This document shows, piece by piece, positions 1-64,000 of a stretch of 64,000 nt of DNA. The notes beneath the pieces were generated by a model. That model was not told the origin of the DNA. It ran no database searches and saw only the letters and a list, made by a program, of their open reading frames with translations. Numbering within the stretch: the first letter of the stretch is position 1; every line of letters begins with the position of its first letter. Position numbers and translations under genes: made by a program. The stretch comes from Octopus sinensis (Eukaryota). The stretch is taken from the NCBI RefSeq assembly GCF_006345805.1, contig NC_043006.1, positions 6,200,001 through 6,264,000 of the forward strand, written 5' to 3'.

Positions 1-444
1 TGTTTATAAGTATAAAACAAAAATGATCTACGTGCATTTTTTTATTCTTGTTTGTCATAGGACTACGACCAGACTGGAGTTTCACGTTGAAAATTTAAGG
101 ACTCCAGTTGAATCCTCTACTTTTGTTTTTAAGTCAGGTACTTATTTTGTCAGTATCATTTTACCAAACTGCTAAGTTACAAAGATGTAAACAAACCAAC
201 ACCGGTTGCCTCTCAGTTTACACTGGCTTGCATCTGCAAACCACCGTTCAAATCAAAATTGTGTAAATTGAGGAAGATGTGTTTTTATTGATATTATCCA
301 TAGAAAAAGAAAATTTATTATTTTTTTTTTAAATGAAATAAAAAAAAATTGATTATTGGGAGTGTGTTTTTGTGTATGCGTCTGTGTTTATGTGATGGTT
401 TGATTTCTCTTAGTGATTCTGAAAACAAAAAACCATGGAAGTCA

Positions 445-720
445 CCATCATCATCATCATTTAGCGTCCGCTTTCCATGCTAGCATGGGTTGGACGGTTC
501 AACTGGGGTCTGGGAAGCCAGAAGGCTGCACCAGGCCCAGTCTGATCTGGCAGTGTTTCTACAGTTGGGTGCCCTTCATAATGCCAACCACTCCGTGAGT
601 GTAGTGGGTGCTTTTTACATGCCAGACGAGGCTAGCAAACGGCCACAATCGGATGGTGCTTTTTATGTGCCACCGGCATGGAGACCAGACGAAGCTGGCA
701 ATGGCCATGATCGGATGGTG
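445..720 (-). mobile_element. SINE family B (RTE-type 3' end, (GAT)n tail, internal GTGCCGGTGGCAC subrepeats)
   Basis: Shared core CCATGCTAGCATGGG...GATGCCCTTCCTAACGCCAACCACTCC. Further minus-strand copies at about 7970, 13195, 19785, 31040, 36600, 49860, 58330 and 63145. Confidence 0.85.
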
Positions 721-729
721 CTAAACAGA

Positions 730-1400
730 GAATGACAGGGAGAAAAGGGGTTTTCTTGTTGCACAAGGGGACCAGCTATCTTGGTTGATAGCAGTGTGAT
801 AGACTAGGCAATCAAGGAAAAAGCCCTGGTCATCAGAAATTAGTGTTGTGATGCTTAAGATATCTGGCAGAGCAGGACACTGCCTCAGCTTGTACAAGAT
901 GGTGTCAGGAACCAATGATTGGTGTAGCTGCACTATAGTCAGCTGTTACGAGGTAAAGCAGATGCCTTCAATGTAATTACAGGACTAGGTCATGGAGAAT
1001 TTGGAACAGAAACTAGATGAGATGTAGCTTGGTTTTGTGCTGAGAAGTACTACTGATGCCATCTTAGTAAGAAGTAGCTAGCTAAAAGTAAGCCATTGTA
1101 CTTGGCATTTGTTGACCTGGAGAAAGACTTTGACCGGATCCTTGCTCTGGGATCTGGTGGTCTCTGAGAAAGCTAGAGATAGACAGATGGCTTGTGGAAG
1201 CCATACAAACCCATGTATAGAGGTGCTATCGGTACGGTCAAGCCATGAATTCTGCTGCAATTTTAAAGTACAGGTAAGAGTTTACCAGGTCATATATGTA
1301 TGGACGAGGACAGCTGCATAAAGAAGTGCCATGTACTAAATCTGAATGGAACCTGTGTTAGGAGACCTGGCATGAAGTAGTAAGGAATAAACTCTCGAAG
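730..1400 (+). mobile_element. Degraded RTE-like LINE RT fragment
   Basis: FVDLEKDFDR-type RT motif; many stops. Confidence 0.55.
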
Positions 1401-1789
1401 TTGAGCATCACAGAAATGACAAAAACCATAATGATGAGCAGATTACTGTGCTCAAGAAAACCCATCCATCTGAGCAAAATCAAGGTCCTAAAAGCGGACG
1501 TTAAACAATGATGATTCCATTCTGTCGGATGCCCTTCTTAACGCAAACCATTTTACAGAATGTAACAGGTACATTTTATCATGACCCCTATACTAAAGGG
1601 GTTGTCATGTCCCCAGTAAAACTACAAGATCCTCTCCATCTTACATCTGTTGTCCATTTGCCAACCACATTACATAGTGTATTGTAAACACTTTATCATG
1701 GCACAAACATTATGGGGGTCGTCATGTTCTTAGTAATACTAAACCAGCTGCATCACTCAGGCGCTTCTCTCATCAGGATGAGTGTATAC

Positions 1790-1825
<36 letters not shown>

Positions 1826-2094
1826 ATAAGAAACAATAATTTAGAAACTTATTCACTCATCTATAACACTCTTCTTTTGTAACTATCATTACGTTGAACA
1901 GGAATTAGTCTCTAACCAATGTCTCACAAGATTATCAAAATTCCTCAAAAATATCCATAGTAAACAGATTGAGGAGAAGCCTTCATGTGGTCATTCAACC
2001 TGCTAGAAATAGAAAACAAATCTGCTTTAAATCAGTCAGTTATCAAAAATATACAATATTCAGAGGTGAAATATCTTTGATTATAGATCTGTTC

Positions 2095-2306
2095 GCTACT
2101 ACTTGAGAACAGTGGTCCCGGTGCGCGCTAGCTAGTCATGACTAGTCGATCCTTACTTTGTGTTTTTGTGTTTTATTTACTTAGTTTAACAAAAATTATT
2201 TTGTGTTTTATATACTTTGCTAGGTAGTCGTAGGATCGACTAGTCACGACTAGCTAGCGCGACAACGCAAGTGCGTGCACTGGGACCACTGTTCGCTAGT
2301 AGTACC
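2095..2306. mobile_element. MITE with long TIRs and 9-bp target duplication (Mutator-like)
   Basis: GATCTGTTC at 2086-2094 and 2307-2315; ends GCTACTACT...AGTAGTACC; arms largely complementary. Confidence 0.75.
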
Positions 2307-2641
2307 GATCTGTTCAATCAGTCTGGGCTGCAACTAAACAACAGAGTGAGAAATATTCTTTAATCTCTAAGAAAGAGAGACAGTGGTAGAAAGATATTTA
2401 AACTTTATCTCTAAGAATAGCTTACAATAACACTGAAAATGTCAGTATACTCAAACATAAGGTAAATTAGATTCCTGGTTTTTAAGTTGAAAATCATTGA
2501 GAATAGTTACTTTATAATGCAGCAGGTAAAAACTGTCTTTTTCTTTGATGCTCAGAATTACCCTGGCCAGGGTAATACAGGAAAAACAGATGTAAAATCA
2601 TTTGATACTTGTCTACTTCAAAAATTGATTTAATCCAAATT

Positions 2642-2647
2642 TTTATT
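2642..2647 (-). terminator. Candidate polyadenylation signal AATAAA overlapping the stop of exon B
   Basis: Minus strand reads TAAATAAAA at 2649-2641. Confidence 0.45.
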
Positions 2648-2798
2648 TAATACTGCTTGCATGATTGGATTATATATGCTATTAAGCCTTCAAGTTCAGA
2701 TTTTTTTTTAATACCAGCAAATACCAGCCTCGTACCTGGGTAATACTGCTTTGGATTGTACAAAAACTTCCTGATTTCATCTTGATTGAGAATGCGAC
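2647..2798 (-). CDS. Cytochrome c-like terminal exon B (GRILNQDEIRKFLYNPKQYYPGTRLVFAGIKKKSELEGLIAYIIQSCKQY*)
   Basis: Acceptor aattattttag|GT in phase 1; 21/49 identical, ungapped, to cytochrome c exon 2; M80L, W59L, Y67F; intact frame. Confidence 0.9.
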
Positions 2799-2832
2799 CT
2801 AAAATAATTAAAATGATATGAATATATACATG

Positions 2833-2868
<36 letters not shown>

Positions 2869-2872
2869 CATG

Positions 2873-2921
<49 letters not shown>

Positions 2922-3013
2922 ATATATATATGTACATCAAATAAAATTAAAAACAGAACACAAAGGATATCGCGGTACACGTGTTTCAAGCTTTATAAAT
3001 AATCCGTTCTTAC

Positions 3014-3134
3014 ATCAGTGTATAATTGATATAAAATATGGTTTAAAGCTCTCTTCAGCCACACACATTGTTATTCCAAAGAGTACATGTAGTATTACCA
3101 TATATTGTCTTTCACCTCTGCCACTATCTGGCAT
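3014..3134 (-). pseudogene. Candidate N-half exon for copy B with in-frame TGA (MPDSGRGERQYMVILHVLFGITMCVAEESFKPYFISIIH*, then T|gt)
   Basis: Phase-1 donor T|gtaaga 215 nt above exon B. Ungapped 9/35 identity to gene A exon 3, with the same distance from GER to the splice. Confidence 0.45.
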
Positions 3135-3204
3135 ATACAGGTGCTTACACTTATCAAGTATTCACCCTAAATTTACAGTACCTATATATATATATATACT
3201 CTCT

Positions 3205-3610
3205 CTCTTTTACACACTTTTACTTGTTTCAGTCATTTGACTGCAGCCATGCTGGAACACCACCTTTAGTCGAGCGAATCGACCCCGGGACTCATTCTTT
3301 GTAAGCCCAGTACTTATTCTATCGGTCTCTTTTGCCGAACCGCTAGGTGACGGGGACGTAAACACACCAGCATCGGTTGTCAAGCAATGCTAGAGGGACA
3401 AACACACACACACAAACATATATATATATATATATATACATATATACAACCGGCTTCTTTCAGTTTCTGTCTACCAAATCCACTCACAAGGTATTGGTCG
3501 GCCTGGGGCTATAGCAGAAGACACTTGCCCAAGATGCCACGCAGTGGGACTGAACCCGGAACCATGTGGTTGGTAAACAAGCTACTTACCACACAGCCAC
3601 TCCTGCGTCT
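3205..3610 (-). mobile_element. SINE family A (tRNA-like head GGCGCAGGAGTGGCTGTGTGG, internal TA/CA microsatellite)
   Basis: About 400-bp repeat present many times in the window. Confidence 0.9.
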
Positions 3611-4379
3611 ATATATATACATACATACATACATGCATGCATGCACACACACATATTAGCAGAGATACCTGGTGTTACTCAGGATTAAAATAGTATAGTT
3701 ATTTATAGTTTTACTTGTTTCGGTCATGTGACTGCAGCCATGCTGGAGCACCACCTTTAGTCAAAGAAATCAACCTCAGGATTTATTCTTCGTAAGTACT
3801 TACTCTATTGGTGTGTTTTGCCAAACGGCTAAGTTACGGGGACACAAACACAGCAACATTGGTTGTCAAGCGATAGCAGGGGAAGAAACTGTGGTGCATG
3901 CGGGAAATTTGAAATAAGGACACCTCCCTCCTCTTCGTCGACCGAGACATCTCCAGTGGTAATGCACCCTTCCATGTGGCCTGACCCGAATGCTAGAAAT
4001 AGCAGCTGCTTTTCCCCTACCTTGATAAAGCGCTCACACGTCTAACTCTGTCGGCTTACCCCAATCGAAAGGCCAATGCTCCCCTGCCTGTGAGTGCGTC
4101 ACTCCTGCCCCTTCCTCTTCCGGTCAGCTCCCCAGCTGCTGACGTCATCCCACAGAAATAGAGACACACACACATACACATATATACACACACAGACACA
4201 TATATATATATAAAACTGAGAATTTGTGCCTGTCTATATGTATGTAGGTGTGCATCACTAAAACTGGAGAACTACCCAACAGATTTAATTCAAATTTCAC
4301 ACATGCCTTACTTAGGGTCCATGCAGTGTCAGTGTAGCAAAGACCAAAGTTCTAGTAAGTAGGAAGGCGAACTCATCAC

Positions 4380-4860
4380 ACACCTCCTCAGGCAGGTGGC
4401 CCTGCTTGATCTGTAGAAAAGGTGTAGGTAGAAACTCCATAAGATGTACCCAGTGTAAGCTATGGACACATAAGAGGTGCAGCAACATCAAAGGAAGATT
4501 AACTGAGAAGACAGCTTTTGTGTGCGGCAGATGCACAGGGACAATAAACACCACAGATGCTCAGAAAACAGATTCCATGACACTCCAGGGGAAGAAACTA
4601 GAAGTAGATAATAGCTTCCGCTACCTAGCTGACCAAGTTAGTAGTGGGGGGTGGATGCTCTGAGAACGTTACCACTAGAATAAGAATAGCCTGGGCAAAG
4701 TTTAGAAAGCTCCTACCCCTACTGGTGACAAAGGGCCTCTCGCTCAGTGTGAAAGGTAGATTGTATGATGCATGTGTGTGAACCACCATGCTTCACGGGA
4801 GTGAAACATGGGCCATGACTGCAGAGGACATGCGTAGCCTCGAAAGAAATGAAGCTAGTA
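4380..4860 (+). mobile_element. RTE-like LINE fragment
   Basis: [42 protein letters not shown]. Confidence 0.85.
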
Positions 4861-4922
4861 TGTATATATATGTGTATATATATATGTATGTATGTCTATG
4901 TATGAATGTATATGTATGTATG

Positions 4923-4969
<47 letters not shown>

Positions 4970-6179
4970 GTATATAATAATATAAAAAATATAAATATAT
5001 GCATATATACATACATATATGTACATACCTACATCTATATGTATATATATATACATGCATATATGGTTACAGGACATCAAAAAAACGTTGAACACAATGA
5101 AAAACGAAAACATGGAAACGAACTTTTTTCAAACAACAAAAAAACAGTGTACAAGACATACAACTCAAGGAATATTCCCCTTCTTCAGTTGTCCCTGTTT
5201 TGTCTACTCTGTGCTTCGAAGGTAAGGACAAGATGCGACTTCGTTGAAACAGTCCTTCCCGCAAAGCAAATTAAATAAAATTTGGAATTTTTTTGCAGAG
5301 GGGTAAAAGTGGTAAGAAGAACAGGACAGTAAGAACAAAACAAGACAGTAAAAACAGTAAAAGACAGAACAAAGAGAATAGCACAGTAAAAAAAATAAAC
5401 GATGTGGAAAAATTATTCTGGATGCTTGAGGAGACAGGATAAGCGGTCTTGTCTTGGTGAAGATAGCAGTTGGAAAGATGGCTTCCCACTAATCATGTGT
5501 CAGTGATGAGAGAGTCGAGGAGGAGGAGTAAGAGAGAGGGAATGGTGAAGGGGAGAGGAGAAGAATAGGCAAGTGTGGGAGAGAAAACCAGAAAGGATGA
5601 AGAACAAGAGGGGGAGAAAGATAGACAGAGGAGAAATAGTAAAAGTTGAAGAGTGCACATCATAATTATGAAGATAAAACTTACTTGGAAAAGGATGCGT
5701 GGCATTCGATCATATAATAATATAAATAATATATAAATATATGCATATATACATACATATATGTACATACTTACATCTATATGGATATATAGGTACCGGA
5801 CATCAAAAAAACGTTGAACACAATGAGAAACGAAAACATGATAACGAATTTTTTTAAAACAATGACAAAACAGAGTACAAGACATACAACACAAGGAATA
5901 TTCCCCTTCTTCAGTTGTCCCTGTTTCATCTACTCCGCGTTCCGAAGGTAAGGACAAGACATGACTTCGTTGAATATATATGTGTATATATGTGTGTGTA
6001 TATATATATGTGTATATATATATGTGTATATATGTGTGTATATGTGTGTATATATATGTATGTATATAAGTATGTGTGAGTGTGTGTATATATATATATT
6101 TATGTATATGTATATAATAGCCCTTATTGAAGAGATAGCCATAAAGATGCCAAAAGCTCAGGTAGATGAACTAGATGAG

Positions 6180-8772
6180 ACAGGTACTAGAAAAAGTGAA
6201 ACTTTCCGAACAAAGCATCACTAAGGAAGAAAAGTTCGCTATCAAAAGACTACAGAGTGAAAATTCCATCATAATACTTCCAGCGGACAAGGGAAATGCT
6301 ACAGTGGTGATGGACAAGTCTGACTACTCTGAAAAATTGGCAAGTATCATAAGTGATGGTAGCTACAGCAAAGAATAGAAAGACCCAACTCTCAAAAACA
6401 GAGAGGAAGTCACAGATCTTGATCAAGAACAAGGATCACTTTACACCAATGAAGTACTGACAACTGATTCAACACTTCAGTAAACTACCACACATGTACA
6501 GTCTCCCTAAGATTCACAAGGATGGTATTCCATTAAGACTTATAGTGAGCTGTAGAGGTTCAGCACGTCATCAACTGAGCCGCTTCCTTGTGGATATAAT
6601 CAGTCCATTAGCAGGAAAGTCAACATCGTACGTGAAGAATTCCACCCACTTCACAGAATTGATCAGAATTGAATCGAACCAGATGGTGAGTCTAGATGTG
6701 ATAAGTCTGTTCACCAAAGTCCCAACTGGTGAAGCACTATCGGTGATACAAGGAAAACTAGTGACAGACACCCATCTAAAAGAACACACTAGTATACCAA
6801 TAAGAAACTTGATAGAAATGTTGACCTTCTCTGTAGAAACTACCTACTTCAGTATGGACACTGATATATATCGACAAGAAGAGGGTTTAGCTAGAGGTTC
6901 GGCATTATCATCAATAATAGCCAATGTATTAAACGGAATACTTTGAGAATTTGGCTTTAGGATCAACACCACTAAAACCAACCCTATGCTGGGATATGTT
7001 GATAACACCTTTATACTCTGGCCCCACTAGGAAGATGTCCAAGTGCTGTTAGATCATGTATACTCAATAAAGCCATTCATAGAGTTCACAACGGAAAAGG
7101 CAAAAGACAATCAGCTGGCATTCCTGGACATATTAATAACATACACCAAGTATGGATTCAGGACATCAGTATACCGCAAGCCGACCTTCACTGGACGATA
7201 CTTTAACTTCAATTCCCACCATCCATACATTGTAAAGAGAAGGATTGCTCAGTGCCTGAAACATTGAGCAAAGAATATAAGTAGTGATAGTTGTATACAC
7301 CATGAAGAAATGATCAGGCTCATTAACAACTTATTGAGCAACAACTACCCCAAAAACATACTCTCCAATCCAATTATGAAGAAAAGAGAGGATGAAACCA
7401 ATAAACTGTCCACAGTCTGTCTAACCTTTGTGAAAGGCCTCTCCAAAATGATGCAAAAGCTATGTTGCCCATATGACATCAGGACAGTATTCAAGAGTAA
7501 TACAACACTTCACAAATATCTCCTTCGAGTAAAACCACCAATAGAAGAGAATATGACCAAAGACTGCATGTACTCCATCCCATGCAACTGTGGTAGGTTA
7601 TACAAAGGCGAAACATGCCGACCCCTCAAAATAAGGGTAGAGGAATATCGCAAAGCTGTGACACGAGGAGATATCAATATAGCTGATCATGTATGAAAAA
7701 ATGGAGACCAGCTCCCCCTGTGGGATGAAGTTTAAATAATAGAGAACACCACTGGAAAATACGAAAATACATATGCTAGGAGACAACAACCTCTAAGCAG
7801 ACTGAGTGCAGATATGAGTAGCATATGGGAACTGGTATTCAGGAAGGATAGGAAAATATTAGATTTATAAACCCTAAAATTCACTCCATTATTGCCCATG
7901 GGCATATGGCATGGTGGTTAAAAGTGTGGGCTACTAACCCCAAGGTTCCGAGTTCAATTCCAGGCAGTAAAAATGTCCGTTTTCCATGCTAGCATGGTTC
8001 TGGGAAGTCAGGAGACTGCACCAGGCTCTAGTCTGATCTGGCAGTGGTTTCTACAGCTGGGTGCCCTCCCTAATGCCAACCACTCCGTGAGTGTAATGGG
8101 AGCTTTTTATGTGCCAGCGGCACAGGGGCCAGAGAAGGCTGGCAACGGTCACGATCGGTTGGTGCATTTTACATGCCACCAGCACGGGTGTCACAACTGC
8201 AATTTCCATTTGATTTTCATTTTGAAGTTGATGTTGATGTACTTGACTCAATAGGTCTCCTCAAGCACAGCAGGTTGCCCAACGATCCAAGGTACTTTGA
8301 ATGAGCTGGGACTGGATATGCAAAACTGGTGTAGGATACAGTCATGAACTCACTTTATTTGCTGGGTCTTCGCAGTCACAGCATATCTCCTGAGGTCTTG
8401 GTCTTTCGTCATTGCCTCTGTGAGGCCCAATGTTTAAAGGTTATGCTTCATTACCTCATCCTATGTCTTCCTGGGTCTACCTCTACCCCAGATTCCTTCA
8501 ACTGTTTGGGAATGGCACTTCTTCACACAGCTCTCCTCATCCATCCGTAGTACATGACCATACCAGTGCAAACGTCTCTCTTGCATGACACATCCTGTGA
8601 CATCACAATTTTCTCTCACATGCTGTCTTGCAATCCAATCGAGAAATACCATAGGAATGAGAACCCAGGTTTGAAATTTCTGCAAGACACATGATGAAGG
8701 CTGGAGGGTATATCAGCCGAAACGTATTAACAAACAAGATGAGGACAAATATCCGTCAAATGTAAATAATGT
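6180..8772 (+). mobile_element. Penelope-like retroelement (RT + GIY-YIG), degraded, interrupted by SINE/RTE inserts at about 7970-8640
   Basis: YSLPKIHKDGIPLRLIVS, VSLDVISLFTKVP, QEEGLARGS, YSIPCNCGRLYKGET; many stops and frameshifts; tRNA-like segment at about 7895-7965 and a hammerhead-like 3' segment. Confidence 0.9.
8686..8730 (+). ncRNA. Degenerate hammerhead motif (Penelope terminal repeat)
   Basis: CATGATGA-AGGCTG-loop-CAGCC-GAAAC-GTA; one core mismatch. Confidence 0.4.
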
Positions 8773-8959
8773 TTACAGACAAGTTTTGTTGTTCACCAAC
8801 AGATGGCAGCACACAGTTGCATGTGCAGTGAGAGCTAGAAGTGACCTTCATGAGGCAGTGTGCCATGTGACATTGCTGTGTTTACTCCGCAAGCTGAAAT
8901 TTGCATTTTTGTGATCATCTGTAGGCTGTATTCTGCAATTTTGCCAAAGACTGGAGCAA

Positions 8960-9990
8960 AGAGCCAATGTGAAAGTTTGTGTTAAACTTGGGAAGTGTGC
9001 TACGGAGACATTGAGCATGCTTCAGCAAGCTTATGGCAATGAGGCAATGGGTTGTACACAATGTTTAGAGTGGCATGGGTACTTCAAAAGACACTTTGCC
9101 TCCCCAAAATCCATCCCCTCCTCACCGTGGTGGGGATGCTGGCAACGGGTAGTGTCAGAGCTATGCCGTCGGGAACTTCAGTTCCTGGTAGGGCCACCCA
9201 AGGTGGATTGGTCTGACACCGAGTGGTATTAGGGCCACAACCCGGCAAATCCTCGGTGAAATCCTCGGAGTGTCTGTTTCGGCAACCGGCGGCTCCTCGG
9301 TTGTTCTGTCACTGCATCTGTGGACAATCTGCAGCAAACAGGATGTCTCTACATGCGGGATTGTTGGGGACCACTTGTGAAATCCACATATTCCCACAAA
9401 ACTTCTTCCAAAGAAGAAGCCGATTCAACCCGCCCAGGGTGAATGTCGCCACAAGTACAAGAAATTCAAAAGTAGAAGAACATCCTGGGAAGATGATGAG
9501 CGATCTGGAAGACATGCAACAAGCGTCACCCCAGAAATGTGGTATTGTGCATCAAGAATTTGTCCAAGGCCAGACCATCGATCCTGAGTTCTACTGCAAT
9601 GGTTCCAAGCATCTGAGGGAGAACATTTGGCAAAAGCGACTGGATCTGTGGGACATGAATAATTGGATTCTTCATGTCAACAATGTACCCTGTCACTGAG
9701 TTCTCCTCACTCATGAGTTTCTCGCCCAAAACAACAGGGTATCACTTCCACACTCACCCTATTCACCAGATTTAGCACCTGTGGACTTCCGTCTCTTCTC
9801 GAAAATGATAATGCAGCTCAAAGGTCGCTGTTGTCAAGATCCAAGTGAATTGCAGAAGGTCCTCAACCCACTTGTGGAAAACGTCTTCCAGACCACAATC
9901 CAAAAGTGGCAAGAATGCTGGGACTGGTGTACTGTGGCACAAGATGTCTATTTAAAAGGAAATGATGTTAAAACTTACATAAATAGCTCA
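8960..9990 (+). mobile_element. Mariner transposase remnant with an unrelated insert at about 9090-9470
   Basis: KLGKCATETLSMLQQAYGNEAM (HTH), HQEFVQGQTI, WILHVNNVPCH, HSPYSPDLAP; disrupted frames. Confidence 0.9.
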
Positions 9991-10408
9991 TTTGTTTGAT
10001 TAAACATAACTAGTTTTGATAGGAACGTTTTGATACCTTTTTCTTTACTGCCCACAAGGGGCTAAACACAGAGAGGACAAACAAGGACAGACAAACGGAT
10101 TAAGTCGATTACATCGACCCCAGTGCATGATTGGTCCTTAATTTATCGACCCCGAAAGGATGAAAGGCAAAGTCGACCTCGGCGGAATTTGAACTCAGAA
10201 GGTAACGGCAGACGAAATACTGCTCAGCATTTCGCCTGGCGTGCTAGCATTTCTGCCAGCTCGCCGCCTTATGTTTTGATACCACCTTATAATATACCAT
10301 GGAAAAATTATTTTTTCTTCCGATCCTCAGAATTACTCAAATATGAAATCATATGATACTTACCATCTTTAAAGTCCTCAAAAGTTAATTTAAACCAAAC
10401 ATTTTGTA

Positions 10409-10557
10409 CTAATTCTCATTACATGCATGGGTCATATAAGCTATTAGCATATTAACATTATCTTTCTCCATACTAGCAACTTTTATCTTTGTAGAGGGTA
10501 AAACAGACTTTGGGCGATTCAAAAACTTCCTAAGTTCATCCTTTTTGTAAACATGAC
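10409..10557 (-). CDS. Gene A exon 4 (GHVYKKDELRKFLNRPKSVLPSTKIKVASMEKDNVNMLIAYMTHACNEN*); divergent cytochrome c C-half
   Basis: Acceptor ttcatttttag|GT in phase 1. Coding length 149 nt, the same as cytochrome c exon 2. Keeps PK, P-TK, LIAY and Cys102; about 18/50 identical to the 2647-2798 exon; Met80 position is Ile. Confidence 0.8.
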
Positions 10558-10605
10558 CTAAAAATGAATTTATATATAAATGTAAAGATTATATGTGCTC
10601 ATATA

Positions 10606-12251
10606 TTGGGTCATCCCATAAATAATGTGGGTTTTTTATATTTATTTTATTTTTCAAAATTAAGATAAACAAAGTTCTTTTTATAATCTAAAATATACTC
10701 TCCTTCCTTTTCTACAATGCTCTTCCATCTATCTGGTAGACTTGCAAGGCCCCTCTTTCAAAATTCACTTGTCTGTGATGAAAAATACTCTTCCAGTACT
10801 GCTCTGACCTCATCTACGGAATTCATACTTTTTCTGTCCAAATAATTTTGAAGACTGAAGAATAAATGTTAATCAGATGGAGCAATGTCCAGTGAATATG
10901 GTGGGTGGGGCAAAATAAGTTCATTCATGAGACTTGACAGCAAAGAAGAGCACACATTTGCTCTCTGCCCATGATTAGACTTGGAACCCATTGAGCCAAT
11001 TTGATGATTTTTCCAATAGCATGCAGGTATCAATGAAAGGTTGAATGGCTAAATCCAAGTTTCTTTGCTAGTTCCTCAATAGATACGACAGGATTTTGTT
11101 CCACCATGGGTTGCAGGACATCCTCACCGAGCTCTACAGATCTTCCAGGACATGGCTCGTCTCCTAAGCTGTAGTTTCTGGCTCAGAATTTCTGAAAACA
11201 CTCTCTCTTTCTCTTTTACTCTTTTACTTGTTTCAGTCATTTGACTGCGGCCATGCTGGAGCACCGCCTTTAGTCAAGCAAATCGACCCCGGGACTTATT
11301 CTTTGTAAGCCCAGTACGTATTCTATCAGTCTCTTTTGCCGAATCACTAAGTGACGGGGACGTAAACACACCAGCATCGGTTGTCAAGCAATGCTAGGGG
11401 GACAAACACACACACACACACACACATATATATACATATATATACATATATACGACAGGCTTTTTTCAGTTTCCATCTACCAAATCCACTCACAAGGCAT
11501 TGGTCGGCCTGGGGCTATAGCAGAAGACACTTGCCCAAGGTGCCACGCAGTGGGACTGAACCCGGAACCATGTGGTTGGTAAGCAAGCTACTTACCACAC
11601 AGCCACTCCTGCGCCACTGTTGACACTGGTTTACACTTATTGTCCCATCCTTGTATATCATCATCATCATCATCATCATCATCCAGTGTTTTAAATCTGG
11701 GTTTGCCCCCGTTAACAGGGGTGACCGGATCTACCTCAATGCCGTAGCAACCGAGGTAAGCAGGTGCAGCCCACCCCCAATCTTTGGGCTGGCTGGTACC
11801 CATTCTCCTTTGCTGTCATGAGGCTTTTTTTTTAGCTGGATTTTCTACAGGGATCATGCCCTTGCTTACCCCTAACCTCAGTTTATTAGACATGAGTGGT
11901 CTTGAGACCAAGGCCTCTGCCACAATTTTTTTAAAATGTAGTGGAAAACTAGCTCAGCAAGGCAGGGACCCTACTCCCTGAGACCCTTTTCAGAGCCCCC
12001 CCCCCTAATATACTGCATTAATATTCTTCACACTTTTCATAAAGCAAAATAAGCTGATTATGCTCCTTTGTCATTTCCATTAAAGCTTTGAAAAAATAAC
12101 CATAACTGCACTCTTCAAAACTTGCACTAAGAATAAGTACAAGGCAAGTAACTACCTGCTTTTATAGGAAGTTGACACAGTTTATCCTGTCCCCTTCAAC
12201 TCTTAGTTCATGCAATTGAAAAAAAAATGCATTATTTATGGGATGACCCAA
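10606..12251 (-). mobile_element. Mariner-like DNA transposon with TIRs and TA target duplication, carrying nested SINEs
   Basis: TTGGGTCATCCCATAAATAATG at 10606 and its reverse complement ending at 12251, TA on both sides; C-terminal transposase remnant LPDRWKSIVEKEGEY on the minus strand. Confidence 0.85.
11205..11615 (-). mobile_element. SINE family A
   Basis: Full-length copy nested in a mariner element. Confidence 0.9.
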
Positions 12252-14318
12252 TATATTGTTTATATCAATGCCTACTCCTTGGACCCAAGTCTTTAAGCCT
12301 TCCCAATAACTTATCTTTGTGACTTCCGTTCCTCCATCACACTTCTAACTATGGCATTATCTTCTTAGTTGCTGTAATTATATGAGAATAGAATTGCACA
12401 TATTTCATCCCTCATTTGTACTTTGGGCATTTCAAAAACGTCATTTGTACAAAATACGGCAGATATTGTATTCACCTCAATAGACGTCATTGATTGGTTA
12501 AAATTGCCGAAATGCAAGAAATTAAACAACAAATAGCTTACAAACTACAGAATTTTCTCAAGAAAGCCAAGAGAAAAAGATGTTTTATGTAACACATTCT
12601 ACCAGTATACGAAGTTAAAAAGTGTTTAGTTACAAAGAAATTATTTTTAAAATCTGCCAGTCAAAGTAAAAAGATCCTTTTTTTCCTATATTCACCTTCT
12701 TGTACACTGACAGTTCACTCTGACATGTCATTGACACCATTTCTAATTTCTTCCCAGCTAGTCCCTTCCACACCTTTATATAATGCAAAATTACCATGAA
12801 TCTCCCCTAAAGCAAACTACTTATGCTTGCCCCTCTATCATACTTTAGTCTTTTAACACCTGGCATAAAACCACTGGTCCCACTGTCAATACACTCCCAT
12901 TCAGGTAACGGGTCTTAAACTTTTTTTAAGTTACTTGCTGACCTCACAAGTACCAGTGTGTTATACACAAAAACACGAAAAACTCCTAATGCACATTGTA
13001 ATGTGGTAGGGATTAAAAAAGGCATTCCGCCACAGAAACCAATCTAAAATAAATACTGGAACTTGAAACAGCCCTGCAGCTAATCTGGAACTCGACTGAG
13101 GAAAGAAAACTCCGAATGACCCATCCTTGTTTTCTTTGTATCGTCTATCTGGATGTTTTGTTGTCCCTTTTTTATGTCACCTAACTGTCTGGAGGCTGCA
13201 CCAGGCTCCAATCTGATCTGGCAGAGTTTCTACAGCTGGATGCCCTTCCTAACGCCAACCACTCCGTGAGTGTAGTGGGTGCTTTTTACATGCCACCAGC
13301 TCAGGTGCCAGGGGAGTCTGGCAGCAGTCACGATCAGTTGGTGGTTTTTACGTGCCACCGGCATAGAAGCCAGTCAAGGCGGCACTGGCATCGGCCACGT
13401 TATATATATAGATATATAATTGCAAAGATAATCTGGAACTCAACTGAGGAAAGAAAACTCCGAATGACCCATCCTTGTTTTCTTTGTATCACCTGTCTGG
13501 ATGTTTTGTTGTCCCCTTTCTTGTATCACCTAACTGTCTGGAAGTTTTGCGTTCTTGTCCCATTTTGTATTTTTTATATATAAAAACATTGCGGCGTACG
13601 TACACTTTGGTCTCTTATATGTAATTATATACATATGTCTAATTTATGTACAACTCTATTATTCTTTCTATTCTTTCATTCTTTCTGTCAGCCCTTTCAG
13701 ACCTTCTTCATTCATTCCACTCTTCATTTTTCGTTTCCCCCTCTCTCACATTTCCTGACCTTCTCTTCAAGCTCACTTTCCCTCCTCTTTTCATTTCACT
13801 GTGTCCCTTTCATTTTTTTCACCCCTCTTAATTCTTCTATCCCTCTACCTCTACCTCTCACTCTACTCTCCCCACGTAACTAGTGTTTGGCCAAGCCTGA
13901 CCTTTCTTTCTTGGTTCGACTACCATCCATGCAACATCTATATTCCTCCCTCTGCCTGCCAAATCTTATGTGCCTGTCATAAGGCTTTACTTACCCACAC
14001 ACCAGCTTAATTTAATTTGTCCTTAGTCGAAAGACACCTGTTGTTATGTCCTGTTACATGCATTCGTATTTGTGTAACATTTCTCCAGTTTTTTTTCTGT
14101 CCTTGTTTCCATATACATTCGCTGCTTTCTTCCAAGGAATCTAATGCTCTTACCTTTTTTTTTCTTGGGGCTGGCCAAATTGGAGCAATCTCAAGTATAA
14201 CCAGCCAAAATTGCAAAGATAATCTGGAATTCAACTGAGGAAAGAAAACTCCGAATGACCCGTCCTTGTGTTCTTTGTATCGTCTGTCTGGATGTTTTGT
14301 GTTCTTGTCCCATTTTTG

Positions 14319-14354
<36 letters not shown>

Positions 14355-14985
14355 AGATAGGGGTTGAAAATTCAACCCACCATGGGATAATATATATCCA
14401 ATATACTGCCAGATAGGTACCCAACAAGATTAATACATCTATTGTATTATATGGGTAAAGGTAATAATATTACCGTAAATCAATACTACAAAATTAGAGA
14501 ATGGAGAAACATACTTAAATCAATAAAACATCAACTATCCGATGATACCCAATCAATACTTTAATACACCATTACATATGAGTAAAGGCATTATACAAAA
14601 TGAGATATACAGTAATAGTAAAAAGATAAAGAGATATAAGTAAAAAATTTCAAATATAATATGCATACTGTATATCTCATTTTGTATAATGCCTTTACTC
14701 ACATGTAATGGTGTATTAAAGTATTGATTGGGTATCATCGGATAGTTGATGTTTTATTGATTTAAGTATGTTTCTCCATTCTCTAATTTTGTAGTATATA
14801 TATATATATATGTACTTGTGATATTTTTCTGTATTTACCTCCAAACCTTCGTGAGCTGTCTGGAGTAAACATTATCTGAGAGAAATTTTCTTTAAGTAGT
14901 AGAAATAGCTAAAAAAATTTTTTTTGGCTGATATTTCTACTAAGTTCAGTATGTGGCAAAGTAATTTATTTTACTAAGCCCTAAT

Positions 14986-15016
<31 letters not shown>

Positions 15017-15936
15017 CAGGGTGTGATGGGTAAATTGTTACTATTTTTAATTTTATGCATGGGCATTGTCTGTTTTTGATTTTATCAACTACACAGTATT
15101 GTAGGGTTGGTTGGGGACTGTCTGTGAGAAAAACAGCATCATGACACAATTCACTCTACTAGATATTTGGAAACAACATGCTGTACTGTTTGGCGTTCAC
15201 ACCAGAAGCAACGATACATACAGATGGTGCACACACAGTACAAGCATTGGTTTGCCATGTCCTCAAAACATGAACTGAGAGTGATAAAAACCAAACAACC
15301 AGTCAACATCATGGTGTTTGGAGCGATCACTCATGATGGCGATGTTATGCCTCCATTCATCTTCCTACATGGGCTCACACTTAACACGGAGGCCTTCATC
15401 AAGTGCCTGGAGGAGGTAGTGTTACCCTGGGTCAAGAGGGTGGCTGCTGGAAGACCCTATGTCTGGCAACAGGATTCTGCACCATGCCACACAAGCAGGA
15501 GAACCCAGTGATGGTTGTCAGACAACTTCTGCGACCACATCACCCTTAAGATCTGGCCACTTAACTCCCCTGAATGGAACCCTCTTGATTATAAGGTGTG
15601 GAGCGCAGCTGAGCTAGAGACCAACAAAACTCCTTATAATACTGAAGATGAACTGAAAGCAAGGATTATGGTGGCATTCACCATCCAGAAGAGTTGCAGG
15701 AGATTCTGAAGTCATCTGAAGGCTATGGTTGACGCCAATGGCAATTTTATTGAATAAATTTACATTTTAGTATTTCAAAATACTTTTATCTAATTTTGGT
15801 AAATATATCTGTTAATATGAGATAATTTGATTGATTTGATCTAGTTTAAGCTCATGAGCTGTGGTCATGCTGGGGCAGTCAGTGTTATTTTCATTTTTAT
15901 GTAATTTAGACGACTGTATATTCACCGCACCCTGTA
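15017..15936 (+). mobile_element. Tc1/mariner DD37D (maT-type) transposon remnant inserted in (TA)n
   Basis: Ends CAGGGTG...CACCCTG flanked by TA; MVFGAI...WQQDSAPCH...WPLNSPEWNPLDY with 37 residues between the last two Asp; internal stop. Confidence 0.85.
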
Positions 15937-15960
15937 TTTATATATATATATTTATATATA

Positions 15961-16039
<79 letters not shown>

Positions 16040-17803
16040 ATATATACATATACAGGGTAGCAAATATTCGTTATAAATATCACCACCTGTAGCCCAGCAT
16101 GTATAAATAGTCAATAGACGACATATTCATATTTTAAAATAGTGTACATTTAAACACAAAAGAAAACTACCCTTTAACAGGTAATTTTTACATGCTAGAA
16201 ATAGCAGCCAACATGGCCAAAACCCCGATTTAATAGCAATTTTCGAAGTAAATGAAAAATAAAAACTTTTACCTTGTTATTTTTATTAGCGGTTATACCA
16301 TGGTTTCAAATTTCTTTAGCAAATAGGATTATTTGCCATCCTTTAATAGGTAATTTTGCAAAACAATATTATCCGCCAGGCAAATTCTCGTCAATAACCG
16401 GCTTTAATAACTAACTTATAATTCAGAAACAAGATAACACGTGTCCTGTCATTGTAATAATAATAATATACATTGATCTCTATTTTTGTTAGCAGTTGTA
16501 TGTTGTATGTCGATATGTTTGCATGCAGTGTAAATTAACGAAATAGAAGCAAATTGTAAATACTTTGCAACTGCTGCAATAATTATGAAATGTTGAATGA
16601 ACATTAGAGATGTATATAACTTGGGCCTTCCACGTAATTGTTTTTTGTCAAGAGTTTCACCTCCAGCTGTTCTCCAGCTGTATATGTGGTGATGTATGTG
16701 CGCGTTTAGTAACATACGTAACAGGCACACAAACACACTCACAGGCACACATTCATATACATATAGTAAGAGAGACACATACAGACATACATTCACGCAT
16801 GTCAGTTGTCACATGTGTATATCTATGTATAGATGTGTGTGTGTGTGTTTAATAATGTACTTAATGCGGAAACACGCACACAGTCAGAGAAACTTACACA
16901 CTCATACACCCACACACGTACATTCAGGACACATGCACACTCATATATGTGACATTGTTGTCGTGATATAAAACGTCCTTTACTATTTCATACGTATTGA
17001 ACACGCAAGCACACACACATAAAGTGAAACAAGTCTTATTACATTAGAATTAAAAGTGAAAGAATAAAGTGCAACAATATTATTTCACACGAAGAAGTTA
17101 ATTTGTAGACAGAAATTACAAACCCCATTTCAGCAAATTAACTGTAGAAGAAAATGGGCTGAGTGAACAAACTTGAGCCACTTTAGGATATCTTTTTCTA
17201 ATGCATGAATACTCAGTGGCATGGTTGAATTCCCATTGGTTAGTAATGAAGGCTTATCTGCTGTATCACAACAGTTTTCAATAGAGAGAGAAATGTAAAT
17301 AGTGTATTTAAATAGACAGAGTGCAAAAAATTTTTAATAAGTAATGTTGTAGGGAGAACATGCAAACAGCATGACGGCAAAGATATTTACACATGACAGA
17401 GAAAGAAGAATTGCAGAGGATGTAAGTGAGAAAGAGAAGAGAAACAGAGAAAGAATCATTTGATCACTGCAGAAGTCAAAGGGAGAGAATCGGTTGAAAA
17501 CTGCAGTTTTTACAGAAAAACCCATGTGAAAAACCAGGTCAGTTTCTCGCATTACATGGGAGCTCAGGGCAAAATATAGTCCATGACTATCCTTGGCATA
17601 TAAGTAATATGTGTATAAAGTTTGGTAAAAATTGGTTGAAAACTGTAGAAATGCATACGTATTACACACACACACATATGCACACAGACACGTCCTTTGT
17701 TTTTTATATATAGATGTCAAAAATTATTGATATAGAAAAATAGTAGAATGTTCTAAACAAATACAAACTTCTGACTAAAATTTCCAAATTAAAGAATAAT
17801 TAC

Positions 17804-17934
17804 CCATGTGTGCCTCATCTATGATATTCATCAAGCCAACATCTTCATCCTTCTCACTACATATAATCAGTAGATATCGGCCTAAACGTTTATATATTCT
17901 CTCACCAGCTCTAAGATTGATTCTCAAATTTCTC
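17804..17934 (-). CDS. Gene A exon 3, 131 nt (RNLRINLRAGERIYKRLGRYLLIICSEKDEDVGLMNIIDEAHM + G); degenerate cytochrome c N-half
   Basis: Acceptor tctacattttag|, donor G|gtaatt, only one frame open. AGERIYK resembles the N-helix motif GKxIF; ends in a split Gly codon like the cytochrome c exon. Confidence 0.75.
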
Positions 17935-18583
17935 CTAAAATGTAGATAATGGATAACAAAAGTGAGGACATACATTAAACTTAAAATAAAGAGTATCTTT
18001 AAAAACTATTTGCAAAATAAAAACAAACTGAAATTGTATTAAAATTGTATTGAATATAATATTGAGTAATTTCTCAACAGCATTTCCATATAACTTGTGA
18101 TTTATTCCAGCAGCCCTTCTTATAAATGTGAAGCAAGATGGTTTATCTTAATTTTCTACTACATAAAAAATGACTTACTTTATATCTCATATTTTATATT
18201 CAAATATTCTGAAATTAGTTTTTTTTTTTTGTAGGTGTGGGCTAGAGACGGAGACAGAGAGAAACACAGCATCTATAGATAGCAAGACAGACAGATAGAA
18301 AGGCAGTCAGGTTATTCAAAAGTAACACATTTTAAAGAATCCTTTCTAAAATTAAACCTACACAAGCATTTGTAAAAGGTCTTCTGTAGGAAAGACTAGG
18401 ACATTCCTAAATGTCAGAATAGAAAAACATGGGAAGCCTTAATGAGAGGAGAAACGTTTAAGTCAGGAATAGCTGAATGTACTTTTTTTAAAAAAGTCCA
18501 TTTCTAAAAATTAAGTTAAAAATCTGGAAAATTATCTCCCTTTTTTTAAAAGCGTATTAAAGTTATTGTCATCTTCAAATCTC

Positions 18584-18902
18584 TCTATATATAAAGCTGA
18601 AGTTGTCTGTGTATGGCACTTTGGTAGCCTTCAACTAACACTATCTCCCCCGAGACCCTGCAGTGCAAGTTGACCAAAATTGAGAGTATGTTAACACCAA
18701 AAATTACTTACATCAAAAAGGTGCTTTTTTTCTATGAAAACCCCTATTTTTTACGATTTTTTGACTGCTGTGTCACCATTTTTCAGTGTATTTCAACCAG
18801 AAAAATGTTCACTTAAAGAGAATAACAAGCTACATAATGCCAAATTTTTACTTTTCGAAAATTCCAATTCTAAAGGGTCAAAACAAAACCGAGCAATGCT
18901 AG
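18584..18902 (+). mobile_element. Non-autonomous Helitron-like element
   Basis: 5' TCTATATATAAA, 3' CCGAGCAATG...CTAG; second copy in the opposite orientation at 45096-45483. Confidence 0.6.
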
Positions 18903-18966
18903 TATATTATACAATTGTTCAAATATAAAATTGTAATCTTCAGAGCTTAAAAATTTTATTTCTTAC

Positions 18967-19021
18967 GGTCGTATTGCTCTCTTAAAAATGGTGTTTCCAT
19001 CTGCAGTTCCCAAACAGGTAT
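18967..19021 (-). CDS. Gene A exon 2, 55 nt ((D)TCLGTADGNTIFKRAIR(P))
   Basis: Acceptor ttgctacttcag|, donor CC|gtaaga. The phase 1-in/phase 2-out frame is open and matches both neighbouring exons. Confidence 0.7.
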
Positions 19022-21289
19022 CTGAAGTAGCAATAAGATGAGAAAATTTGAATTATTATCATATCAAAGACAGGAATGTTTTCTTTTATTACATCATGGT
19101 AGCATCATTGATTAGTAGAATTTAACGGTGATGAAATTCTTGCAAAACATTTTGTTTTGAATAGACAAAAAGCCATCTTTTATTGAAGCAGAGACAATTC
19201 ACTGAAGGATGTTATATTAAGGGTGCAAAGCAAATTAACTTTTGTTACCAAAATAATAATTAGAAAGTCTCGGTATTCTAATGTTAAAACAGATATTTTC
19301 CATTTTGTTGTTGAAATAATGTAAATGCATATATTTTGGAAAATGTAATAACATGAAAGATATTGTTACATTAATTGTTTGTTAAATACATATAAGATAT
19401 GTTACTGAGTGTCACGAGTCAAAAACTCGAACCATTGACGTGGTAACTATGTCATTACTCAACCTGCTGCAAATAACAACCAAATGCCTCCCAAATCACA
19501 TTCTACTATTTTTTAAAAAGGAAGGAAACACTGGATGACATGGTCAAGATACATTGTGGTTGAATATACCATTGATGATTACAGTTGAGTCATCTTTGAT
19601 CATAAATCTGCTCAATCAATGAGAATACAACAAATTAAAACTGTAACAAGATGAAAGGTCTGTAACATTGGGGGGGGGCAGCTTTCATCCCCTTACATTA
19701 AATTATTTATCGAAGGAAAAGCCAAGACTTCCGAATATCTTCAAACAGAATAAAATATTTTAATTTCTGAATTCGCAGTATCATCATCATCGTCATCATC
19801 ATCATCATCATCATCATCGTTTAACGCCCGTTTTCCATACTAGTATGGGTTGGACGATTTGACAGGGGTCTGGGAAGCCAGGAGGCTGCACCAGGCTCCA
19901 GTCTGATCTGGCAATGTTTCTACGGCTGGATGCCCTTCCTAATGCCAACCACTCCATGTGTGTAGTGGGTGCTTTTTACGTGCCACCAACATGGAAGCCA
20001 GTCAAGGCGGCGCTGGCATGCATTTCTTTCAGGTTGAATCTGTAGCCTAGGAACTAGTCGCAGTGGTCAAATGGAGCGAACCAAATCCTGTCTCGTTCCA
20101 GCATAGTGTAGCATCGCCACATGGTGGCAGCTAAAACATGTCCTTTCCGTTTGACTGTCAGCTTCGAGAAAGGGAAATTTTGCTGCTGCTAGTTCTCTGC
20201 ACATGTGCATGAGGGAACTTCCGGCAAGCCGCCCGGAAGAAATCCAACTCTGTGCATGTGTGCTGAAGACTTCCAAAATGGTGTCACTACAAAACTAAAA
20301 AGTGGTTTTGTTGAATTTTACTCTAAATTTATTTTTCATTAAAAAATGGATATGATACATGAAACTTTTATTTAAATGTATTAGAAATTAAAACTTATCA
20401 AAGCTTAAAACTAAGTTGGCCTGCAGTATTCCAGATGATTCAACATCTCCATTCTTACACACATCTCCTTAACATATGTACCCAGAATTCATCCATCAGA
20501 ACCATAAGATTTAATTCAAAAATGACCTTGACCCCAATAATAGAATTCTTTTCTTCTTATACTACACTAACATTATATTTTTTTTTTCCCTTTTTTTTTT
20601 ATTAAAAGTACTTTATTTATTTATTTATTACCCACAGGGGAGCTAAACATAGAGGAGACAAACAAGGGCAGACAAAGGGATTAAGTTGATTACATCAACC
20701 TCCATTACATCACTGGTACTTATTTAATCGCTTCTGAAAGGATGAAAGGCAAAGTCGACCTTGGTGGAATTTGAACTCAGAACGTAGCGGCAGACGAAAT
20801 ACTTATTTCTTTACTTCCCACAGGGGGCTAAACACAGAGGGGACAAACAAGGACAAATGGATTAAGTCAATTATATCGACCCCAGTGTGTAACTGGTACT
20901 TATTTAATCGATCCTGAAAGGATGAAAGGCAAAGTCGACCTTGGCAGAATTTGAACTCAGAACGTAGTGGCAGATGAAATACCGCTAAGCATTTTGCCAG
21001 GCATGTTAACGATTCTGCCAAACTCACCAACTTATTTAAAATACTTATTGAACTAATATTTATCAATGCAGACCACAATCCTCCTTTCTATAATGGTGTA
21101 GCAGTTGGCACTGCTTCTGGGAATTTCTTTTTTAATGTCTATATATGGAAAATTTTTATTTTCGCATATAACATATAAACATGTACGTCTTTTAGAACTT
21201 TGTCATTTTATAAGATTTTGCTGACAAATTTTAAAATTAACATAAGCATGTATTTACGTCAAAACCATTTGTGCGCAAATTTTTTTATC

Positions 21290-23045
21290 ACAGCAACTAG
21301 TCACACACCACAAGGTTTAATGGAAACCACTGAAGCAACCCAGCATGCTTGCAGCATTACCATAGGTGATGGCGAGGCTTAGGCATTGAGAAAGCCAAGC
21401 ACCTTCATGGGCATCACCTGGCACCTCGCTGAGGCAAGCTACCAATATTGACAAGAACTCTGCAGTTAGTGGCCCAGTCCCTCCAAACGTCTCAAATGCC
21501 ACAGGTTGGAAGAGATAGTTCGCTGTTAGATCCTGATACTTCAGAATTTTCTTCCATTTGGCTATGGAAGCAGTGACCCTCCCATTAACTGCAGCATCCA
21601 GGATGTGGGAGGGAGAAAAGGAGTCACAGACTGTGGCATCCCAAATGAGGCATCTACCTCTAACCCAGGGACAGAGGATAAGACCATCTGGCCTCTTTCC
21701 ATCACTTCTGGATAACCCTGACAGCTCCAGAACTGAGGGGATATTAATCCGAGCCAGGATCGGCTTAAGGATTAGGGTTTAGCTTGGTGTGACAAGTGAA
21801 GTGACCAGCATTTAGGTGGCAAGACAGACCTTAAAGACCTGTTGGGTTGAGGGGCCTACCACAGCGGCATCCGAGTCCCCTACAGACGTCAGCTCCCACT
21901 CTGAGTGTGATGGAGATGCAGAGATCATCTGGACAGACTGAGTAGACCTCCAATGTTGGCCATTGGCAGGTCGTCAATCCAGTCCCCTGAGAATTTTGCC
22001 CTATTACAAGGAGAGAGCTGAAAGTGGCACTTGAATGCAGACTGTCCCATACTCTCTGTTTCTGTCTATCCTCCACTGTAACCAGAACTGACAAACCCAG
22101 CTCTCTCCACTGTAATAGAGCTTAATCCATCTCTCTGTTGGAATTAGTCCATGCTGGAGAGGTGAGGATGTTGCCTTCTAAAGAGGAGCAAGTGTGGGTG
22201 GAGGAAAGACAACAGGGAAGATATAAAGATGAGCACTTGCGCAGACCTAGACCCCCAAACCATTTGGGCAAAGCAGCTTGGTTGTGGGAGTCTGGAGAGA
22301 GTTTGACATTGACCAAGCATTCAAGTTTCCTGAAGATTAGGTCATCAAAGTATTGAAGGGACAACAGGAATCTGTAAGAGGGTCCAACTCTCAGAAAATA
22401 CAATAGCTTAGGAATTGACAAGTAATTCCTAAGTACCAAAAGATCTTGGTGGGGCTCACTTACTTCAAGGCTTTTAAAAGTTGTTCAAGGTTTTTCATTT
22501 TGGATTTAAAGATGGACTTGAAAGCTAGGTCAGTAATTAGAGCTCTAAGGGAGCACCATGCTGATGAAGAAGGAATTGCTATTGAGGGGAAAGAGTCAAC
22601 AAATAGTTTAGTAGTCTGCTCATGCAAAGCTGGGCGGTTGAAGCACCAGAGCTTGCATTTGGAGCTGTTAACACTAAGACCCCTATGACCAAGTTCCTCA
22701 ATCATTGTCCTCACAGTTGCAAGTACCTTGTCAGGAGGGCCTCCCAAAGAAGCATCATCGAGGTGCCAGACATTTAGGTCAAGGTCGGCTCCCATCGAGG
22801 TAACATCATTAATACCCAATGCGAATTGGGCAGGACCAAGTGGATCACCCTGTTAGACTGCAGAAGCAGATGGAGTCTAGCAGGGCTCCTGATAGGCTTG
22901 CCAAGCAAAGTGATAAAGTGGTGGGGAATTTTCCCTTACTGTGTGGAGGATGATGTCTCGACTGATGGAGTTAAAAGCAACTTAAGGTCAAGCTTGAGGA
23001 TGACCTTTGGGGACTCAGAGGGCAAGTTGGTGAAAGCCCTGGTGG
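21290..23045 (-). mobile_element. CRE-clade non-LTR retrotransposon fragment (RT + restriction-like endonuclease)
   Basis: GDPLGPAQFALGI, WHLDDASLGG, GGLGLR, CRCG zinc knuckle, DGKRPDG...PW...WDATV, FQPVAFETFGG; lies in the first coding intron of gene A. Confidence 0.8.
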
Positions 23046-23121
23046 CATAAAACAGTTATCAATTAAAGAGTTATCAACTGCTCTTCCATATGGATGCTGT
23101 CACTTGAACAATTCAACTTAA

Positions 23122-23341
23122 CCCTTTAGTGTTTAAACCGGCTATATCCGGCCCAAATAGTCTACTCATTTTATGCTCAAACTGGCCAGAACCAGTATCT
23201 CACACCTACCCTGCAATGTCATTCTAAAAATAAACAATTACATCTTTCAAATCTTGAAGCTACAAGATAATACCAGATTAATTTTTTTAAATGTAAATGA
23301 ATAAGGATTACTTCTGACATATTAATTTGAACACTAAAGGG
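23122..23341. mobile_element. piggyBac-like MITE
   Basis: TTAA-CCCTTTAGTGTT...AACACTAAAGGG-TTAA. Confidence 0.75.
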
Positions 23342-23529
23342 TTAAATTATAATGTCAACCAATAAATTTTATAAATTTAGACAAGTTTGTCTACTATAGA
23401 GAGACAAGATAATTGATTTTTTGAGCAAAACCATTGGTCTTTGAAAAAAAAAACAAGTTTGTAAATGTTTATAATAAAACTGAGAATATAACATTCAATA
23501 ACTCTATCACAGAAACTTTATCTACTGCT

Positions 23530-24285
23530 AAACAAACTCCACCTGTCTAACACCCGTGGACATGTTTACAAAGTCAGAAAACAGCACAGCTCCTTCCATG
23601 ACTTTCGGAAACATTTTTTCACGCTAAGAGTTGCTGAAGCATGGAACAAACTGCCGGCATCAGTTGTTAGTTGTTGGAGCACTGCATCCTTCAAAACTTC
23701 CATGCTTCCTGAGATTTGCCCACACTACACCTGATTTTCTCCCTTCCATACACACGCAAGCATCTATCTGACTCATACACTGTTCACTTCCCAGACATTT
23801 GTACATTACTGTATATGCTTTATACGCACTTTTGACAAGTTGTGGTGCACCTGAGCACTGTATACAATAATTTCATTATTATTATTATTATTATTATTAT
23901 TACTAACAATAACTCTGAGTACCTTTTCAAACTCCACCTGTCTAACACTCGTGGAGATGTTTACAAAGTCAGAAAACAGCACAGCTCCTATTAATTTCGA
24001 AAAAAGTTTTTTCACGCTAAGAGTTGCTGAAATATGGAACAAACTGCCGGCATCAGTTGTTAGTTGTCAGAGCACTGCATCCTTCGAAACTTCCATGCTT
24101 CCTGAGATTCGCCAACACTACACCTGATCTTTCTCCCTTCCATACACACGCAAGCATGTATCTGACTCATACACTGTTCACTTCCCAGACATTTGTACAT
24201 TACTGCATATGTTTTATACGCACTTTTGACAAGTTGTGGTGCACCTGAGCACTGTATACAATAATTTCATTATTATTATTATTAA
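23530..24285 (+). mobile_element. Two tandem CR1/L2-type LINE 3' ends with (ATT)n tails
   Basis: TRGHVYKVRKQHS...FFTLRVAEAWNKLP repeated at about 23530-23900 and 23925-24285. Confidence 0.85.
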
Positions 24286-24308
24286 ATACTTGTATTATAG
24301 TTACTTAC

Positions 24309-24357
24309 CAAAATTTATAACCATGCAGAGAAATACTGCCAAAACAATGAGCTTCAT
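24309..24357 (-). CDS. Gene A exon 1: signal-peptide exon (MKLIVLAVFLCMVINF + G) of a cytochrome c-derived secreted protein
   Basis: Acceptor ttctgttttag|GACATC-ATG (A at -3); basic n-region plus hydrophobic h-region; strong phase-1 donor G|gtaagt. Confidence 0.75.
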
Positions 24358-24454
24358 GATGTCCTAAAACAGAAAAAAAAAACATACTTTTTTTTTTTCA
24401 CATTACAGTTACTGAACTAAACATCAAGAATTGGTATATTGACTGTTGTTGCTC

Positions 24455-24845
24455 TTTTTTTTACTCTTTTACTCTTTTATTTGTTTCAGTCATTTGACTG
24501 TGGCCATGCTGGAGCACCGCTTTTAGTTGAGCAAATCGACCCCAGGACTTATTCTTTGTAAGCCTAGAACTTATTCTATCAGTCTCTTTTGCCGAACCAC
24601 TAAGTTACGGGGACGTAAACACACGAGCATAGGTTGTCGAGCGATGTTGGGGGGATAAACACAGACACACACACATACATACGACGGGCTTCTTTTAGTT
24701 TCCCTCTACCAAATCCATTCACAAGGCTTTGGTCGGCCCAAGGCTATAGTAGAAGACACTTGCCCAAGGTTCCATGCAGTGGGACTGAACCCGGAACCAT
24801 ATGGTTGGTAAGCAAGCTACTTACCACACAGCCACTCCTACACCT
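24455..24845 (-). mobile_element. SINE family A
   Basis: Full-length copy. Confidence 0.9.
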
Positions 24846-25100
24846 AAAAAGAATAAAAATGTCTTATGAAAGAATAAATCAATGAATTTCTTTTAAAACA
24901 TTGATTGCAAACTTTGGTACAAGGCCAGCAGTTTCAGGGGAGGTAGGAAGTCAATTACGTTGACCCCCAGTACTCAACTGGTGCTTATTTTATCGGCCCC
25001 AGAGGGATTAAAGGCTGAGTTGACCTTGGTGGAATTTGAATTCAGAGTGTAAAAGACAGACTAAATGTTAAGTATTTTGCCCAGCATGCTAATGATTCTT

Positions 25101-25880
25101 ATTTCTTTACTACCCACATGGGGTTAAACACGGAGGGGACAAACAAGGACAGACAAACGGATTAAGTCGATTACATCGACCCCAGTGCATAACTGGTACT
25201 TATTTAATCGACCCCAAATGGATGAAAGGCAAAGTCAACCTCAGTGGAATTTGAACTCAGAAAGTAGCGGCAGACAAAATACCTATTTCTTTACTACCCA
25301 CATGGGGTTAAACACGGAGGGGACAAACAAGGACAGACAAACGGATTAAGTCGATTATATCGACCCCAGTGCATAACTGGTACTTATTTAATCGACCCCG
25401 AAAGGATGAAAGGCAAAGTTGACCTTGGCGGAATTTGAACTCAGAACGTAACAACAGACAAAATACCTATTTCTTTACTACCCACAAGGGGCTACACACA
25501 GAGGGGACAAACAAGGACAGACAAACGGATTAAGTCGATTATATCGACCCCAGTGCATAACTGGTACTTATTTAATCGACCCCGAAAGGATGAAAGGCAA
25601 AGTCAACCTCAGTGGAATTTGAACTCAGAATGTAGCGGCAGACGAAATACCTATTTCTTTACTACCCACAAGGGGCTAAACACAGAGGGGACAAACAAGG
25701 ACAGACATTGGTATTAAGTCGATTACATCGACCCCAGTGCATAACTGGTACTTAATTTATCGACCCCGAAAGGATGAAAGGCAAAGTCGACCTCGGCGGA
25801 ATTCGAACCCAGAACGTAGTGGCAGACGAAATACCGCTAAGCATTTTGCCCGGCATGCTAACGTTTCTGCCAGCTCACCA
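25101..25880 (-). repeat. Tandem array of 184-bp units derived from the SINE-C body
   Basis: Unit starts at 25102, 25286, 25470 and 25654; a single tRNA-like head at about 25880. Confidence 0.9.
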
Positions 25881-26189
25881 CCTTTAACCAGCATGCTAAT
25901 GATTGTCAACTCATTGCCAAAGTTTCCTTTCAAATATCAAAATATGTTTATCTTCATAAAAACTACAATTGTCAGCTTAACAGTAACAATTCCAGGAATA
26001 TTGTCTAAGCAATAACAAGAAATCGGTTGGTGGACACAAATGCATCCCTGTATTTGTGTCTGTGTGTGTGTATGCATGTGTGTTACATTAAACAACTTAA
26101 TGGTTGTAACTCTCTTTATAAGTGACCAACTAAAGCAGCCATCAATGGCAATGGTGTTTGCGATTGCTGATTTGTTTGTTTGTTTGTTG

Positions 26190-26540
26190 AGCGAAGCGGT
26201 CTTCATCCCAGAGTGGGAGAAGTCCGAAACGTGATCCTTTGCTATTCGTAAGACCCGCAGAAGAGAAAGCAGGTCAACCCCCGACACCGAGAGCATCGAC
26301 GGATGGACGAATGCGCATCCAGGCTCAGCGGTTGCGTAGGAAGTCGGAGACAAGAAACAGGAAGAAAGAGTGAGAGAAAGTTGGAGCAAAAGAGTAGAAC
26401 AGGGGTTGCCACCACCCCCTGCTGGAGCCTCATGGGGTTTTCGCTCAATAAACACACGCAACGCCCGGTCTGGGAATCGAAACCGCGATCCTCCAACCGC
26501 GAGTCCGCTGCCCTAAACATTGGGCCATTGTGCCTCCATT
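26190..26540 (+). mobile_element. SINE/repeat family D (tRNA-like GGGAATCGAAACC segment)
   Basis: Related copies at about 35570-35860, 48290-48540 (minus), 50750-51015 and 57790-58050. Confidence 0.65.
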
Positions 26541-26989
26541 GCTATTGCTGACCGGTTGCAGTGACTCATTTCTACCACTGCTTCTGTGATTTGATGCCAG
26601 GCACCAACTAAATTACCAACCTTTGTCATTATGGCAGTCCATTAGAAAAAAGTCACAAATAACAGGGTCAAGAGGATTAAAAGGATATGTTTGGTTTTGT
26701 TACTCACCTACAGAAGAAATTAAATTAAAAACACCAGCTTGCAAATGTGCTGAGATTTAAAGTCCGTGAACCAAGAGTTCAGGTTTCAAATCCAAACTAG
26801 ACCTCTTATTATAAATAGATAGATGTTAGTTAGTTAGTTAATTTGGCTCAAAAGCAAATAGCAAGGCCATGTAGGGGGACATGGAGTTAAATACAGGGTG
26901 GTGTTCATGTAAAGAGTTCAGGCCACTTGAGGTCCAGGGAGGCTTTGAACAAAGCGGTCGTCGGCATCTTCACCATCTCGTCTGGCAGT

Positions 26990-27434
26990 TACTCTCTTTT
27001 ACTTGTTTCAGTCATTTGACTGTGGCCATGCTGGAGCACCACCTTTAGTCGAGCAAATCGACCTCAGGACTTATTCTTTGTAAGCCTAGTACTTATTCTA
27101 TCGGTGTCTTTTGCCGAACCGCTAAGTTATAGGGACGTAAACACACCAGCATCGGTTGTCAAGTGATGTTGGTGGTGGTGGTGGTGGTGGGGGGGGGGAC
27201 AAACACAGACACACAAACATATACACACACACATGCACACACATATTTATATATATGTATATACATATATACGACAGGCTTCTTTTAGTTTCCATCTACC
27301 AAATCCACTCACAAGCCTTTGGTCGGCCTGGGGCCATAGTAGAAGACACTTGCCCAAGTTGCCACGCAGTGGGACTGAACCCGGAACTATGTGGTTCATA
27401 AGCAAGCTACTTACCACACAGCCACTCCTACGCC
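26990..27434 (-). mobile_element. SINE family A
   Basis: Full-length copy. Confidence 0.9.
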
Positions 27435-27526
27435 TGCCAAGAATTCAATACAAATGAATCTAAAGGCTTGGTCATTGGTGACACAAGTATATTAAACTTG
27501 AACCTTCAAATCAAAATCGATGAACA

Positions 27527-28050
27527 TCAATGGAATTTGTATTTTTGTGGTACCAGTGCCGGTGGCACATAAGAAAACCATCCGAATGTGGCCTTAGCCA
27601 GCACCGCATCAACTGGCCTCCGTGCTGGTGGCACGTAACAAACACCATCCGATCGTGGCCGTGCTAGCCTTGCCTTGCCTCCGTGCCGGTGGCACGTAAA
27701 AACCACCATCCAAGTGTGGCTGTTCACCAGCCTCATCTGGCATCTGTGTCAGTGGCACAAAAAAAAACACCATCCGAGCGTGGCACCTGTGTCGGTGGCA
27801 CAAAAAAAAACACCATCCGAGCATAGCCGTTTGCCAGCCTCGTCTGGCACCTGTGTCGGTGGCACATAAAAAGCACCCACTACACTCATGGAGTGGTTGG
27901 CGTTAGGAAGGGCATCCAGCTGTAGAAACACCGCCAGATCTGACTGGCCTGGTGCAGCCTTCTGGCTTCCCAGATCCCAGTTGAACCATCCAACCCGTGC
28001 TAGCATGGAAAGCGGCCGTTAAACGATGATGATGATGATGATGATGATGA
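27527..28050 (+). mobile_element. SINE family B
   Basis: Long copy with subrepeats and (GAT)n tail; other plus-strand copies at about 36130-36412 and 38115-38375. Confidence 0.85.
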
Positions 28051-28053
28051 ACC

Positions 28054-28227
28054 TTAATTCAAATCATCATTATGTTTATTCTTTCTTCTTGCCATTTTTC
28101 TACGACTCATTATAAATGGAATAAACTTCTCCATTTTGAGAGAGAGTCTGAGAATGATATGGTCACTTCTTCTCATTATTAGTGGTCCTGTGATAGTTCC
28201 ATACTTCTTTGCTATCAATGTCACATC
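28054..28227 (-). CDS. Candidate terminal exon (DVTLIAKKYGTITGPLIMRRSDHIILRLSLKMEKFIPFIMSRRKMARRKNKHNDDLN*)
   Basis: Acceptor tttgtacag|, 57 open codons in non-repeat DNA; no homology recognised. Confidence 0.2.
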   Translation of the reverse strand, partial: DVTLIAKKYGTITGPLIMRRSDHIILRLSLKMEKFIPFIMSRRKMARRKNKHNDDLN

Positions 28228-28634
28228 CTGTACAAATGTTTAATCTTAACATACATCTTGAGAGACCTATATTTGTGGTTCCTTAGCAGAAAAACAGTAT
28301 GAATAGACCATCCTTTAAATGTTGGGATTGTTTAATTAAGTGTTTCATAATTTGATTTTCTTCCTAATTGTATGAAATACAAGTAATTCATCATCATCAT
28401 TGTCATTGTTATTACTGTTATTGTCATCATCATTGTCGTCGTTGTCGTTGTCATCATCACCCTTGTTTTAACATCTACTCTTCCATGCTCAGTCACATGA
28501 GACCACCTTGTGGTAGAGTTTTCTAAGGCCAGAAACCCTTCTTTATGCCAAACCTTTCCTGTTTCTATGCAAATTAATAAATTTCTCAGTCTCTCAAACA
28601 AAAAAAAAAAAAAAAAAAGCTCATACTCGGTTAC

Positions 28635-28663
28635 ATTGAGAAAATGGCACCATTTATAAGAGC
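28635..28663 (-). CDS. Candidate 29-nt exon ((C)SYKWCHFLN)
   Basis: Acceptor cattttcctag|, donor |gtaacc; phase-compatible with 29049-29101 and 28054-28227. Confidence 0.2.
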
Positions 28664-28732
28664 CTAGGAAAATGCTGTGGGGAAATGAATTCTAACTCAA
28701 GTACTTTTCTCAAATAAACCACCTATGTAGAT

Positions 28733-28967
28733 CAGTGGTTCTCAACTGGGGTCCATAGAAGATTTTGTTTGTTAAAAATTGTGCGCAAGAAATTGCTTAT
28801 AATTCTACAATACACAAAATATTTTGACACAAAATATTTTGGTACCTGATAATATATAATCATAGAGATATAATAGGACATTTTAAACATCAAATCGCTA
28901 TGAGGGTCCACCTGAATAAAATAGGTATTAAAGTGGTTCACAGGCCAAAAGGAGATGAGAACCACTG
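28733..28967. mobile_element. hAT-like MITE
   Basis: CAGTGGTTCTCA...TGAGAACCACTG terminal inverted repeats. Confidence 0.7.
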
Positions 28968-29048
28968 ATCTTGATGGTACAAACATATTGATCTCTTGTA
29001 AGGGACAACAATTTTGAGGTAACTGAACCAACTTGATTGATAACTTAC

Positions 29049-29101
29049 ATTTAGGTGGTGGGTTGGGGATCCCCCCCATACTTGGAAAATCCAATTCTAA
29101 T
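29049..29101 (-). CDS. Candidate exon (LELDFPSMGGIPNPPPK + T); coding exon of a possible gene C or a 5' UTR exon of gene A
   Basis: Acceptor atttttgtag|, strong donor T|gtaagt, open frame; no homology recognised. Confidence 0.3.
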
Positions 29102-30154
29102 CTACAAAAATATCGACGTTTTGATTCCTTGTTAATTGATATATTTCAATAATCTTTCAAGAACACTCCTCAATCTCTATGGCAAGAGGCATAGGAAAAT
29201 ATATAAAGAATATTTTATGTTTCCCTAATATAAAGTGCTCTGTCAAAATCTTTAATAAATTGCAATATTAAAAAAGAAACCAGAAACTTTTTGTTTTGCC
29301 AAACTCATAGTATCATATTGGTTTCAAATTTTGGCACCAGGCCAGCAATTTTAGGGGAGGGGTAAGTTGGTTGCATCAACCCTAGTGATCAACTGGTATT
29401 TATTTCATTGACCCCCAAAAAAGATAAAAGGTGAAGTCAACATCAGTGGGATTTGAACTTAGAATATAAAGATGGGTAAAATTCCACCAAGTGTCTTGCC
29501 CAGCATTCTAACAATTTTGCCACCACTAGGCCTTTGAGTTTCTTTAGTGGAGTTCAGTGTGTTGCAAGTATTGGGGCCAGGTTTAAAGACATACCAATGT
29601 CCCTTTACATTAGTAATTTCCAAGGCCTGAAAAAAAAGGGCCATTGTTGCTCCATCTCATCTCCTGATTAAGTCCCCAGATTACCCAATTTAAGTAATAT
29701 ATTTAGTTTGTAAAATCACTGCTTAAATTTCGATATATAATAATCTAAGGACGTAGGTTATGGACATTGTTTCTTTCGGTCACTCATAGTACTAAATAAA
29801 ATAGCAAGAGAATGTGTGTGTATGTGTGTGTGTGTGTGTGTGTGTGAAAAGGACAAATATAAAAGAAAATAAGTCAACACTGAATGTGTAAACTAAATTA
29901 AAAACTCACTTTGACAGGTCAGCTGAGCAGAGGCTATCCAGTAACTTGGAAGTTTATGTTAAAACTTCTTTCTGCTGCAGTATTTTACAGCAGTTTAGGA
30001 AAGCAAAGCAAAAGAGACTCTAAAGTAACTTGTGTGAAAAATTCTTTGTTACCAATTACATTAACTTGTCTTCTTCTGTTGTCCTAGTTTCATTGGTTAT
30101 TCATTTCCTGTCTGCTTTGATAAGAATATACATCATACTTCCAATGACGTTATT

Positions 30155-30444
30155 GCAAATTTTATATTTTCAGTGACATTGTAATTTTTACATTTTTATA
30201 AAATAAAATGGAAAAGAAAATTACAGAAGATAAGAAGTTTTTGGATATAGAAAAGATGAGATGGTCAAGGTTGGAAGGCCTTTAATTATAAGTGGATTGG
30301 CAAATTTTATATTTTCAGTGATATTGTAATTTTTACATTTTTATAAAATAAAATGGAAAAGAAAATTACAGAAGATAAGAAGTTTTTGGATATAGAAAAG
30401 ATGAGATGGTCAAGGTTGGAAGGCCTTTAATTATAAGTGGATTG
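30155..30444 (+). repeat. 145-bp tandem duplication
   Basis: Two nearly identical units starting at 30155 and 30300. Confidence 0.9.
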
Positions 30445-32012
30445 AATAAAATTAGAGCATACTGGATTTTTATTTATTTATTTTTTACTTCCCATCGAGT
30501 CTGATCGGTCAGTCACAGCTGTGACCATTCTGTCCTTTTGGATGTATTTAGAACTATGTCATATAATGTGTTGTTTATTTATGTTACTTTAAATATGAAG
30601 TGTGTTGTTATCAAAGTAAAAAGGAACAAATAACTACTGTGTGACTTGAGAGAGAGATTTTGCTGCTATTTCTGATAGGTTGAATGACCTTGTAGAGGCT
30701 CTCTCTGTAAGCTCTGTTTGAGTGTATGACAAAACCCCCACTAGGACCTCCACCCCCCAGGACAACCCCCATAGTTAAAGTGTGAAAGTGGACAAAACCA
30801 CTTCAGTTATATTTTTAGGTTTTTTTCCCCTGTTTACTTGTTTCAGTCATCAAACTGTGGCCATGCTAGAGTATTGCTTTGAAGAATATTTTGTTGAACT
30901 CCCAGAATTGTTTTTCCCTTTTTACTTATTGCAGTTATTAGACTGCAGGGATGTTGGGGCATTATCTTGAAGAATCTTTAGACAACTGTATTGAACCCAG
31001 AATTTTTTTTAAGCCCGATCAAAACCACCTCAGTGATCATCATCATCATCATCATCAGCATCATCATCATCATCGTTTAACATCTGTTTTCCATGCTAGC
31101 ACGGGTTGGACCGTACAACAGGGGTCTGGGAAGCCAGGAGGCTGCACCAGGCTCCAGTCTGATCTGGCTGTGTTTCTACAGCTGGATGCTCTTCCTAACA
31201 CCAACCACTCCATGAGTATAGTGGGAGCTTTTTACATGCCACTGGCACAGGTGCCAGTAGCCACGATCAGTTGGTGCTTTTTACATGCCACCGGCACAGA
31301 AGCCAATCAAGGCAGCGCTGGCATCGGCCATGTTTGGATGTTGCTTTTTACGTTCCGCTGGCACAGGGTACACATCTACAATTTCCATTTGATATATTTC
31401 TCTTTTTTATTTATTTATACTTGTTTCAATCATTAGACTGCGGCCATGCTGAGGCACCGCCTTGAAGAAATTTTAGTTGAATGTATCAACCCAAGAATAT
31501 TTTTTACGTAATTTTCAACTATTAAATGAAGTTAAGCCTAGGTGGTCTTTCCACATGCTAGAAATAATAGACAAATCTCTTGAATTTTTTTATAATTTCA
31601 CATAAACAACAACAAATTGTAGTTGTAAAAAAACTTTTATTTTCCAATTTTTAAGGAAACAAAAATATATTCAATTGAAAATAAGTGGAATAAAATAACA
31701 GAACACAAGATTCTTTACTACTCAATGTAAACATTGCCTGAATTCTAACAAAAGGGAAAGCATTTACTCCAAAAAATTTTAAGAATGATAAGATGTATGC
31801 TTGAATGACTAGCCTTCGGCGCCATAATTCTGTTAGACCTTCAACAACCAGAGAAAGTTCAAAGGATCAGCTCATTCTCAATAATGTGCAGAGTGAAGAA
31901 AACAAAAGACTTTAAATCTAAATTCTAAAATGCTGATTTTTCTATGACTAAAGATTCTTCGGGGCAGTGCCCTAGCATGGCCACATTCTAATGATTGAAA
32001 CAAGTAAGAAAA

Positions 32013-33922
32013 TAAAAACATTCTAGGGTCAACTAAAAACATTCTATGGGCAACTAAAAACATGTCAACTAAAAACATTCAATGGGCAACTATAATATTC
32101 TATGGGCAACTAAAAGCATTCTATGGGCAACTAAAAACATTCTAGGGTCAACTAAAAACATTCTATGGGCAACTAAAAGCATTCTATGGGCAACTAAAAA
32201 CATTCTAGGGCAACTTAAAACATTCTAGGGTCAGCTAAAAACATTCTAGTGTCAACTAGAAACATTCTAGTCAACTAAAAACATTCTATGGGCAACTAAA
32301 AGCATTCTATGGGCAACTAACAACATTCTAGGGGCAACTAAAAACATTCTAGGGTCAACTAAAAACATTCTACGGTCAACTAAAAACATTCAATGGGCAA
32401 CAATAATATTCTAGGGGCAACTAAAAACATTCTAGGTTCAACTAAAAACATTCTACAGTCAACTAAAAACATTCTATGGGCAACTAAAAGCATTCTATGG
32501 GCAACTAAAAACATTCTAGGGGCAACTAAAAACATTCTAGGGTCAGCTAAAAACATTCTAGTGTCAATAAGAAACATTCTAGGGTCAACTAAAGATATTT
32601 TAGGGTCAACAAAAAAACATTCTATGTGCAACTACAAACATTCTAGAGTCAACTAAAAACATTCTAGGGTCAGCTAAAAACATTCTAGGGTCAACTAAAA
32701 ACATTTTGGGTTAACTAAAAACATACTAGGGGAAACTAAAAAATGTATGAGCAACTGAAGAGATTATATAAGCAAATAAAAACATTCTAGGGGCACCTAA
32801 AAACATTCTGGGGGCAACTAAAAACATTCTAGTGTCAAATAAAGATATTCTAGGGTCAACTAAAAACATTATAAGGTCAACTAAAAACATTCTAGGGGAA
32901 ACTAAAACATTCTAGGGTCAACTAAAAACATTCTATGGGCAACGAAAAACATGCTGTAGGCAAATAAAAACATTCTAGGGCCAACTAAAAATATTCTTTA
33001 GCAACTCAAAACATTCTATAGGCAACTAAAAATATTCTAGGGGCTACTAAAAACATTCTTGGGTCAACTAAAAACATTCAGGGGTCAACTATAATATTCT
33101 AGGGGCAACTAAAAACATTCTAGGGTCAACTAAAAACATTCTATAGACAAATAAAAGCATTCTATTGGCAACTAAAAGCATTCTATGAGCAACTAAAAAC
33201 ATTCTAGGGGCAACATAAGATATTCTATAGGCAACAAAATATATTCTATAGGCAACTAAAAACATTCTTTAGACAACTAAAAATATTCTATAGGCAACGA
33301 AAAACATTCTATAGGCAAGTAAAAACATTCTATAGGCAACTAAAAACATTCTTTAGACAACTAAAAATATTCTATTGGCAACGAAAAACATTCTATAGGC
33401 AACTAGAAATATTCTTTAGACAACTAAAAGTATTCTATTGGCAACGAAAAACATTCTATAGGCAACTAAAAACATTCTATAGTCAACTAAAAACATTCTT
33501 TAGACAACTTAAAATATTCTATTGGCAACGAAAAACATTCTATATGCAACTAAATACATTCTTTAGACAACTAAAAATATTCTATTGGCAACAAAAAACA
33601 TTCTATAGAAAACTAAAAACATTCTTTAGACAACGAAAAACATTCTATAGGCAACTAAAAATATTCTTTAGACAACTAAAAATATTCTATTGGCAACGAA
33701 AAACATTCTATAGGCAACTAAAAACATTCTATAGGCAACTAAAAACATTCTTTAGACAACTAAAAATATTCTATTGGCAACGAAAAACATTCTATAGGCA
33801 ACTAAAAACATTCTTTAGACAACTAAAAATATTCTATTGGCAACGAAAAACATTCTATAGGCAACTAAAAACATTCTTTAGACAACTAAAAATATTCTAT
33901 TGGCAACGAAAAACATTCTATA
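32013..33922 (+). repeat. 21-bp minisatellite (GGCAACTAAAAACATTCTAGG-type) grading into a 63-bp three-monomer higher-order repeat
   Basis: Irregular monomers to about 33245, then regular GGCAACTAAAAACATTCTTTA-GACAACTAAAAATATTCTATT-GGCAACGAAAAACATTCTATA. Confidence 0.95.
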
Positions 33923-34753
33923 GTAGAAATAGAAGGGAAACGAAAAATATCCGTAAAATATAACCATGGTTGTTTTGACTGCATTCACACCTTTCTTAAA
34001 GGGGTTTTGTCCTGGGATATTATGTGGATCTCACTCTGCTCAAGGCCTCAATCGAGAAGGTTGAGGTCAAGTTGCTTAGGGCATGGCAGTGTGCATCTTA
34101 GAAGTGTTCAGAGACAATCCTGCTGCACTCTTGTTGTGTGTCACAAAGAACCCTCTGCACTGTATCTTGTTCTACTAAACCCAGCAGTATATTCTTCCTT
34201 AAATCACAACACACCATCTTCAGGGTGCCATTAGTTTGCTACCTTCTCGAGTTCATCTGACTCATAACGGTTGGTTTCCATGGCATATTAATTCCCCACT
34301 TGGATCGGATGCCAGTCCATCGCAGCGTTACTCGTTTTTGCCAGCTGAGTGGACTGGAGCAACGTGAAATTAAGGGCTTTGCTCAAGAACAGGCTACAAC
34401 ACATCACCTGGTCCAGGGATTGAAACCACAACCTTAAAATCATAAGTCCAATACTCTAACCACTAAGCCATGTGCCTCCACAAGGGGCAGAGGACATTAG
34501 TTATTTCTTTACTGCCCACAAGGGGCTAAACATAGAGGGGACAAACAAGGACAGACAAACGGATTAAGTCAATTACATCGACCCCAGTGCGTAACTGGTA
34601 CTTAATTTATCAACCCCGAAAGGATGAAAGGCAATGTTGACCTCGGCAGAATTTGAACTCAGAACATAACGGCAGACGAAATACAGCTACTCATTTCGTC
34701 CGGTGTGCTAACGTTTCTGCCAGCTCGCCGCCTTTCTTTTTCTTTTTTTTTTT

Positions 34754-34857
34754 ATATGGAACGCTTCATGAGTTTGCGTGTCATCCTTGTGCAGGGGCCA
34801 TGCTAATCTTTTCTGTATCGTTCCAATTTTACTATATGTATTGCCGAAACAGAGGAC
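34754..34857 (-). pseudogene. U6: U6 snRNA processed pseudogene (full length)
   Basis: Matches the U6 consensus (AAAATTGGAACGATACAG...AAGATTAGCATGGCCCCTG...AAGGATGACACGCAAA...GAAGCGTTCCATAT). ACAGAGA box reads ACAGAAA; ends in an A-rich tail instead of oligo-T. Confidence 0.9.
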
Positions 34858-35129
34858 ATTCGTGCTACACACTAAGAACCACACATCAATGTCATCTTGC
34901 AGCATTTATGGCAGTAATTCTGTATTTCCGCGAAGGTATTTTCACCTGGCTTTGCAGAAATTTGTTTTCTTTGTTAATGCACCTGCTTTGATAATGGGAA
35001 TGTGATTGGAAGGGAGTTTGGCTGTTATTGGGATGGGCTGTGTGCAGAGAGCAGATATGATACCTGGAGAGTATTGAAGTTCCTTTTTTAATCAGTAAAT
35101 TTTGTTTTGTGTTTACCTTTTTGTGCTGT

Positions 35130-35385
35130 GATCATCATCATCATCATCATCCTCATCTTCATCATCATCATCTTCATCGTCCTCGTCATCATCATCATCA
35201 TCATCATCATCATCGCCATCATCGTCATCGTCCTCGTCATCATCATCATCATCATCTTCATCGTCAATGTCCTCGTCATCATTATCATCATCATCATCGC
35301 CATCATCATCTTCATCTTCACCGTCCTCGTCATCATCATCATCATCATCATCTTCATCGTCATCGTCCTCGTCATCGTCATCATT

Positions 35386-35424
<39 letters not shown>

Positions 35425-35455
35425 GTCGTCCTCGTCATCATCATCATCATCATCG
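35130..35455. repeat. Degenerate (CAT/CGT/CTT)n triplet tract
   Basis: Expanded SINE-B-type tail; produces spurious poly-His/Met/Ile/Ser ORFs. Confidence 0.9.
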
Positions 35456-37477
35456 TTTTAACATCCAGATTTTCATGCTTATGTAGGTCCGATGAAATTT
35501 GTTGAGGCAGATTTTCTACCAGTCGACGCTCTTCCTGTTACCAACCCTCACCTGTTATGTATGTTGTTTGTTCCTTCTCGAGCCACGCTTGGCTCATTAG
35601 GGCCGGCTTCCTGGTCTCTGTGGTGTATAGGTTCCCCACCTGGATGGGACGCCAGTCCATCGCAGGTGAGCTGCAAGATGCAGGAGGAAAGAGCGAGAGA
35701 AAGTTGTGGCAAAAGAGTCAACAGAAGTTTGCCATTACCTTCTGCCAGAGTTGCGTGGAGCTTAGGTGTTTTGCTCATAAACACGCACACCGCCCGGTCT
35801 GAGATTCGAACCCATGATCCCTTGACTGCGAGTCCGCTGCTCTAACCTCTAGACCATGTGCCACCTGTTAACTGGTGTATATTGGCTACTTATTTATTGT
35901 TGGGTATCTTGTGAGTGATGTCTGGAGTGGTACCCCAATATGAAGTGATGTCTGGAGTGGTGGTACCCCAATATGAAGTGATGTCTGGAGTAGTACTCCA
36001 ATATGAATTGGTGATTGCTGACTGCTAGGGAGTCTGCAGTAGTACTACAATGACTGGATGCTCCGGTCAGTGGAAGATGATGATAATCTAATCAACTAGT
36101 TGTCATTGGCAGTTGAGGTACCGTTTATTTGTTGTCCCTTGACTGGCTTCCGTGCCGGTGGCACATAAAAAGTACCAATCTGATCGTGGCCACTGCCAGC
36201 CTCGCCTGGCACCTGTGCTGGTGGCACGTAAGAAGCACCCACTACACTCACAGAGTGGTTGGCATTAGGAAGGGCATCCAGCTGTAGAAACACTGCCAGA
36301 TCAGACTGGAGCCTGGTGCAGCCTTCTGGCTTCCCAGATCCCCGGTCGAACCGTCCAACTCATGCTAGCATGGAGAACGGATGTTAAACGATGATGATGA
36401 TGATGATGATGAAAGATATTTCCTAAGATTTCTTCATCAATACTGTTGAAGTTTAAATTATATCATCATGAAATGACTGGTGTGAGACAAAGTTGTGAGG
36501 TGGGATATTAGGACTGTAAACTTCACAGAAGACAAAGGACTGTGATAAGTGGCAATATGTTATACTCAAGAACTCCCACCCATCTCAGTCGGAAGCATAA
36601 TATCATCATCATCATCGTTTAGCGTCCGTTTTCCATGCTAGCATGGGTTGGACGGTTCTACTGGGGTCTGTGAAGCCAGAAGGCTTCATCAGGCCCAGTC
36701 AAATCTGGCAGTGTTTCTACGGCTGGATGCCCTTCCTAACGCCAACCACTCCGTGAGTGTAGTGGGTGCTTTTTACGTGCCACCCACACAGGTGCCAGAC
36801 AGAGCTGGCAAACGGCCACGAACGGATGGTGCTTTTTATGTGCCACCGGCACAAGGGCCAGGCGAGGCTGGCAACGGACACGAAACGGGGCGGTGCTGGC
36901 AACGGTCGCGAAACGGAAGGTTCTCTTACATGCCACCGGCACTGGTAACACATCTGCAATTTCCATTGATGGATTTCCATTCTGATCGATTTCCACCAAT
37001 ATATCTATTTTATCCATCCATCCATCAATCTATCTATCTATCTGTCTGTCTGTCTTTCTATCACACACACACTTTTGTGATATGTTTAAAATAATAATAA
37101 TGAATATAAACATGTAAATGCATCTACATAAAAAATACACGTTTACATATATACAGTGTGATAAATACAATACCCCCTGCATTTTTTCTCATGCATAAGG
37201 GTCACTCAGCTCTTTTTTACTATTCTGATTGGTGTGTATACATTTATATATATTTGTAAATATTTTTCTCTCAGCTCATGTACTTCATTGTTCATGGCAT
37301 TACATATCTACCATATTGTGCTTGCCTCATTTCTTTCCAGTTTTCACATTTAATACCTGGTGTTTATTTGAATAATCAAATTCCATTATTAGAGAACTTA
37401 GTTACAAAAATATCTCTAAAAAGTCCTTTCTCTAAGGCAGTTCTCAACTTCTGTTTTGCTTTCAGTAGTGTATTTAA

Positions 37478-37698
37478 CCCTTTCGTTACCGCATTTATTT
37501 TGTGATGCCCTGTGTTTCTTTGAATTACTTTAAATATAACAAAGAATTTAGTAAAATAACTTAGTTATCGTTCAGCTAGTGTTAGGAACATAAACTGTGA
37601 CCAAGGTTTGGTGGAAGATTTTAATTCAGAACTTATGAAAACAAGACATTTGTACTACAGAGCCAGTTGTGGTTTCAGCCGGGTTGGTAATGAAAGGG
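37478..37698. mobile_element. piggyBac-like MITE
   Basis: TTAA-CCCTTTCGTTACC...GGTAATGAAAGGG; same family as 61140-61360. Confidence 0.75.
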
Positions 37699-38762
37699 TT
37701 GAAAGAATGGCCAAATATGATTTTCTCTCCACCAGAACAATAATGAAACTCTGCAGTAAGATCAGAATTCCTGTCTCGTGAACTTAATATATCTATGCAC
37801 ATGATCCAACTGCTATTGACAAATTTGTGTTCCCAAAAATTTCAGATTTATTAAACAGAAAATATATGCAATGTCATATGTTCATTTTAACATCTGTTTT
37901 CTATGCTAGTATGGGTGGATGAATATGGTACTGAGACACTGGTTCCCAGCCTTATGTCCTTCCAGTTGTTTTGAGCCTTACCTGTTCTTCAAGTAAGAAA
38001 TTTTTTATTCTATGCAGCTTTGATTTTTTATTCTATGCGGATGAGTTATTGATAAAAGTGCCAACAACATCACTTAAGTGACTTTTGAATACTTGAGTAT
38101 ATATGTATATATGATCCCTGTGCTGGTGGCATGTAAAAAGCACCATCCGAACATGGCCGACGCCAGTGCCGCCTTGACTGACTTCAGTGCCGGTGGCACG
38201 TAAAAAGCACCAACTGATTGTGGCCATTGCCAGCCTCGCCTGGCACTTGTACTAGTGGCATGTAAAAATCACCCACTACACTCACGGAGTGGTTGACGTT
38301 AGGAAGGGCATCCACCTGTAGAAACCATCCAACCCATGCTAGCATGGAAAATGGACATTAAATGATGATGATGATACATGTAAACACACACATATATAGT
38401 TAAAATTATATTTGGATATAAACCTTGTAAGGATGCTGTGCCAACCATATTTACTTGCGACCTCTTGTCAATATCTGATGATTCATATGCTACTGGATTT
38501 ACTTGAGGTATTTCTTGGTGTTTGTGGCGTTTATATAAATAGATCAGATATAAAAAATGGAATTCACAAGATTCTTTATTTAAATCCACTACAATTGTTT
38601 CAACCCATCCTGCATCTGTACCTCACAGGTAGTATAATCAATTGTCTTGCATGATAGGTGCATATTGCATCTCCTCAAGTGACTTTTTAAACAAGTACCT
38701 CATTCTTTCTTATCTCCAACTTATTAAGATATATTTTTAAGTAGTCTGCTACATTGCAGCAG

Positions 38763-39040
38763 TTTTCATAATAATAATAATAATAATAATGATAATAATG
38801 AAATTATTGTATACAGTGCTCAGGTGCAACACAACTTGTCAAAAGTGCATATAAAGCATATGCAGTAATGTACAAATGTCTGGAAAATGATCAGTGTATG
38901 AGTCAGATACATGCTTGCGTGTATATAGGGGGGGGGAAACCAGGTGTAGTGTTGGTGAATCTCAGGAAGCATGGAAGTTTTGAAGGATGCAGTGCTCCGA
39001 CAACTAACAACTGATGCTGGCAGTTTGTTCCATACTTCAT
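38763..39040 (-). mobile_element. CR1/L2-type LINE 3' end
   Basis: Reverse complement of the 23640-23900 sequence with (ATT)n tail; abuts the satellite. Confidence 0.85.
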
Positions 39041-41438
39041 ATGTTTTTCGTTGCCAATAGAATATTTTTAGTTGTCTAAAGAATGTTTTTAGTTGCCTAT
39101 AGAATGTTTTTCGTTGCCAATAGAATATTTTTAGTTGTGTAAAGAATATTTTTAGTTGCCTATAGAATGTTTTTCGTTGGCAAATCGAATATTTTTAGTT
39201 GCCTATAGAATGTTTTTCGTTGCCAATAGAATATTTTTAGTTGTCTAAAGAATGTTTTTAGTTGCCTATAGAATGTTTTTCGTTGCCAATAGAATATTTT
39301 TAGTTGTCTAAAGAATGTTTTTAGTTGCCTATAGAATGTTTTTCGTTGCCAATAGAATATTTTTAGTTGTCTAAAGAATGTTTTTAGTTGCCTATAGAAT
39401 GTTTTTCGTTGCCAATAGAATATTTTTAGTTGTCTAAAGAATGTTTTTAGTTGCCTATAGAATGTTTTTCGTTGCCAATAGAATATTTTTAGTTGTCTAA
39501 AGAATGTTTTTAGTTGCCTATAGAATGTTTTTCGTTGCCAATAGAATATTTTTAGTTGTCTAAAGAATGTTTTTAGTTGCCAATAGAATGTTTTTCGTTG
39601 CCAATAGAATATTTTTAGTTGTCTAAAGAATATTTTTAGTTGCCTATAGAATGTTTTTCGTTGCCAATAGAATATTTTTAGTTGTCTAAAGAATGTTTTT
39701 AGTTGACTATAGAATGTTTTTCGTTGCCTATAGAATATTTTTAGTTGTCTAAAGAATATTTTTAGTTGCCTATAAAATGTTTTTCGTTGCCAATAGAATA
39801 TTTTCAGTTGCCTAAAGAATATTTTTAGTTGCCAATAGAATATTTTTAGTTGTCTAAAGAATGTTTTTAGTTGCCTATAAAATGTTTTTCGTTGCCAATA
39901 GAATATTTTTAGTTGTCTAAAGAATATTTTTAGTTGCCTATAAAATGTTTTTCGTTGCCAATAGAATATTTTTAGTTGTCTAAAGAATATTTTTAGTTGC
40001 CTATAAAATGTTTTTCGTTGCCAATAGAATATTTTTAGTTGTCTAAAGAATGTTTTTAGTTGCCTATAGAATGTTTTTCGTTGCCAATAAAATATTTTTA
40101 GTTGTCTAAAGAATATTTTTAATTGCCTATAGAATGTTTTTCGTTGCCAATAGAATATTTTTAGTTGTCTAAAGAATATTTTTAGTTGTCTAAAGAATAT
40201 TTTTAGTTGCCTATAGAATGTTTTTAGTTGTCTAAAGAATGTTTTTAGTTGCCTATAGAATGTTTTTCGTTGGCAATAGAATATTTTTAGTTGTCTAAAG
40301 AATGTTTTTAGTTGCCTATAGAAATGTTTTTCGTTGACAATAGAATATTTTTAATTGTCTAAAGAATGTTTTTAGTTGCCTATAGAATGTTTTTCGTTGC
40401 CAATAGAATATTTTTAGTTGTCTAAAGTATGTTTTTAGTTGCCTATAGAATGTTTTTCGTTGCCAATAGAATATTTTTAGTTGTCTAAAGAATATTTTTA
40501 GTTGCCTATAAAATGTTTTTCGTTGCCAATAGAATATTTTTAGTTGTCTAAAGAATATTTTTAGTTGCCTATAGAATGTTTTTCGTTGCCAATAGAACAT
40601 TTTTAGTTGTCTAAAGAATGTTTTTAGTTGCCTATAGAAATGTTTTTCGTTGCCAATAGAATATTTTTAGTTGTCTAAAGAATGTTTTTAGTTGCCTATA
40701 GAATGTTTTTCGTTGCCAATAGAATATTTTTAGTTGTCTAAAGAATGTTTTTAGTTGCCTATAGAATGTTTTTCGTTGCCAATAGAATATTTTTAGTTGT
40801 CTATTTTTAGTTGTCTAAAGAATGTTTTTAGTTTCCTATAGAATGTTTTTCGTTGCCAATAGAATATTGTTAGTTGTCTAAAGAATATTTTTAGTTGCCT
40901 ATAGAATGTTTTTCGTTACCAATAGAATATTTTTAGTTGTCTAAAGAATGTTTTAGTTGCCTATAGAATGTTTTTCGTTGCCAATAGAATATTTTTAGTT
41001 GTCTAAAGAATATTTTTAGTTGCCTATAGAATGTTTTTCGTTACCAATAGAATATTTTTAGTTGTCTAAAGAATGTTTTAGTTGCCTATAGAATGTTTTT
41101 CGTTGCCAATAGAATATTTTTAGTTGTCTAAAGAATGTTTTTAGTTGCCTATAGAATGTTTTTCGTTGCCAATAGAATATTTTTAGTTGTCTAAAGAATA
41201 TTTTTAGTTGCCTATAGAATGTTTTTCGTTGCCAATAGAATATTTTTAGTTGTCTAAAGAATGTTTTTAGTTGCCTATAGAATGTTTTTCGTTGCCAATA
41301 GAATATTTTTAGTTGTCTAAAGAATATTTTTAGTTGCCTATAGAATGTTTTTCGTTGCCAATAGAATATTTTTAGTTGTCTAAAGAATATTTTTAGTTGC
41401 CTATAGAATGTTTTTCGTTGCCAATAGAATATTTTTAG
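39041..41438 (-). repeat. 63-bp higher-order satellite array, inverted relative to 32013-33922
   Basis: About 2.4 kb of near-identical units; reverse complement of the 63-bp unit. Confidence 0.95.
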
Positions 41439-41560
41439 CATGAAAATAAGAAATGGAGAGAAGAAAAAATGAGGTAATTGTTTAAAAAGTCACCTGATGA
41501 GCTTCAATCTCCATCTGTGATGCAAGACAATTGATTGTACAGGATCTCAGCTGCAGGATG

Positions 41561-41925
41561 AGTTAGTTAGTTAGTTAATTTTTTGGCTCAAAAGCAGAAA
41601 GCAAAGCCATGTAGGGGGACATGGAGTTAAGTACAGGGTGGTGTTCGTGTAAAGAGTTCAGGCCACTTGAGGTCAAGGGAGACTTTGAAGAAAGTGGTCG
41701 TCGGCATCTTCACCATCTCGTCTGGCAGCTTGTTCCACGGATCCGCAACCCGGATGGAGAAAGCTCCTCTCCTTCGATTGAGATGAAATCGTCGCAGGTA
41801 GAGCTTTTCGGAATGACCCCGCAGCCGACGCTCTGGAGCAGGAGTGAAGAACAGCTCTTTCAAGAGGTTACACTTATGATGTTGTGAGCGAGAATGAGAT
41901 CACCACGGCGTCGTCGTTTTTCTAG
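41561..41925 (-). mobile_element. CR1-type LINE 3' end with (TAAC)n tail
   Basis: RLRGHSEKLYLRRFHLNRRRGAFSIRVADPWNKLP; shorter copy at 26820-26985. Confidence 0.85.
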
Positions 41926-42358
41926 AGTTGAAACAATTGTAGTGGTTTTGAATAAAGACTCACATGAATCCCATTTTCTGTATTTGATCTATATATCATC
42001 ACCATTTAGCATCCCTTATCCATGCTGGTATGGGTTGGACAGTTTGACAAGGGCTGGCAATGACAGGCAGCAACGAACTCCAGTTTGATTTGGCATGGTT
42101 TCTATGTCTGGATGTCCTTCCAAATGCCAAACTACACCAGTATCTGCCATCACTATGAATTCACTTGGCTTGATGGATCTTTCTTCTCAAGTACAGCATA
42201 TTGCGAAAGGTCTCAGTCATTTGTCATTGCTTCCATGAGGCCCAGTGCTCGAAAAATGCTTGTTATGCATCACTTACATGATTGCTAGTTATGTAACATT
42301 AACACTGGCCACCGTGAGGCCCAGTACTCGAAAAGTGCTTTTTACATGCTAACATATA

Positions 42359-42529
42359 GGCGCAGGAGTGTCTGTGTGGTAAGTAGCTTGCTAACCAACC
42401 ACATGGTTCCGGGTTCAGTCCCACTGCTTGGCATCTTGGGCAAGTGTCTTTTGCTATAGCCCCGGGCCGACCAATGCCTTGTGAGTGGATTTGGTAGACG
42501 GAAACTGAAAGAAGCCTGTCGTATATATG

Positions 42530-42570
<41 letters not shown>

Positions 42571-42790
42571 CTGTGTTTGTCCCCCTAACATTGCTTGACA
42601 ACCGATGCTGGTGTGTTTACGTCCCCGTCACTTAGCGGTTCGGCAAAAGAGACCAATAGAATAAGTACTGGGCTTACAAAGAATAAGTCCCGGGGTCGAT
42701 TTGCTCGACTAAAGGCGGTGCTCCAGCATGGCCGCAGTCAAATGACTGAAACAAGTAAAAGAGTAAAAAAGAGAAAGAGTAAAGAGTAAA
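42359..42790 (+). mobile_element. SINE family A
   Basis: Full-length copy. Confidence 0.9.
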
Positions 42791-42799
42791 AGCACAGGT

Positions 42800-43480
42800 G
42801 CTAATTACATGACACTGACAACGACCACAGCTATGAATACATATGACTTGATGGGTCTTCTAAAGCACAATATATCACCAAAGGTCTCAATCACTAGTCA
42901 TTGCCTCTATGAGACCCAACATTTGAAGATCATGATGCACCACATTGTCCCATGTCCTCCTGGGCCTCCCTCTTCCACTGGTAGAGATTGGCACTTCACA
43001 CAGCTGTCCACATCTATATCCATCACATCAATGCAGTCATCTCTCCTGCACATCACATCTTATGCCCGACTTTACTCTTAAGACGTTTACACTCTGTTGT
43101 ACATGCACTGTACTGACATTACACATATCCAGTGAAGCATACTAGCTTCATTTCTTTCAAGCCTGAGTTTGTCCTCAGCAGTTACAGCCGATGTTAAACT
43201 GCCATGCAACATGGCTGTTCACGCTCAAGCAACATACAATCAACCTTTCACTCTTAGGGAGAAGCCCTTTGTTACCAACAGAGGTAGGAGCTCTCTGAGC
43301 TTTGCCCAACTTATTCTTATTTTAGCAGCTATGCTCTTGCAACAGCCACCCCAGCTCTTGTGTCTATAGCTTATACCAGGTACGTGTCATGGAATTTCTA
43401 CCTATGCCTTTCCTACAGATCAAGCAGGGCCATCTATCTGAGGGGATCTGTGATTCGTCTGCTTTTCTGCTTACTAAGAC
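42800..43480 (-). mobile_element. RTE-like LINE 3' fragment
   Basis: WAKLRELLPLLVTKGFSLRVKG...MLHGS on the minus strand; same family as 4380-4860; related piece at about 8330-8640. Confidence 0.75.
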
Positions 43481-43629
43481 TTTCCATTGTTTACCATAAA
43501 CTCAGCCCTGATTAAAAAATTGCCCACCATTTTTTTTTTATTTGTTGTTCTTTCTGTTATAAGAACCACAAAGGATATTTGGCTTCTCTCAAGGTCTTTT
43601 AACCACAAATATTCTACCTTGTGTCTGGT

Positions 43630-44022
43630 TTACTCTTTTACTTGTTTCAATCATTTGACTGCGGCCATGCTGGAGCACCGCCTTTAGTCGAGCAAGTCGA
43701 CCCCGGGTCTTATTCTTTGTAAGTCCAGTACTTATTCTATCGGTCTCTTTTGCCGAACCGCTAAGTGACGGGGACGTAAACACACCAGCATCGGTTGTCA
43801 AGCAATGCTAGGGGGACAAACACAGACACACACACACTCATATATATATATATACATATATACGACGGGCTTCTTTCAGTTTCCGTCTACCAAATCCACT
43901 CACAAGGCTTTGGTCGGCCCGAGGCTATAGTAGAAGACACTTGGCCAAGGTGCTACGCAGTGGGACTGAACCTGGAACCATGTGGTTGGTTAGCAAGCTA
44001 CTTACCACACAGCCACTCCTGT
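43630..44022 (-). mobile_element. SINE family A
   Basis: Full-length copy. Confidence 0.9.
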
Positions 44023-44352
44023 ACATTTTAATTCAAGTTTTGAGATAGAATTCAAAGGACTGAAGTGAAATCTGGTAGAATGACTTGGCTAGTCGTTATT
44101 CAAGGGGCATAACTCTGTTCCAGTTCACCTGAGAAATAAATTTCATAAAACATGCGAGCCTCTATATAATTGTTCTGCCTGTTAGAAGAAACAGCCAAAT
44201 CTCCCTCAAATGATATCCAACAGTCTTAAAAGGGATATGCTGGATAACAGGGCCTGGGCTCCCTACACTCAAGACGTTGGGATTAAAAGCATTTCAACCT
44301 TTAATCAACAATTCTGTTGATTCAAGACTGATCAACAACTAAACAGCAATAC

Positions 44353-45000
44353 AGGTGCAGGAGTGGCTGTGTGGTAAGTAGCTTGCTTACCAACCACATG
44401 GTTCCGGGTTCAGTCCCACTGCGTGGCACCTTGGGCAAGTGTCTTCTACTATAGCCTCGGGCCGACCAAAGCCTTGTGAGTGGATTTGGTAGACAGAAAC
44501 TGAAAGAAGCCTGTGCCGGTGGCACATAAAAAGCACCATCCGTTCGTGGCCGTTTGCCAGCTCTGTCTGGCACCAGTGCGGGTGGCACGTAAAAAGCACC
44601 CACAACACTCACGGAGTGGTTGGCGTTAGGAAGGGCATCCAGCCGTAGAAACACTGCCAGATTTGACTGGGCCTGATGAAGCCTTCTGGCTTCACAGACC
44701 CCAGTAGAACCGTCCAACCCATGCTAGCATGGAAAACGGACGCTAAATGATGATGATGATGATGATGATGATGTATGTGTGTGTTTGTGTCTGTGTTTGT
44801 TCTTCTAGCATTGCTTGACAACCGATGCTGGTGTGTTTATGTCCCCGTTACTTAGCGGTTCGGCAAAAAAGAGACCGATACAATAAGTACTGAGCTTACA
44901 AAAGAATAAGTCCCGGGGTCGAGTTGCTCGATTAAAGGCGATGCTCCAGCATGGCCGCAGTCAAATGAATGAAACAAGTAAAAGAGTAAAAGAGAGAAAA
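44353..45000 (+). mobile_element. SINE family A interrupted by SINE family B (44513-44772)
   Basis: A head to 44512, B body with (GAT)n tail, then A tail. Confidence 0.85.
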
Positions 45001-45095
45001 GAGTACAGGTTTCAGTGGTACTTGAAGATTGAGTGGTTAGCAATAGTTTAATATCATATCTTCAAACGCCATAAGTACATTTGTGTATTCTAAGA

Positions 45096-45483
45096 CTAGC
45101 AGTATCGCCCGGCATTGCTCGGGTTTGTTTCGACCCTTTAGAATTGGAATTTTTGAAAAGAATTATGTAGCTTGATGTTCTCTTTAAGTGAACATTTTTC
45201 TGATTGAAATACTCCGCAAAATGGTGACATATCAGTCAAAAGATCGTAAAAAATAGGGATCTTCATTAAAAAAAAAAAGCACCTTTTTGATGTAAATAAT
45301 TTTTGGTGTTAACATGGTCTGATTTGAATTTTTTCTTCTACAGAATGAAGAGCAAGCCTTCTTCTATCATACTCTCAATTTTGGTCAACTTGCGCCGCAG
45401 GGTCTCGGAGGAGATATTGTTAGTTGAAGGCTACCAAAACTGCCACACACACACACAGACAACTTCGACTTTATATATATAGA
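45096..45483 (-). mobile_element. Non-autonomous Helitron-like element
   Basis: Reverse complement of the 18584-18902 family with intact 3' hairpin and CTAG. Confidence 0.6.
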
Positions 45484-46440
45484 TTGACATTTTCAATTTT
45501 GGTTAAGATAGCAAGAGAGTGGCTGCTGAGCTCTGAACAAAAGTATTCCAGCTGTGACCATTTGGCTTTTTTTTTCTTTCAGACATTCTATATTGATGAT
45601 CCAGAGGTCCTTCCTTTGAAATCGTGGTGTTATTTGAAAGAAATTTAACTGTTATTTCTATAGCTGAGCTACTATACAGAAGCTCCTTCACTGCCTGCAT
45701 GGGAGAGAGAGAGAGAGATGGTAAAAGTGTTTATTTTCTATTAATAATTCTTTATTTTTGTCGTATTGCCAATTGTTATGATAAAAACTTTTTTACACGA
45801 TAACCATGTAGTAACAATAAAACATAACGAAGCAGGGGAACAACAACATAACAATCCACAAACCAGCAAATGATATTCCGACAAATTACCAAAACAACAC
45901 CTTACGACTTCCTGCGATAAATGCTGACTCTGTCTCTCAGATTGCTACTATTTATAGTCGTTTGTGCCAAGTCTCTTCTCACAGGGTATATCTTGACTCT
46001 TGCCACAATTTTCCGCTTCCATATTTTTTTTTAGATTCCAATTCTAAAGTTTAATTCAAGGTGCCAGCTAAGCAGATAATACTATTTTGCCAGAGTAATT
46101 GCTGACATAATCTTCAGCATTGATTTAGTAGTGTATTACTTTACTTTTTTTTGTTGTTGTCACTAGCTTGTGGTTGTTTCACGTTGAGGATGGATTGTGT
46201 TCAGAAACCTAGATCTGTGAGTATCATGTAAGCATGTAAGGCTAGAGACAAGGATGATACAAATGCTATACAGATACAAACTATGTTGATAGCCAGCTAG
46301 AAAAGATGTTTTCCTGGGGCTAAAACAGCAGTAACATCGTCCTTTATACTACTGCCACATTCTGTTGGCATATACTATTCAGCACTGTTACTCTTGCTCA
46401 TAGATTTAAAACAAGTTGTTTTTCTCTATATGAGATCAGC

Positions 46441-46958
46441 AACTGTGTGTCGCTTAAAGAATATATAGTATTTGCAAGTGGAGAGAGAGCTTTCATCACT
46501 TGTGGTTGTCTCACACTGAGGATGGGAAACATCCAGAAACCTAGGTCTGTATCATGTAAGGCTAAAAATGGGAGTGATGACCTCCCTTGCAAATGCTATA
46601 TGGACACAAACTGTGGGTTAATAGCCAGCGATTACATTGACCCTCCAGTGCGCAACTGGTACTTTATTTATCGACCCCGAAAGGTTGAAAGGCAAAGTCA
46701 ACCTCAGCGGAATTTGAACTCACAACGTCGCGACAGACGAAATACAGCTAAGCATTTCGCCCGACGTGCCAACGTTTCTGCCAGCTCACCCACCTATCCT
46801 GTACCATTCATGCTGTTTTACCACACATTTTTACAACAGCAACAATGAAATGTAAATTTATGAAAAAAAGCCCATTCTTTACTGAACAGTTCATTTAACA
46901 ATCTGAAGAAAATATTAAAAGAACTTTCAGTTATGCTAACCCATAATCTATTTGTAGA
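46441..46958 (+). repeat. About 520-bp direct duplicate of cytochrome c intron segment 53307-53826
   Basis: Near-identical sequence including the embedded SINE-C piece. Confidence 0.9.
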
Positions 46959-49900
46959 ATGCTCAATTTTAAATTGCAGTTGGATAAAGATAGGTTATAT
47001 TAAAATACTTGATCTGCAACCTTTAAATTTAATGGTAACAATCTGATTTTTCAAGAGTGAATGTCAATGATATAGACAAGAACTTGAGATGGTTCTTGAC
47101 TTTTTGTTATCCTTATCATCTCTGCAATACAACCAATTCAAGACTTAATCAATCTTTTTAACTTGAAATTCTTTCTCCTGACACCAGCATCCATCACAGT
47201 GGCTATGGTTTAATGTTTTCTGATTACACCAGTTTCATGTGGAACTTAATATAAGTATTTTTACGTTTATATATTTGTTTTGCAAGATTTTTGATGTGAA
47301 ATCATGTGTTGTATTTCGGAATGGTCATTTTGCCAGTTTAGCCAATAAAAGCACGCGCACTATATATTTGGTGTTACTTTGCTTCAGCTTTATTAACTTT
47401 TTATATTAATCTTAATCTTATTTCGGCCAGAGTTCTTTCGTCACACTTCTGTGACCTCATCAGTGGTCCTTTGCTTTCTTCTTTCTTATTTGTGTCTCTC
47501 CTTACTAACGGTCAGCCATTTTGTATCTTGTATTCCTATTGTATGTCTTCATTTGCGCATGCGTATACCTCTATGTATATCTGTTTTGTGAGTGTGTGGG
47601 GGAGTGCCTGTAATATTTGTATCTCCTATTTATATACGTTCGTGTAATTTGTTTTTGTTTATTTTTATTTTGTTCATGTTTACACCTTATTATTATAATT
47701 TTTTTTATTATTATTTTTTTTAATGTATAGTTATTTATTTCCCTTTGTTTATTTATCTGTGTATTTTATTGTTTTTAGTTTTGTTTATATAAGATTAGGA
47801 TTAATGTAAAAAATACATAACGCTGAAGCAAAGTAACACCAAATATAATAGTGCGTGTGTTTTTATTGGCTAAACTGGCAAAATGACCATTCCTAAATAC
47901 AACAAAGTATTTTTACCTTTCTGTCTTAATACTTTTAAATGTCCTTATAAAACAACCTGTAAATTCAGCAAGGACAAGAAATACTTTTAAGCTTAGTAAA
48001 GCAATTACACAGCTAATATAAACTTAGAACTATTGAAACAAATTAGTTAGCCCTTACAGCAATCTGTAAATACAATATCAGAGTAGGTACGAAATCTTTT
48101 TATATCATCATCTGACATGTTTTCCATGGATTGAAAAGTTTGACAGAGGTTGGTAAGGCCAGAAGCAGCATCAGTCACTAACGTCTGTTTTGACAGGTTT
48201 TCTAAGGTTGGATGCCCTTCCAAATTACACCCATTTCAGTGCTTTTTACATGGCACCAGCACCAACCAGTCCACATGGCTTCGCAGTCTAGGGATCGAGG
48301 GTTCGACTCTCAGACTGGGTGATGTGTGTGTTTATGAGCGAAACACCTAAGTTCCACGCGGCTCTGGCAGAAGGTAATGGCGAACTTCTGCTGACTCTTT
48401 TGCCACAACTTTCTCTCACTCTTTCCTCCTGCATCTTGCAGCTCACCTGCAATGGACCGGCGTCCTGTCCAGTTGGGGAACCTATACGCCAAGGAAACTG
48501 GGAAACCGGCCCTTACGAGCCAGGAATGGCTCGAGAAGGATCAAACAACCAGGCCACCAAGTAACCTGCAGGACAAATACCACCTCAGGTGGGAGGTGGA
48601 AGAGTAGCAGTGAGGTGGAGGTGTGACATTGCACCAGCTGATGGGAGATTAAGAAATATAGAGGGACAGGGGCAGGTGTCGTTTTTGAGTAGATACCTGA
48701 ATACTTCAGTAGAAAAAGAAAGGAAGGTGACAAAGATGTGTTGGAACATGCTCTCAAAGAACATTGGGGATAGTGAGAATAAGCATAGTGATACGGAAGT
48801 TTAGACAAGACGGGTAGGCAGGATAGAGGGGACTGAAGCAAATGATGGAATGAATTGTGGTAGGCATGTGAGGACACTGAGGGTGATAGCAAATAAGTAA
48901 GGTGTCAATGATGGGGAACAGCATAAAGGAGAGAAGGCACAGAAAGGTGACCGATAGAGACAGTAGGCAGGGAAGATAATTATTTCTGTACTACCCACAA
49001 GGGGCTAAACATAGAGTGGGCAAACAAGGACAGACGAAGGTATTAAGTCGATTACATCGACCCCCAGTGCGTAACTGGTACTTAATTTATAAAGGCGGCG
49101 AGCTGGCAGAAACGTTAGCATGCCGGGCGAAATGCTTAGCGGTATTTCGTCTGCGTTACGTTGAGTTCAAATTCCGCCGAGGTCGACTTTGCCTTTCATC
49201 CTTTTGGGGTCGATAAATTAAATACCAGTTACGCACTGGGGTCGATGTAATCGACTTAATACCTATGTCTGTCCTTGTTTGTCCGCTCTGTGTTTGTGGG
49301 TAATAAAGAAATAGGTACTTAATTTATCAACCCCGAAAGGATGAAAGGCAAAGTCAACCTTGGCAGAATTTGAACCCAGAACGTAACGGCAGATGAAATA
49401 CGGCTAAGCATTTTGCCCAGCGTGCTAACGTTTCTGCCAGCTCGGAAGATAATGGGAAATGAAAGTGGTTCAGGGAGGAGGAGGAGGAGGTAACTGAGAG
49501 AGCAGTGGGATGTAGAACACACCTGTCCTGCTCTCAGGTGACAAAGAAGTGATAGGTGTTAGGGGGAAATATTAACAGAACAGAGAGAATGCAGGTGGGC
49601 ATGGGGCAGATAAATTACAGGTGTGCATGGGACAGAGCCCCTCACAGGCAAGCATAAGGTGGTTTGGGATATCAATTCTGCAGTGGTGAACAGGTCTTCT
49701 TGAGTACAGCAAGGAAACAGATATTTCGGCCCTTTTGTCACCTTGTTTGTAAGGCTCAGTATCTTGAGACAGGTCTTCAGTACTGTGTCTTATGCCTTGC
49801 CTCTCCTTCTTCCATGGATTCCCTCTACTTTAAGTGATCGGTACCTCTTTATTCATACATATCATCATCATCGTTTAACGTCCGCTTTCCATGCTAGCAT

Positions 49901-51281
49901 GGGTTGGACGGTTCGACCGGGGTCTGGGAAGCCAGGAGGCTGCACCAGGCCCAGTCTGATCAGCTGGATGCCCTTCTTAATGTCAACCACTCCGTGAAGT
50001 GTAGTGGGTGCTTCTTACGTGTCGGGGCAGCGCTGGCAACGGCCATGTTCGGATGGTTCTTTTACATGCCACCGGCACTGGTATCACAACTACAATTTCT
50101 ATTGATTTTTGAGCGATTTAGATTTCACATGAACAAACCCGTGCAGTCTTCTCTCTTGCAAATTGCATCTAATTCTTCTCATGCCGAACTTATCTCTCAA
50201 TACACTCATAGTCTGTTGTACATATACACTGACAATGAACATATTCCAGTGCATATTAGCTTCATTCCTCTCTAGTATTCACATGTCCTCTGCATTCAGG
50301 GCTCATGTCTCACTAACATGTAGCATTGCTGTTCATACAATCTTCCTTTCACCTGGAGAAAAAGACCATTGCTTGCCAACAAAGGTAAAAACACTGAATT
50401 TTTTCCATCGTATTCTTATTGCAGCAACTATAGTTTCAGTACATCCTCCCCCACTGCTAATTAGGCCCCTTATGTAGCAGAAATTATCCACTATCTCTAA
50501 AGAGCCTCAGGGACATTTGAGTTAAATCCATTTCCCGAATATTTGTAGTCTTCATGGCTCCTGTGCATCTTCTACATACAAATACCACTTTCTCAGATTG
50601 GTCAGATATGACCAGTTAGAATACTAAAAGGTTAAGGCCTTTTGATTCCAAGTTTTGCTTCCACATCTGGAATATGAAATTATAATGGATAGCTGTAGAG
50701 GAAAAATCGGGACCCCCTTCGATCATGACACTGACCATGGGAAGTCTGGGCAAGGTTGTTTATGGAAGACCAGCAGTCGCCCATGCATACCGGCCTCCCC
50801 TCTCCACGCCACCAATGTTATCCAAGGGAAAGGCAACAGCCGATACAGCTTGGCACCTGTGATGTTGCAACTCATTTTTACAGCTGAGTGAACTGGAGCA
50901 ACGTGAAATAAAGTGTCTTGCTCAAGAACACAACACGCAACCCGGTCCGGGATTCGAGCTCACAACCTCACGATCATAAGCTCGACGCTCTAACCCCTGC
51001 GCCATGTGCCTTCACATGAAAAATACACGCAAGGATAGAGCAGTAATTTGTTTAGAAATATTTTTCTGATACATTTGAGAGATATTTAACTGATAGGATT
51101 TTGAGGAAAGAAGTTTTTATACCCCTACAAGGACAATGGCCATGGCTGGAATGCTTTCCATAGCAAATCTGCTTGTTCAGGGATAATCTGGGGTTAAACA
51201 ACAATGGGTATCATTCATAATCAAATGATCACAAAGTAGGGTCTTGAGTGAGAGCCGGGTTAATTTATACTCAGGCTTAAT

Positions 51282-51453
51282 TTAATCTTGTAAATCGAAT
51301 TTTCAAAGTTGGTTTCTGTTGATTCTACACACAGGGATCAACTAGGAGTGACATATTCTGTTTATTATTAATCTTGTAAATCGAATTTTCAAAGTTGGTT
51401 TCTGTTGATTCTACACACAGGGATCAACTAGGAGTGACATATTCTGTTTATTA
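51282..51453 (+). repeat. 86-bp tandem duplication downstream of cytochrome c
   Basis: Units start at 51282 and 51368. Confidence 0.9.
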
Positions 51454-51645
51454 TTACCGTTATTCACAATACTGATATATGCTGTTACTCTGAGATCTTT
51501 TTTTTTTTTTCCAATGGTTTTAAAAAGAAAAGGTTTTAATTATAGTCTGTGATATTTTCCTGCAATGTTCTTAGAATGTAATTTTTTTTACAATATTTTA
51601 TGAGACATACAAACCGAACAAAATCGAAATTATATTTTTCTCTAT

Positions 51646-51651
51646 TTTATT
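51646..51651 (-). terminator. Candidate polyadenylation signal AATAAA of cytochrome c
   Basis: AATAAA about 40 nt downstream of the stop codon on the minus strand. Confidence 0.5.
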
Positions 51652-51691
51652 ATCTAATCCTATTATTTTGAGATCTCTAAGTCAATTGTCA

Positions 51692-51840
51692 TTATGATTT
51701 ACAGCATTCTTCCAGATAGGCTATAACATCGGCTCGTTCTTTTTCTTTCTTAATACCTGCAAATATCATCTTTGTGCCAGGAATGTATTCCTTGGGATTC
51801 TTTAGATAAATAAAAAGAGTCTCCCTTGTCCAAGTAATAC
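51692..51840 (-). CDS. CYCS: Cytochrome c, coding exon 2 ([49 protein letters not shown])
   Basis: Acceptor tattttccag|GT in phase 1; W59, Y67, PGTKM80, FAG motifs; TAA stop. 181+149 = 330 nt = 109 aa; intron 2291 nt. Confidence 0.97.
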
Positions 51841-52055
51841 CTGGAAAATACAGATGAAAAAAAAAAAAAAAAAAAGTCAATTTTGTTACCATTTTCTAAG
51901 ATTCTTAAACAGAATATTTCTAATAGAAAAAAAAAAAAAGAATATTATGAAATGTTAAAAAGAGTAAAAGTGAATAAATTAGCAGAGATGACTAGCAACT
52001 TGCTGTGTGGAGCAGGTGTGCTTGGAAATGCAGGCCAGGTAAAAATGGACATTAA

Positions 52056-52360
52056 CTCCTTACCCGGCAGAAACGAATATATGCGTTTTGACCGAAATCG
52101 TTTTTTTCTATCTCTGGCGAGTTAACTCGTTAAAAGATAGACTCGCCAAAAATCGACAGCAAACGAGTTCCTTCGTCTAAAAACGGGTTAACTCGTTTCT
52201 GCCCAAAGCGGTAATTTAAAATCAATATTATTGAATTAAAATTCATAATAAATAAGGTTTGAAATATACCTCGAAATCACCATTCAAAACATAGTAAAAT
52301 AAAACAATTAAAAAATATGTCTGAAAAAATACATTTTCAAAATAATTGTTGGGTAAGGGG
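52056..52360. mobile_element. piggyBac-like MITE in the cytochrome c intron
   Basis: TTAA-CTCCTTACCC...GGGTAAGGGG-TTAA. Confidence 0.65.
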
Positions 52361-52384
52361 TTAAAATTGTATATCAAATTCGAT

Positions 52385-52912
52385 GACTGGCGTCTGTGCT
52401 AGCGGGGTACAAAGAGCACCATACGAGTGTGATCATTGACAGAGCGGCCAACTGGCTTCAGTGCCAGTGGCACTTAAAAGGCATCATTCGAGCATGATCG
52501 TTGCCAGCGTCACCTTACTGGCACTCGAGCCCCGTGCTAGTAGGGTATCAAGAGCACCATCCGAGCGTGATCGTTGCTAGAGCGGCTATTTGGCCTCTGT
52601 GCCGGTGGCACGTAAAAAACACCATTCGAGCGTGATCGTTACCAGCATCGCCTCACTGGCACCTGTGCCAGTGGCATGTGTAAAAGATTCGAGCGAGGTC
52701 ATTGCCAGTGCCGCCTGACTGGCCCCGTGCCGGTGGCATGTAAAAGCACCCACTACACTCTCGGAGTGGTTGGCGTTAGGAAGGGCATCCAGCTGTAGAA
52801 ACTCTGCCAGATCAAGATTGGAGCCTGGTGCAGCCATCTGGTTTGCCAGTCCTCAGTCAAAATCGTCCAACCCATGCTAGCATGGAAAGCGGATGTTAAA
52901 CGATGATGATGA
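52385..52912 (+). mobile_element. SINE family B variant in the cytochrome c intron
   Basis: Subrepeats plus core plus (GAT)n tail. Confidence 0.85.
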
Positions 52913-54131
52913 TTAACATTTGCTCCTTTAACATTCATTTTTCCATGCCAGCAGAAGTCGAATGAGTACGCAGAGTATTTACAGTTAGATTCTCTTCCTG
53001 TCATTAACCTTCACATGGTTCCTTATACCATGTCTCTGAAAGCAGAGAACCAGAGGATGATTTCTTTCTTTCCTTTTTATTTTGTTTGATAGAAAATGTC
53101 AACAAACATCAAAGTTCCATTTAGTTCAAGACTTTTCATACAAAGTGAGTAATAAGTCAACTGGTTTCAGTGGAAAAGCAACAGTTGGTCTGTCACTAAT
53201 TCATTTCTAGCAATTACGTCCCCTTCCTTTGAAAGTTTATAACAATTACTAAATTTCCCTTCAAATTTCATCCCAACCTTTTTTTTTTTTTGCATACAGC
53301 AAGCTTAACTGTGTGTCGCTTAAAGAATATATAGTATTTGCAAGTGGAGAGAGAGCTTTCATCACTTGTGGTTGTCTCACACTGAGGATGGGAAACGTCC
53401 AGAAACCTAGGTCTGTATCATGTAAGGCTAAAAATGGGAGTGATGACCTCCCTTGCAAATGCTATATGGACACAAACTGTGAGTTAATAGCCAGAGATTA
53501 CATCACCCCCCCCCCAGTGCACAACTGGTACTTTATTTATCGACCCCGAAAGGTTGAAAGGCAAAGTCAACCTCAGCGGAATTTGAACTCACAACGTCGC
53601 GACAGACGAAATACAGCTAAGCATTTTGCCCAACGTGCTAACGTTTCTGCAAGCTCACCCACCTATCCCGTACCATTCATGCTGTTTTACCACACATTTT
53701 TACAACAGCAACAATGAAATGTAATTTATGAAAAAAAACCCATTCTTTACTGAACAGTTCATTTAACAATCTGAAGAAAATATTAAAAGAACTTTCAGTT
53801 ATGCTAACCCATAATCTAAATGTAGATTCTTATGTTATTTCTCATTGTTCGTCCTATTTTCTAATTTTATTCCTCCTGCTTCCCGACATTCTGTGACATT
53901 TTGCGTACTAAGGAAGAATATAATAGTTCTCATTTCATTTGTTGAAATATGGTTATACCATTTCATAGGACTGGAGCAGATCGGTGAAATTTTAACACGA
54001 CTTACAAATAGAGGCCAAGGAAAATTCATTTTGCTAAAACATACAATAAACAAATTAGGAAGACTATAACATATTCACAGAACTGTCGGAAGCATTTAGT
54101 AAAGAGCCAAGAATTCTCCAGTAACACTTAC

Positions 54132-54312
54132 CTTTGTTTTTATTGGCCTCAGTGTAAGCAAAGCCAGGTGCCTGGCCAGTTTTACGTCCTATCAGACAAT
54201 ACAAATTTGGTCCAGTTTTGTGTTTTCCACCAGGATCTACTGTATGGCACTGAGCACACTTCTTTTGGAAAATGCTTTTACCCTTAGCTGCATCTCCAGC
54301 AGGAATTGGCAT
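54132..54312 (-). CDS. CYCS: Cytochrome c, coding exon 1 ([60 protein letters not shown] + G)
   Basis: CXXCH heme motif and [13 protein letters not shown] motifs. Acceptor tttctag|G one base before the ATG; phase-1 donor G|gtaagt at 54131; 181 nt. Confidence 0.97.
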
Positions 54313-54486
54313 CCTAGAAATAAGAAATACGCCAAGTCAGTATAAATTGTTATAAACTTTAAAATCATTAATGAATTTATCAGACTTAAATATAATAAAC
54401 TGAATGAAATTTGCATATCTTCAAACCAAATAATGTTTGTGATTTTGTGCATCTAACTGGAATTCCATAGTTTTATTGAATTTTAC

Positions 54487-54734
54487 CTGAGGAATTACAA
54501 CCGTGTTTCGTGGTTTGCTACCACAACAGCTCCTTTATAGGATCCAGTTAGCTCAAGACATCATCAGGAGGAACCACGTCCGGTTTCGGTCCCTACCCCT
54601 CTACCGTTTTGACGTGGCGGGACCCCCCCCTTTCGGAGGTATCTTCAGCTCTGGTGTTGGGTGCATGTCTTCTTTCTTCTTCTGTGCCTGGCCCCTTCGA
54701 TGTAGCATCAGTGAGTGTCAGCAGGTGACTGACT
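54487..54734 (-). other. CYCS: Probable non-coding first exon of the cytochrome c gene (5' end uncertain)
   Basis: Donor CCTCAG|gtaaaa at 54486 gives a 173-nt intron to the acceptor at 54314. The start could be near 54734 (TCAGTC Inr) or near 54509 (30 nt below TATAAAG). Confidence 0.5.
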
Positions 54735-54834
54735 GACTTGTCAAATATTTTCCCTTTAAATACCTGCCGCATAGGCTCCAGCAGGCAGCCCCAGCAAGTT
54801 GTCACGTGACACTGTCTCACCTTAACTGACCAAT
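54533..54834 (-). promoter_or_regulatory. Candidate cytochrome c promoter region
   Basis: GC-richer island with TATAAAG (54539-54533), TGACGT (54610), GGCGGG (54616), TCAGTC Inr-like repeats (54736-54727), TATTTAAA (54762-54755), palindromic E-box GTCACGTGAC (54801-54810) and CCAAT (54830). Confidence 0.45.
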
Positions 54835-55304
54835 GAAGACACATAGTCTTAGCCCACGCATTCTCTAAACGACCATCACCTGTCAGTCAGCGAAGCTAAT
54901 TCAGTGTCAGCTTGTCTCACCTAGTGATGTTATTTCCCGCCAGCATGTTATGACTTTCAAGCCATTTTTGGTCTTCCCGCTTCAGCCATATATAGAAGCT
55001 GACTTTTTCGACCGCCTCCTGTACTCTCCTTATTAGTTTTTGCAGCTCGAGGCTAGAAAAAACAAATCTTCTTTGTTTTTTCTAGCTCCAAAAAAATTTT
55101 TTTTTCGTTTGTGTGTGCATATAAATATGTATATATATAAAAAATTAATATCAACAGCAGTTTGCAATGTCTCACCAAAAGAAGAATTCCAAATGTCACT
55201 AAATGCAACTAGGATGTCAGAAAACATCTTATTCTATATTTTTGAGACGAGGAATTATGTACATTATTTACAAGGAATGGATAGGTGTCCTCACCTTGTT
55301 CGTT

Positions 55305-55350
55305 ATCACAACATTTCGGCTGATGTACTCTCCAGCCTTCATCAGGTATT
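55305..55350 (-). ncRNA. Minimal type I hammerhead ribozyme motif in a Penelope terminal repeat
   Basis: CTGATGA-A-GGCTG-loop-CAGCC-GAAA-T-GTT; intact core and 5-bp stem II. Confidence 0.55.
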
Positions 55351-55979
55351 CTGGTAGAATTTCACACCCAACCCTTTATTTAACTAACAGGGTACACTGG
55401 TTTAATTCCTTAGGTATGTTGCTGATGTTATATTTTTCTGATATTATTTTTCAAGTCCCTACCTGGGACTGAACTTAGAATCCGAGGGTTAGTAGCCCGC
55501 ACTCTTATCCACCATGCTATATGCATGTGGGCAATTATAGAGTGAATTTTAGGGCTTATAGATCTAGCATTTTATCTTTTCTTAATACTGGTTCCCATAT
55601 TACATTCATATCTACACTAAGTCTGCTTAGGAGGTTACTGTGTCCTAGAATATGTGCAGACTCTTTTAATTTTCGTATTTTTCCAGTGGTGTTCTCTGTC
55701 CAGTATTTAAACTTCATCACACAGTGGGAGGTGGGGCTCCGCTTTTCCATACATGATCAGCTGTACCTGATTTTTCAACATCCACTCGTGTCACAGTTTT
55801 ACGATGTTCCTCTACCCTTACTTTAAGGAGGTGGCATGTCTCGCCTTCGTATAACCTACAACTGCATGGGATGGAGTAGATGCAGTTTTAGGACATATTC
55901 TCTTCCACGTGTAGTTTTGCTCGAAGGAGATATTTGCAAAGTGTTGTATTACTTCTGAATACTGTCCTGATGTCATATG

Positions 55980-56199
55980 GACTCTTTACTCTTTTACTTG
56001 TTTCAGTCATTTGACTGTGGCCATGCTGGAGCACCACCTTTAATCGAGCAAATCGACCCCGGGACTTATTCTTTTGTAAGCCCAGTACTTATTCTATCGG
56101 TCTCTTTTGCCAAACCGCTAAGTAACGGGGACATAAACACACCAGCATTGGTTGTCAAGCAATGCTAGGGGGACAAACACAGACACACAAACACACACA

Positions 56200-56255
<56 letters not shown>

Positions 56256-56419
56256 TACGACGGGCTTCTTTCAGTTTCTGTCTACCAAATCCACTCACAA
56301 GGCTTTGGTCGGCCCAAGGCTATAGTAGAAGGCACTTGCCCAAGGTGCCACGCAGTGGGACTGAACCCGGAACCATGAGGTTGGTAAACAAGCTACTTAC
56401 CACACAGCCACTCCTGCGC
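55980..56419 (-). mobile_element. SINE family A
   Basis: Full-length copy nested in a Penelope element. Confidence 0.9.
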
Positions 56420-56918
56420 TTGCATATCTTTTGTATCTTTTGTGAGAGGCCTTTGACATAGGGTAGACAGACTGTGCTCAGTTTATAGGGTTTCATTCTC
56501 TCTCCTCTTCCTAACAGGAGTGGATAGTATACTTTCTGAATAGTTGTTGCACAGGAGATTATTTCTTAGCCTGATCATTTCTTTGTGGCGTGTGTCAGGA
56601 TCGCTACTTACAGTCGTCTTTGGCCATGCTTTAGGCACTGACCGATCCCTCTCTTTACTTAGGTTTTAATAGCAAACTTTTTGAGACTTTCCAAACCAAA
56701 CATTACTAACGAAGAAAAGTTCACAATTAAAACAAAGTGACAAATATATATATATAGATACACACACACACATATATACTTCTCCTGTGTTTTGCCTCCT
56801 CATTCTGTTGTTTGTTCTGCTTGAAGGAGTTGCCTCCATTGTGGATAGCAGTTCTCCAGGCTGTCCTGTCCATGGCAATTTGTTCCCATGAATATGGCTG
56901 TATGTATATATATATATA

Positions 56919-57325
56919 GGCGCAGGAGTGGCTGTGTGGTAAGTAGCTTGCTTACCAACCACATGGTTCCGGGTTCAGTCCCACTGAGTGGCACCTTGGG
57001 CAAGTGTCTTCTGCTATAGCCCCGGGCCGATCAATGCCTTGTGAGTGGATTTGGTAGACGGAAACTGAAAGAAGCCTGTCGTATATATGTACATATATAT
57101 ATATGAGTGTGTGTGTTTGTGTGTCTGTCTTTGTCTCCCTAGCATTGCTTGACAACCGATGCTAGTGTGTTTACGTCCCCGTCACTTAGCGGTTCGGCAA
57201 AAGAGACCGATAGAATAAGTACTGGGCTTACAAAGAATAAGTCCCGGGGTCGATTTGCTCGACTAAAGGCGGTGCTCCAGCATGGCCGCAGTCAAATGAC
57301 TGAAACAAGTAAAGAGAGTAAAGAG
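56919..57325 (+). mobile_element. SINE family A
   Basis: Full-length copy. Confidence 0.9.
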
Positions 57326-57356
<31 letters not shown>

Positions 57357-57458
57357 ATATGTGACCACATGTGTACCATTGGTGATATTTTTCCTCCGTC
57401 TTCCCTTCCTGAGACGGTGTGAGAGGAAAAATTAAGACCTAATTTTTCCTCTCACACC

Positions 57459-57510
57459 GTCTCCGATGAAGGGATATTATTAATTAATATCCTAGAAACA
57501 GCTGTAAGAC
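57459..57510 (+). ncRNA. Minimal hammerhead ribozyme-like motif (second family)
   Basis: GTCT-CCGATGA-stem(GGATATTA/TAATATCC)-GAAAC-AGCT-GTA-AGAC; stem I GTCT/AGAC, palindromic stem III, GUA cleavage triplet; the core has C in place of U4. Confidence 0.5.
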
Positions 57511-58072
57511 CTTCTATCTATAAATGCTCTAATATCTATACAGCCTTGGTTTTTTATCTCATTACGCAAAAAATTCATATATACACACGCTGACATAGAA
57601 CCAATGTTGAACCCTTTATTCGCAATATTACTGAATCTGGAACTTAACTATGGTCTGTCTATAGCACTTATTCTGCATTACCTGACACCTTTGGGTATCA
57701 ATGACACCATTATCTCTTATAACCTCAACTTCTTGCTAATATATATGATCACCGTGACCGACCAGGCTATCAGATGTTGCTACACATCGCTGGTCACAAT
57801 GCACTTCGCATTGTCTTAGCCTTCAAATGACGCCACCCCATTGGCTAAGCGGGCAGGCCAACAGAAGAAAGTGTAAGAGAAACTTGTGGCGAAAGAGTAC
57901 AGCAGGGATTGCCACCACCCCCTGCCAGAGCCTCGAGGGGCTTTAGGTGTTTTCGCTCAATAAACACTCACAACACCCGGTCTGGGAATCGAAACCGCGA
58001 TTCTACGACCGCGAGTCCACTGCCCTAACCACTGGGCCATTGAGCCTCCAATCTATATATATATATATATAT

Positions 58073-58305
58073 AGGCGGCGAGCTGGCAGAAACGTTAGCA
58101 CGCTGGGCGAAATGCGTTACCGTATTTCGTCTGCCGTTATGTTCCGAGTTCAAATTCCACCGAAGTCGACTTTGCCTTTCATCCTTTCTGGGTGTCGATA
58201 AATTAAGTACCAGTTACGCACTGGGGTCGATGTAATTGACTTAATCCCTTTGTCTGTCCTTGTTTGTCTCCTCTGTGTTTAGCCCCTTGTGGGTAGTAAA
58301 GAAAT
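58073..58305 (+). mobile_element. SINE family C (head GGCGGCGAGCTGGCAGAAACG)
   Basis: Full copy. Minus-strand copies at about 10040-10268, 20620-21030 (tandem), 34500-34732, 46620-46790 and 53490-53660; composite at 48985-49445. Confidence 0.85.
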
Positions 58306-58801
58306 ATATATATATATATATATATATATATCATCATCATCATCATCGTTTAACGTCCGTTGTCCATGCTAGCATGGGTTGGACGGTTCGACCGGGGATC
58401 TGGGAAGCCAGAAGGCTGCACCAGGCTCCAGTCTTATCTGGCAGTGTTTCTACAGCTGGATGCCCTTCCTAACGCCAACCACTCCGTGTGTGTATATATA
58501 TATACACACACATACATGACTGGACAAACAAAAGAAGATGGCACTCCACACACTTAGTAGGAGTTCCATGTATTCTTTAAAGCAGTTTGATTCAGTTCCA
58601 TGTGACTTGAGCCCTTCTTTCAGGCTTAGATTTTCAAACTTTAAGCCCGAAAGAGGCAAGCTTCCATTAGAGGCGCATGAAGCTTGTAAGTCACAGGGAG
58701 CTGGATCTAAATGTTTCAAATATTCTCTTTCAGCTGTAAAATATTTGCTTCAACAATATGAACACCATTTCACTCATTTTTATATAGAAAACTGCGAAGG
58801 A

Positions 58802-59200
58802 GGTGTAGGAGTGGCTGTGTGGTAAGTAGCTTGCTAACAAACCACATGGTTCCGGGTTCAGTCCCACTGCACGGCACCTTGGGCAAGCGTCTTCTGCTAT
58901 AGCCCCGGGCCGACCAATGCCTTGTGAGTGGATTTGGTAGACGGAAACTGAAAGAAGCCTGTCGTATATATGTATATATATATAAGTGTGTGTGTGTGTT
59001 TGTGTGTCTGTGTTTGTCCCCCCCAGCATTGCTTGACAACCGATGCTGATGTGTTTACGTCCCCGTCACTTAGCGGTTCGGCAAAACAGACCGATAGAAT
59101 AAGTACTGGGCTTACGAAGAATAAGTCCTGGAGTCGATTTGCTCGACTAAAAGCGGTGCTCCAGCATGGCCGCAGTCAAATGACTGAAACAAGTAAAGAG
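58802..59200 (+). mobile_element. SINE family A
   Basis: Full-length copy. Confidence 0.9.
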
Positions 59201-60191
59201 AGATGGAGAGAGAGAGAGAGGTGTATACATGTGGTTCATGAAATAACTTGGCAGTTTTAAAAGTAAGGACAGTAACTCTCATCTTAATTGAACTTGATTA
59301 TATACTGTAAATTATTAGATTACTAACACTATGACCTGGCAATGCCGGATCCTAGTGCTAGTGCATGCACACGTACACGCGAGTACTGTCCAAATCTACG
59401 ACCAATCACGTACAGCCAGCTGGCATTCAATTGTTGTATCAAGTTTCGGGCATTTTGATTGGGTTTTCTACTGATTTTTTAATGGCTTTGTGGGGTGACT
59501 GGGGAAATGTAACGATGTGCACGACCACCCTTGGACGGTTTTGAATGACCATAGAAAGTGCAAGCCCTCTAACTGAAAAATTGTGGATTTGTATAAAGGA
59601 CACACACACAAACACATATACATACACACACACAGACATTTTGCCGTTTATATATATAGAGATTACCATCATCATTATTTACTGTCATTAGATCATACAA
59701 TAAAACCATTAGAGAAGGCACTAAAACTCTTTAACACAATAAAAATCATCAAATGACAAAGCATTGAATCAATACATTATTAAATGACAGATTCAATAAT
59801 TAGAATGTTGAGAGCATCCTAGGTAATAACAACACACAACCAATGTTGAATAAGGACAAAACAGATAGTAGTAGAATATTACGAAACTAATGGTTTATCA
59901 ATTTTCCTTAATATCTTTATCGTGTCAATACTTGTGAAAAAAATACAAGGCAATATTGAACTAGACTGAATATAAGGAGAGTTTACGAAAAAAAAAACAA
60001 CAAAAGACGAAGACAGGTGGTGTACAAAACAAACAGATGTATTAGTATAACGCTCAGGAATAGAAAAAAGTATTTTATGTTTTGAGCCTACGCTCTTCTA
60101 CAGAAAGGGACACAGAAAAAAAGAAACAAGGAGAGAAAAAATGTGTGTAGTGGCTAACGATCTATCATGGCAGTCGCCATGATATACATAC

Positions 60192-60226
<35 letters not shown>

Positions 60227-60462
60227 GTGAGAGAGAGAGAGGGAGAACTCACAAAAAAAAAGACGAAGACAGGTAATGTACACAACAAACAGATGTATTA
60301 GTATAATGCTCAGGAATAGAAAAGTCTTTTACATTTTGAGCCTACGCTCTTCTACAGAAAGGGACACAGAAAAAAACAAGGAGAGAAAAAAATGTGTGTA
60401 GTGGCTAACGATCTATCATGGCGACTGCCAGACAGAAGGGTGCTGAAATACTTGGTGTAAGC

Positions 60463-60768
60463 CAGAGGTTCTCAACCAGGGTCCATGAAACAAAATAGCA
60501 AACTGGGGATAAACAATAGTATTTCAAGGGCCCTTGGAAACATTTTGCATTTGATGTGTGTTGGTATGTATGGCAAGAAACAGTTGGGTTTCTTTCTCCA
60601 ACATTTTACATAGTTCAACCTCCACAAGTTAATGTGTGAAAAACAAAATAGAGATTTAGGAAGCAGTTCCCATCAAACTAGTTTTTCAAGATTGAATGGC
60701 TATAGGGTCCACCAGAATAAAATAGTAATCAAAGGGGTCCATAGATAAAAAACGGTTGAGAACCCCTG
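60463..60768. mobile_element. hAT-like MITE
   Basis: CAGAGGTTCTCAACC...GGTTGAGAACCCCTG; imperfect 8-bp target duplication GTGTAAGC/GCATAAGC. Confidence 0.7.
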
Positions 60769-61139
60769 GCATAAGCCATGAAATTTTAATTTTATCCAAC
60801 TAGATTTATTAAAGCAAATATTGGAAACATTTATTACTAATAAATATTTATACCTAATCAAAAATCTTTAACTACTTTTCATCTGACCCCTAGTATCTAC
60901 TTTAACCCGATTTTATCCCCTATGTTTGTTAACAATTCTACTGCATTCTTACCTGATCTTTTAACTGCTCTTAATGTCATCCAATTTTAATCTATAACTG
61001 CTTTAACTTTTCTAATCAGACATTTGTAATTAAGTGATTAATAATTAGGAGTATTATTTCATCCCATACAAAGCAAATTTCTCCAGTTGATCAGTACAGA
61101 AGGAATTGAAAAATGTTCAAGAAAGTATGAACATGTTAA

Positions 61140-61360
61140 CCCTTTCATTACCGTATTTATTTTGAGATTCTCTGTGTTCCTTTCAATTATTTTAAATATA
61201 ACAAAGAATTTAGTAACATAACTTAGTTATCATTAAGCTAGCGTTGGGAACATAAATTGGGACTAAGTTTTGATGGAAGATTTTAATTCAAAACTTATGA
61301 AAACAAAACATTTGTACTACAGATCCACAGCCGGTTTCAGCCGGGTTGGTAACGAAAGGG
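61140..61360. mobile_element. piggyBac-like MITE
   Basis: TTAA-CCCTTTCATTACC...GGTAACGAAAGGG-TTAA. Confidence 0.8.
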
Positions 61361-61589
61361 TTAATGAACGAAATCTTTCTCTGAGAAATTAACATATGTG
61401 TAATGAAGATCTGTTTTGTACTTCAAATACAACCTGAATAACATAAGATAACAATATAACTTATGTAAGAATACATATACTTTTGGTATGTAGTGTGAAA
61501 TGTGTATTACTACCCAATAAGACAAGTGAAAGAAAACTATAGTCACTGTGATCACAATGAGACAACAAGACTCTGGAAGAAATGATCCA

Positions 61590-62400
61590 GCCAAGTAACA
61601 ATCTATTAAGTAACAACTAGCCCCAAAAACATACCAGCCAATCCAGTTATGATGAAAGGAGAGTATGAAACCATTAAAGTGTCCACAGTCTGTCTACCCT
61701 ATATGAAAGGCCTCTCCGAGAAGATACAAAAGATATGCGGCCCATATGACATCAGGACAGTATTCAAGAGTAATACAACACTTTGCAAATATCTCCAAGT
61801 AAAACCACCAATAGAAGAGAATATGACCAAAGACTGCGTGTACTCCTTCCAATGCAGCTGTGGTAGGTTATACAAAGGAGAAACATACCACCCCTCAAAA
61901 TAAGGGTAGACGAACATCACAAAGCTGTGACATGAGGAGATATTGATATAGCGGATCATGTATGGAAAAATGGAGCACCCCCCCCCCCCCGTGGGATGAA
62001 GTTAAAATAATAGATAGAGAACACCACTGGAAAATACGAAATCTAAAAGAAGCAACACATATGCTAGGACAAAACAACCTCCTAAGCAGATTGAGTGCAG
62101 ATATGAACAGCATATGGAAACTGGTATTAAGGAAGGATAGGAAAATATTAGATTTAGAAGCCCTAAAATTCACTCCATAATTGCCCACAGGCATATGGTG
62201 TAGTGGTTAAGGGTGTGGGCTACTAACCCCAAGATTCTGAGTTTGATACCAGGCAGTGAACTGAATAATAACATTGAAAAATTCCTTAGGAATGAGGACC
62301 CAAGTTCAAAATTTTCCCAAGATACCTGATGAATGCTGGAGGGTATATCAGCTGAAATGTGGTGTCAAATATCTGTCAAGTGTAAATAATGTACATAATT
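61590..62400 (+). mobile_element. Penelope-like element 3' part (GIY-YIG + terminal repeat)
   Basis: TVCLPYMKGLSEKIQKIC...CVYSFQCSCGRLYKGETY; same tRNA-like and hammerhead segment as the other copies. Confidence 0.9.
62321..62366 (+). ncRNA. Degenerate hammerhead motif (Penelope terminal repeat)
   Basis: CTGATGA-ATGCTG-loop-CAGCT-GAAAT-GTG-GTGTC. Confidence 0.4.
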
Positions 62401-64000
62401 CCTCATCTCTTAAATATAGATCTGTAAAACTATGGAAAGTTTGACCTCAGACAAAGTAATAAGAGACAGAAATACCACTTTGCAAATCTAGCCAACAAGC
62501 TTTTAAAGAAAAGGGTATTGTTGATTTAATGTGAAAATTAAAGTTGATCCCGGTATGATTTGAACCTAAAGACATGTAGATGGAAACTGAAAGAAGCACA
62601 TCCTGTTTGTGTATATTTGGGTCTCCTTGTCTTGATATTGTGTAATGTTCTAAATCAATGACATTCATTTCCAGCATTTTGTGGAGACATGTTCTATAGC
62701 CCCGAGTCGACCGAAGCTTTGTGATTGAATTCGGTAGGCAGAAGTTACTGCCATGTAGGTGCTCAGTGCCTCTCCGAAAGAGAGAGAGGGATGCCTGGCT
62801 AAAGAGAAATATTACCTTGCATGGAAACAGGCAAGGGTTTGCATCTGGCCATAGAAAATCCGCCTTGTGCAAACATGGCAAAGGGTTCACTGAAACAATA
62901 ACAATGATTAGTTCATCGATTATGAAACTAAAGATCAAGAGTCAACACTATAGGTAAATAGTGAGAAGCAGATTAAAGTCTAATTACTGTATGATTAACG
63001 TTACAGTTAATTGTATTATGTGGCATCCTCAGTTCGATATTGAACGGTTGGCTCTAAGGACTGGAAAAAATGGTTTAGCAACAACAAAATTAACACATGG
63101 AGAGGATAAAACAATAGTAAAAAAACAATTGAGCTGTTTAAGTTCATCATCATCATCATCGTTTAACATCCGCTTTCCATGCTAGCATGGGTTGGACGAT
63201 TTTGACTGAGGACTGGTGAACCAGATGGCTGCACCAGGGTCCAATCTTGATCTGGCAGAGTTTGTACAGCTGGATGCCCTTCCTAACGCCAACCACTCCG
63301 AGAGTGTAGTGGGTGCTTTTACGTGCCACCGGCAACAACCTCTTTTCAATATTTCAGTAAAGCTACCTAATCTGTACTAATGTACGATTGTTTTACAATA
63401 AGAGCAGCCAACGGTAAAACAACTGTTTGAATTAATTAATTACAATTGAATGGAATTTGTGGGAGCCATTCATATCAGACAACAGATAAAGAGGAAAGCA
63501 TTAAATATAAACATGGAGGAATAATTTGAGGGAAGTAATTAGTTGAATAGATAAAAGCAATTATTGTTGTGTGTTCAGTCTAGTAACGAAGGCATGTTGT
63601 TATATAATGAATATGATAGTACCACCACCACCCCAACCAAGTTCACCTATCTCCTCTCTCAAATCCAAGTGAAAATCAATTGATAGAACCTCACTTATCT
63701 GGGAGAGGCTATGGACCATCATGGTTATTGCCCTTCATACTCAAATAAAATAAACGATGATGAGTTAAGATAACAAGTCAATTAACAACTATTTGTTTGT
63801 TGTAGATAAAACAAAAAAGCTATTAGTACAGGATTAAAGACTATCTGTACAGACGATTATTGATAAAAGGTCACTCGGCATCGATCACAAGATATTTGTA
63901 CTTTGTACTAAATTTATTGACATTGAACAATTAACTTCTCAAGGACTCATTTGAAAGTTAATGCTTCTTAAAGCCTAAAAATTTTAGGGGAGAAGATACA

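Follow-up and report, generated by a model that had tools for sequence, protein, structure and literature searches.

The window, 64,000 nucleotides of Octopus sinensis DNA, carries on its minus strand an intact cytochrome c gene with two coding exons. Coding exon 1 (54131..54312, minus strand) runs from Met1 to the first base of the Gly61 codon; it contains CAQCH, a single nucleotide separates its acceptor from the ATG, and its donor (AAAG|gtaagt) is in phase 1. Coding exon 2 (51692..51840, minus strand) begins at ttttccag|GTATTACT and encodes the C-half, including Met80 (octopus residue 85), through EECCKS and the stop codon. The spliced product of 109 aa was identified by exact look-up as XP_029642027.1, 'cytochrome c [Octopus sinensis]', and matches Pfam PF00034 (E = 9.5e-15).

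Some 27 kb downstream of this gene and on the same strand is a single paralogue, LOC115216643, in which three short 5' coding exons (E1-E3), encoding a signal-peptide-like segment and a basic N-part of 58 residues, are followed by two tandem copies of a C-half exon (A4 and B). All of its exons in the window have canonical splice sites and matching phases. E1 (24309..24357, minus strand) supplies the ATG and 16 codons of a signal-peptide-like segment (MKLIVLAVFLCMVINF); 6 nt separate its acceptor (ctgttttag|GACATC) from the ATG, its donor is in phase 1 (G|gtaagt), and a 31-nt block across the acceptor and ATG is 90% identical in three of three Argonauta copies. E2 (18967..19021, minus strand) encodes DTCLGTADGNTIFKRAIRP and ends in phase 2, and E3 (17804..17934, minus strand) encodes RNLRINLRAGERIYKRLGRYLLIICSEKDEDVGLMNIIDEAHMG, with a conserved Cys60, and ends in phase 1 (G|gtaatt). 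The first alternative C-half coding exon, A4 (10409..10557, minus strand, stop codon included), opens at tttttag|GTCATGTT and closes with HACNEN. The second, B (2647..2798, minus strand, stop codon included), opens at attttag|GTCGCATT and closes with QSCKQY; its stop codon is overlapped by AATAAA, and ATTAAA follows at +13. Neither hexamer occurs within 1.5 kb downstream of A4, and a strong donor-like site (GATG|GTAAGT) lies 45 nt past the A4 stop, which would make 10364 the last base of that exon.

A4 and B serve as alternative last coding exons, in isoforms X2 and X1, respectively. Splicing E1-3 to B by hand gave a 128-aa protein that exact look-up returned as XP_029641992.1 / XP_036362165.1, named 'cytochrome c isoform X1'; E1-3 joined to A4 is XP_036362166.1, isoform X2 of LOC115216643 (127 aa, also by exact look-up). 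A profile of A4 and B, searched against 1.84 billion representative proteins, matched an entry identical to isoform X2 (P0121) and a homologue from Argonauta (P0125). For A4 usage the sole basis is one RefSeq (Gnomon) isoform, and the annotation of O. vulgaris has no A4 isoform.

The three C-half exons lie on the minus strand where the earlier note had placed them, each with a phase-1 acceptor whose initial GT completes the G|GT codon of Gly56. All three keep Cys102, which aligns with horse residue 102, and position 80 is Met in cytochrome c only, being Leu in B and Ile in A4. MAFFT alignment and manual counts reproduced the reported identities to the cytochrome c C-half (B, 20/49, or 21 counting the split Gly; A4, 13/49), gave 17/48 for A4 versus B, and confirmed that a DE(L/I)RKFL motif is common to A4 and B and missing from cytochrome c. 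Searched by tblastn within the window, the cytochrome c C-half found B at E = 4e-12 and A4 at E = 4e-4. Profiles of the family and cytochrome c C-halves aligned with E = 1.6e-19 (hhalign), and a PDB profile search retrieved horse cytochrome c (E = 1.2e-10), with family positions 76-122 falling onto residues 56-102. Such similarity is far above chance and, with the phase-1 split Gly56 codon found in all copies, indicates that A4 and B are both derivatives of the cytochrome c C-half.

A4 and B had been proposed to share a common origin, and they do group together on synonymous and third-position distances (NJ bootstrap 80-83%); pS between them (0.45) is lower than the value for the orthologous cytochromes c of Octopus and Argonauta (0.67). 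They also share a 3'-flank block: local alignment of the sequence downstream of A4 (10284..10336, minus strand) with its counterpart downstream of B (2509..2561, minus strand) gave ~78% identity over 53-54 nt (score 26 versus 10.4 +/- 1.5 for shuffled sequence; 0/300 shuffles as high; z = 10.5), and the same method found no similarity to this block in the cytochrome c 3' flank. The phylogeny places A4, B and the Argonauta exons in one clade (100% bootstrap) that joins the cephalopod cytochromes c (71%). The graded identities, previously taken as a series in time, are instead a matter of unequal rates, with A4 evolving faster and B the more conservative copy: omega, roughly estimated, is ~0.8-1.5 for A4 (roughly 1.5 on its branch), ~0.45 for B and ~0.8 for the A4-B pair.

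The region is genuine and not a mis-assembly. An independent O. vulgaris assembly is collinear with it at ~97% identity from window position 32542 to position 1, has E1, E2, E3, A4 and B in unchanged order, and its gene model (annotated protein CAI9728440.1) extends from E1 through the stop codon of B. Exon B is 100% identical in the two species; in O. vulgaris the A4 ORF is also uninterrupted and shows a single Ser-to-Gly change (1/149 bases differ, versus 18/1000 in the flanks). The linkage expected in related genomes was likewise found, with cytochrome c, the family and Rcd1 in that order in both Argonauta and O. vulgaris. Argonauta hians has three tandem family copies plus an extra C-half exon, and its independent annotation shows the same four-exon structure. 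Between Octopus and Argonauta the family is 46% identical and the cytochromes c 84%. Octopus X1 versus Argonauta P0125 gave pN 0.32, pS 0.70 and omega ~0.2, and Argonauta 4a versus 4b (the second C-half exon) gave omega 0.25; a dN/dS of ~0.2 indicates that LOC115216643 is a real gene under long-term constraint. Recent changes are mainly non-synonymous: O. sinensis and O. vulgaris differ by 4 N and 1 S, and comparisons of the Argonauta copies gave 5 N with 0 S and ~20 N with 3 S. This could reflect relaxed constraint instead of adaptive change.

The loss of haem function suggested in the earlier note is borne out: Met80 is gone in A4 and B, all family members have Leu, Ile or Val at position 80, none of them contains CXXCH, W59 and Y67 are replaced, and the family has no match to PF00034 at E <= 0.1. 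Because CXXCH, a His18 equivalent and Met80 are all missing, a property shown for the residues themselves, the product cannot be a c-type cytochrome. Its N-terminus has a maximum 12-residue Kyte-Doolittle hydropathy of 3.5 in Octopus and 2.8 in Argonauta, versus -0.01 in cytochrome c, and a candidate -3/-1 cleavage site follows Gly21; by this heuristic the product is predicted to enter the secretory pathway. Holocytochrome c synthase is active in the mitochondrial intermembrane space, so a product on that route would not meet the enzyme. The mature protein is most likely secreted, haem-free and basic (~12.3-12.5 kDa, pI ~9.7). Two cysteines are conserved in the family, Cys60 and the equivalent of Cys102. 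From cytochrome c the family retains two helices (the 60s helix and the C-terminal LIAY helix), the loop NPKxYxPGT(K/R) and a Lys-rich patch at 86-88. These retained elements probably provide a putative extracellular binding surface, which the choice between A4 and B would exchange. With mean pLDDT values of 49 and 47, the AlphaFold models have low confidence, so the fold is tentative only, as are the proposed disulfide and any binding pocket.

Other views of the product fit less well. It might still be a mitochondrial or haem protein, its N-terminus anchoring it in a membrane or acting as a sorting signal, with non-covalent binding of haem, for example by the His residues that cluster near the E3/E4 junction (EAHMG|H in X2; in Argonauta, HHFG|H and DHYLG|H); parts of the former haem pocket (Phe82, Leu68 and the C-terminal helix) also persist in B. 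However, besides the lost ligands, the junction His is not conserved in isoform X1 (G|RILN), an amphipathic basic presequence is absent, and the 14-residue hydrophobic stretch right after Met-Lys is typical of a cleaved ER signal, all of which makes a haem protein quite improbable. Somewhat less so, though still unlikely, is a peptide precursor in which prohormone convertases cut at IFKR|A and at a second KR, freeing short basic peptides from a cytochrome c-like carrier part. Every member has the dibasic KR at residue 30-31, and a second KR occurs at 50-51 in Octopus and at 43-44 in Argonauta, where GKR is a classical amidation signal; but the position of that second KR is not conserved, Octopus has GER in place of the GKR of Argonauta, and it is the C-half, not the candidate peptides, that is best conserved (pN 0.25 versus 0.34).

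The gene structure also admits other readings. The earlier note took A and B for two separate neofunctionalised genes, which would need two whole-gene duplications of cytochrome c; each exon does end in a stop codon of its own, 7.6 kb separate the two, and whole-gene tandem copies do exist in Argonauta. This view is largely refuted and very improbable: the 2.8-10.4 kb interval contains only repeats and transposon fragments, with no signal-peptide (E1-like), E2-like, E3-like or N-half exon that could serve B, and E1-3+B is a RefSeq isoform of the same gene that matches the O. vulgaris annotated protein, whose model spans E1 to the B stop. Since E1-3+A4 and E1-3+B are isoforms of one gene, the second duplication was an exon duplication. 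A4 and B could alternatively be 3' exons of cytochrome c itself, yielding haem-bearing isoforms without Met80; they share its strand and its phase-1 Gly56 junction, so that a splice from cytochrome c exon 1 would be in frame. Yet chimeras of exon 1 with A4 or B are missing among 15 billion proteins, in which both E1-3 products are found, and a whole gene start (E1-E3) stands between cytochrome c and A4/B, leaving this scarcely credible. The alternative with most in its favour, possible although clearly not preferred, is that E1-3+B is the functional gene and A4 a decaying duplicate exon, used occasionally or by the gene predictor only. The omega values for A4, its loss of conserved residues (PGT to PST, FAGIKK to VASMEK), its lack of a canonical poly(A) signal within 1.5 kb and its absence from the annotated O. 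vulgaris isoforms all suit decay, and neutral drift would leave an ORF intact with P = 0.12-0.30, an outcome that is only mildly improbable. Against this, RefSeq includes isoform X2; A4 keeps its acceptor, phase and stop position, and its sole indel is in frame; conservation between A4 and B is 0.75 at second codon positions versus 0.52 at first and 0.56 at third; A4 has changed less than its flanks relative to O. vulgaris; the downstream donor fits a cassette exon escaping nonsense-mediated decay; and Argonauta too has retained a second C-half exon, 4b, under constraint.

We consider the joint best explanation, with a probability of roughly three in four, to be a single gene with a haem-free, secreted product and an origin in a cephalopod ancestor. 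The gene would have been born prior to the Octopus-Argonauta split, making the family older than the locus suggests, by local duplication of either the whole cytochrome c gene or its second coding exon alone. Later, in the Octopus lineage, the C-half exon would have been re-duplicated inside the gene, and in the Argonauta lineage the whole gene would have given rise to three tandem copies. Descent from a local cytochrome c duplicate, as originally proposed, is thus supported for the C-half and not for the whole gene: the N-part (signal peptide plus 58 residues) shows nothing significant against cytochrome c (hhalign E = 0.4; permutation p = 0.12-0.88), and the homology starts precisely at an exon boundary. 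Given this N-part, grafting of a copied exon onto unrelated exons would be as likely as conversion of a whole gene.

We found no literature on this family, in which a core respiratory protein is put to another use; it is annotated but unstudied. Its closest known relative is mitochondrial cytochrome c (class I c-type cytochrome, CYCS, PF00034), to which its C-terminal 49 residues are homologous. The two genes adjoin and have in common the phase-1 intron in the Gly56 codon and an acceptor close upstream of the ATG, and both proteins are basic with the cephalopod-type Cys102. In contrast to its parent, the family lacks the haem-ligand residues, fails the Pfam model, evolves fast and begins with an unalignable N-part whose hydrophobic, signal-like start is encoded by an extra exon. 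Specialised cytochrome c paralogues include mouse testis Cyct and the Drosophila tandem pair cyt-c-d / cyt-c-p; there too a duplicate with a different role is kept besides the housekeeping copy, but those remain haem-binding mitochondrial proteins with the full fold, whereas the octopod family has no haem ligand and appears to be off the mitochondrial route.

Tandem exon duplication giving rise to alternative exons is a well-known class, with examples in ion-channel and tropomyosin genes. A4 and B resemble these in being homologous neighbours of the same strand and phase with a common upstream exon; they differ from the usual case in being last coding exons with their own stops, in being separated by 7.6 kb with transposons, and in that one copy has an omega of ~1 or more. 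One of the two may act as a stop-containing cassette that splicing joins to the other. Mammals have many processed cytochrome c pseudogenes, which are likewise extra, haem-dead cytochrome c sequences in a genome, but A4 and B are not retrocopies: they retain the position of the intron, are joined to other exons by splicing, appear to be under long-term purifying selection and have stayed syntenic over ~100 My or more of octopod evolution.

The canonical cytochrome c gene and all other features of the cluster lie on the minus strand, as determined by motif scan and tblastn across the window. Coding exon 1 of cytochrome c (54312-54131) ends with NKNK and the first base of a glycine codon (AAAG|gtaagt), and coding exon 2 (51840-51692) opens at ttttccag|GTATTACT... 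and continues to EECCKS and a stop codon. The protein contains CXXCH (regex C..CH) and matches Pfam PF00034 at 56.1 bits (cut-off 21.3; E = 9.5e-15). Octopus numbering equals horse numbering + 5, and thus the split glycine corresponds to Gly56, the methionine to Met80, and the common cysteine to Cys102; this assignment is backed by a PDB profile alignment that places positions 76-122 of the LOC115216643-type proteins (hereafter, the family) on horse residues 56-102. Octopus cytochromes c have an unusual cysteine pair, Cys106-Cys107 (window 51701-51706), and an extra cysteine, Cys39 (NLYC in O. sinensis, NLSC in O. bimaculoides; window 54196-54198), which stands where other animals have Gly37 and is absent from the Argonauta cytochrome c.

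Two further minus-strand exons are homologous to the second coding exon (C-half) of cytochrome c: A4 (10557-10409; tttttag|GTCATGTT...HACNEN*) and B (2798-2647; attttag|GTCGCATT...QSCKQY*). All three exons open with GT, completing a G|GT Gly56 codon. The description in the earlier note of three same-strand exons that share the phase-1 Gly56 acceptor and Cys102 and end in EECCKS, HACNEN and QSCKQY was therefore accurate, as were its identities to cytochrome c (20/49 plus the split Gly for B, 13/49 for A4), its assignment of Leu80 and Ile80 and its observation that A4 and B share a DE(L/I)RKFL motif missing from cytochrome c. A4 and B are identical at 17/48 positions (35% amino acid, 61% nucleotide identity). 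The phase-1 intron that splits the Gly56 codon, a gene-structure mark of the cytochrome c lineage, is present throughout the family, as G|GT in A4, B and the Argonauta hians C-half exons designated 4a, and as G|GA in a further Argonauta C-half exon, 4b.

Word-index protein searches with A4 and with B yielded zero matches, which proved to be false negatives because a full HMMER search recovered the exact protein. A HMMER search of 1.84 billion representative proteins with an A4+B profile gave two outstanding matches: P0121 (XP_036362166.1; 127 aa, E = 7e-27) and P0125 (GAB1601167.1, "cytochrome c-like [Argonauta hians]"; 131 aa, E = 4e-15). Ordinary cytochromes c and multi-domain cytochromes from bacteria ranked lower. 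P0121 consists of MKLIVLAVFLCMVINFDTCLGTADGNTIFKRAIRPRNLRINLRAGERIYKRLGRYLLIICSEKDEDVGLMNIIDEAHMG followed by exactly the A4 peptide, and its remainder mapped to three minus-strand exons, E1 (24357-24309), E2 (19021-18967) and E3 (17934-17804), with canonical splice sites and compatible phases.

The interval between B and A4 is full of repeats and transposon fragments; nothing resembling E1, E2 or E3 was found in it, also by regex motif search upstream of B, and it has no exon for the N-half of cytochrome c. Because B has no upstream exons in this interval, we built an E1-3+B splice by hand. An exact-sequence look-up in a collection of 15 billion proteins revealed that it is identical to XP_029641992.1 / XP_036362165.1, "cytochrome c isoform X1 [Octopus sinensis]", which clusters with O. 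vulgaris CAI9728440.1, "cytochrome c-like". Both E1-3+A4 and E1-3+B are thus RefSeq isoforms of LOC115216643 (X2 and X1, respectively; annotation models), the same upstream exon joining each alternative. Neither A4 nor B occurs in the collection as a chimera joined to exon 1 of cytochrome c. Given the RefSeq match, the exonless interval and the absence of chimeras, A4 and B serve a single gene as alternative last coding exons and are not alternative ends of cytochrome c, and the earlier view of them as two genes was mistaken. Adjacent, homologous, and in the same strand and phase within one gene, they have the features of a tandem exon duplication. When the B and A regions were compared by blastn, only repeats and the exon itself matched. 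No relic N-half (CXXCH) exon was found in the window upstream of A4 or B by motif scan or tblastn, and the remaining C..CH matches fell in a SINE-like repeat or other non-coding stretches.

Mitochondrial class I c-type cytochrome c has no cleavable N-terminal signal, its apoprotein being imported into the intermembrane space; it is among the most conserved of proteins, and its fold is normally held to need covalently bound haem. CXXCH with His18 is absent from every family member checked (regex C..CH on X1, X2 and P0125), and the Met80 haem ligand is missing at the aligned position in all family C-half exons, where it is replaced by Leu (B, Argonauta copy 3, 4b), Ile (A4) or Val (Argonauta copies 1 and 2). 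In addition, Trp59 is replaced by Tyr or Leu and Tyr67 by Phe. Pfam assigned no family at E <= 0.1 to P0271, P0121 or P0125, and the PF00034 gathering score was not reached. The proposed loss of haem function thus holds, and the family product is not a cytochrome. Its database names in three species are misleading or empty and should be corrected, as a product called "cytochrome c isoform X1" or "cytochrome c-like" here cannot be a cytochrome.

In Octopus the family protein starts with MKLIVLAVFLCMVINF, where hydropathy over 12 residues is 3.5, compared to -0.01 for cytochrome c. It comprises MK, a 14-residue hydrophobic core and DTCLG|T, with a -3/-1 small-residue site past Gly21; an equivalent pattern occurs in Argonauta, and the segment is encoded by its own exon. 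By heuristic criteria it shows the n-, h- and c-regions of a classical signal peptide, predicting entry into the secretory route. The predicted mature Octopus proteins would have 106-107 residues, a mass of 12.3-12.5 kDa and a pI of about 9.7. Two cysteines are conserved in the family, Cys60 in LL(I/V)C and the Cys102 equivalent, and isoform B and Argonauta 4a keep the 60s helix, NPKxYxPGT(K/R), FAGIKK(K/E) and the C-terminal (L/F)IAY helix of cytochrome c. AlphaFold models were of low confidence (mean pLDDT 49 with four family sequences, 47 with cytochromes c added), and we dropped them as a basis for claims about the N-part (family residues 22-79), disulfides or pockets. Only residues 81-128 reached pLDDT 57-74, modelled as three helices that superpose on cytochrome c (47 columns, rmsd 2.3 A, Foldseek E = 3e-3), a match that is circular because the alignment supplied to AlphaFold included cytochromes c.

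The support for descent from cytochrome c differs by segment. The family C-half aligns with that of cytochrome c at an hhalign probability of 99.2% (E = 1.6e-19) and matches it in a PDB profile comparison at E = 1.2e-10, which sustains the proposed ancestry of A4 and B. The N-part does not share this support: hhalign against the cytochrome c N-half gave E = 0.4 with two residues aligned, and semi-global scores were no better than those of shuffled sequences (p = 0.12-0.88). The claim that cytochrome c was converted into a new family is therefore borne out for the C-half alone. A processed (retro)pseudogene, which would be intronless, bear a poly(A) remnant and evolve neutrally, was rejected as an explanation because the copies keep the intron position and splice sites and long-term omega is about 0.2.

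Detectable homology begins exactly at the intron, so that two histories would fit equally well: the second coding exon alone may have been copied and then grafted onto unrelated exons, or the whole gene may have been duplicated, its N-half diverging completely after haem loss. Full-length hhalign (E = 5e-15) and MAFFT alignments do carry weak collinear matches into the N-part, pairing GNTIFKR with GKSIFQK, placing family Gly45, Gly68 and Gly79 on cytochrome c Gly34, Gly45 and Gly56, and in both cases setting KCAQCH exactly opposite a six-residue gap; this extension is not independent evidence, because the strong C-half carries the alignment. An alternative N-part alignment, GERIYKRL/GKSIFQKK, had no statistical support. 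A weak hint towards whole-gene duplication comes from an acceptor directly upstream of the ATG in both genes (1 nt in cytochrome c, 54313-54322; 6 nt in the family gene, 24358-24372, where it is conserved in Argonauta), a placement that implies a 5'-UTR exon further upstream in each. A bolder proposal, which we judge unlikely, is that the whole protein, beyond the C-half, derives from cytochrome c and forms a haem-free secreted fold acting extracellularly on an anionic partner. Under such descent, the haem-attachment hexapeptide KCAQCH would have been excised, as both full-length alignments would place it, and a signal-peptide exon added; a Cys60-Cys125 disulfide would replace haem as the core staple, and a Lys72/73/86-88 patch would be kept for the partner, for example a receptor, a lipid or the surface of a gamete. 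Positive selection would then diversify this surface through the alternative C-half exons and the Argonauta tandem copies.

Neighbor-joining of the C-half exons on protein recovered the family in 100% of bootstraps and joined it to cephalopod cytochromes c in 71%, but grouped A4 with B in 0%, because A4 lies on a long branch. A4 and B grouped in 80% of bootstraps at synonymous sites, 83% at third positions and 61% with all nucleotides, and Argonauta 4a and 4b in 59%, 87% and 82%, respectively, although this grouping by species could stem from species-specific GC3. The pS between A4 and B (0.45) is lower than that of the cytochrome c orthologues of Octopus and Argonauta (0.67), and A4 and B have in common a 53-nt block in their 3' flanks (z = 10.5; 0/300 shuffles as high) that has no counterpart at cytochrome c. 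These lines of evidence bear out a common origin of A4 and B apart from the intact gene, and from them we infer that A4 and B were probably duplicated, or last underwent gene conversion with each other, after Octopus and Argonauta had split; Argonauta probably duplicated its exon independently. Rough three-point estimates of omega were about 1.5 for the A4 branch and about 0.45 for the B branch, so the graded divergence reflects unequal rates and not the successive stages implied by "stepwise". A4 may be adapting or decaying: its intact reading frame was rejected as proof of selection, as the probability of this by chance is 0.12-0.30 (indels ignored). We regard the family as a neofunctionalised paralogue that also bears alternative exons from tandem exon duplication.

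A4 may not be a true terminal exon. A strong donor-like site, GATG|GTAAGT, lies 45 nt past its stop codon (the exon would then end at 10364), and no AATAAA or ATTAAA occurs in the 1.5 kb downstream, which together suggest that A4 may be a stop-carrying cassette exon spliced on to B, rather than one used in mutual exclusion with it. At the homologous place B has GACAAGT, and it has an AATAAA overlapping the stop codon and an ATTAAA at +13.

Parent and offspring sit side by side, as the earlier note had proposed, and their linkage is conserved in Argonauta. On Argonauta hians contig BAAFZT010000018.1, of which we examined two stretches around the locus (L001 and L002), three four-exon family copies stand in tandem on the strand of the cytochrome c gene (L002 10001-10769), starting 7.4 kb downstream of it and at a spacing of about 9.3-10.1 kb: copy 1 (L002 18159-19572), copy 2 (L001 728-2139) and copy 3, which encodes P0125 (L001 10001-13393). 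Rcd1 comes next, on the opposite strand. Copy 2 has the extra C-half exon 4b (L001 2527-2750), which has a phase-1 acceptor, starts about 390 nt past the end of 4a and is missing from copies 1 and 3. An annotated Argonauta product terminates at the 4b stop codon; this 188-aa product seems to merge copies 1 and 2, and the C-terminal extension of 4b, ...CKNEGIRNGPRLYNPKILHKLGWSKPKQ, is present in no other member. The O. vulgaris locus is collinear and about 97% identical, with Rcd1 downstream on the opposite strand, exon B identical and A4 intact with one Ser-to-Gly change. None of the hand-built Argonauta copy 1, copy 2 and E1-3+4b isoforms occurs in the collection, nor does an O. vulgaris A4 isoform. 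WDR24 is upstream of cytochrome c in both Octopus and Argonauta (consecutive accession numbers, fused gene models); it lies outside the 64-kb window, though it is the neighbour of cytochrome c in the annotations. In the gastropod Nucella lapillus, a 157-aa gene model (P0001) continues after a full cytochrome c into another, partial N-half that has a CAQCH of its own; this points to tandem duplication of cytochrome c or to a model that merges genes.

Octopus X1 and Argonauta P0125 share 46% amino acid identity (pN 0.32, pS 0.70, omega about 0.2), compared to 84% for the cytochromes c of the two species. Omega was about 0.14 between B and Argonauta 4b and 0.25 between Argonauta 4a and 4b. At the level of codon substitution, these comparisons show long-term purifying selection. 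Recent changes are mostly non-synonymous: 5 non-synonymous and 0 synonymous between Argonauta copies 1 and 2, about 20-23 and 3.3 between copy 3 and the other copies (omega 1.5-1.8), and 4 and 1 between O. sinensis and O. vulgaris over all exons, counts too low to tell positive selection apart from relaxed constraint. The pattern is that of a real but fast-evolving family, predicted to be secreted.

The best-supported reading of these data is a putative secretory-pathway, haem-free, basic 12-kDa protein with a swappable C-terminal module. We infer a possible extracellular binding role from three features: a lysine-rich surface has been retained, the family evolves fast, and its tandem amplification is lineage-specific. 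De Lisa and colleagues reportedly described, in 2013, an egg-derived sperm attractant of O. vulgaris of ~11 kDa; we take this to be about the size of the mature family protein, and offer the likeness as an idea and not as evidence. We found no paper on LOC115216643, its accessions or a secreted cytochrome c-like octopus protein. Here is a lineage-specific gene in which half of the cytochrome c sequence has been kept under purifying selection through the whole of incirrate octopod history, together with loss of every haem ligand and gain of a predicted secretion signal. If confirmed, it would provide a clean natural experiment both on the haem-free capabilities of the cytochrome c C-half and on how a new secreted family can spring from a housekeeping gene through local duplication, grafting of exons and their duplication in tandem, while the parent remains next to its offspring.

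A SINE-like repeat of about 400 bp is present in the window in at least 9 copies, on both strands and 80-93% identical (3197-3614, 11205-11613, 24464-24839, 26989-27435, 42354-42781, 43632-44021, 44349-44997, 56.0-57.3 kb and 58.7-59.0 kb); it carries a pseudo-ORF, ...YQIHSQGIGRPGAIAEDTCPRCHAVGLNPEPCGW, that accounts for most of the spurious C..CH matches. Three degenerate pieces at 10650-11182 (-), 9223-9699 (+) and 15167-15511 (+), which resemble mariner/Tc1 transposase in their motifs (HPPYSLDIAPSD, ...QQDSAPCHT, ...NNVPCH), gave nothing in a Pfam scan at E <= 0.1; one such fragment lies about 90 nt upstream of the A4 acceptor. Introns of LOC115216643 contain retrotransposon reverse transcriptase-like fragments at 21320-22852 (-) and 6494-7696 (+), with a weak RVT_1 match at 22463-22852 (E = 0.044), and intron 1 contains a tandemly duplicated 394-bp unit (23533-24284; 1.9 copies, 94% matches) 25 nt downstream of E1. 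Between cytochrome c and LOC115216643, two mutually inverted arrays of a 21-bp satellite (32013-33921 and 39041-41438; about 92 and 115 copies, 82% matches) flank roughly 5 kb, each forming a long open frame on one strand (RKTFYRQLKIFF...). Lastly, a long, imperfect ATC/GAT trinucleotide repeat (35131-35454, 108 copies) reads as poly-Met, poly-Asp or poly-His/Ile ORFs depending on the frame.

Follow-up and report, generated by a model that had tools for sequence, protein, structure and literature searches.

The cytochrome c-like exon at 2647..2798 of the window, by which the whole analysed stretch of 64,000 nucleotides of Octopus sinensis DNA is meant, is the last exon of a separate and already annotated gene, LOC115216643, which is a tandem paralogue of cytochrome c. 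With a probability of roughly 0.7 this gene is a haem-less tandem copy of cytochrome c, the product of which is predicted to be secreted and to have a surface under diversifying pressure. The exon itself, here called 2c, is no discovery as it is already contained in RefSeq and GenBank gene models. What appears to be undescribed is a haem-less, leader-bearing, and rapidly evolving cytochrome c paralogue. Literature searches with the accessions of LOC115216643, for cephalopod cytochrome c-like proteins, and for salivary gland and venom yielded no description of the gene, and no description of a cytochrome c turned into an extracellular effector was found in them either. Few proteins are as conserved or as thoroughly studied as cytochrome c, the apo-form of which is a textbook example of a protein which does not fold without haem. 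A paralogue kept across the divergence of Octopus and Argonauta without a haem site would be a natural experiment on a cofactor-free cytochrome c scaffold and, if the reading is true, could lead to a family of secreted octopod proteins that has so far gone unrecognised.

The features of the window on which the analysis is based are as follows.

54132..54312, minus strand: coding exon 1 of the canonical cytochrome c gene (MPIPAGD...CAQCH...NKNK), the parent gene; from tblastn and splice sites
51692..51840, minus strand: coding exon 2 of the canonical gene ("2a"), with W59, Y67, and M80 intact; from tblastn and splice sites
24309..24357, minus strand: exon A of LOC115216643, start codon and hydrophobic signal-peptide-like MKLIVLAVFLCMVINF; from weak similarity and splice sites
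18967..19021, minus strand: exon B of LOC115216643, encoding (D)TCLGTADGNTIFKRAIR(P); from weak similarity and splice sites
17804..17934, minus strand: exon C of LOC115216643, encoding (P)RNLRINLRAGERIYKRLGRYLLIICSEKDEDVGLMNIIDEAHM(G); from tblastn with an Argonauta protein (E = 3e-9)
10409..10557, minus strand: paralogous terminal exon "2b" of isoform X2; from tblastn, splice context, and an exact match to XP_036362166.1
2647..2798, minus strand: terminal coding exon "2c" of LOC115216643 isoform X1; from translation, splice context, and an exact match to XP_029641992.1
2647..2642, minus strand: AATAAA hexamer, a candidate poly(A) signal, the first base of which is also the last of the TAA stop; from direct reading

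The minus strand of 2c, the diverged copy at 10557..10409, and the three upstream exons of the gene itself had all gone unmentioned in an earlier note on this DNA.

Exon 2c comprises 152 nt from 2798 to 2647 of the minus strand, has an intact frame in phase 1, and ends with a stop at 2649..2647. It reads ttttag/GT CGC ATT CTC ... CAG TAT TAA, where the GT behind the acceptor represents the last two bases of a split glycine codon, and the reverse complement of 2647-2796 translates to (G)RILNQDEIRKFLYNPKQYYPGTRLVFAGIKKKSELEGLIAYIIQSCKQY followed by the stop. This is the C-terminal half of cytochrome c. With horse cytochrome c as tblastn query it was matched at E = 2.7e-11, and the match is therefore far beyond chance. 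In horse numbering it contains Leu59, Phe67, and Leu80 (CTG), so that the earlier note was right in describing an intact exon with W59L, Y67F, and M80L; the overlap of AATAAA with the stop, also described there, was found as well, and the same hexamer is present at this place in O. bimaculoides. The window is identical at every base of the 21.7 kb gene to the O. sinensis sequence CM016868.1, and an independent assembly of O. vulgaris encodes the same 2c peptide (CAI9728440.1). For these reasons Leu80 is a true codon and not an assembly error.

The tblastn search with the horse protein detected four cytochrome c pieces in the window, all on the minus strand, namely exon 1 and exon 2a of the canonical gene, 2b, and 2c. 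The three copies of exon 2 all begin with AG/GT in phase 1 and remain open as far as a stop in the corresponding position. Exon 2b encodes (G)HVYKKDELRKFLNRPKSVLPSTKIKVASMEKDNVNMLIAYMTHACNEN followed by the stop, with isoleucine at position 80 and one codon deleted. It has several derived states in common with 2c (DE[LI]RKFL, F67, and the loss of W59 and M80), and the similarity of the two extends about 140 nt beyond the stop. The spliced product of the canonical gene is XP_029642027.1 of Octopus sinensis (P0001), which scores 56.1 bits against PF00034 at a cut-off of 21.3. A six-frame pattern scan of the window revealed a single exon with a cytochrome-type CXXCH, 54312..54132, the remaining matches to the pattern being located in a repeated element. 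This exon is on the minus strand about 51 kb upstream of 2c, and the earlier note's statement that no CXXCH exon other than that of the intact gene was found is confirmed for the window. A Pfam scan of the nine longest open reading frames of the window yielded no domains. WDR24 came up at the locus owing to an O. vulgaris model which fuses two genes and thereby clusters it with cytochrome c; the window contains no WDR24 exons.

The partner of 2c could be located with the help of an Argonauta protein. The N-terminal half of this protein (P0025), which does not contain a CXXCH, matched 17993..17799, a stretch ending at the phase-1 donor 17804, and this match led to exon C. Four donors had been put forward as partners in the earlier note (3014, 10364, 17804, and 54132); 17804 turned out to be the true one. 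Exon 2c is not an orphan in want of a CXXCH exon, as had been supposed, since it is exon 4 of LOC115216643. The donor of exon C reads G/gtaatt and has phase 1 as in the canonical gene. Exon A is framed by an acceptor (ttttag/GACATC ATG) and a donor (G/gtaagt), and because an acceptor precedes it a 5'UTR exon should exist further upstream. When exons A, B, C, and 2c were spliced by hand, the resulting 128 amino acids were exactly those of XP_029641992.1/XP_036362165.1 ("cytochrome c isoform X1 [Octopus sinensis]"), and A, B, C, and 2b yielded exactly the 127 amino acids of XP_036362166.1 ("uncharacterized protein LOC115216643 isoform X2"). The annotated span of LOC115216643 equals the distance from ATG to stop of the spliced model, 24357..2647, and no other gene is called inside this span. 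LOC115216643 is arranged in tandem with canonical cytochrome c, its start being about 27 kb beyond the canonical stop, and the next gene after it is CNOT9 on the opposite strand. The RefSeq and GenBank models of the gene may rest partly on prediction. Two other candidates for the 5' part were discarded, an in-frame ATG upstream of exon C (MYVLTF...), which is not on record and belongs to an intronic stretch, and an upstream exon of Argonauta (MTLLMDSG...), which has no counterpart in the window.

An arrangement in which 2c serves as an alternative last exon of the canonical gene, giving a Leu80 haem protein with ligand-binding or peroxidase function, also had to be considered. Canonical exon 1 ends with AAA G/gt in the same phase as exon C, so that a splice to 2c would be in frame, and both genes are on one strand, with no further gene called in the interval. 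Against this, a collection of 15 billion proteins contains both products with exons A, B, and C but neither of the two fusions that canonical exon 1 would form with 2b and 2c; 2c has a start codon and promoter-proximal exons of its own 27 kb downstream of the canonical stop; and position 80 varies between M, L, I, and V, which would not be expected of a residue facing haem. The idea that 2b and 2c are alternative exons of a single canonical gene was dropped on account of the missing fusion proteins, and we regard the Leu80 haem protein as extremely improbable.

The affiliation of LOC115216643 with cytochrome c is not limited to its last exon. A profile alignment of the family, which is described below, with cytochrome c by hhalign gave a probability of 98.5% and E = 1.5e-15 over 94 columns, and placed residues 24-127 of the family on residues 10-109 of cytochrome c. 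Over its entire length cytochrome c is matched collinearly by exons B, C, and 2b/2c, and the phase-1 G/GT intron at Gly56 is common to the canonical gene and to C/2b/2c. From these comparisons LOC115216643 and cytochrome c are judged to share common descent. The segment GNTIFKRAIRPR of exon B was aligned with the N-helix region of cytochrome c by both hhalign and MAFFT. The competing placement of AGERIYKRL from exon C on the N-helix was rejected, as it needs a deletion of 16 residues and both programs put exon B there without a large deletion. Exon C corresponds to about residues 18-56 of cytochrome c, has neither the CXXCH nor His18, and the intron between B and C falls inside the former haem-binding motif. 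At the place of CAQCH, on which MAFFT and hhalign agree, the sequence is AIRPR in O. sinensis, ATQQR in O. bimaculoides, and AVQDG in Argonauta, and a search for CXXCH in all family proteins found none.

By its sequence the product of LOC115216643 would therefore have no means of attaching haem, owing to the missing CXXCH and His18, and is judged unable to be a cytochrome. For the same reason the analogy to Met80 mutants with peroxidase activity or NO/CO binding is inapplicable: the earlier note had expected a ligand-binding or peroxidase-like protein, and with AIRPR in place of CAQCH this expectation has to be given up. Its statement that 2c is not used for electron transfer agrees with the loss of the haem site from the gene. 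The RefSeq label "cytochrome c isoform X1" is misleading, because the product does not look capable of being a cytochrome.

How much of the fold is left is a separate matter. A Pfam scan of three family proteins (P0161, P0025, and P0160) found no family at E <= 1, and a profile search of the PDB found cytochromes c only, over residues 65-122, the best match being 2aiu, a vertebrate testis cytochrome c. Positions of the core are invariant in the family (G6, F10 as tyrosine, L68, P71, K72, P76, T78, A96, and Y97), as are two cysteines, Cys60 and Cys125; the invariant core positions would fit a retained helical scaffold. AlphaFold2 models from two alignments were weak, with a mean pLDDT of 46 and 54, and only residues 81-128 reached a pLDDT of 60-79. 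Resemblance to cytochrome c was confined to the part encoded by 2c, for which the best Foldseek match was human cytochrome c (45 columns, rmsd 2.4 A, E = 0.1). The models are too weak to decide on the fold of the whole domain, and its retention is no more than plausible for the helices.

Relatives of the gene were collected by an exhaustive HMMER search in which the 2c peptide served as query and by a profile search for the family. The best single-domain HMMER match to 2c was P0025, an Argonauta hians protein of 131 aa labelled "cytochrome c-like", which has derived states in common with 2c and leucine at position 80. A word-indexed search with the 50 amino acids of 2c alone gave no match, but as the index missed relatives which share words, this result carries no weight. 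In the profile search the family was found only in octopods, that is in O. sinensis, O. vulgaris (CAI9728440/1), O. bimaculoides (LOC106871044), and Argonauta hians (two gene models, GAB1601166-7), and the next matches beyond it were ordinary cytochromes c at E of about 1e-6, covering the C-terminal third only. In LOC106871044 the isoform X1 ends with the orthologue of 2c, X2 with the orthologue of 2b, and X3 with another terminal exon, which is interrupted by stops in O. sinensis. The O. bimaculoides locus has the order A-B-C-2b-2c-CNOT9 and has kept every AG/GT site. Argonauta has three units of about 10 kb each arrayed in tandem behind the canonical gene, with 5' exons and four open copies of exon 2. 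Four coding exons, of which the first is signal-like, and introns in phases 1, 2, 1 were found in O. sinensis, O. bimaculoides, and Argonauta, and the gene of O. vulgaris has the same structure; all eight exon-2 copies are free of stops and frameshifts, and all their AG/GT sites are kept. In two Octopus species the terminal exon is annotated as alternative, and in Argonauta the gene has been amplified in tandem.

Position 80 can be followed through these copies. It is methionine in all canonical exons, isoleucine in 2b of both Octopus species, leucine in 2c of O. sinensis and O. vulgaris, methionine in 2c of O. bimaculoides (ATG ATA, as in the canonical gene), and valine or leucine in the Argonauta copies. 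The loss of CXXCH is common to Octopus and Argonauta. Since the O. bimaculoides orthologue keeps the methionine, and the loss of CXXCH, being shared by the two genera, came before, comparison of the sequences indicates that M80L in 2c arose late, when the protein was already haem-less. It is not the defining event for which it had been taken, with ATG at codon 80 in O. bimaculoides and I, V, or L elsewhere. A gene conversion from the canonical gene as source of Met80 in O. bimaculoides 2c was rejected, as the flanking codons are not canonical-like and the derived states number 6 versus 7 between the species.

Rates of evolution were determined between O. sinensis and O. bimaculoides by the NG86 method, with the following results.

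Exons A+B (33 codons): dN 0.013, dS 0.154, dN/dS 0.08
Exon C: dN 0.187, dS 0.145, dN/dS 1.29
Exon 2c: dN 0.176, dS 0.175, dN/dS 1.00
Exon 2b: dN 0.266, dS 0.149, dN/dS 1.78

The first 33 codons, with the signal and the N-helix, have hardly changed at all. The ratios of 1.0-1.8 for the mature region are not significantly above 1, the number of sites being small. The selection for the fold which the earlier note had suggested is not seen in the sense of purifying selection, with a dN/dS of 1.00 for 2c. That note had also named lack of transcription with a dN/dS near 1 as the mark of a simple pseudo-exon; the number is indeed 1.00, and the conclusion fails, as 2c changes twice as fast as the non-coding DNA on its flanks. 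In the orthologous non-coding DNA of the locus 736 of 9879 sites differ between the two species (7.5%; K 0.078), and the divergence of the exons is 13.4% for C, 19.5% for 2b, and 15.1% for 2c, with a combined odds ratio of 2.4 versus non-coding DNA (p = 4.6e-9). In this species pair the rate of change of the cytochrome-like exons is 2-2.6 times that of the non-coding DNA around them, and the flanks adjoining the exons are 93-95% identical (about 94% for the 3' flanks of 2b and 2c). For the mature region 61.5 nonsynonymous changes were counted, where the non-coding rate would predict 25 (P = 9e-10). Expressed as identity between the two Octopus species, canonical exon 2 has 98%, 2c 69%, and 2b 56%.

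Synonymous divergence in the exons (0.14) is likewise above the non-coding rate (P = 0.03), and the excess could therefore be due in part to a mutational process focused on exons, or to gene conversion that escaped detection, instead of to selection. In Argonauta, unit C compared with units A and B differs by 1.3-1.7% in non-coding DNA, by 8-11% in exons C and 2, and not at all in the two leader exons. In a control within the block, with the less diverged 5' region set aside, the excess is about 2-3-fold and marginal (p = 0.04-0.4); the low divergence of this 5' region is possibly due to homogenisation by conversion or to a more recent duplication. Diversifying selection on the mature region is the best reading of these comparisons, short of proof.

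The same figures bear on the possibility that the gene is a relic, transcribed or merely predicted, which has lost its function and drifts, 2c being a pseudo-exon that gene predictors still splice in. The dN/dS of 1.00 for 2c and 1.29 for exon C would suit a relic, as would the failure of Pfam to recognise a domain, the low confidence of the structure models, the X3 exon of O. bimaculoides that is broken by stops in O. sinensis, and the run-level (Logan) assemblies, in which no copy of the family proteins is on record. Drift, however, predicts the non-coding rate of 7.5%, and the exons show 13-20%; exons A and B have a dN/dS of 0.08; AG/GT sites and frames are kept in three Octopus species as well as in the four copies of Argonauta; 3' of 2b and 2c the flanks are conserved at about 94%; and the core residues and the two cysteines do not vary. 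Under neutral evolution by substitutions only, an exon as far from the canonical one as these would stay open about 7-8% of the time, and eight copies are open. What the gene of 2c displays is not the picture of a pseudogene, as frames and splice sites are kept and divergence exceeds the non-coding rate, and we consider a relic unlikely. A conserved signal region together with a mature region that changes faster than non-coding DNA, the pattern of effector genes, is what was found.

For the N-terminus of the product a signal peptide is predicted, judged by eye and from hydropathy; it could alternatively be a membrane anchor. Residues 3-16 of the exon A product have a Kyte-Doolittle mean of 2.95 versus -0.06 for canonical cytochrome c. 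A candidate site with small residues was noticed at Ala23, with alanine at -1 and, at -3, glycine in Octopus and valine in Argonauta; it is aligned in both genera. The family proteins are basic, with a pI of about 9-9.6. The product of LOC115216643 would most likely be a secreted, fast-evolving protein. In the mechanism that we propose the leader would be a signal peptide cleaved near Ala23, where the homology to cytochrome c begins. The product would enter the secretory pathway, meet no haem lyase there, and carry no haem, leaving a basic secreted protein of about 105 residues. If it folds at all, it might do so around a core of N-helix, 60s-helix, and C-helix, perhaps with a disulphide between Cys60 and Cys125. 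It would act outside the cell, with a surface diversified as in toxins, antimicrobial, or reproductive proteins, and an external partner, be it prey, pathogen, or mate, may be what drives this surface to change. That cytochrome c itself was turned in octopods into the scaffold for a rapidly diversifying family of secreted and haem-free proteins, with a role in venom or saliva, immunity, or reproduction, is offered tentatively, at somewhat less than even odds.

A hydrophobic N-terminus is compatible with an anchor, too, and the product might then be a membrane-anchored or lumenal protein with a signal anchor, acting as decoy or adaptor for the partners of cytochrome c via K72 and the 70s loop. 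In this loop the partner-binding residues P71, K72, P76, and T78 are invariant, and the charge is cytochrome-like with a pI of 9-9.6. The partners of cytochrome c, however, belong to the intermembrane space or the cytosol and not to the secretory pathway, the rest of the surface diverges fast, which speaks against a conserved partner, and the putative small-residue site at Ala23 is aligned in both genera. An anchored protein of this kind has little probability in our view, and a secreted product remains the preferred reading.

A comparison with known systems places the gene as follows. Mitochondrial cytochrome c (PF00034, XP_029642027.1) is similar to the product of LOC115216643 in size and basic charge; LOC115216643 differs from it by the added signal-like exon, the new intron in the haem motif, and a score below the Pfam threshold. 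The divergence in amino acids between the two Octopus species is 31-44% for 2c and 2b versus 2% for the canonical exon. Vertebrate testis cytochrome c and cyt-c-d of Drosophila are diverged, presumably specialised products of duplication as well, which keep CXXCH, His18, and Met80 and stay in mitochondria. LOC115216643 also arose from duplication, but it lacks CXXCH, His18, and Met80 and has an N-terminus of secretory type. Conotoxin superfamilies and snake-venom PLA2 are fast-evolving secreted families in which the signal is conserved and the mature region hypervariable. The octopod gene resembles them in its mode of evolution, with a conserved signal region, mature exons faster than introns and UTRs, exon duplication, and tandem amplification in Argonauta; unlike them it has a scaffold derived from cytochrome c and two conserved cysteines only.

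Leucine in place of Met80 was also encountered in mammals. A "cytochrome c-like" protein of koala (P0197) and one of Tupaia (P0216) contain PGTKLIFAG, with a 70s loop which is otherwise recognisable. They are near-canonical, have no signal exon, no added introns, and no conservation across genera, and we infer that these predictions derive from processed pseudogenes. In the octopod gene, by contrast, introns, splice sites, and an open frame have been retained in each of four species.

Within LOC115216643, the haem-less tandem paralogue of cytochrome c, an additional copy of exon 2 precedes 2c, the terminal coding exon of isoform X1. This copy, designated 2b, was missing from the list of the earlier note, which had given only a donor at 10364 for this region. 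The respective features are:

10409-10557, minus strand: exon 2b, a copy of the second exon of cytochrome c, with which isoform X2 of the RefSeq annotation ends
10358-10370, minus strand: the donor-like GATG|GTAAGT to which the 'donor 10364' corresponds, 45 nt past the stop codon of 2b

Exon 2b carries Ile80 and a one-codon deletion and is diverged further than 2c. Its nucleotide divergence between O. bimaculoides and O. sinensis amounts to 19.5%, which indicates a faster evolution even than that of 2c. As the donor-like motif is kept in O. bimaculoides, 2b may sometimes be used as an internal exon with an intron in the 3'UTR, and its stop codon would then count as premature. Exon 2c has a homologous flank, in which the counterpart of this motif is destroyed.

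Two further features surround exon 2c:

1938-2000, minus strand: orthologue of the terminal exon of O. bimaculoides isoform X3 (GRTTTRRLLLNPFTMDIFEEF)
2800-2935: a (TA)n/(TG)n microsatellite of considerable length, directly upstream of the short unique stretch before the 2c acceptor

The former contains two in-frame stops in O. sinensis, and the coding end of isoform X3 is therefore not conserved. The microsatellite region 2800-2935 could not be aligned with O. bimaculoides.

Upstream of the acceptor of exon C the reading frame of this exon stays open for another 24 codons:

17935-18005, minus strand: open extension of the exon C frame (FLKILFILSLMYVLTFVIHYLHF)

The extension weakly resembles the Argonauta leader, and the matching stretch in Argonauta contains a stop. 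It may be a piece of intron that is open by chance, or it may be left over from an older N-terminus.

In Argonauta hians (BAAFZT010000018.1) the cytochrome c-like gene is present in three tandem units, located in L002 10000-33099 and in L001. The units share identical leader exons but are diverged in exons C and 2. In the 188-aa Argonauta model P0160, the 5' exons are those of unit A and are followed by the second exon-2 copy of unit B, with one whole unit passed over. The 880-aa O. vulgaris gene model CAI9728438.1 (P0003) consists of WDR24 and the complete canonical cytochrome c, and due to this fusion both fall into one 90% cluster. WDR24 is absent from the 64,000-nt O. sinensis window, and the fusion is probably a read-through or a mis-join.

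Several repeats were found in the window:

3526, 11532, 27351, 56337, plus strand, and 44437, 57002, minus strand: a dispersed repeat
32013-33921 and 39041-41438: a 21-bp unit in two large arrays, with about 92 and 115 copies
25100-25835: four repeats of a 184-bp unit, close to exon A on its upstream side
23533-24284: 1.9 copies of a 394-bp unit, just inside the first intron

One frame of the dispersed repeat reads ...HSQG[IF]GRP[GEK]AI[AV]E[DG]TCP[RS]CH[AS]VGLNPE[PL]..., and most of the spurious CXXCH matches come from this probably SINE-like element. The 21-bp arrays are placed between the canonical cytochrome c gene and the paralogue. As their consensus units look by eye like mutual reverse complements, they would form an inverted pair of minisatellite arrays, separated by about 5 kb. 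A stretch similar to the repeat at 25100-25835, about 180 bp long, is found in O. bimaculoides.

What the first reader, a model, noticed from the sequence alone, without database searches (positions are those of the whole stretch)
10409..24357. Hidden four-exon gene encoding a secreted, heme-motif-less cytochrome c-derived protein
Seen: four minus-strand exons (49+55+131+149 = 384 nt), all with GT-AG sites and compatible phases (1, 2, 1), give a stop-free 127-aa protein: MKLIVLAVFLCMVINFDTCLGTADGNTIFKRAIRPRNLRINLRAGERIYKRLGRYLLIICSEKDEDVGLMNIIDEAHMGHVYKKDELRKFLNRPKSVLPSTKIKVASMEKDNVNMLIAYMTHACNEN. Residues 1-21 look like a textbook signal peptide (MK, hydrophobic core, C-L-G at -3/-1). The last exon is a cytochrome c C-half: same phase-1 Gly56 intron, same 149-nt coding length, PK, P-TK, LIAY and Cys102. 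There is no CXXCH and the Met80 position is Ile. Established: mitochondrial cytochrome c has no ER signal and needs CXXCH for HCCS-mediated heme attachment. Inference: a cytochrome c duplicate was re-routed to the secretory pathway and reused as a scaffold (saliva/venom, mucus, egg or skin protein, or signalling peptide precursor). I know of no described animal family like this, and the supplied ORF track does not show it as a gene.
Basis: partly seen in the sequence, partly recalled or inferred. Interest (0 to 1): 0.95.

Follow-up and report, generated by a model that had tools for sequence, protein, structure and literature searches.

The report
Octopus secreted heme-less cytochrome c paralogue
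Next to the normal octopus cytochrome c gene lies an old duplicate that has lost its heme-binding site, gained a secretion-type leader and evolves very fast; databases already hold the gene model, but I found no paper describing it.

Summary
The four minus-strand exons have GT-AG borders and splice into a 127-aa ORF. The gene is not hidden: the protein is identical to RefSeq XP_036362166.1 (LOC115216643 isoform X2, Octopus sinensis). Profile comparison shows the whole mature protein, not only the last exon, is collinear with cytochrome c. CXXCH is replaced by IRPRN, and Met80 is lost in most forms. Positional orthologues with the same intron phases exist in O. vulgaris, O. bimaculoides and Argonauta hians. 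The leader is invariant between O. sinensis and O. bimaculoides. The mature part changes 2-3 times faster than the flanking introns, with only in-frame indels. The best reading is an octopod family of heme-free, probably secreted, diversifying proteins derived from cytochrome c. Secretion, expression site and function remain untested. No paper on it was found.

The parts
24309..24357 (-). Coding exon 1 (ATG at 24357; 49 nt, phase 1): MKLIVLAVFLCMVINF, the hydrophobic leader. An AG acceptor lies 6 nt upstream of the ATG, as in the canonical gene.
   Evidence: 100% identical at the protein level in O. bimaculoides; 12-residue Kyte-Doolittle hydropathy 3.5
18967..19021 (-). Coding exon 2 (55 nt, phase 2): (D)TCLGTADGNTIFKRAIR(P). 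It holds the predicted cleavage site CLG|T and a stretch aligned to the cytochrome c N-terminal helix (Gly6, Phe10). It ends inside the former CXXCH.
17804..17934 (-). Coding exon 3 (131 nt, ends phase 1 in the Gly56-equivalent codon): RNLRINLRAGERIYKRLGRYLLIICSEKDEDVGLMNIIDEAHM(G). It replaces the heme-wrapping loops and is rich in large hydrophobic residues. The acceptor is a NAGNAG (tag|gag).
10409..10557 (-). Terminal exon 4a (149 nt including TAG): a cytochrome c C-half used in isoform X2.
2647..2798 (-). Terminal exon 4b (152 nt including TAA): a second, more cytochrome c-like C-half (GRILNQDEIRKFLYNPKQYYPGTRLVFAGIKKKSELEGLIAYIIQSCKQY) used in isoform X1 (XP_029641992.1).
54130..54312 (-). 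Canonical cytochrome c, coding exon 1 (M1 to Gly codon, CAQCH intact). Parent-type gene, 27 kb upstream on the same strand.
51695..51841 (-). Canonical cytochrome c, coding exon 2 (GITWTRETL...EECCKS, TAA).
1938..2000 (-). Relic of the terminal exon used by O. bimaculoides isoform X3. It is interrupted by two stops here, so it is probably non-coding in O. sinensis.

Best explanation
LOC115216643 is an old tandem duplicate of the mitochondrial cytochrome c gene that became a different kind of protein. The shown steps come first. The whole mature chain (about 106 aa) is collinear with cytochrome c and keeps the positions that form the cytochrome c folding core: Phe10, Leu32, Tyr67->Phe, Leu68, Pro71, Lys72, Pro76, Thr78, Ala96, Tyr97 and Cys102. 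The covalent heme site CXXCH is gone (IRPRN in O. sinensis; T-Q-Q-R-I in O. bimaculoides). The Met80 ligand is lost in four of the five Octopus forms. A new 5' coding exon supplies an MK + 14-residue hydrophobic leader ending in C-L-G|T. The gene ends in either of two duplicated cytochrome c C-half exons, used alternatively (isoforms X1 and X2). The gene, its intron phases and its neighbour (Rcd1/CNOT9) are conserved from Octopus to Argonauta. The leader is under purifying selection, while the mature part accumulates amino-acid changes 2-3 times faster than the introns. The remaining steps are inferred. The leader most likely sends the protein into the ER, where no heme lyase acts. There it would fold without heme around a core supplied by the extra hydrophobic residues of exon 3, possibly with one disulfide between the two invariant cysteines (C60 and C125). 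It would then leave the cell as a 12-kDa basic protein (pI 9.2-9.7). Its surface is being diversified by selection, and exchanging the C-terminal half adds further variety. That pattern is typical of proteins that meet other organisms or gametes, such as secretion, immune, reproductive or venom-type components. The actual target is unknown.
For: The exons and ORF are verified. The product is identical to XP_036362166.1, and isoform X1 uses exon 4b. The canonical gene lies in the same window, and no other intron-bearing nuclear copy turned up in the 2.7-Gb genome. Homology is supported by hmmsearch against PDB (1e-10, profile 65/74-126 to cytochrome c 45/51-103) and by hhalign family versus cytochrome c (98.3%, E 2e-14, 100 columns, residues 23-127 to 9-109). 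MAFFT with 30 cytochromes c gives the same register. The phase-1 Gly56 intron is shared. Orthologues and synteny with Rcd1 were found in O. bimaculoides, O. vulgaris and A. hians, and Argonauta has the same intron phases. Only octopod proteins match the N-part among 1.84e9 representatives and 5.8e9 clusters. For selection, the leader has 0 nonsynonymous changes in 50 sites. The mature part has pN 0.147-0.179 against an intron p of 0.075 (binomial P 9e-5 to 7e-8). Exon 4a omega is about 1.8, and the only exon indels are 12 and 3 nt. Octopus-Argonauta identity is 46% for the paralogue and 84% for canonical cytochrome c. The terminal exons form one clade apart from canonical cytochrome c, and the 4a and 4b orthologues pair up. 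There is no recent gene conversion (59% DNA identity). Leader hydropathy is 3.5 against -0.01 in the canonical protein, and the mature protein has 2 Cys. The segment aligned to cytochrome c 19-55 has about 18 large hydrophobic residues against about 7 (maximum 10) in 30 cytochromes c. The AF2 C-half has pLDDT about 73 with the cytochrome c helices, and all top Foldseek PDB hits are cytochromes c.
Against: SignalP was not available, and in Argonauta the hydrophobic stretch is 19 residues long and could be a membrane anchor. The AF2 models are of low confidence (mean pLDDT 47 and 56; N-half below 50). The second MSA contained cytochromes c, so its Foldseek hits (E about 7e-3) are partly circular. 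Apocytochrome c is known to be unfolded, so a stable heme-free fold is only a hypothesis. Overall dN/dS within the exons is about 1 (0.84-1.11), which alone would also fit relaxed constraint. The case for positive selection rests on comparison with blastn-alignable intron blocks, which may underestimate the neutral rate. Pfam PF00034 does not detect any family member.
Confidence: 0.62

Rival explanations
1. The hydrophobic N-terminus is not cleaved. The protein would then be a type II / signal-anchored membrane protein or a resident of an internal compartment (ER, Golgi, lysosome, mitochondrial outer membrane), not a secreted one.
For: 19-residue windows at the N-terminus exceed 1.6 Kyte-Doolittle in both Octopus and Argonauta, and the Argonauta hydrophobic run is 19 residues long. 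No secretion data are available.
Against: In Octopus the h-region has only 14 residues and is followed by a helix-breaking polar stretch with small residues at -3/-1 (C-L-G|T; V-D-A|E in Argonauta). There is no KDEL-type tail and no positive flank after the hydrophobic stretch. An invariant leader with a hypervariable remainder is the pattern of secreted proteins.
Confidence: 0.18
2. It is a precursor that is cut at the conserved dibasic sites (FKR|A, YKR|L) into smaller peptides, as in a prohormone or conotoxin-type precursor, so the cytochrome c-like fold is irrelevant.
For: I28-F29-K30-R31-A32 is invariant from Octopus to Argonauta, and residues 1-32 are identical between O. sinensis and O. 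bimaculoides while the rest varies. This matches the organisation of a conserved signal plus pro-region followed by a variable mature part.
Against: The same IFKRA stretch aligns with the conserved cytochrome c N-terminal helix (Gly6...Phe10), and its partner Tyr97 is also invariant. That argues for an intact N/C-helix contact rather than removal. The second KR is not conserved in position in Argonauta.
Confidence: 0.1
3. It is a decaying duplicate (pseudogene), or a gene-prediction artefact that stitches a cytochrome c relic to chance exons.
For: dN/dS is about 1 over the mature region, Pfam finds no domain, and no transcript data were seen here.
Against: All five coding exons, their GT-AG sites and phases are intact in four species, including Argonauta. 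About 3.5 indels would be expected under neutrality, but only two occur and both are in frame. The leader has 0 of 50 nonsynonymous changes. Exon divergence exceeds the intron rate, which drift cannot produce. Three independent annotation pipelines give the same model. To my knowledge, RefSeq calls isoforms only from transcript evidence.
Confidence: 0.05
4. It is still a heme protein that binds heme non-covalently and acts as an extracellular heme or small-ligand carrier.
For: The 70s loop (NPKxYxPGT) and the helices lining the heme pocket are kept, and O. bimaculoides X1 still has Met at position 80.
Against: Cys14, Cys17 and the His18 ligand are all replaced in every member, and Met80 is lost in most. 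The pocket-forming loops are replaced by a much more hydrophobic segment. No other His is conserved across the family.
Confidence: 0.05

Closest known systems
Mitochondrial cytochrome c (class I c-type cytochrome, Pfam PF00034; the canonical octopus gene at window 54312-51695)
   Same: The paralogue is homologous over the whole mature length (hhalign 98.3%) and has about the same mature size (about 106 vs 104-108 aa). It shares the phase-1 intron in the Gly56 codon. It conserves Phe10, Leu32, Leu68, Pro71, Lys72, Pro76, Thr78, Ala96, Tyr97 and Cys102, and has a similarly basic pI.
   Different: It has no CXXCH, no His18 and mostly no Met80. It carries an N-terminal hydrophobic leader encoded by an extra exon, an extra intron inside the former heme motif, and two alternative terminal exons. 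It evolves about 3 times faster (46% vs 84% identity between Octopus and Argonauta). The Pfam model does not recognise it.
Tissue-specific cytochrome c paralogues of animals (mammalian testis cytochrome c, PDB 2aiu; Drosophila cyt-c-d)
   Same: These are also gene duplicates of cytochrome c retained with a specialised role.
   Different: By established knowledge, those keep CXXCH, heme and mitochondrial location. This one has lost the heme site and gained a leader.
Bacterial periplasmic class I cytochromes c (c2/c550 type; e.g. hits P0161, P0163, P0189)
   Same: They have the same architecture of a cleavable N-terminal signal peptide followed by a cytochrome c domain.
   Different: They keep CXXCH and heme and act in electron transfer. 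The octopus leader is a new acquisition on a eukaryotic gene, not inherited.
Repurposed non-canonical cytochrome c TfcP of Myxococcus xanthus (PMC8833165, seen; title and abstract only)
   Same: It is a cytochrome c-type protein recruited to a task other than respiration, outside the cytoplasm.
   Different: It is bacterial, and it is described as a cytochrome c, so presumably still a heme protein. There is no relation of descent.
Conotoxin-type secreted precursors of molluscs (an analogy of evolutionary pattern only)
   Same: Both show an invariant signal and N-terminal region with a fast-diversifying mature part.
   Different: There is no sequence or fold relation. The protein here is much larger with only two cysteines, and no evidence links it to venom.

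Membership tests
Class I / mitochondrial cytochrome c (PF00034) | Significant sequence homology to cytochrome c | tested here: met
   hmmsearch against PDB gave 1e-10 and hhalign gave 98.3%, E 2e-14 over 100 columns. However, Pfam PF00034 gives no hit at E <= 1 for any member, while the canonical protein scores 9.5e-15.
Class I / mitochondrial cytochrome c (PF00034) | CXXCH motif for covalent heme attachment, with His18 as axial ligand | tested here: not met
   The aligned columns read I-R-P-R-N (O. sinensis), T-Q-Q-R-I (O. bimaculoides) and V-Q-D-G-R (Argonauta). There is no CXXCH anywhere in the proteins.
Class I / mitochondrial cytochrome c (PF00034) | Met80 as sixth heme ligand | tested here: not met
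   The residue is Leu (sinensis X1, Argonauta), Ile (sinensis X2, bimaculoides X2) and Met only in bimaculoides X1.
Class I / mitochondrial cytochrome c (PF00034) | No cleavable presequence; import into the intermembrane space coupled to heme lyase | tested here: not met
   A hydrophobic N-terminal leader is present (hydropathy 3.5 vs -0.01 in the canonical protein). Actual targeting is not testable here.
Class I / mitochondrial cytochrome c (PF00034) | Animal cytochrome c gene structure: phase-1 intron in the Gly56 codon | tested here: met
   The donor ...ATG G|gt and acceptors ag|GT CAT and ag|GT CGC match the canonical ...AAA G|gt and ag|GT ATT.
Class I / mitochondrial cytochrome c (PF00034) | Cytochrome c fold | tested here: inconclusive
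   AF2 mean pLDDT was 47 (family-only MSA) and 56 (MSA with cytochromes c). The C-half reaches about 73 and superposes on cytochrome c at 1.4-2.1 A over 46-48 columns, but the N-half is below 50.
Secreted proteins with a cleavable signal peptide | n-region, hydrophobic h-region of 7-15 residues, c-region with small residues at -3/-1 | tested here: met
   The sequence reads MK / LIVLAVFLCMVINF / DTCLG|T; Argonauta has VDA|E. This was judged by rule of thumb only; SignalP was not available.
Secreted proteins with a cleavable signal peptide | Demonstrated cleavage and export | not testable with these tools
   This needs proteomics or expression experiments.
Octopod cytochrome c-derived leader-bearing family (defined here) | Positional orthology next to Rcd1/CNOT9, four coding exons with phases 1, 2, 1, leader + IFKRA + PYLL(I/L)(I/V)C + cytochrome c C-half ending in C-K/N | tested here: met
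   These features were found in O. sinensis (the window), O. vulgaris (L010), O. bimaculoides (L009) and A. hians (L011, two tandem copies).

The most novel reading that the evidence does not exclude
Octopods would possess a lineage-specific family of secreted, heme-free proteins built on the cytochrome c scaffold. The heme would be replaced by a protein hydrophobic core, the surface would be under diversifying selection, and the C-terminal half would be exchangeable through alternative duplicated terminal exons. To my knowledge this would be the first case of cytochrome c being recruited to the animal secretory pathway. It would also be a natural example of a cytochrome c fold that is stable without heme.
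Probability: 0.45. Interest if true: 0.8.

Novelty: new variant of a known kind. Interest (0 to 1): 0.62.

Why it matters
Cytochrome c is one of the most conserved and best studied proteins, and without heme it does not fold. A duplicate kept across octopods (Octopus to Argonauta) without the heme site, with a secretion-type leader and with accelerated amino-acid change raises two testable questions. The first is how a cofactor-dependent fold can be converted into a cofactor-free scaffold. The second is what extracellular task octopods gave it. It also shows that automatic names such as 'cytochrome c isoform X1' hide a protein that cannot be a cytochrome. The alternative use of two duplicated C-half exons is a compact example of diversification by exon duplication.

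Tried and rejected
- Pfam scans of all family members found no cytochrome c hit, so Pfam is insensitive here and profile methods were needed.
- AF2 with the six family sequences alone gave pLDDT 47, too poor for a fold search. The second model used cytochromes c in the MSA and gave only weak Foldseek E-values. I use these only for the C-half.
- A weak exon 3-like match at window 19492-19409 looked like a decayed duplicate exon, but its DNA alignment score is below shuffled controls. I rejected it.
- Recent gene conversion from the canonical gene as the cause of C-half similarity is rejected: DNA identity is 59% and the longest identical run is 8 nt.
- Exact look-ups of the window's own proteins in the contig collection returned nothing, because own-genome records are left out. 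No Logan (read-assembly) member occurs in any family cluster, so I obtained no transcript evidence.
- Eight literature searches by names, accessions, motifs and tissues found nothing on this gene.
- I looked for a divergence time in the Argonaut genome paper and did not find one.
- The two other cytochrome c matches in the genome (contigs C2976 and C9737) are not relatives of this paralogue.


Full report
**1. The observation**

They are 49, 55, 131 and 149 nt long. Each internal border has AG before and GT after it, and the phases are 1, 2 and 1. The window is G000:C10:6200001-6264000 of a 2.72-Gb assembly. Database hits identify the organism as Octopus sinensis.

**2. The gene is real and already annotated**

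A search of 5.8 billion protein clusters returned a 100%-identical, full-length match: XP_036362166.1, 'uncharacterized protein LOC115216643 isoform X2 [Octopus sinensis]'. The same gene has an isoform X1 (XP_029641992.1 / XP_036362165.1, named 'cytochrome c isoform X1', 128 aa). It shares residues 1-79 but ends differently.

That other ending is encoded at window 2798-2647 (minus strand), behind an AG acceptor and in the same phase. It spans at least 24357-2647, further than the coordinates given. 'Hidden gene' is not correct. Isoforms X1 and X2 are automatic models. To my knowledge RefSeq calls isoforms only from transcript alignments, but I could not see those data.

**3. Context**

tblastn with cytochrome c finds three C-half exons on the minus strand of the window. 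It also finds one N-half exon with CAQCH intact.

- The pair 54312-54130 and 51841-51695 is the canonical cytochrome c gene. Its product is [23 protein letters not shown]...EECCKS, 109 aa, and Pfam PF00034 scores it at 9.5e-15.
- It lies 27 kb upstream of exon 1 of the paralogue, on the same strand.
- In the whole genome the only other cytochrome c matches are on two small unplaced contigs (see section 10).
- Both genes have an AG acceptor a few bases before the ATG, and both have a phase-1 intron in the Gly56 codon.

**4. Descent from cytochrome c, over the whole length**

- A profile of five family proteins hits PDB cytochromes c at 1e-10. Profile positions 65/74-126 align to cytochrome c 45/51-103.
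- Profile-profile comparison with a small cytochrome c alignment gives probability 98.3% and E 2e-14. It covers 100 aligned columns, with paralogue 23-127 against cytochrome c 9-109.
- MAFFT with 30 diverse cytochromes c gives the same register.
- In that register G25 = Gly6, F29 = Phe10, L56 = Leu32, G79 = Gly56 and F90 = Tyr67. Further, L91 = Leu68, P94 = Pro71, K95 = Lys72, P99 = Pro76, T101 = Thr78, A119 = Ala96, Y120 = Tyr97 and C125 = residue 102.
- All of these are invariant in the family.
- The CXXCH columns read I-R-P-R-N in O. sinensis. Both cysteines and His18 are replaced in every member.
- Met80 is Leu or Ile, except in O. bimaculoides X1.
- An extra intron (phase 2) falls inside the former heme motif.
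- Pfam does not recognise any member, which explains the 'uncharacterized' label.

**5. Conservation in other species**

O. vulgaris (CAI9728440.1) and O. bimaculoides (XP_014772792.1 and XP_014772793.1) have the same five coding exons. Their splice sites are conserved and their frames are open, including both 4a and 4b.

An HMM search of 1.84 billion representatives found just one further cluster matching the N-terminal part. It is 'cytochrome c-like' GAB1601167.1 of Argonauta hians, and a profile search added a second A. hians protein.

The Argonauta locus holds two tandem copies. One of them has two terminal exons. The intron phases are the same, and the same downstream neighbour (Rcd1/CNOT9, opposite strand) is present as in Octopus. 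No squid, cuttlefish or other mollusc protein matched the N-part. However, few such proteomes seem to be in the libraries, so absence outside octopods is not established.

A tree of the terminal exons puts all paralogue exons in one clade apart from canonical cytochromes c (100/99). The 4a orthologues pair at 95/95 and the 4b orthologues at 90/96. DNA identity between exon 4b and canonical exon 2 is 59%, so there has been no recent gene conversion.

**6. Mode of evolution**

All figures below compare O. sinensis with O. bimaculoides unless stated.

| Measure | Value |
|---|---|
| dS | about 0.15 |
| dN | 0.13-0.17 |
| omega, whole protein | 0.84-1.11 |
| Nonsynonymous changes in the 21-codon leader | 0 of 50 sites (2 synonymous) |
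| omega, exon 4a | about 1.8 |
| Mismatch in 6.2 kb of collinear intron and flank blocks | 7.5% |
| Nonsynonymous difference, mature part | 14.7-17.9% (22% in exon 4a) |
| Binomial P against the intron rate | 9e-5 to 7e-8 |
| Indels in 536 coding nt | two (12 and 3 nt), both in frame; about 3.5 expected from the intron rate |
| Share of flank gaps that are multiples of three | 20% |

Octopus-Argonauta identity is 46% for the paralogue against 84% for canonical cytochrome c.

Intact frames with a frozen leader and supra-neutral change elsewhere argue against a pseudogene. They argue for diversifying selection on a retained scaffold. One caveat is that blastn-alignable introns may understate the neutral rate. 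Another is that the counts are small.

**7. Leader and mature protein**

- Residues 3-14 have a mean Kyte-Doolittle hydropathy of 3.5, against -0.01 for the canonical N-terminus.
- The -3/-1 rule allows cleavage after C-L-G21 in Octopus and after V-D-A23 in Argonauta.
- The mature chains are 103-107 aa and about 12 kDa, with pI 9.2-9.7. They have no N-glycosylation sequon and exactly two cysteines, both invariant.
- This fits a cleavable signal peptide, but SignalP was not available.
- The Argonauta hydrophobic run is long enough for a membrane anchor.

**8. Structure**

AF2 with the family alone gave mean pLDDT 47. With cytochromes c added it gave 56 and pTM 0.52. The C-half reaches about 73 and shows the 60s, 70s and C-terminal helices. 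The N-half stays below 50, with a predicted hairpin at YLLIIC/GLMNII. Foldseek against PDB returns only cytochromes c, but at E about 7e-3. The C-half superposes at 1.4-2.1 A over 46-48 columns.

The fold of the C-half is thus plausibly kept, while the N-half is open. The segment aligned to cytochrome c residues 19-55 forms the loops that wrap the heme. It carries about 18 large hydrophobic residues in the family, against about 7 (maximum 10) in 30 cytochromes c. I take this as a hint that side chains fill the space of the heme. This is inference.

**9. What it most likely is**

The gene is a tandem duplicate of cytochrome c. It lost heme attachment and gained a leader exon. It has been kept in octopods as a small, basic, probably secreted protein. 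Its surface is under diversifying selection, and its C-terminal half can be exchanged by alternative terminal exons.

- Shown here: descent, loss of the heme motif, gene structure, conservation and rate pattern.
- Inferred: entry into the secretory pathway, a heme-free fold, a C60-C125 disulfide, and an extracellular role.
- Function: the pattern resembles that of proteins involved in interactions between organisms or gametes, but nothing here points to a particular tissue.
- Rivals: an uncleaved anchor or internal compartment (0.18), a precursor cut at the invariant FKR|A site (0.10), a pseudogene or artefact (0.05), and a non-covalent heme binder (0.05).

**10. Comparison, novelty and other observations**

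The gene is derived from class I mitochondrial cytochrome c. It fails three defining features of that family (CXXCH/His18, Met80, no presequence), so it should not be filed as a cytochrome. Tissue-specific cytochrome c paralogues of animals keep their heme. Bacterial periplasmic cytochromes c share the signal-plus-domain architecture but are heme proteins. I found no paper on this gene in eight searches.

My rating is a new variant of a known kind. The models exist in databases, but their nature appears undescribed.

Seen in passing:

- Two unplaced contigs carry an intact-motif cytochrome c gene interrupted at Gly56 by about 27 nt. It looks like a gene with a tiny intron from another organism.
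- Open reading frames that are cytochrome c-like but lack CXXCH occur in unrelated public contigs.

Noticed in passing
G000:C2976:5234-5557 (L013) and G000:C9737:66719-67042 (L014): Two 97%-identical copies of a cytochrome c gene sit on small unplaced contigs. The CSQCH motif is intact and identity to the octopus canonical protein is about 52%. The reading frame is interrupted exactly at the Gly56 position by about 27 nt containing a stop. This looks like a very short intron rather than a processed pseudogene. It may come from a contaminating organism with tiny introns (a renal parasite such as a dicyemid is my guess from memory).
   Followed up: partly
window 32013-33921 and 39041-41438: Two long arrays (about 92 and about 115 copies) of the same 21-nt unit lie in opposite orientation, flanking about 5 kb. 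The long 'ORFs' at 33208-33963 and 39160-40350 are just these repeats read through.
   Followed up: no
window 25100-25835, 20617-20982 and 23533-24284: A 184-nt unit is repeated 4 times in tandem about 750 nt upstream of exon 1, and a related 180-nt pair lies in intron 1. A 394-nt unit repeated 1.9 times (94% matches) lies directly downstream of the exon 1 donor. These are SINE-like repeats crowding the 5' end of the gene.
   Followed up: no
window 4316-4663 (+), 6461-7696 (+), 9217-9999 (+): There are open frames inside the intron between exons 4a and 4b. One has a PHD-finger match (E 4.5e-6); the others have no Pfam hit. They are probably fragments of transposable elements.
   Followed up: partly
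window 3256, 27035, 42722, 43674, 44936, 56030, 57276 (both strands): An interspersed repeat translates as S-T-A/T-F-S/N-R-A-N/S-R-P-R/Q-D/V-L. It occurs at least seven times in the window and gave spurious weak matches to exon 2.
   Followed up: no
window 17935-17940 (-): The exon 3 acceptor is a tandem NAGNAG (ttttag|gag|AAATTT), conserved in three Octopus species. Use of the second AG would drop one Arg codon.
   Followed up: no
window 1938-2000 (-); L009 25706-25768; L010 35646-35708: The terminal exon of O. bimaculoides isoform X3 (95 aa, a non-cytochrome tail) is broken by two stops in O. sinensis and O. vulgaris. That isoform is probably lineage-specific or non-productive.
   Followed up: partly
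L011 728-2675 and 10001-13393 (Argonauta hians): The family is duplicated in tandem in Argonauta. The upstream copy has two successive C-half exons, and one annotated protein (P0159, 188 aa) carries extra N- and C-terminal sequence that looks like a model error.
   Followed up: partly
L012 3001-3528 (ENA ERZ25073802) and proteins P0124, P0156, P0069, P0157: Unrelated public contigs encode cytochrome c-like domains without CXXCH. One has YGADAH in its place, fused to another domain; another is a 75-81-aa truncated form. Loss of the heme motif in cytochrome c relatives is therefore not unique to octopods.
   Followed up: partly
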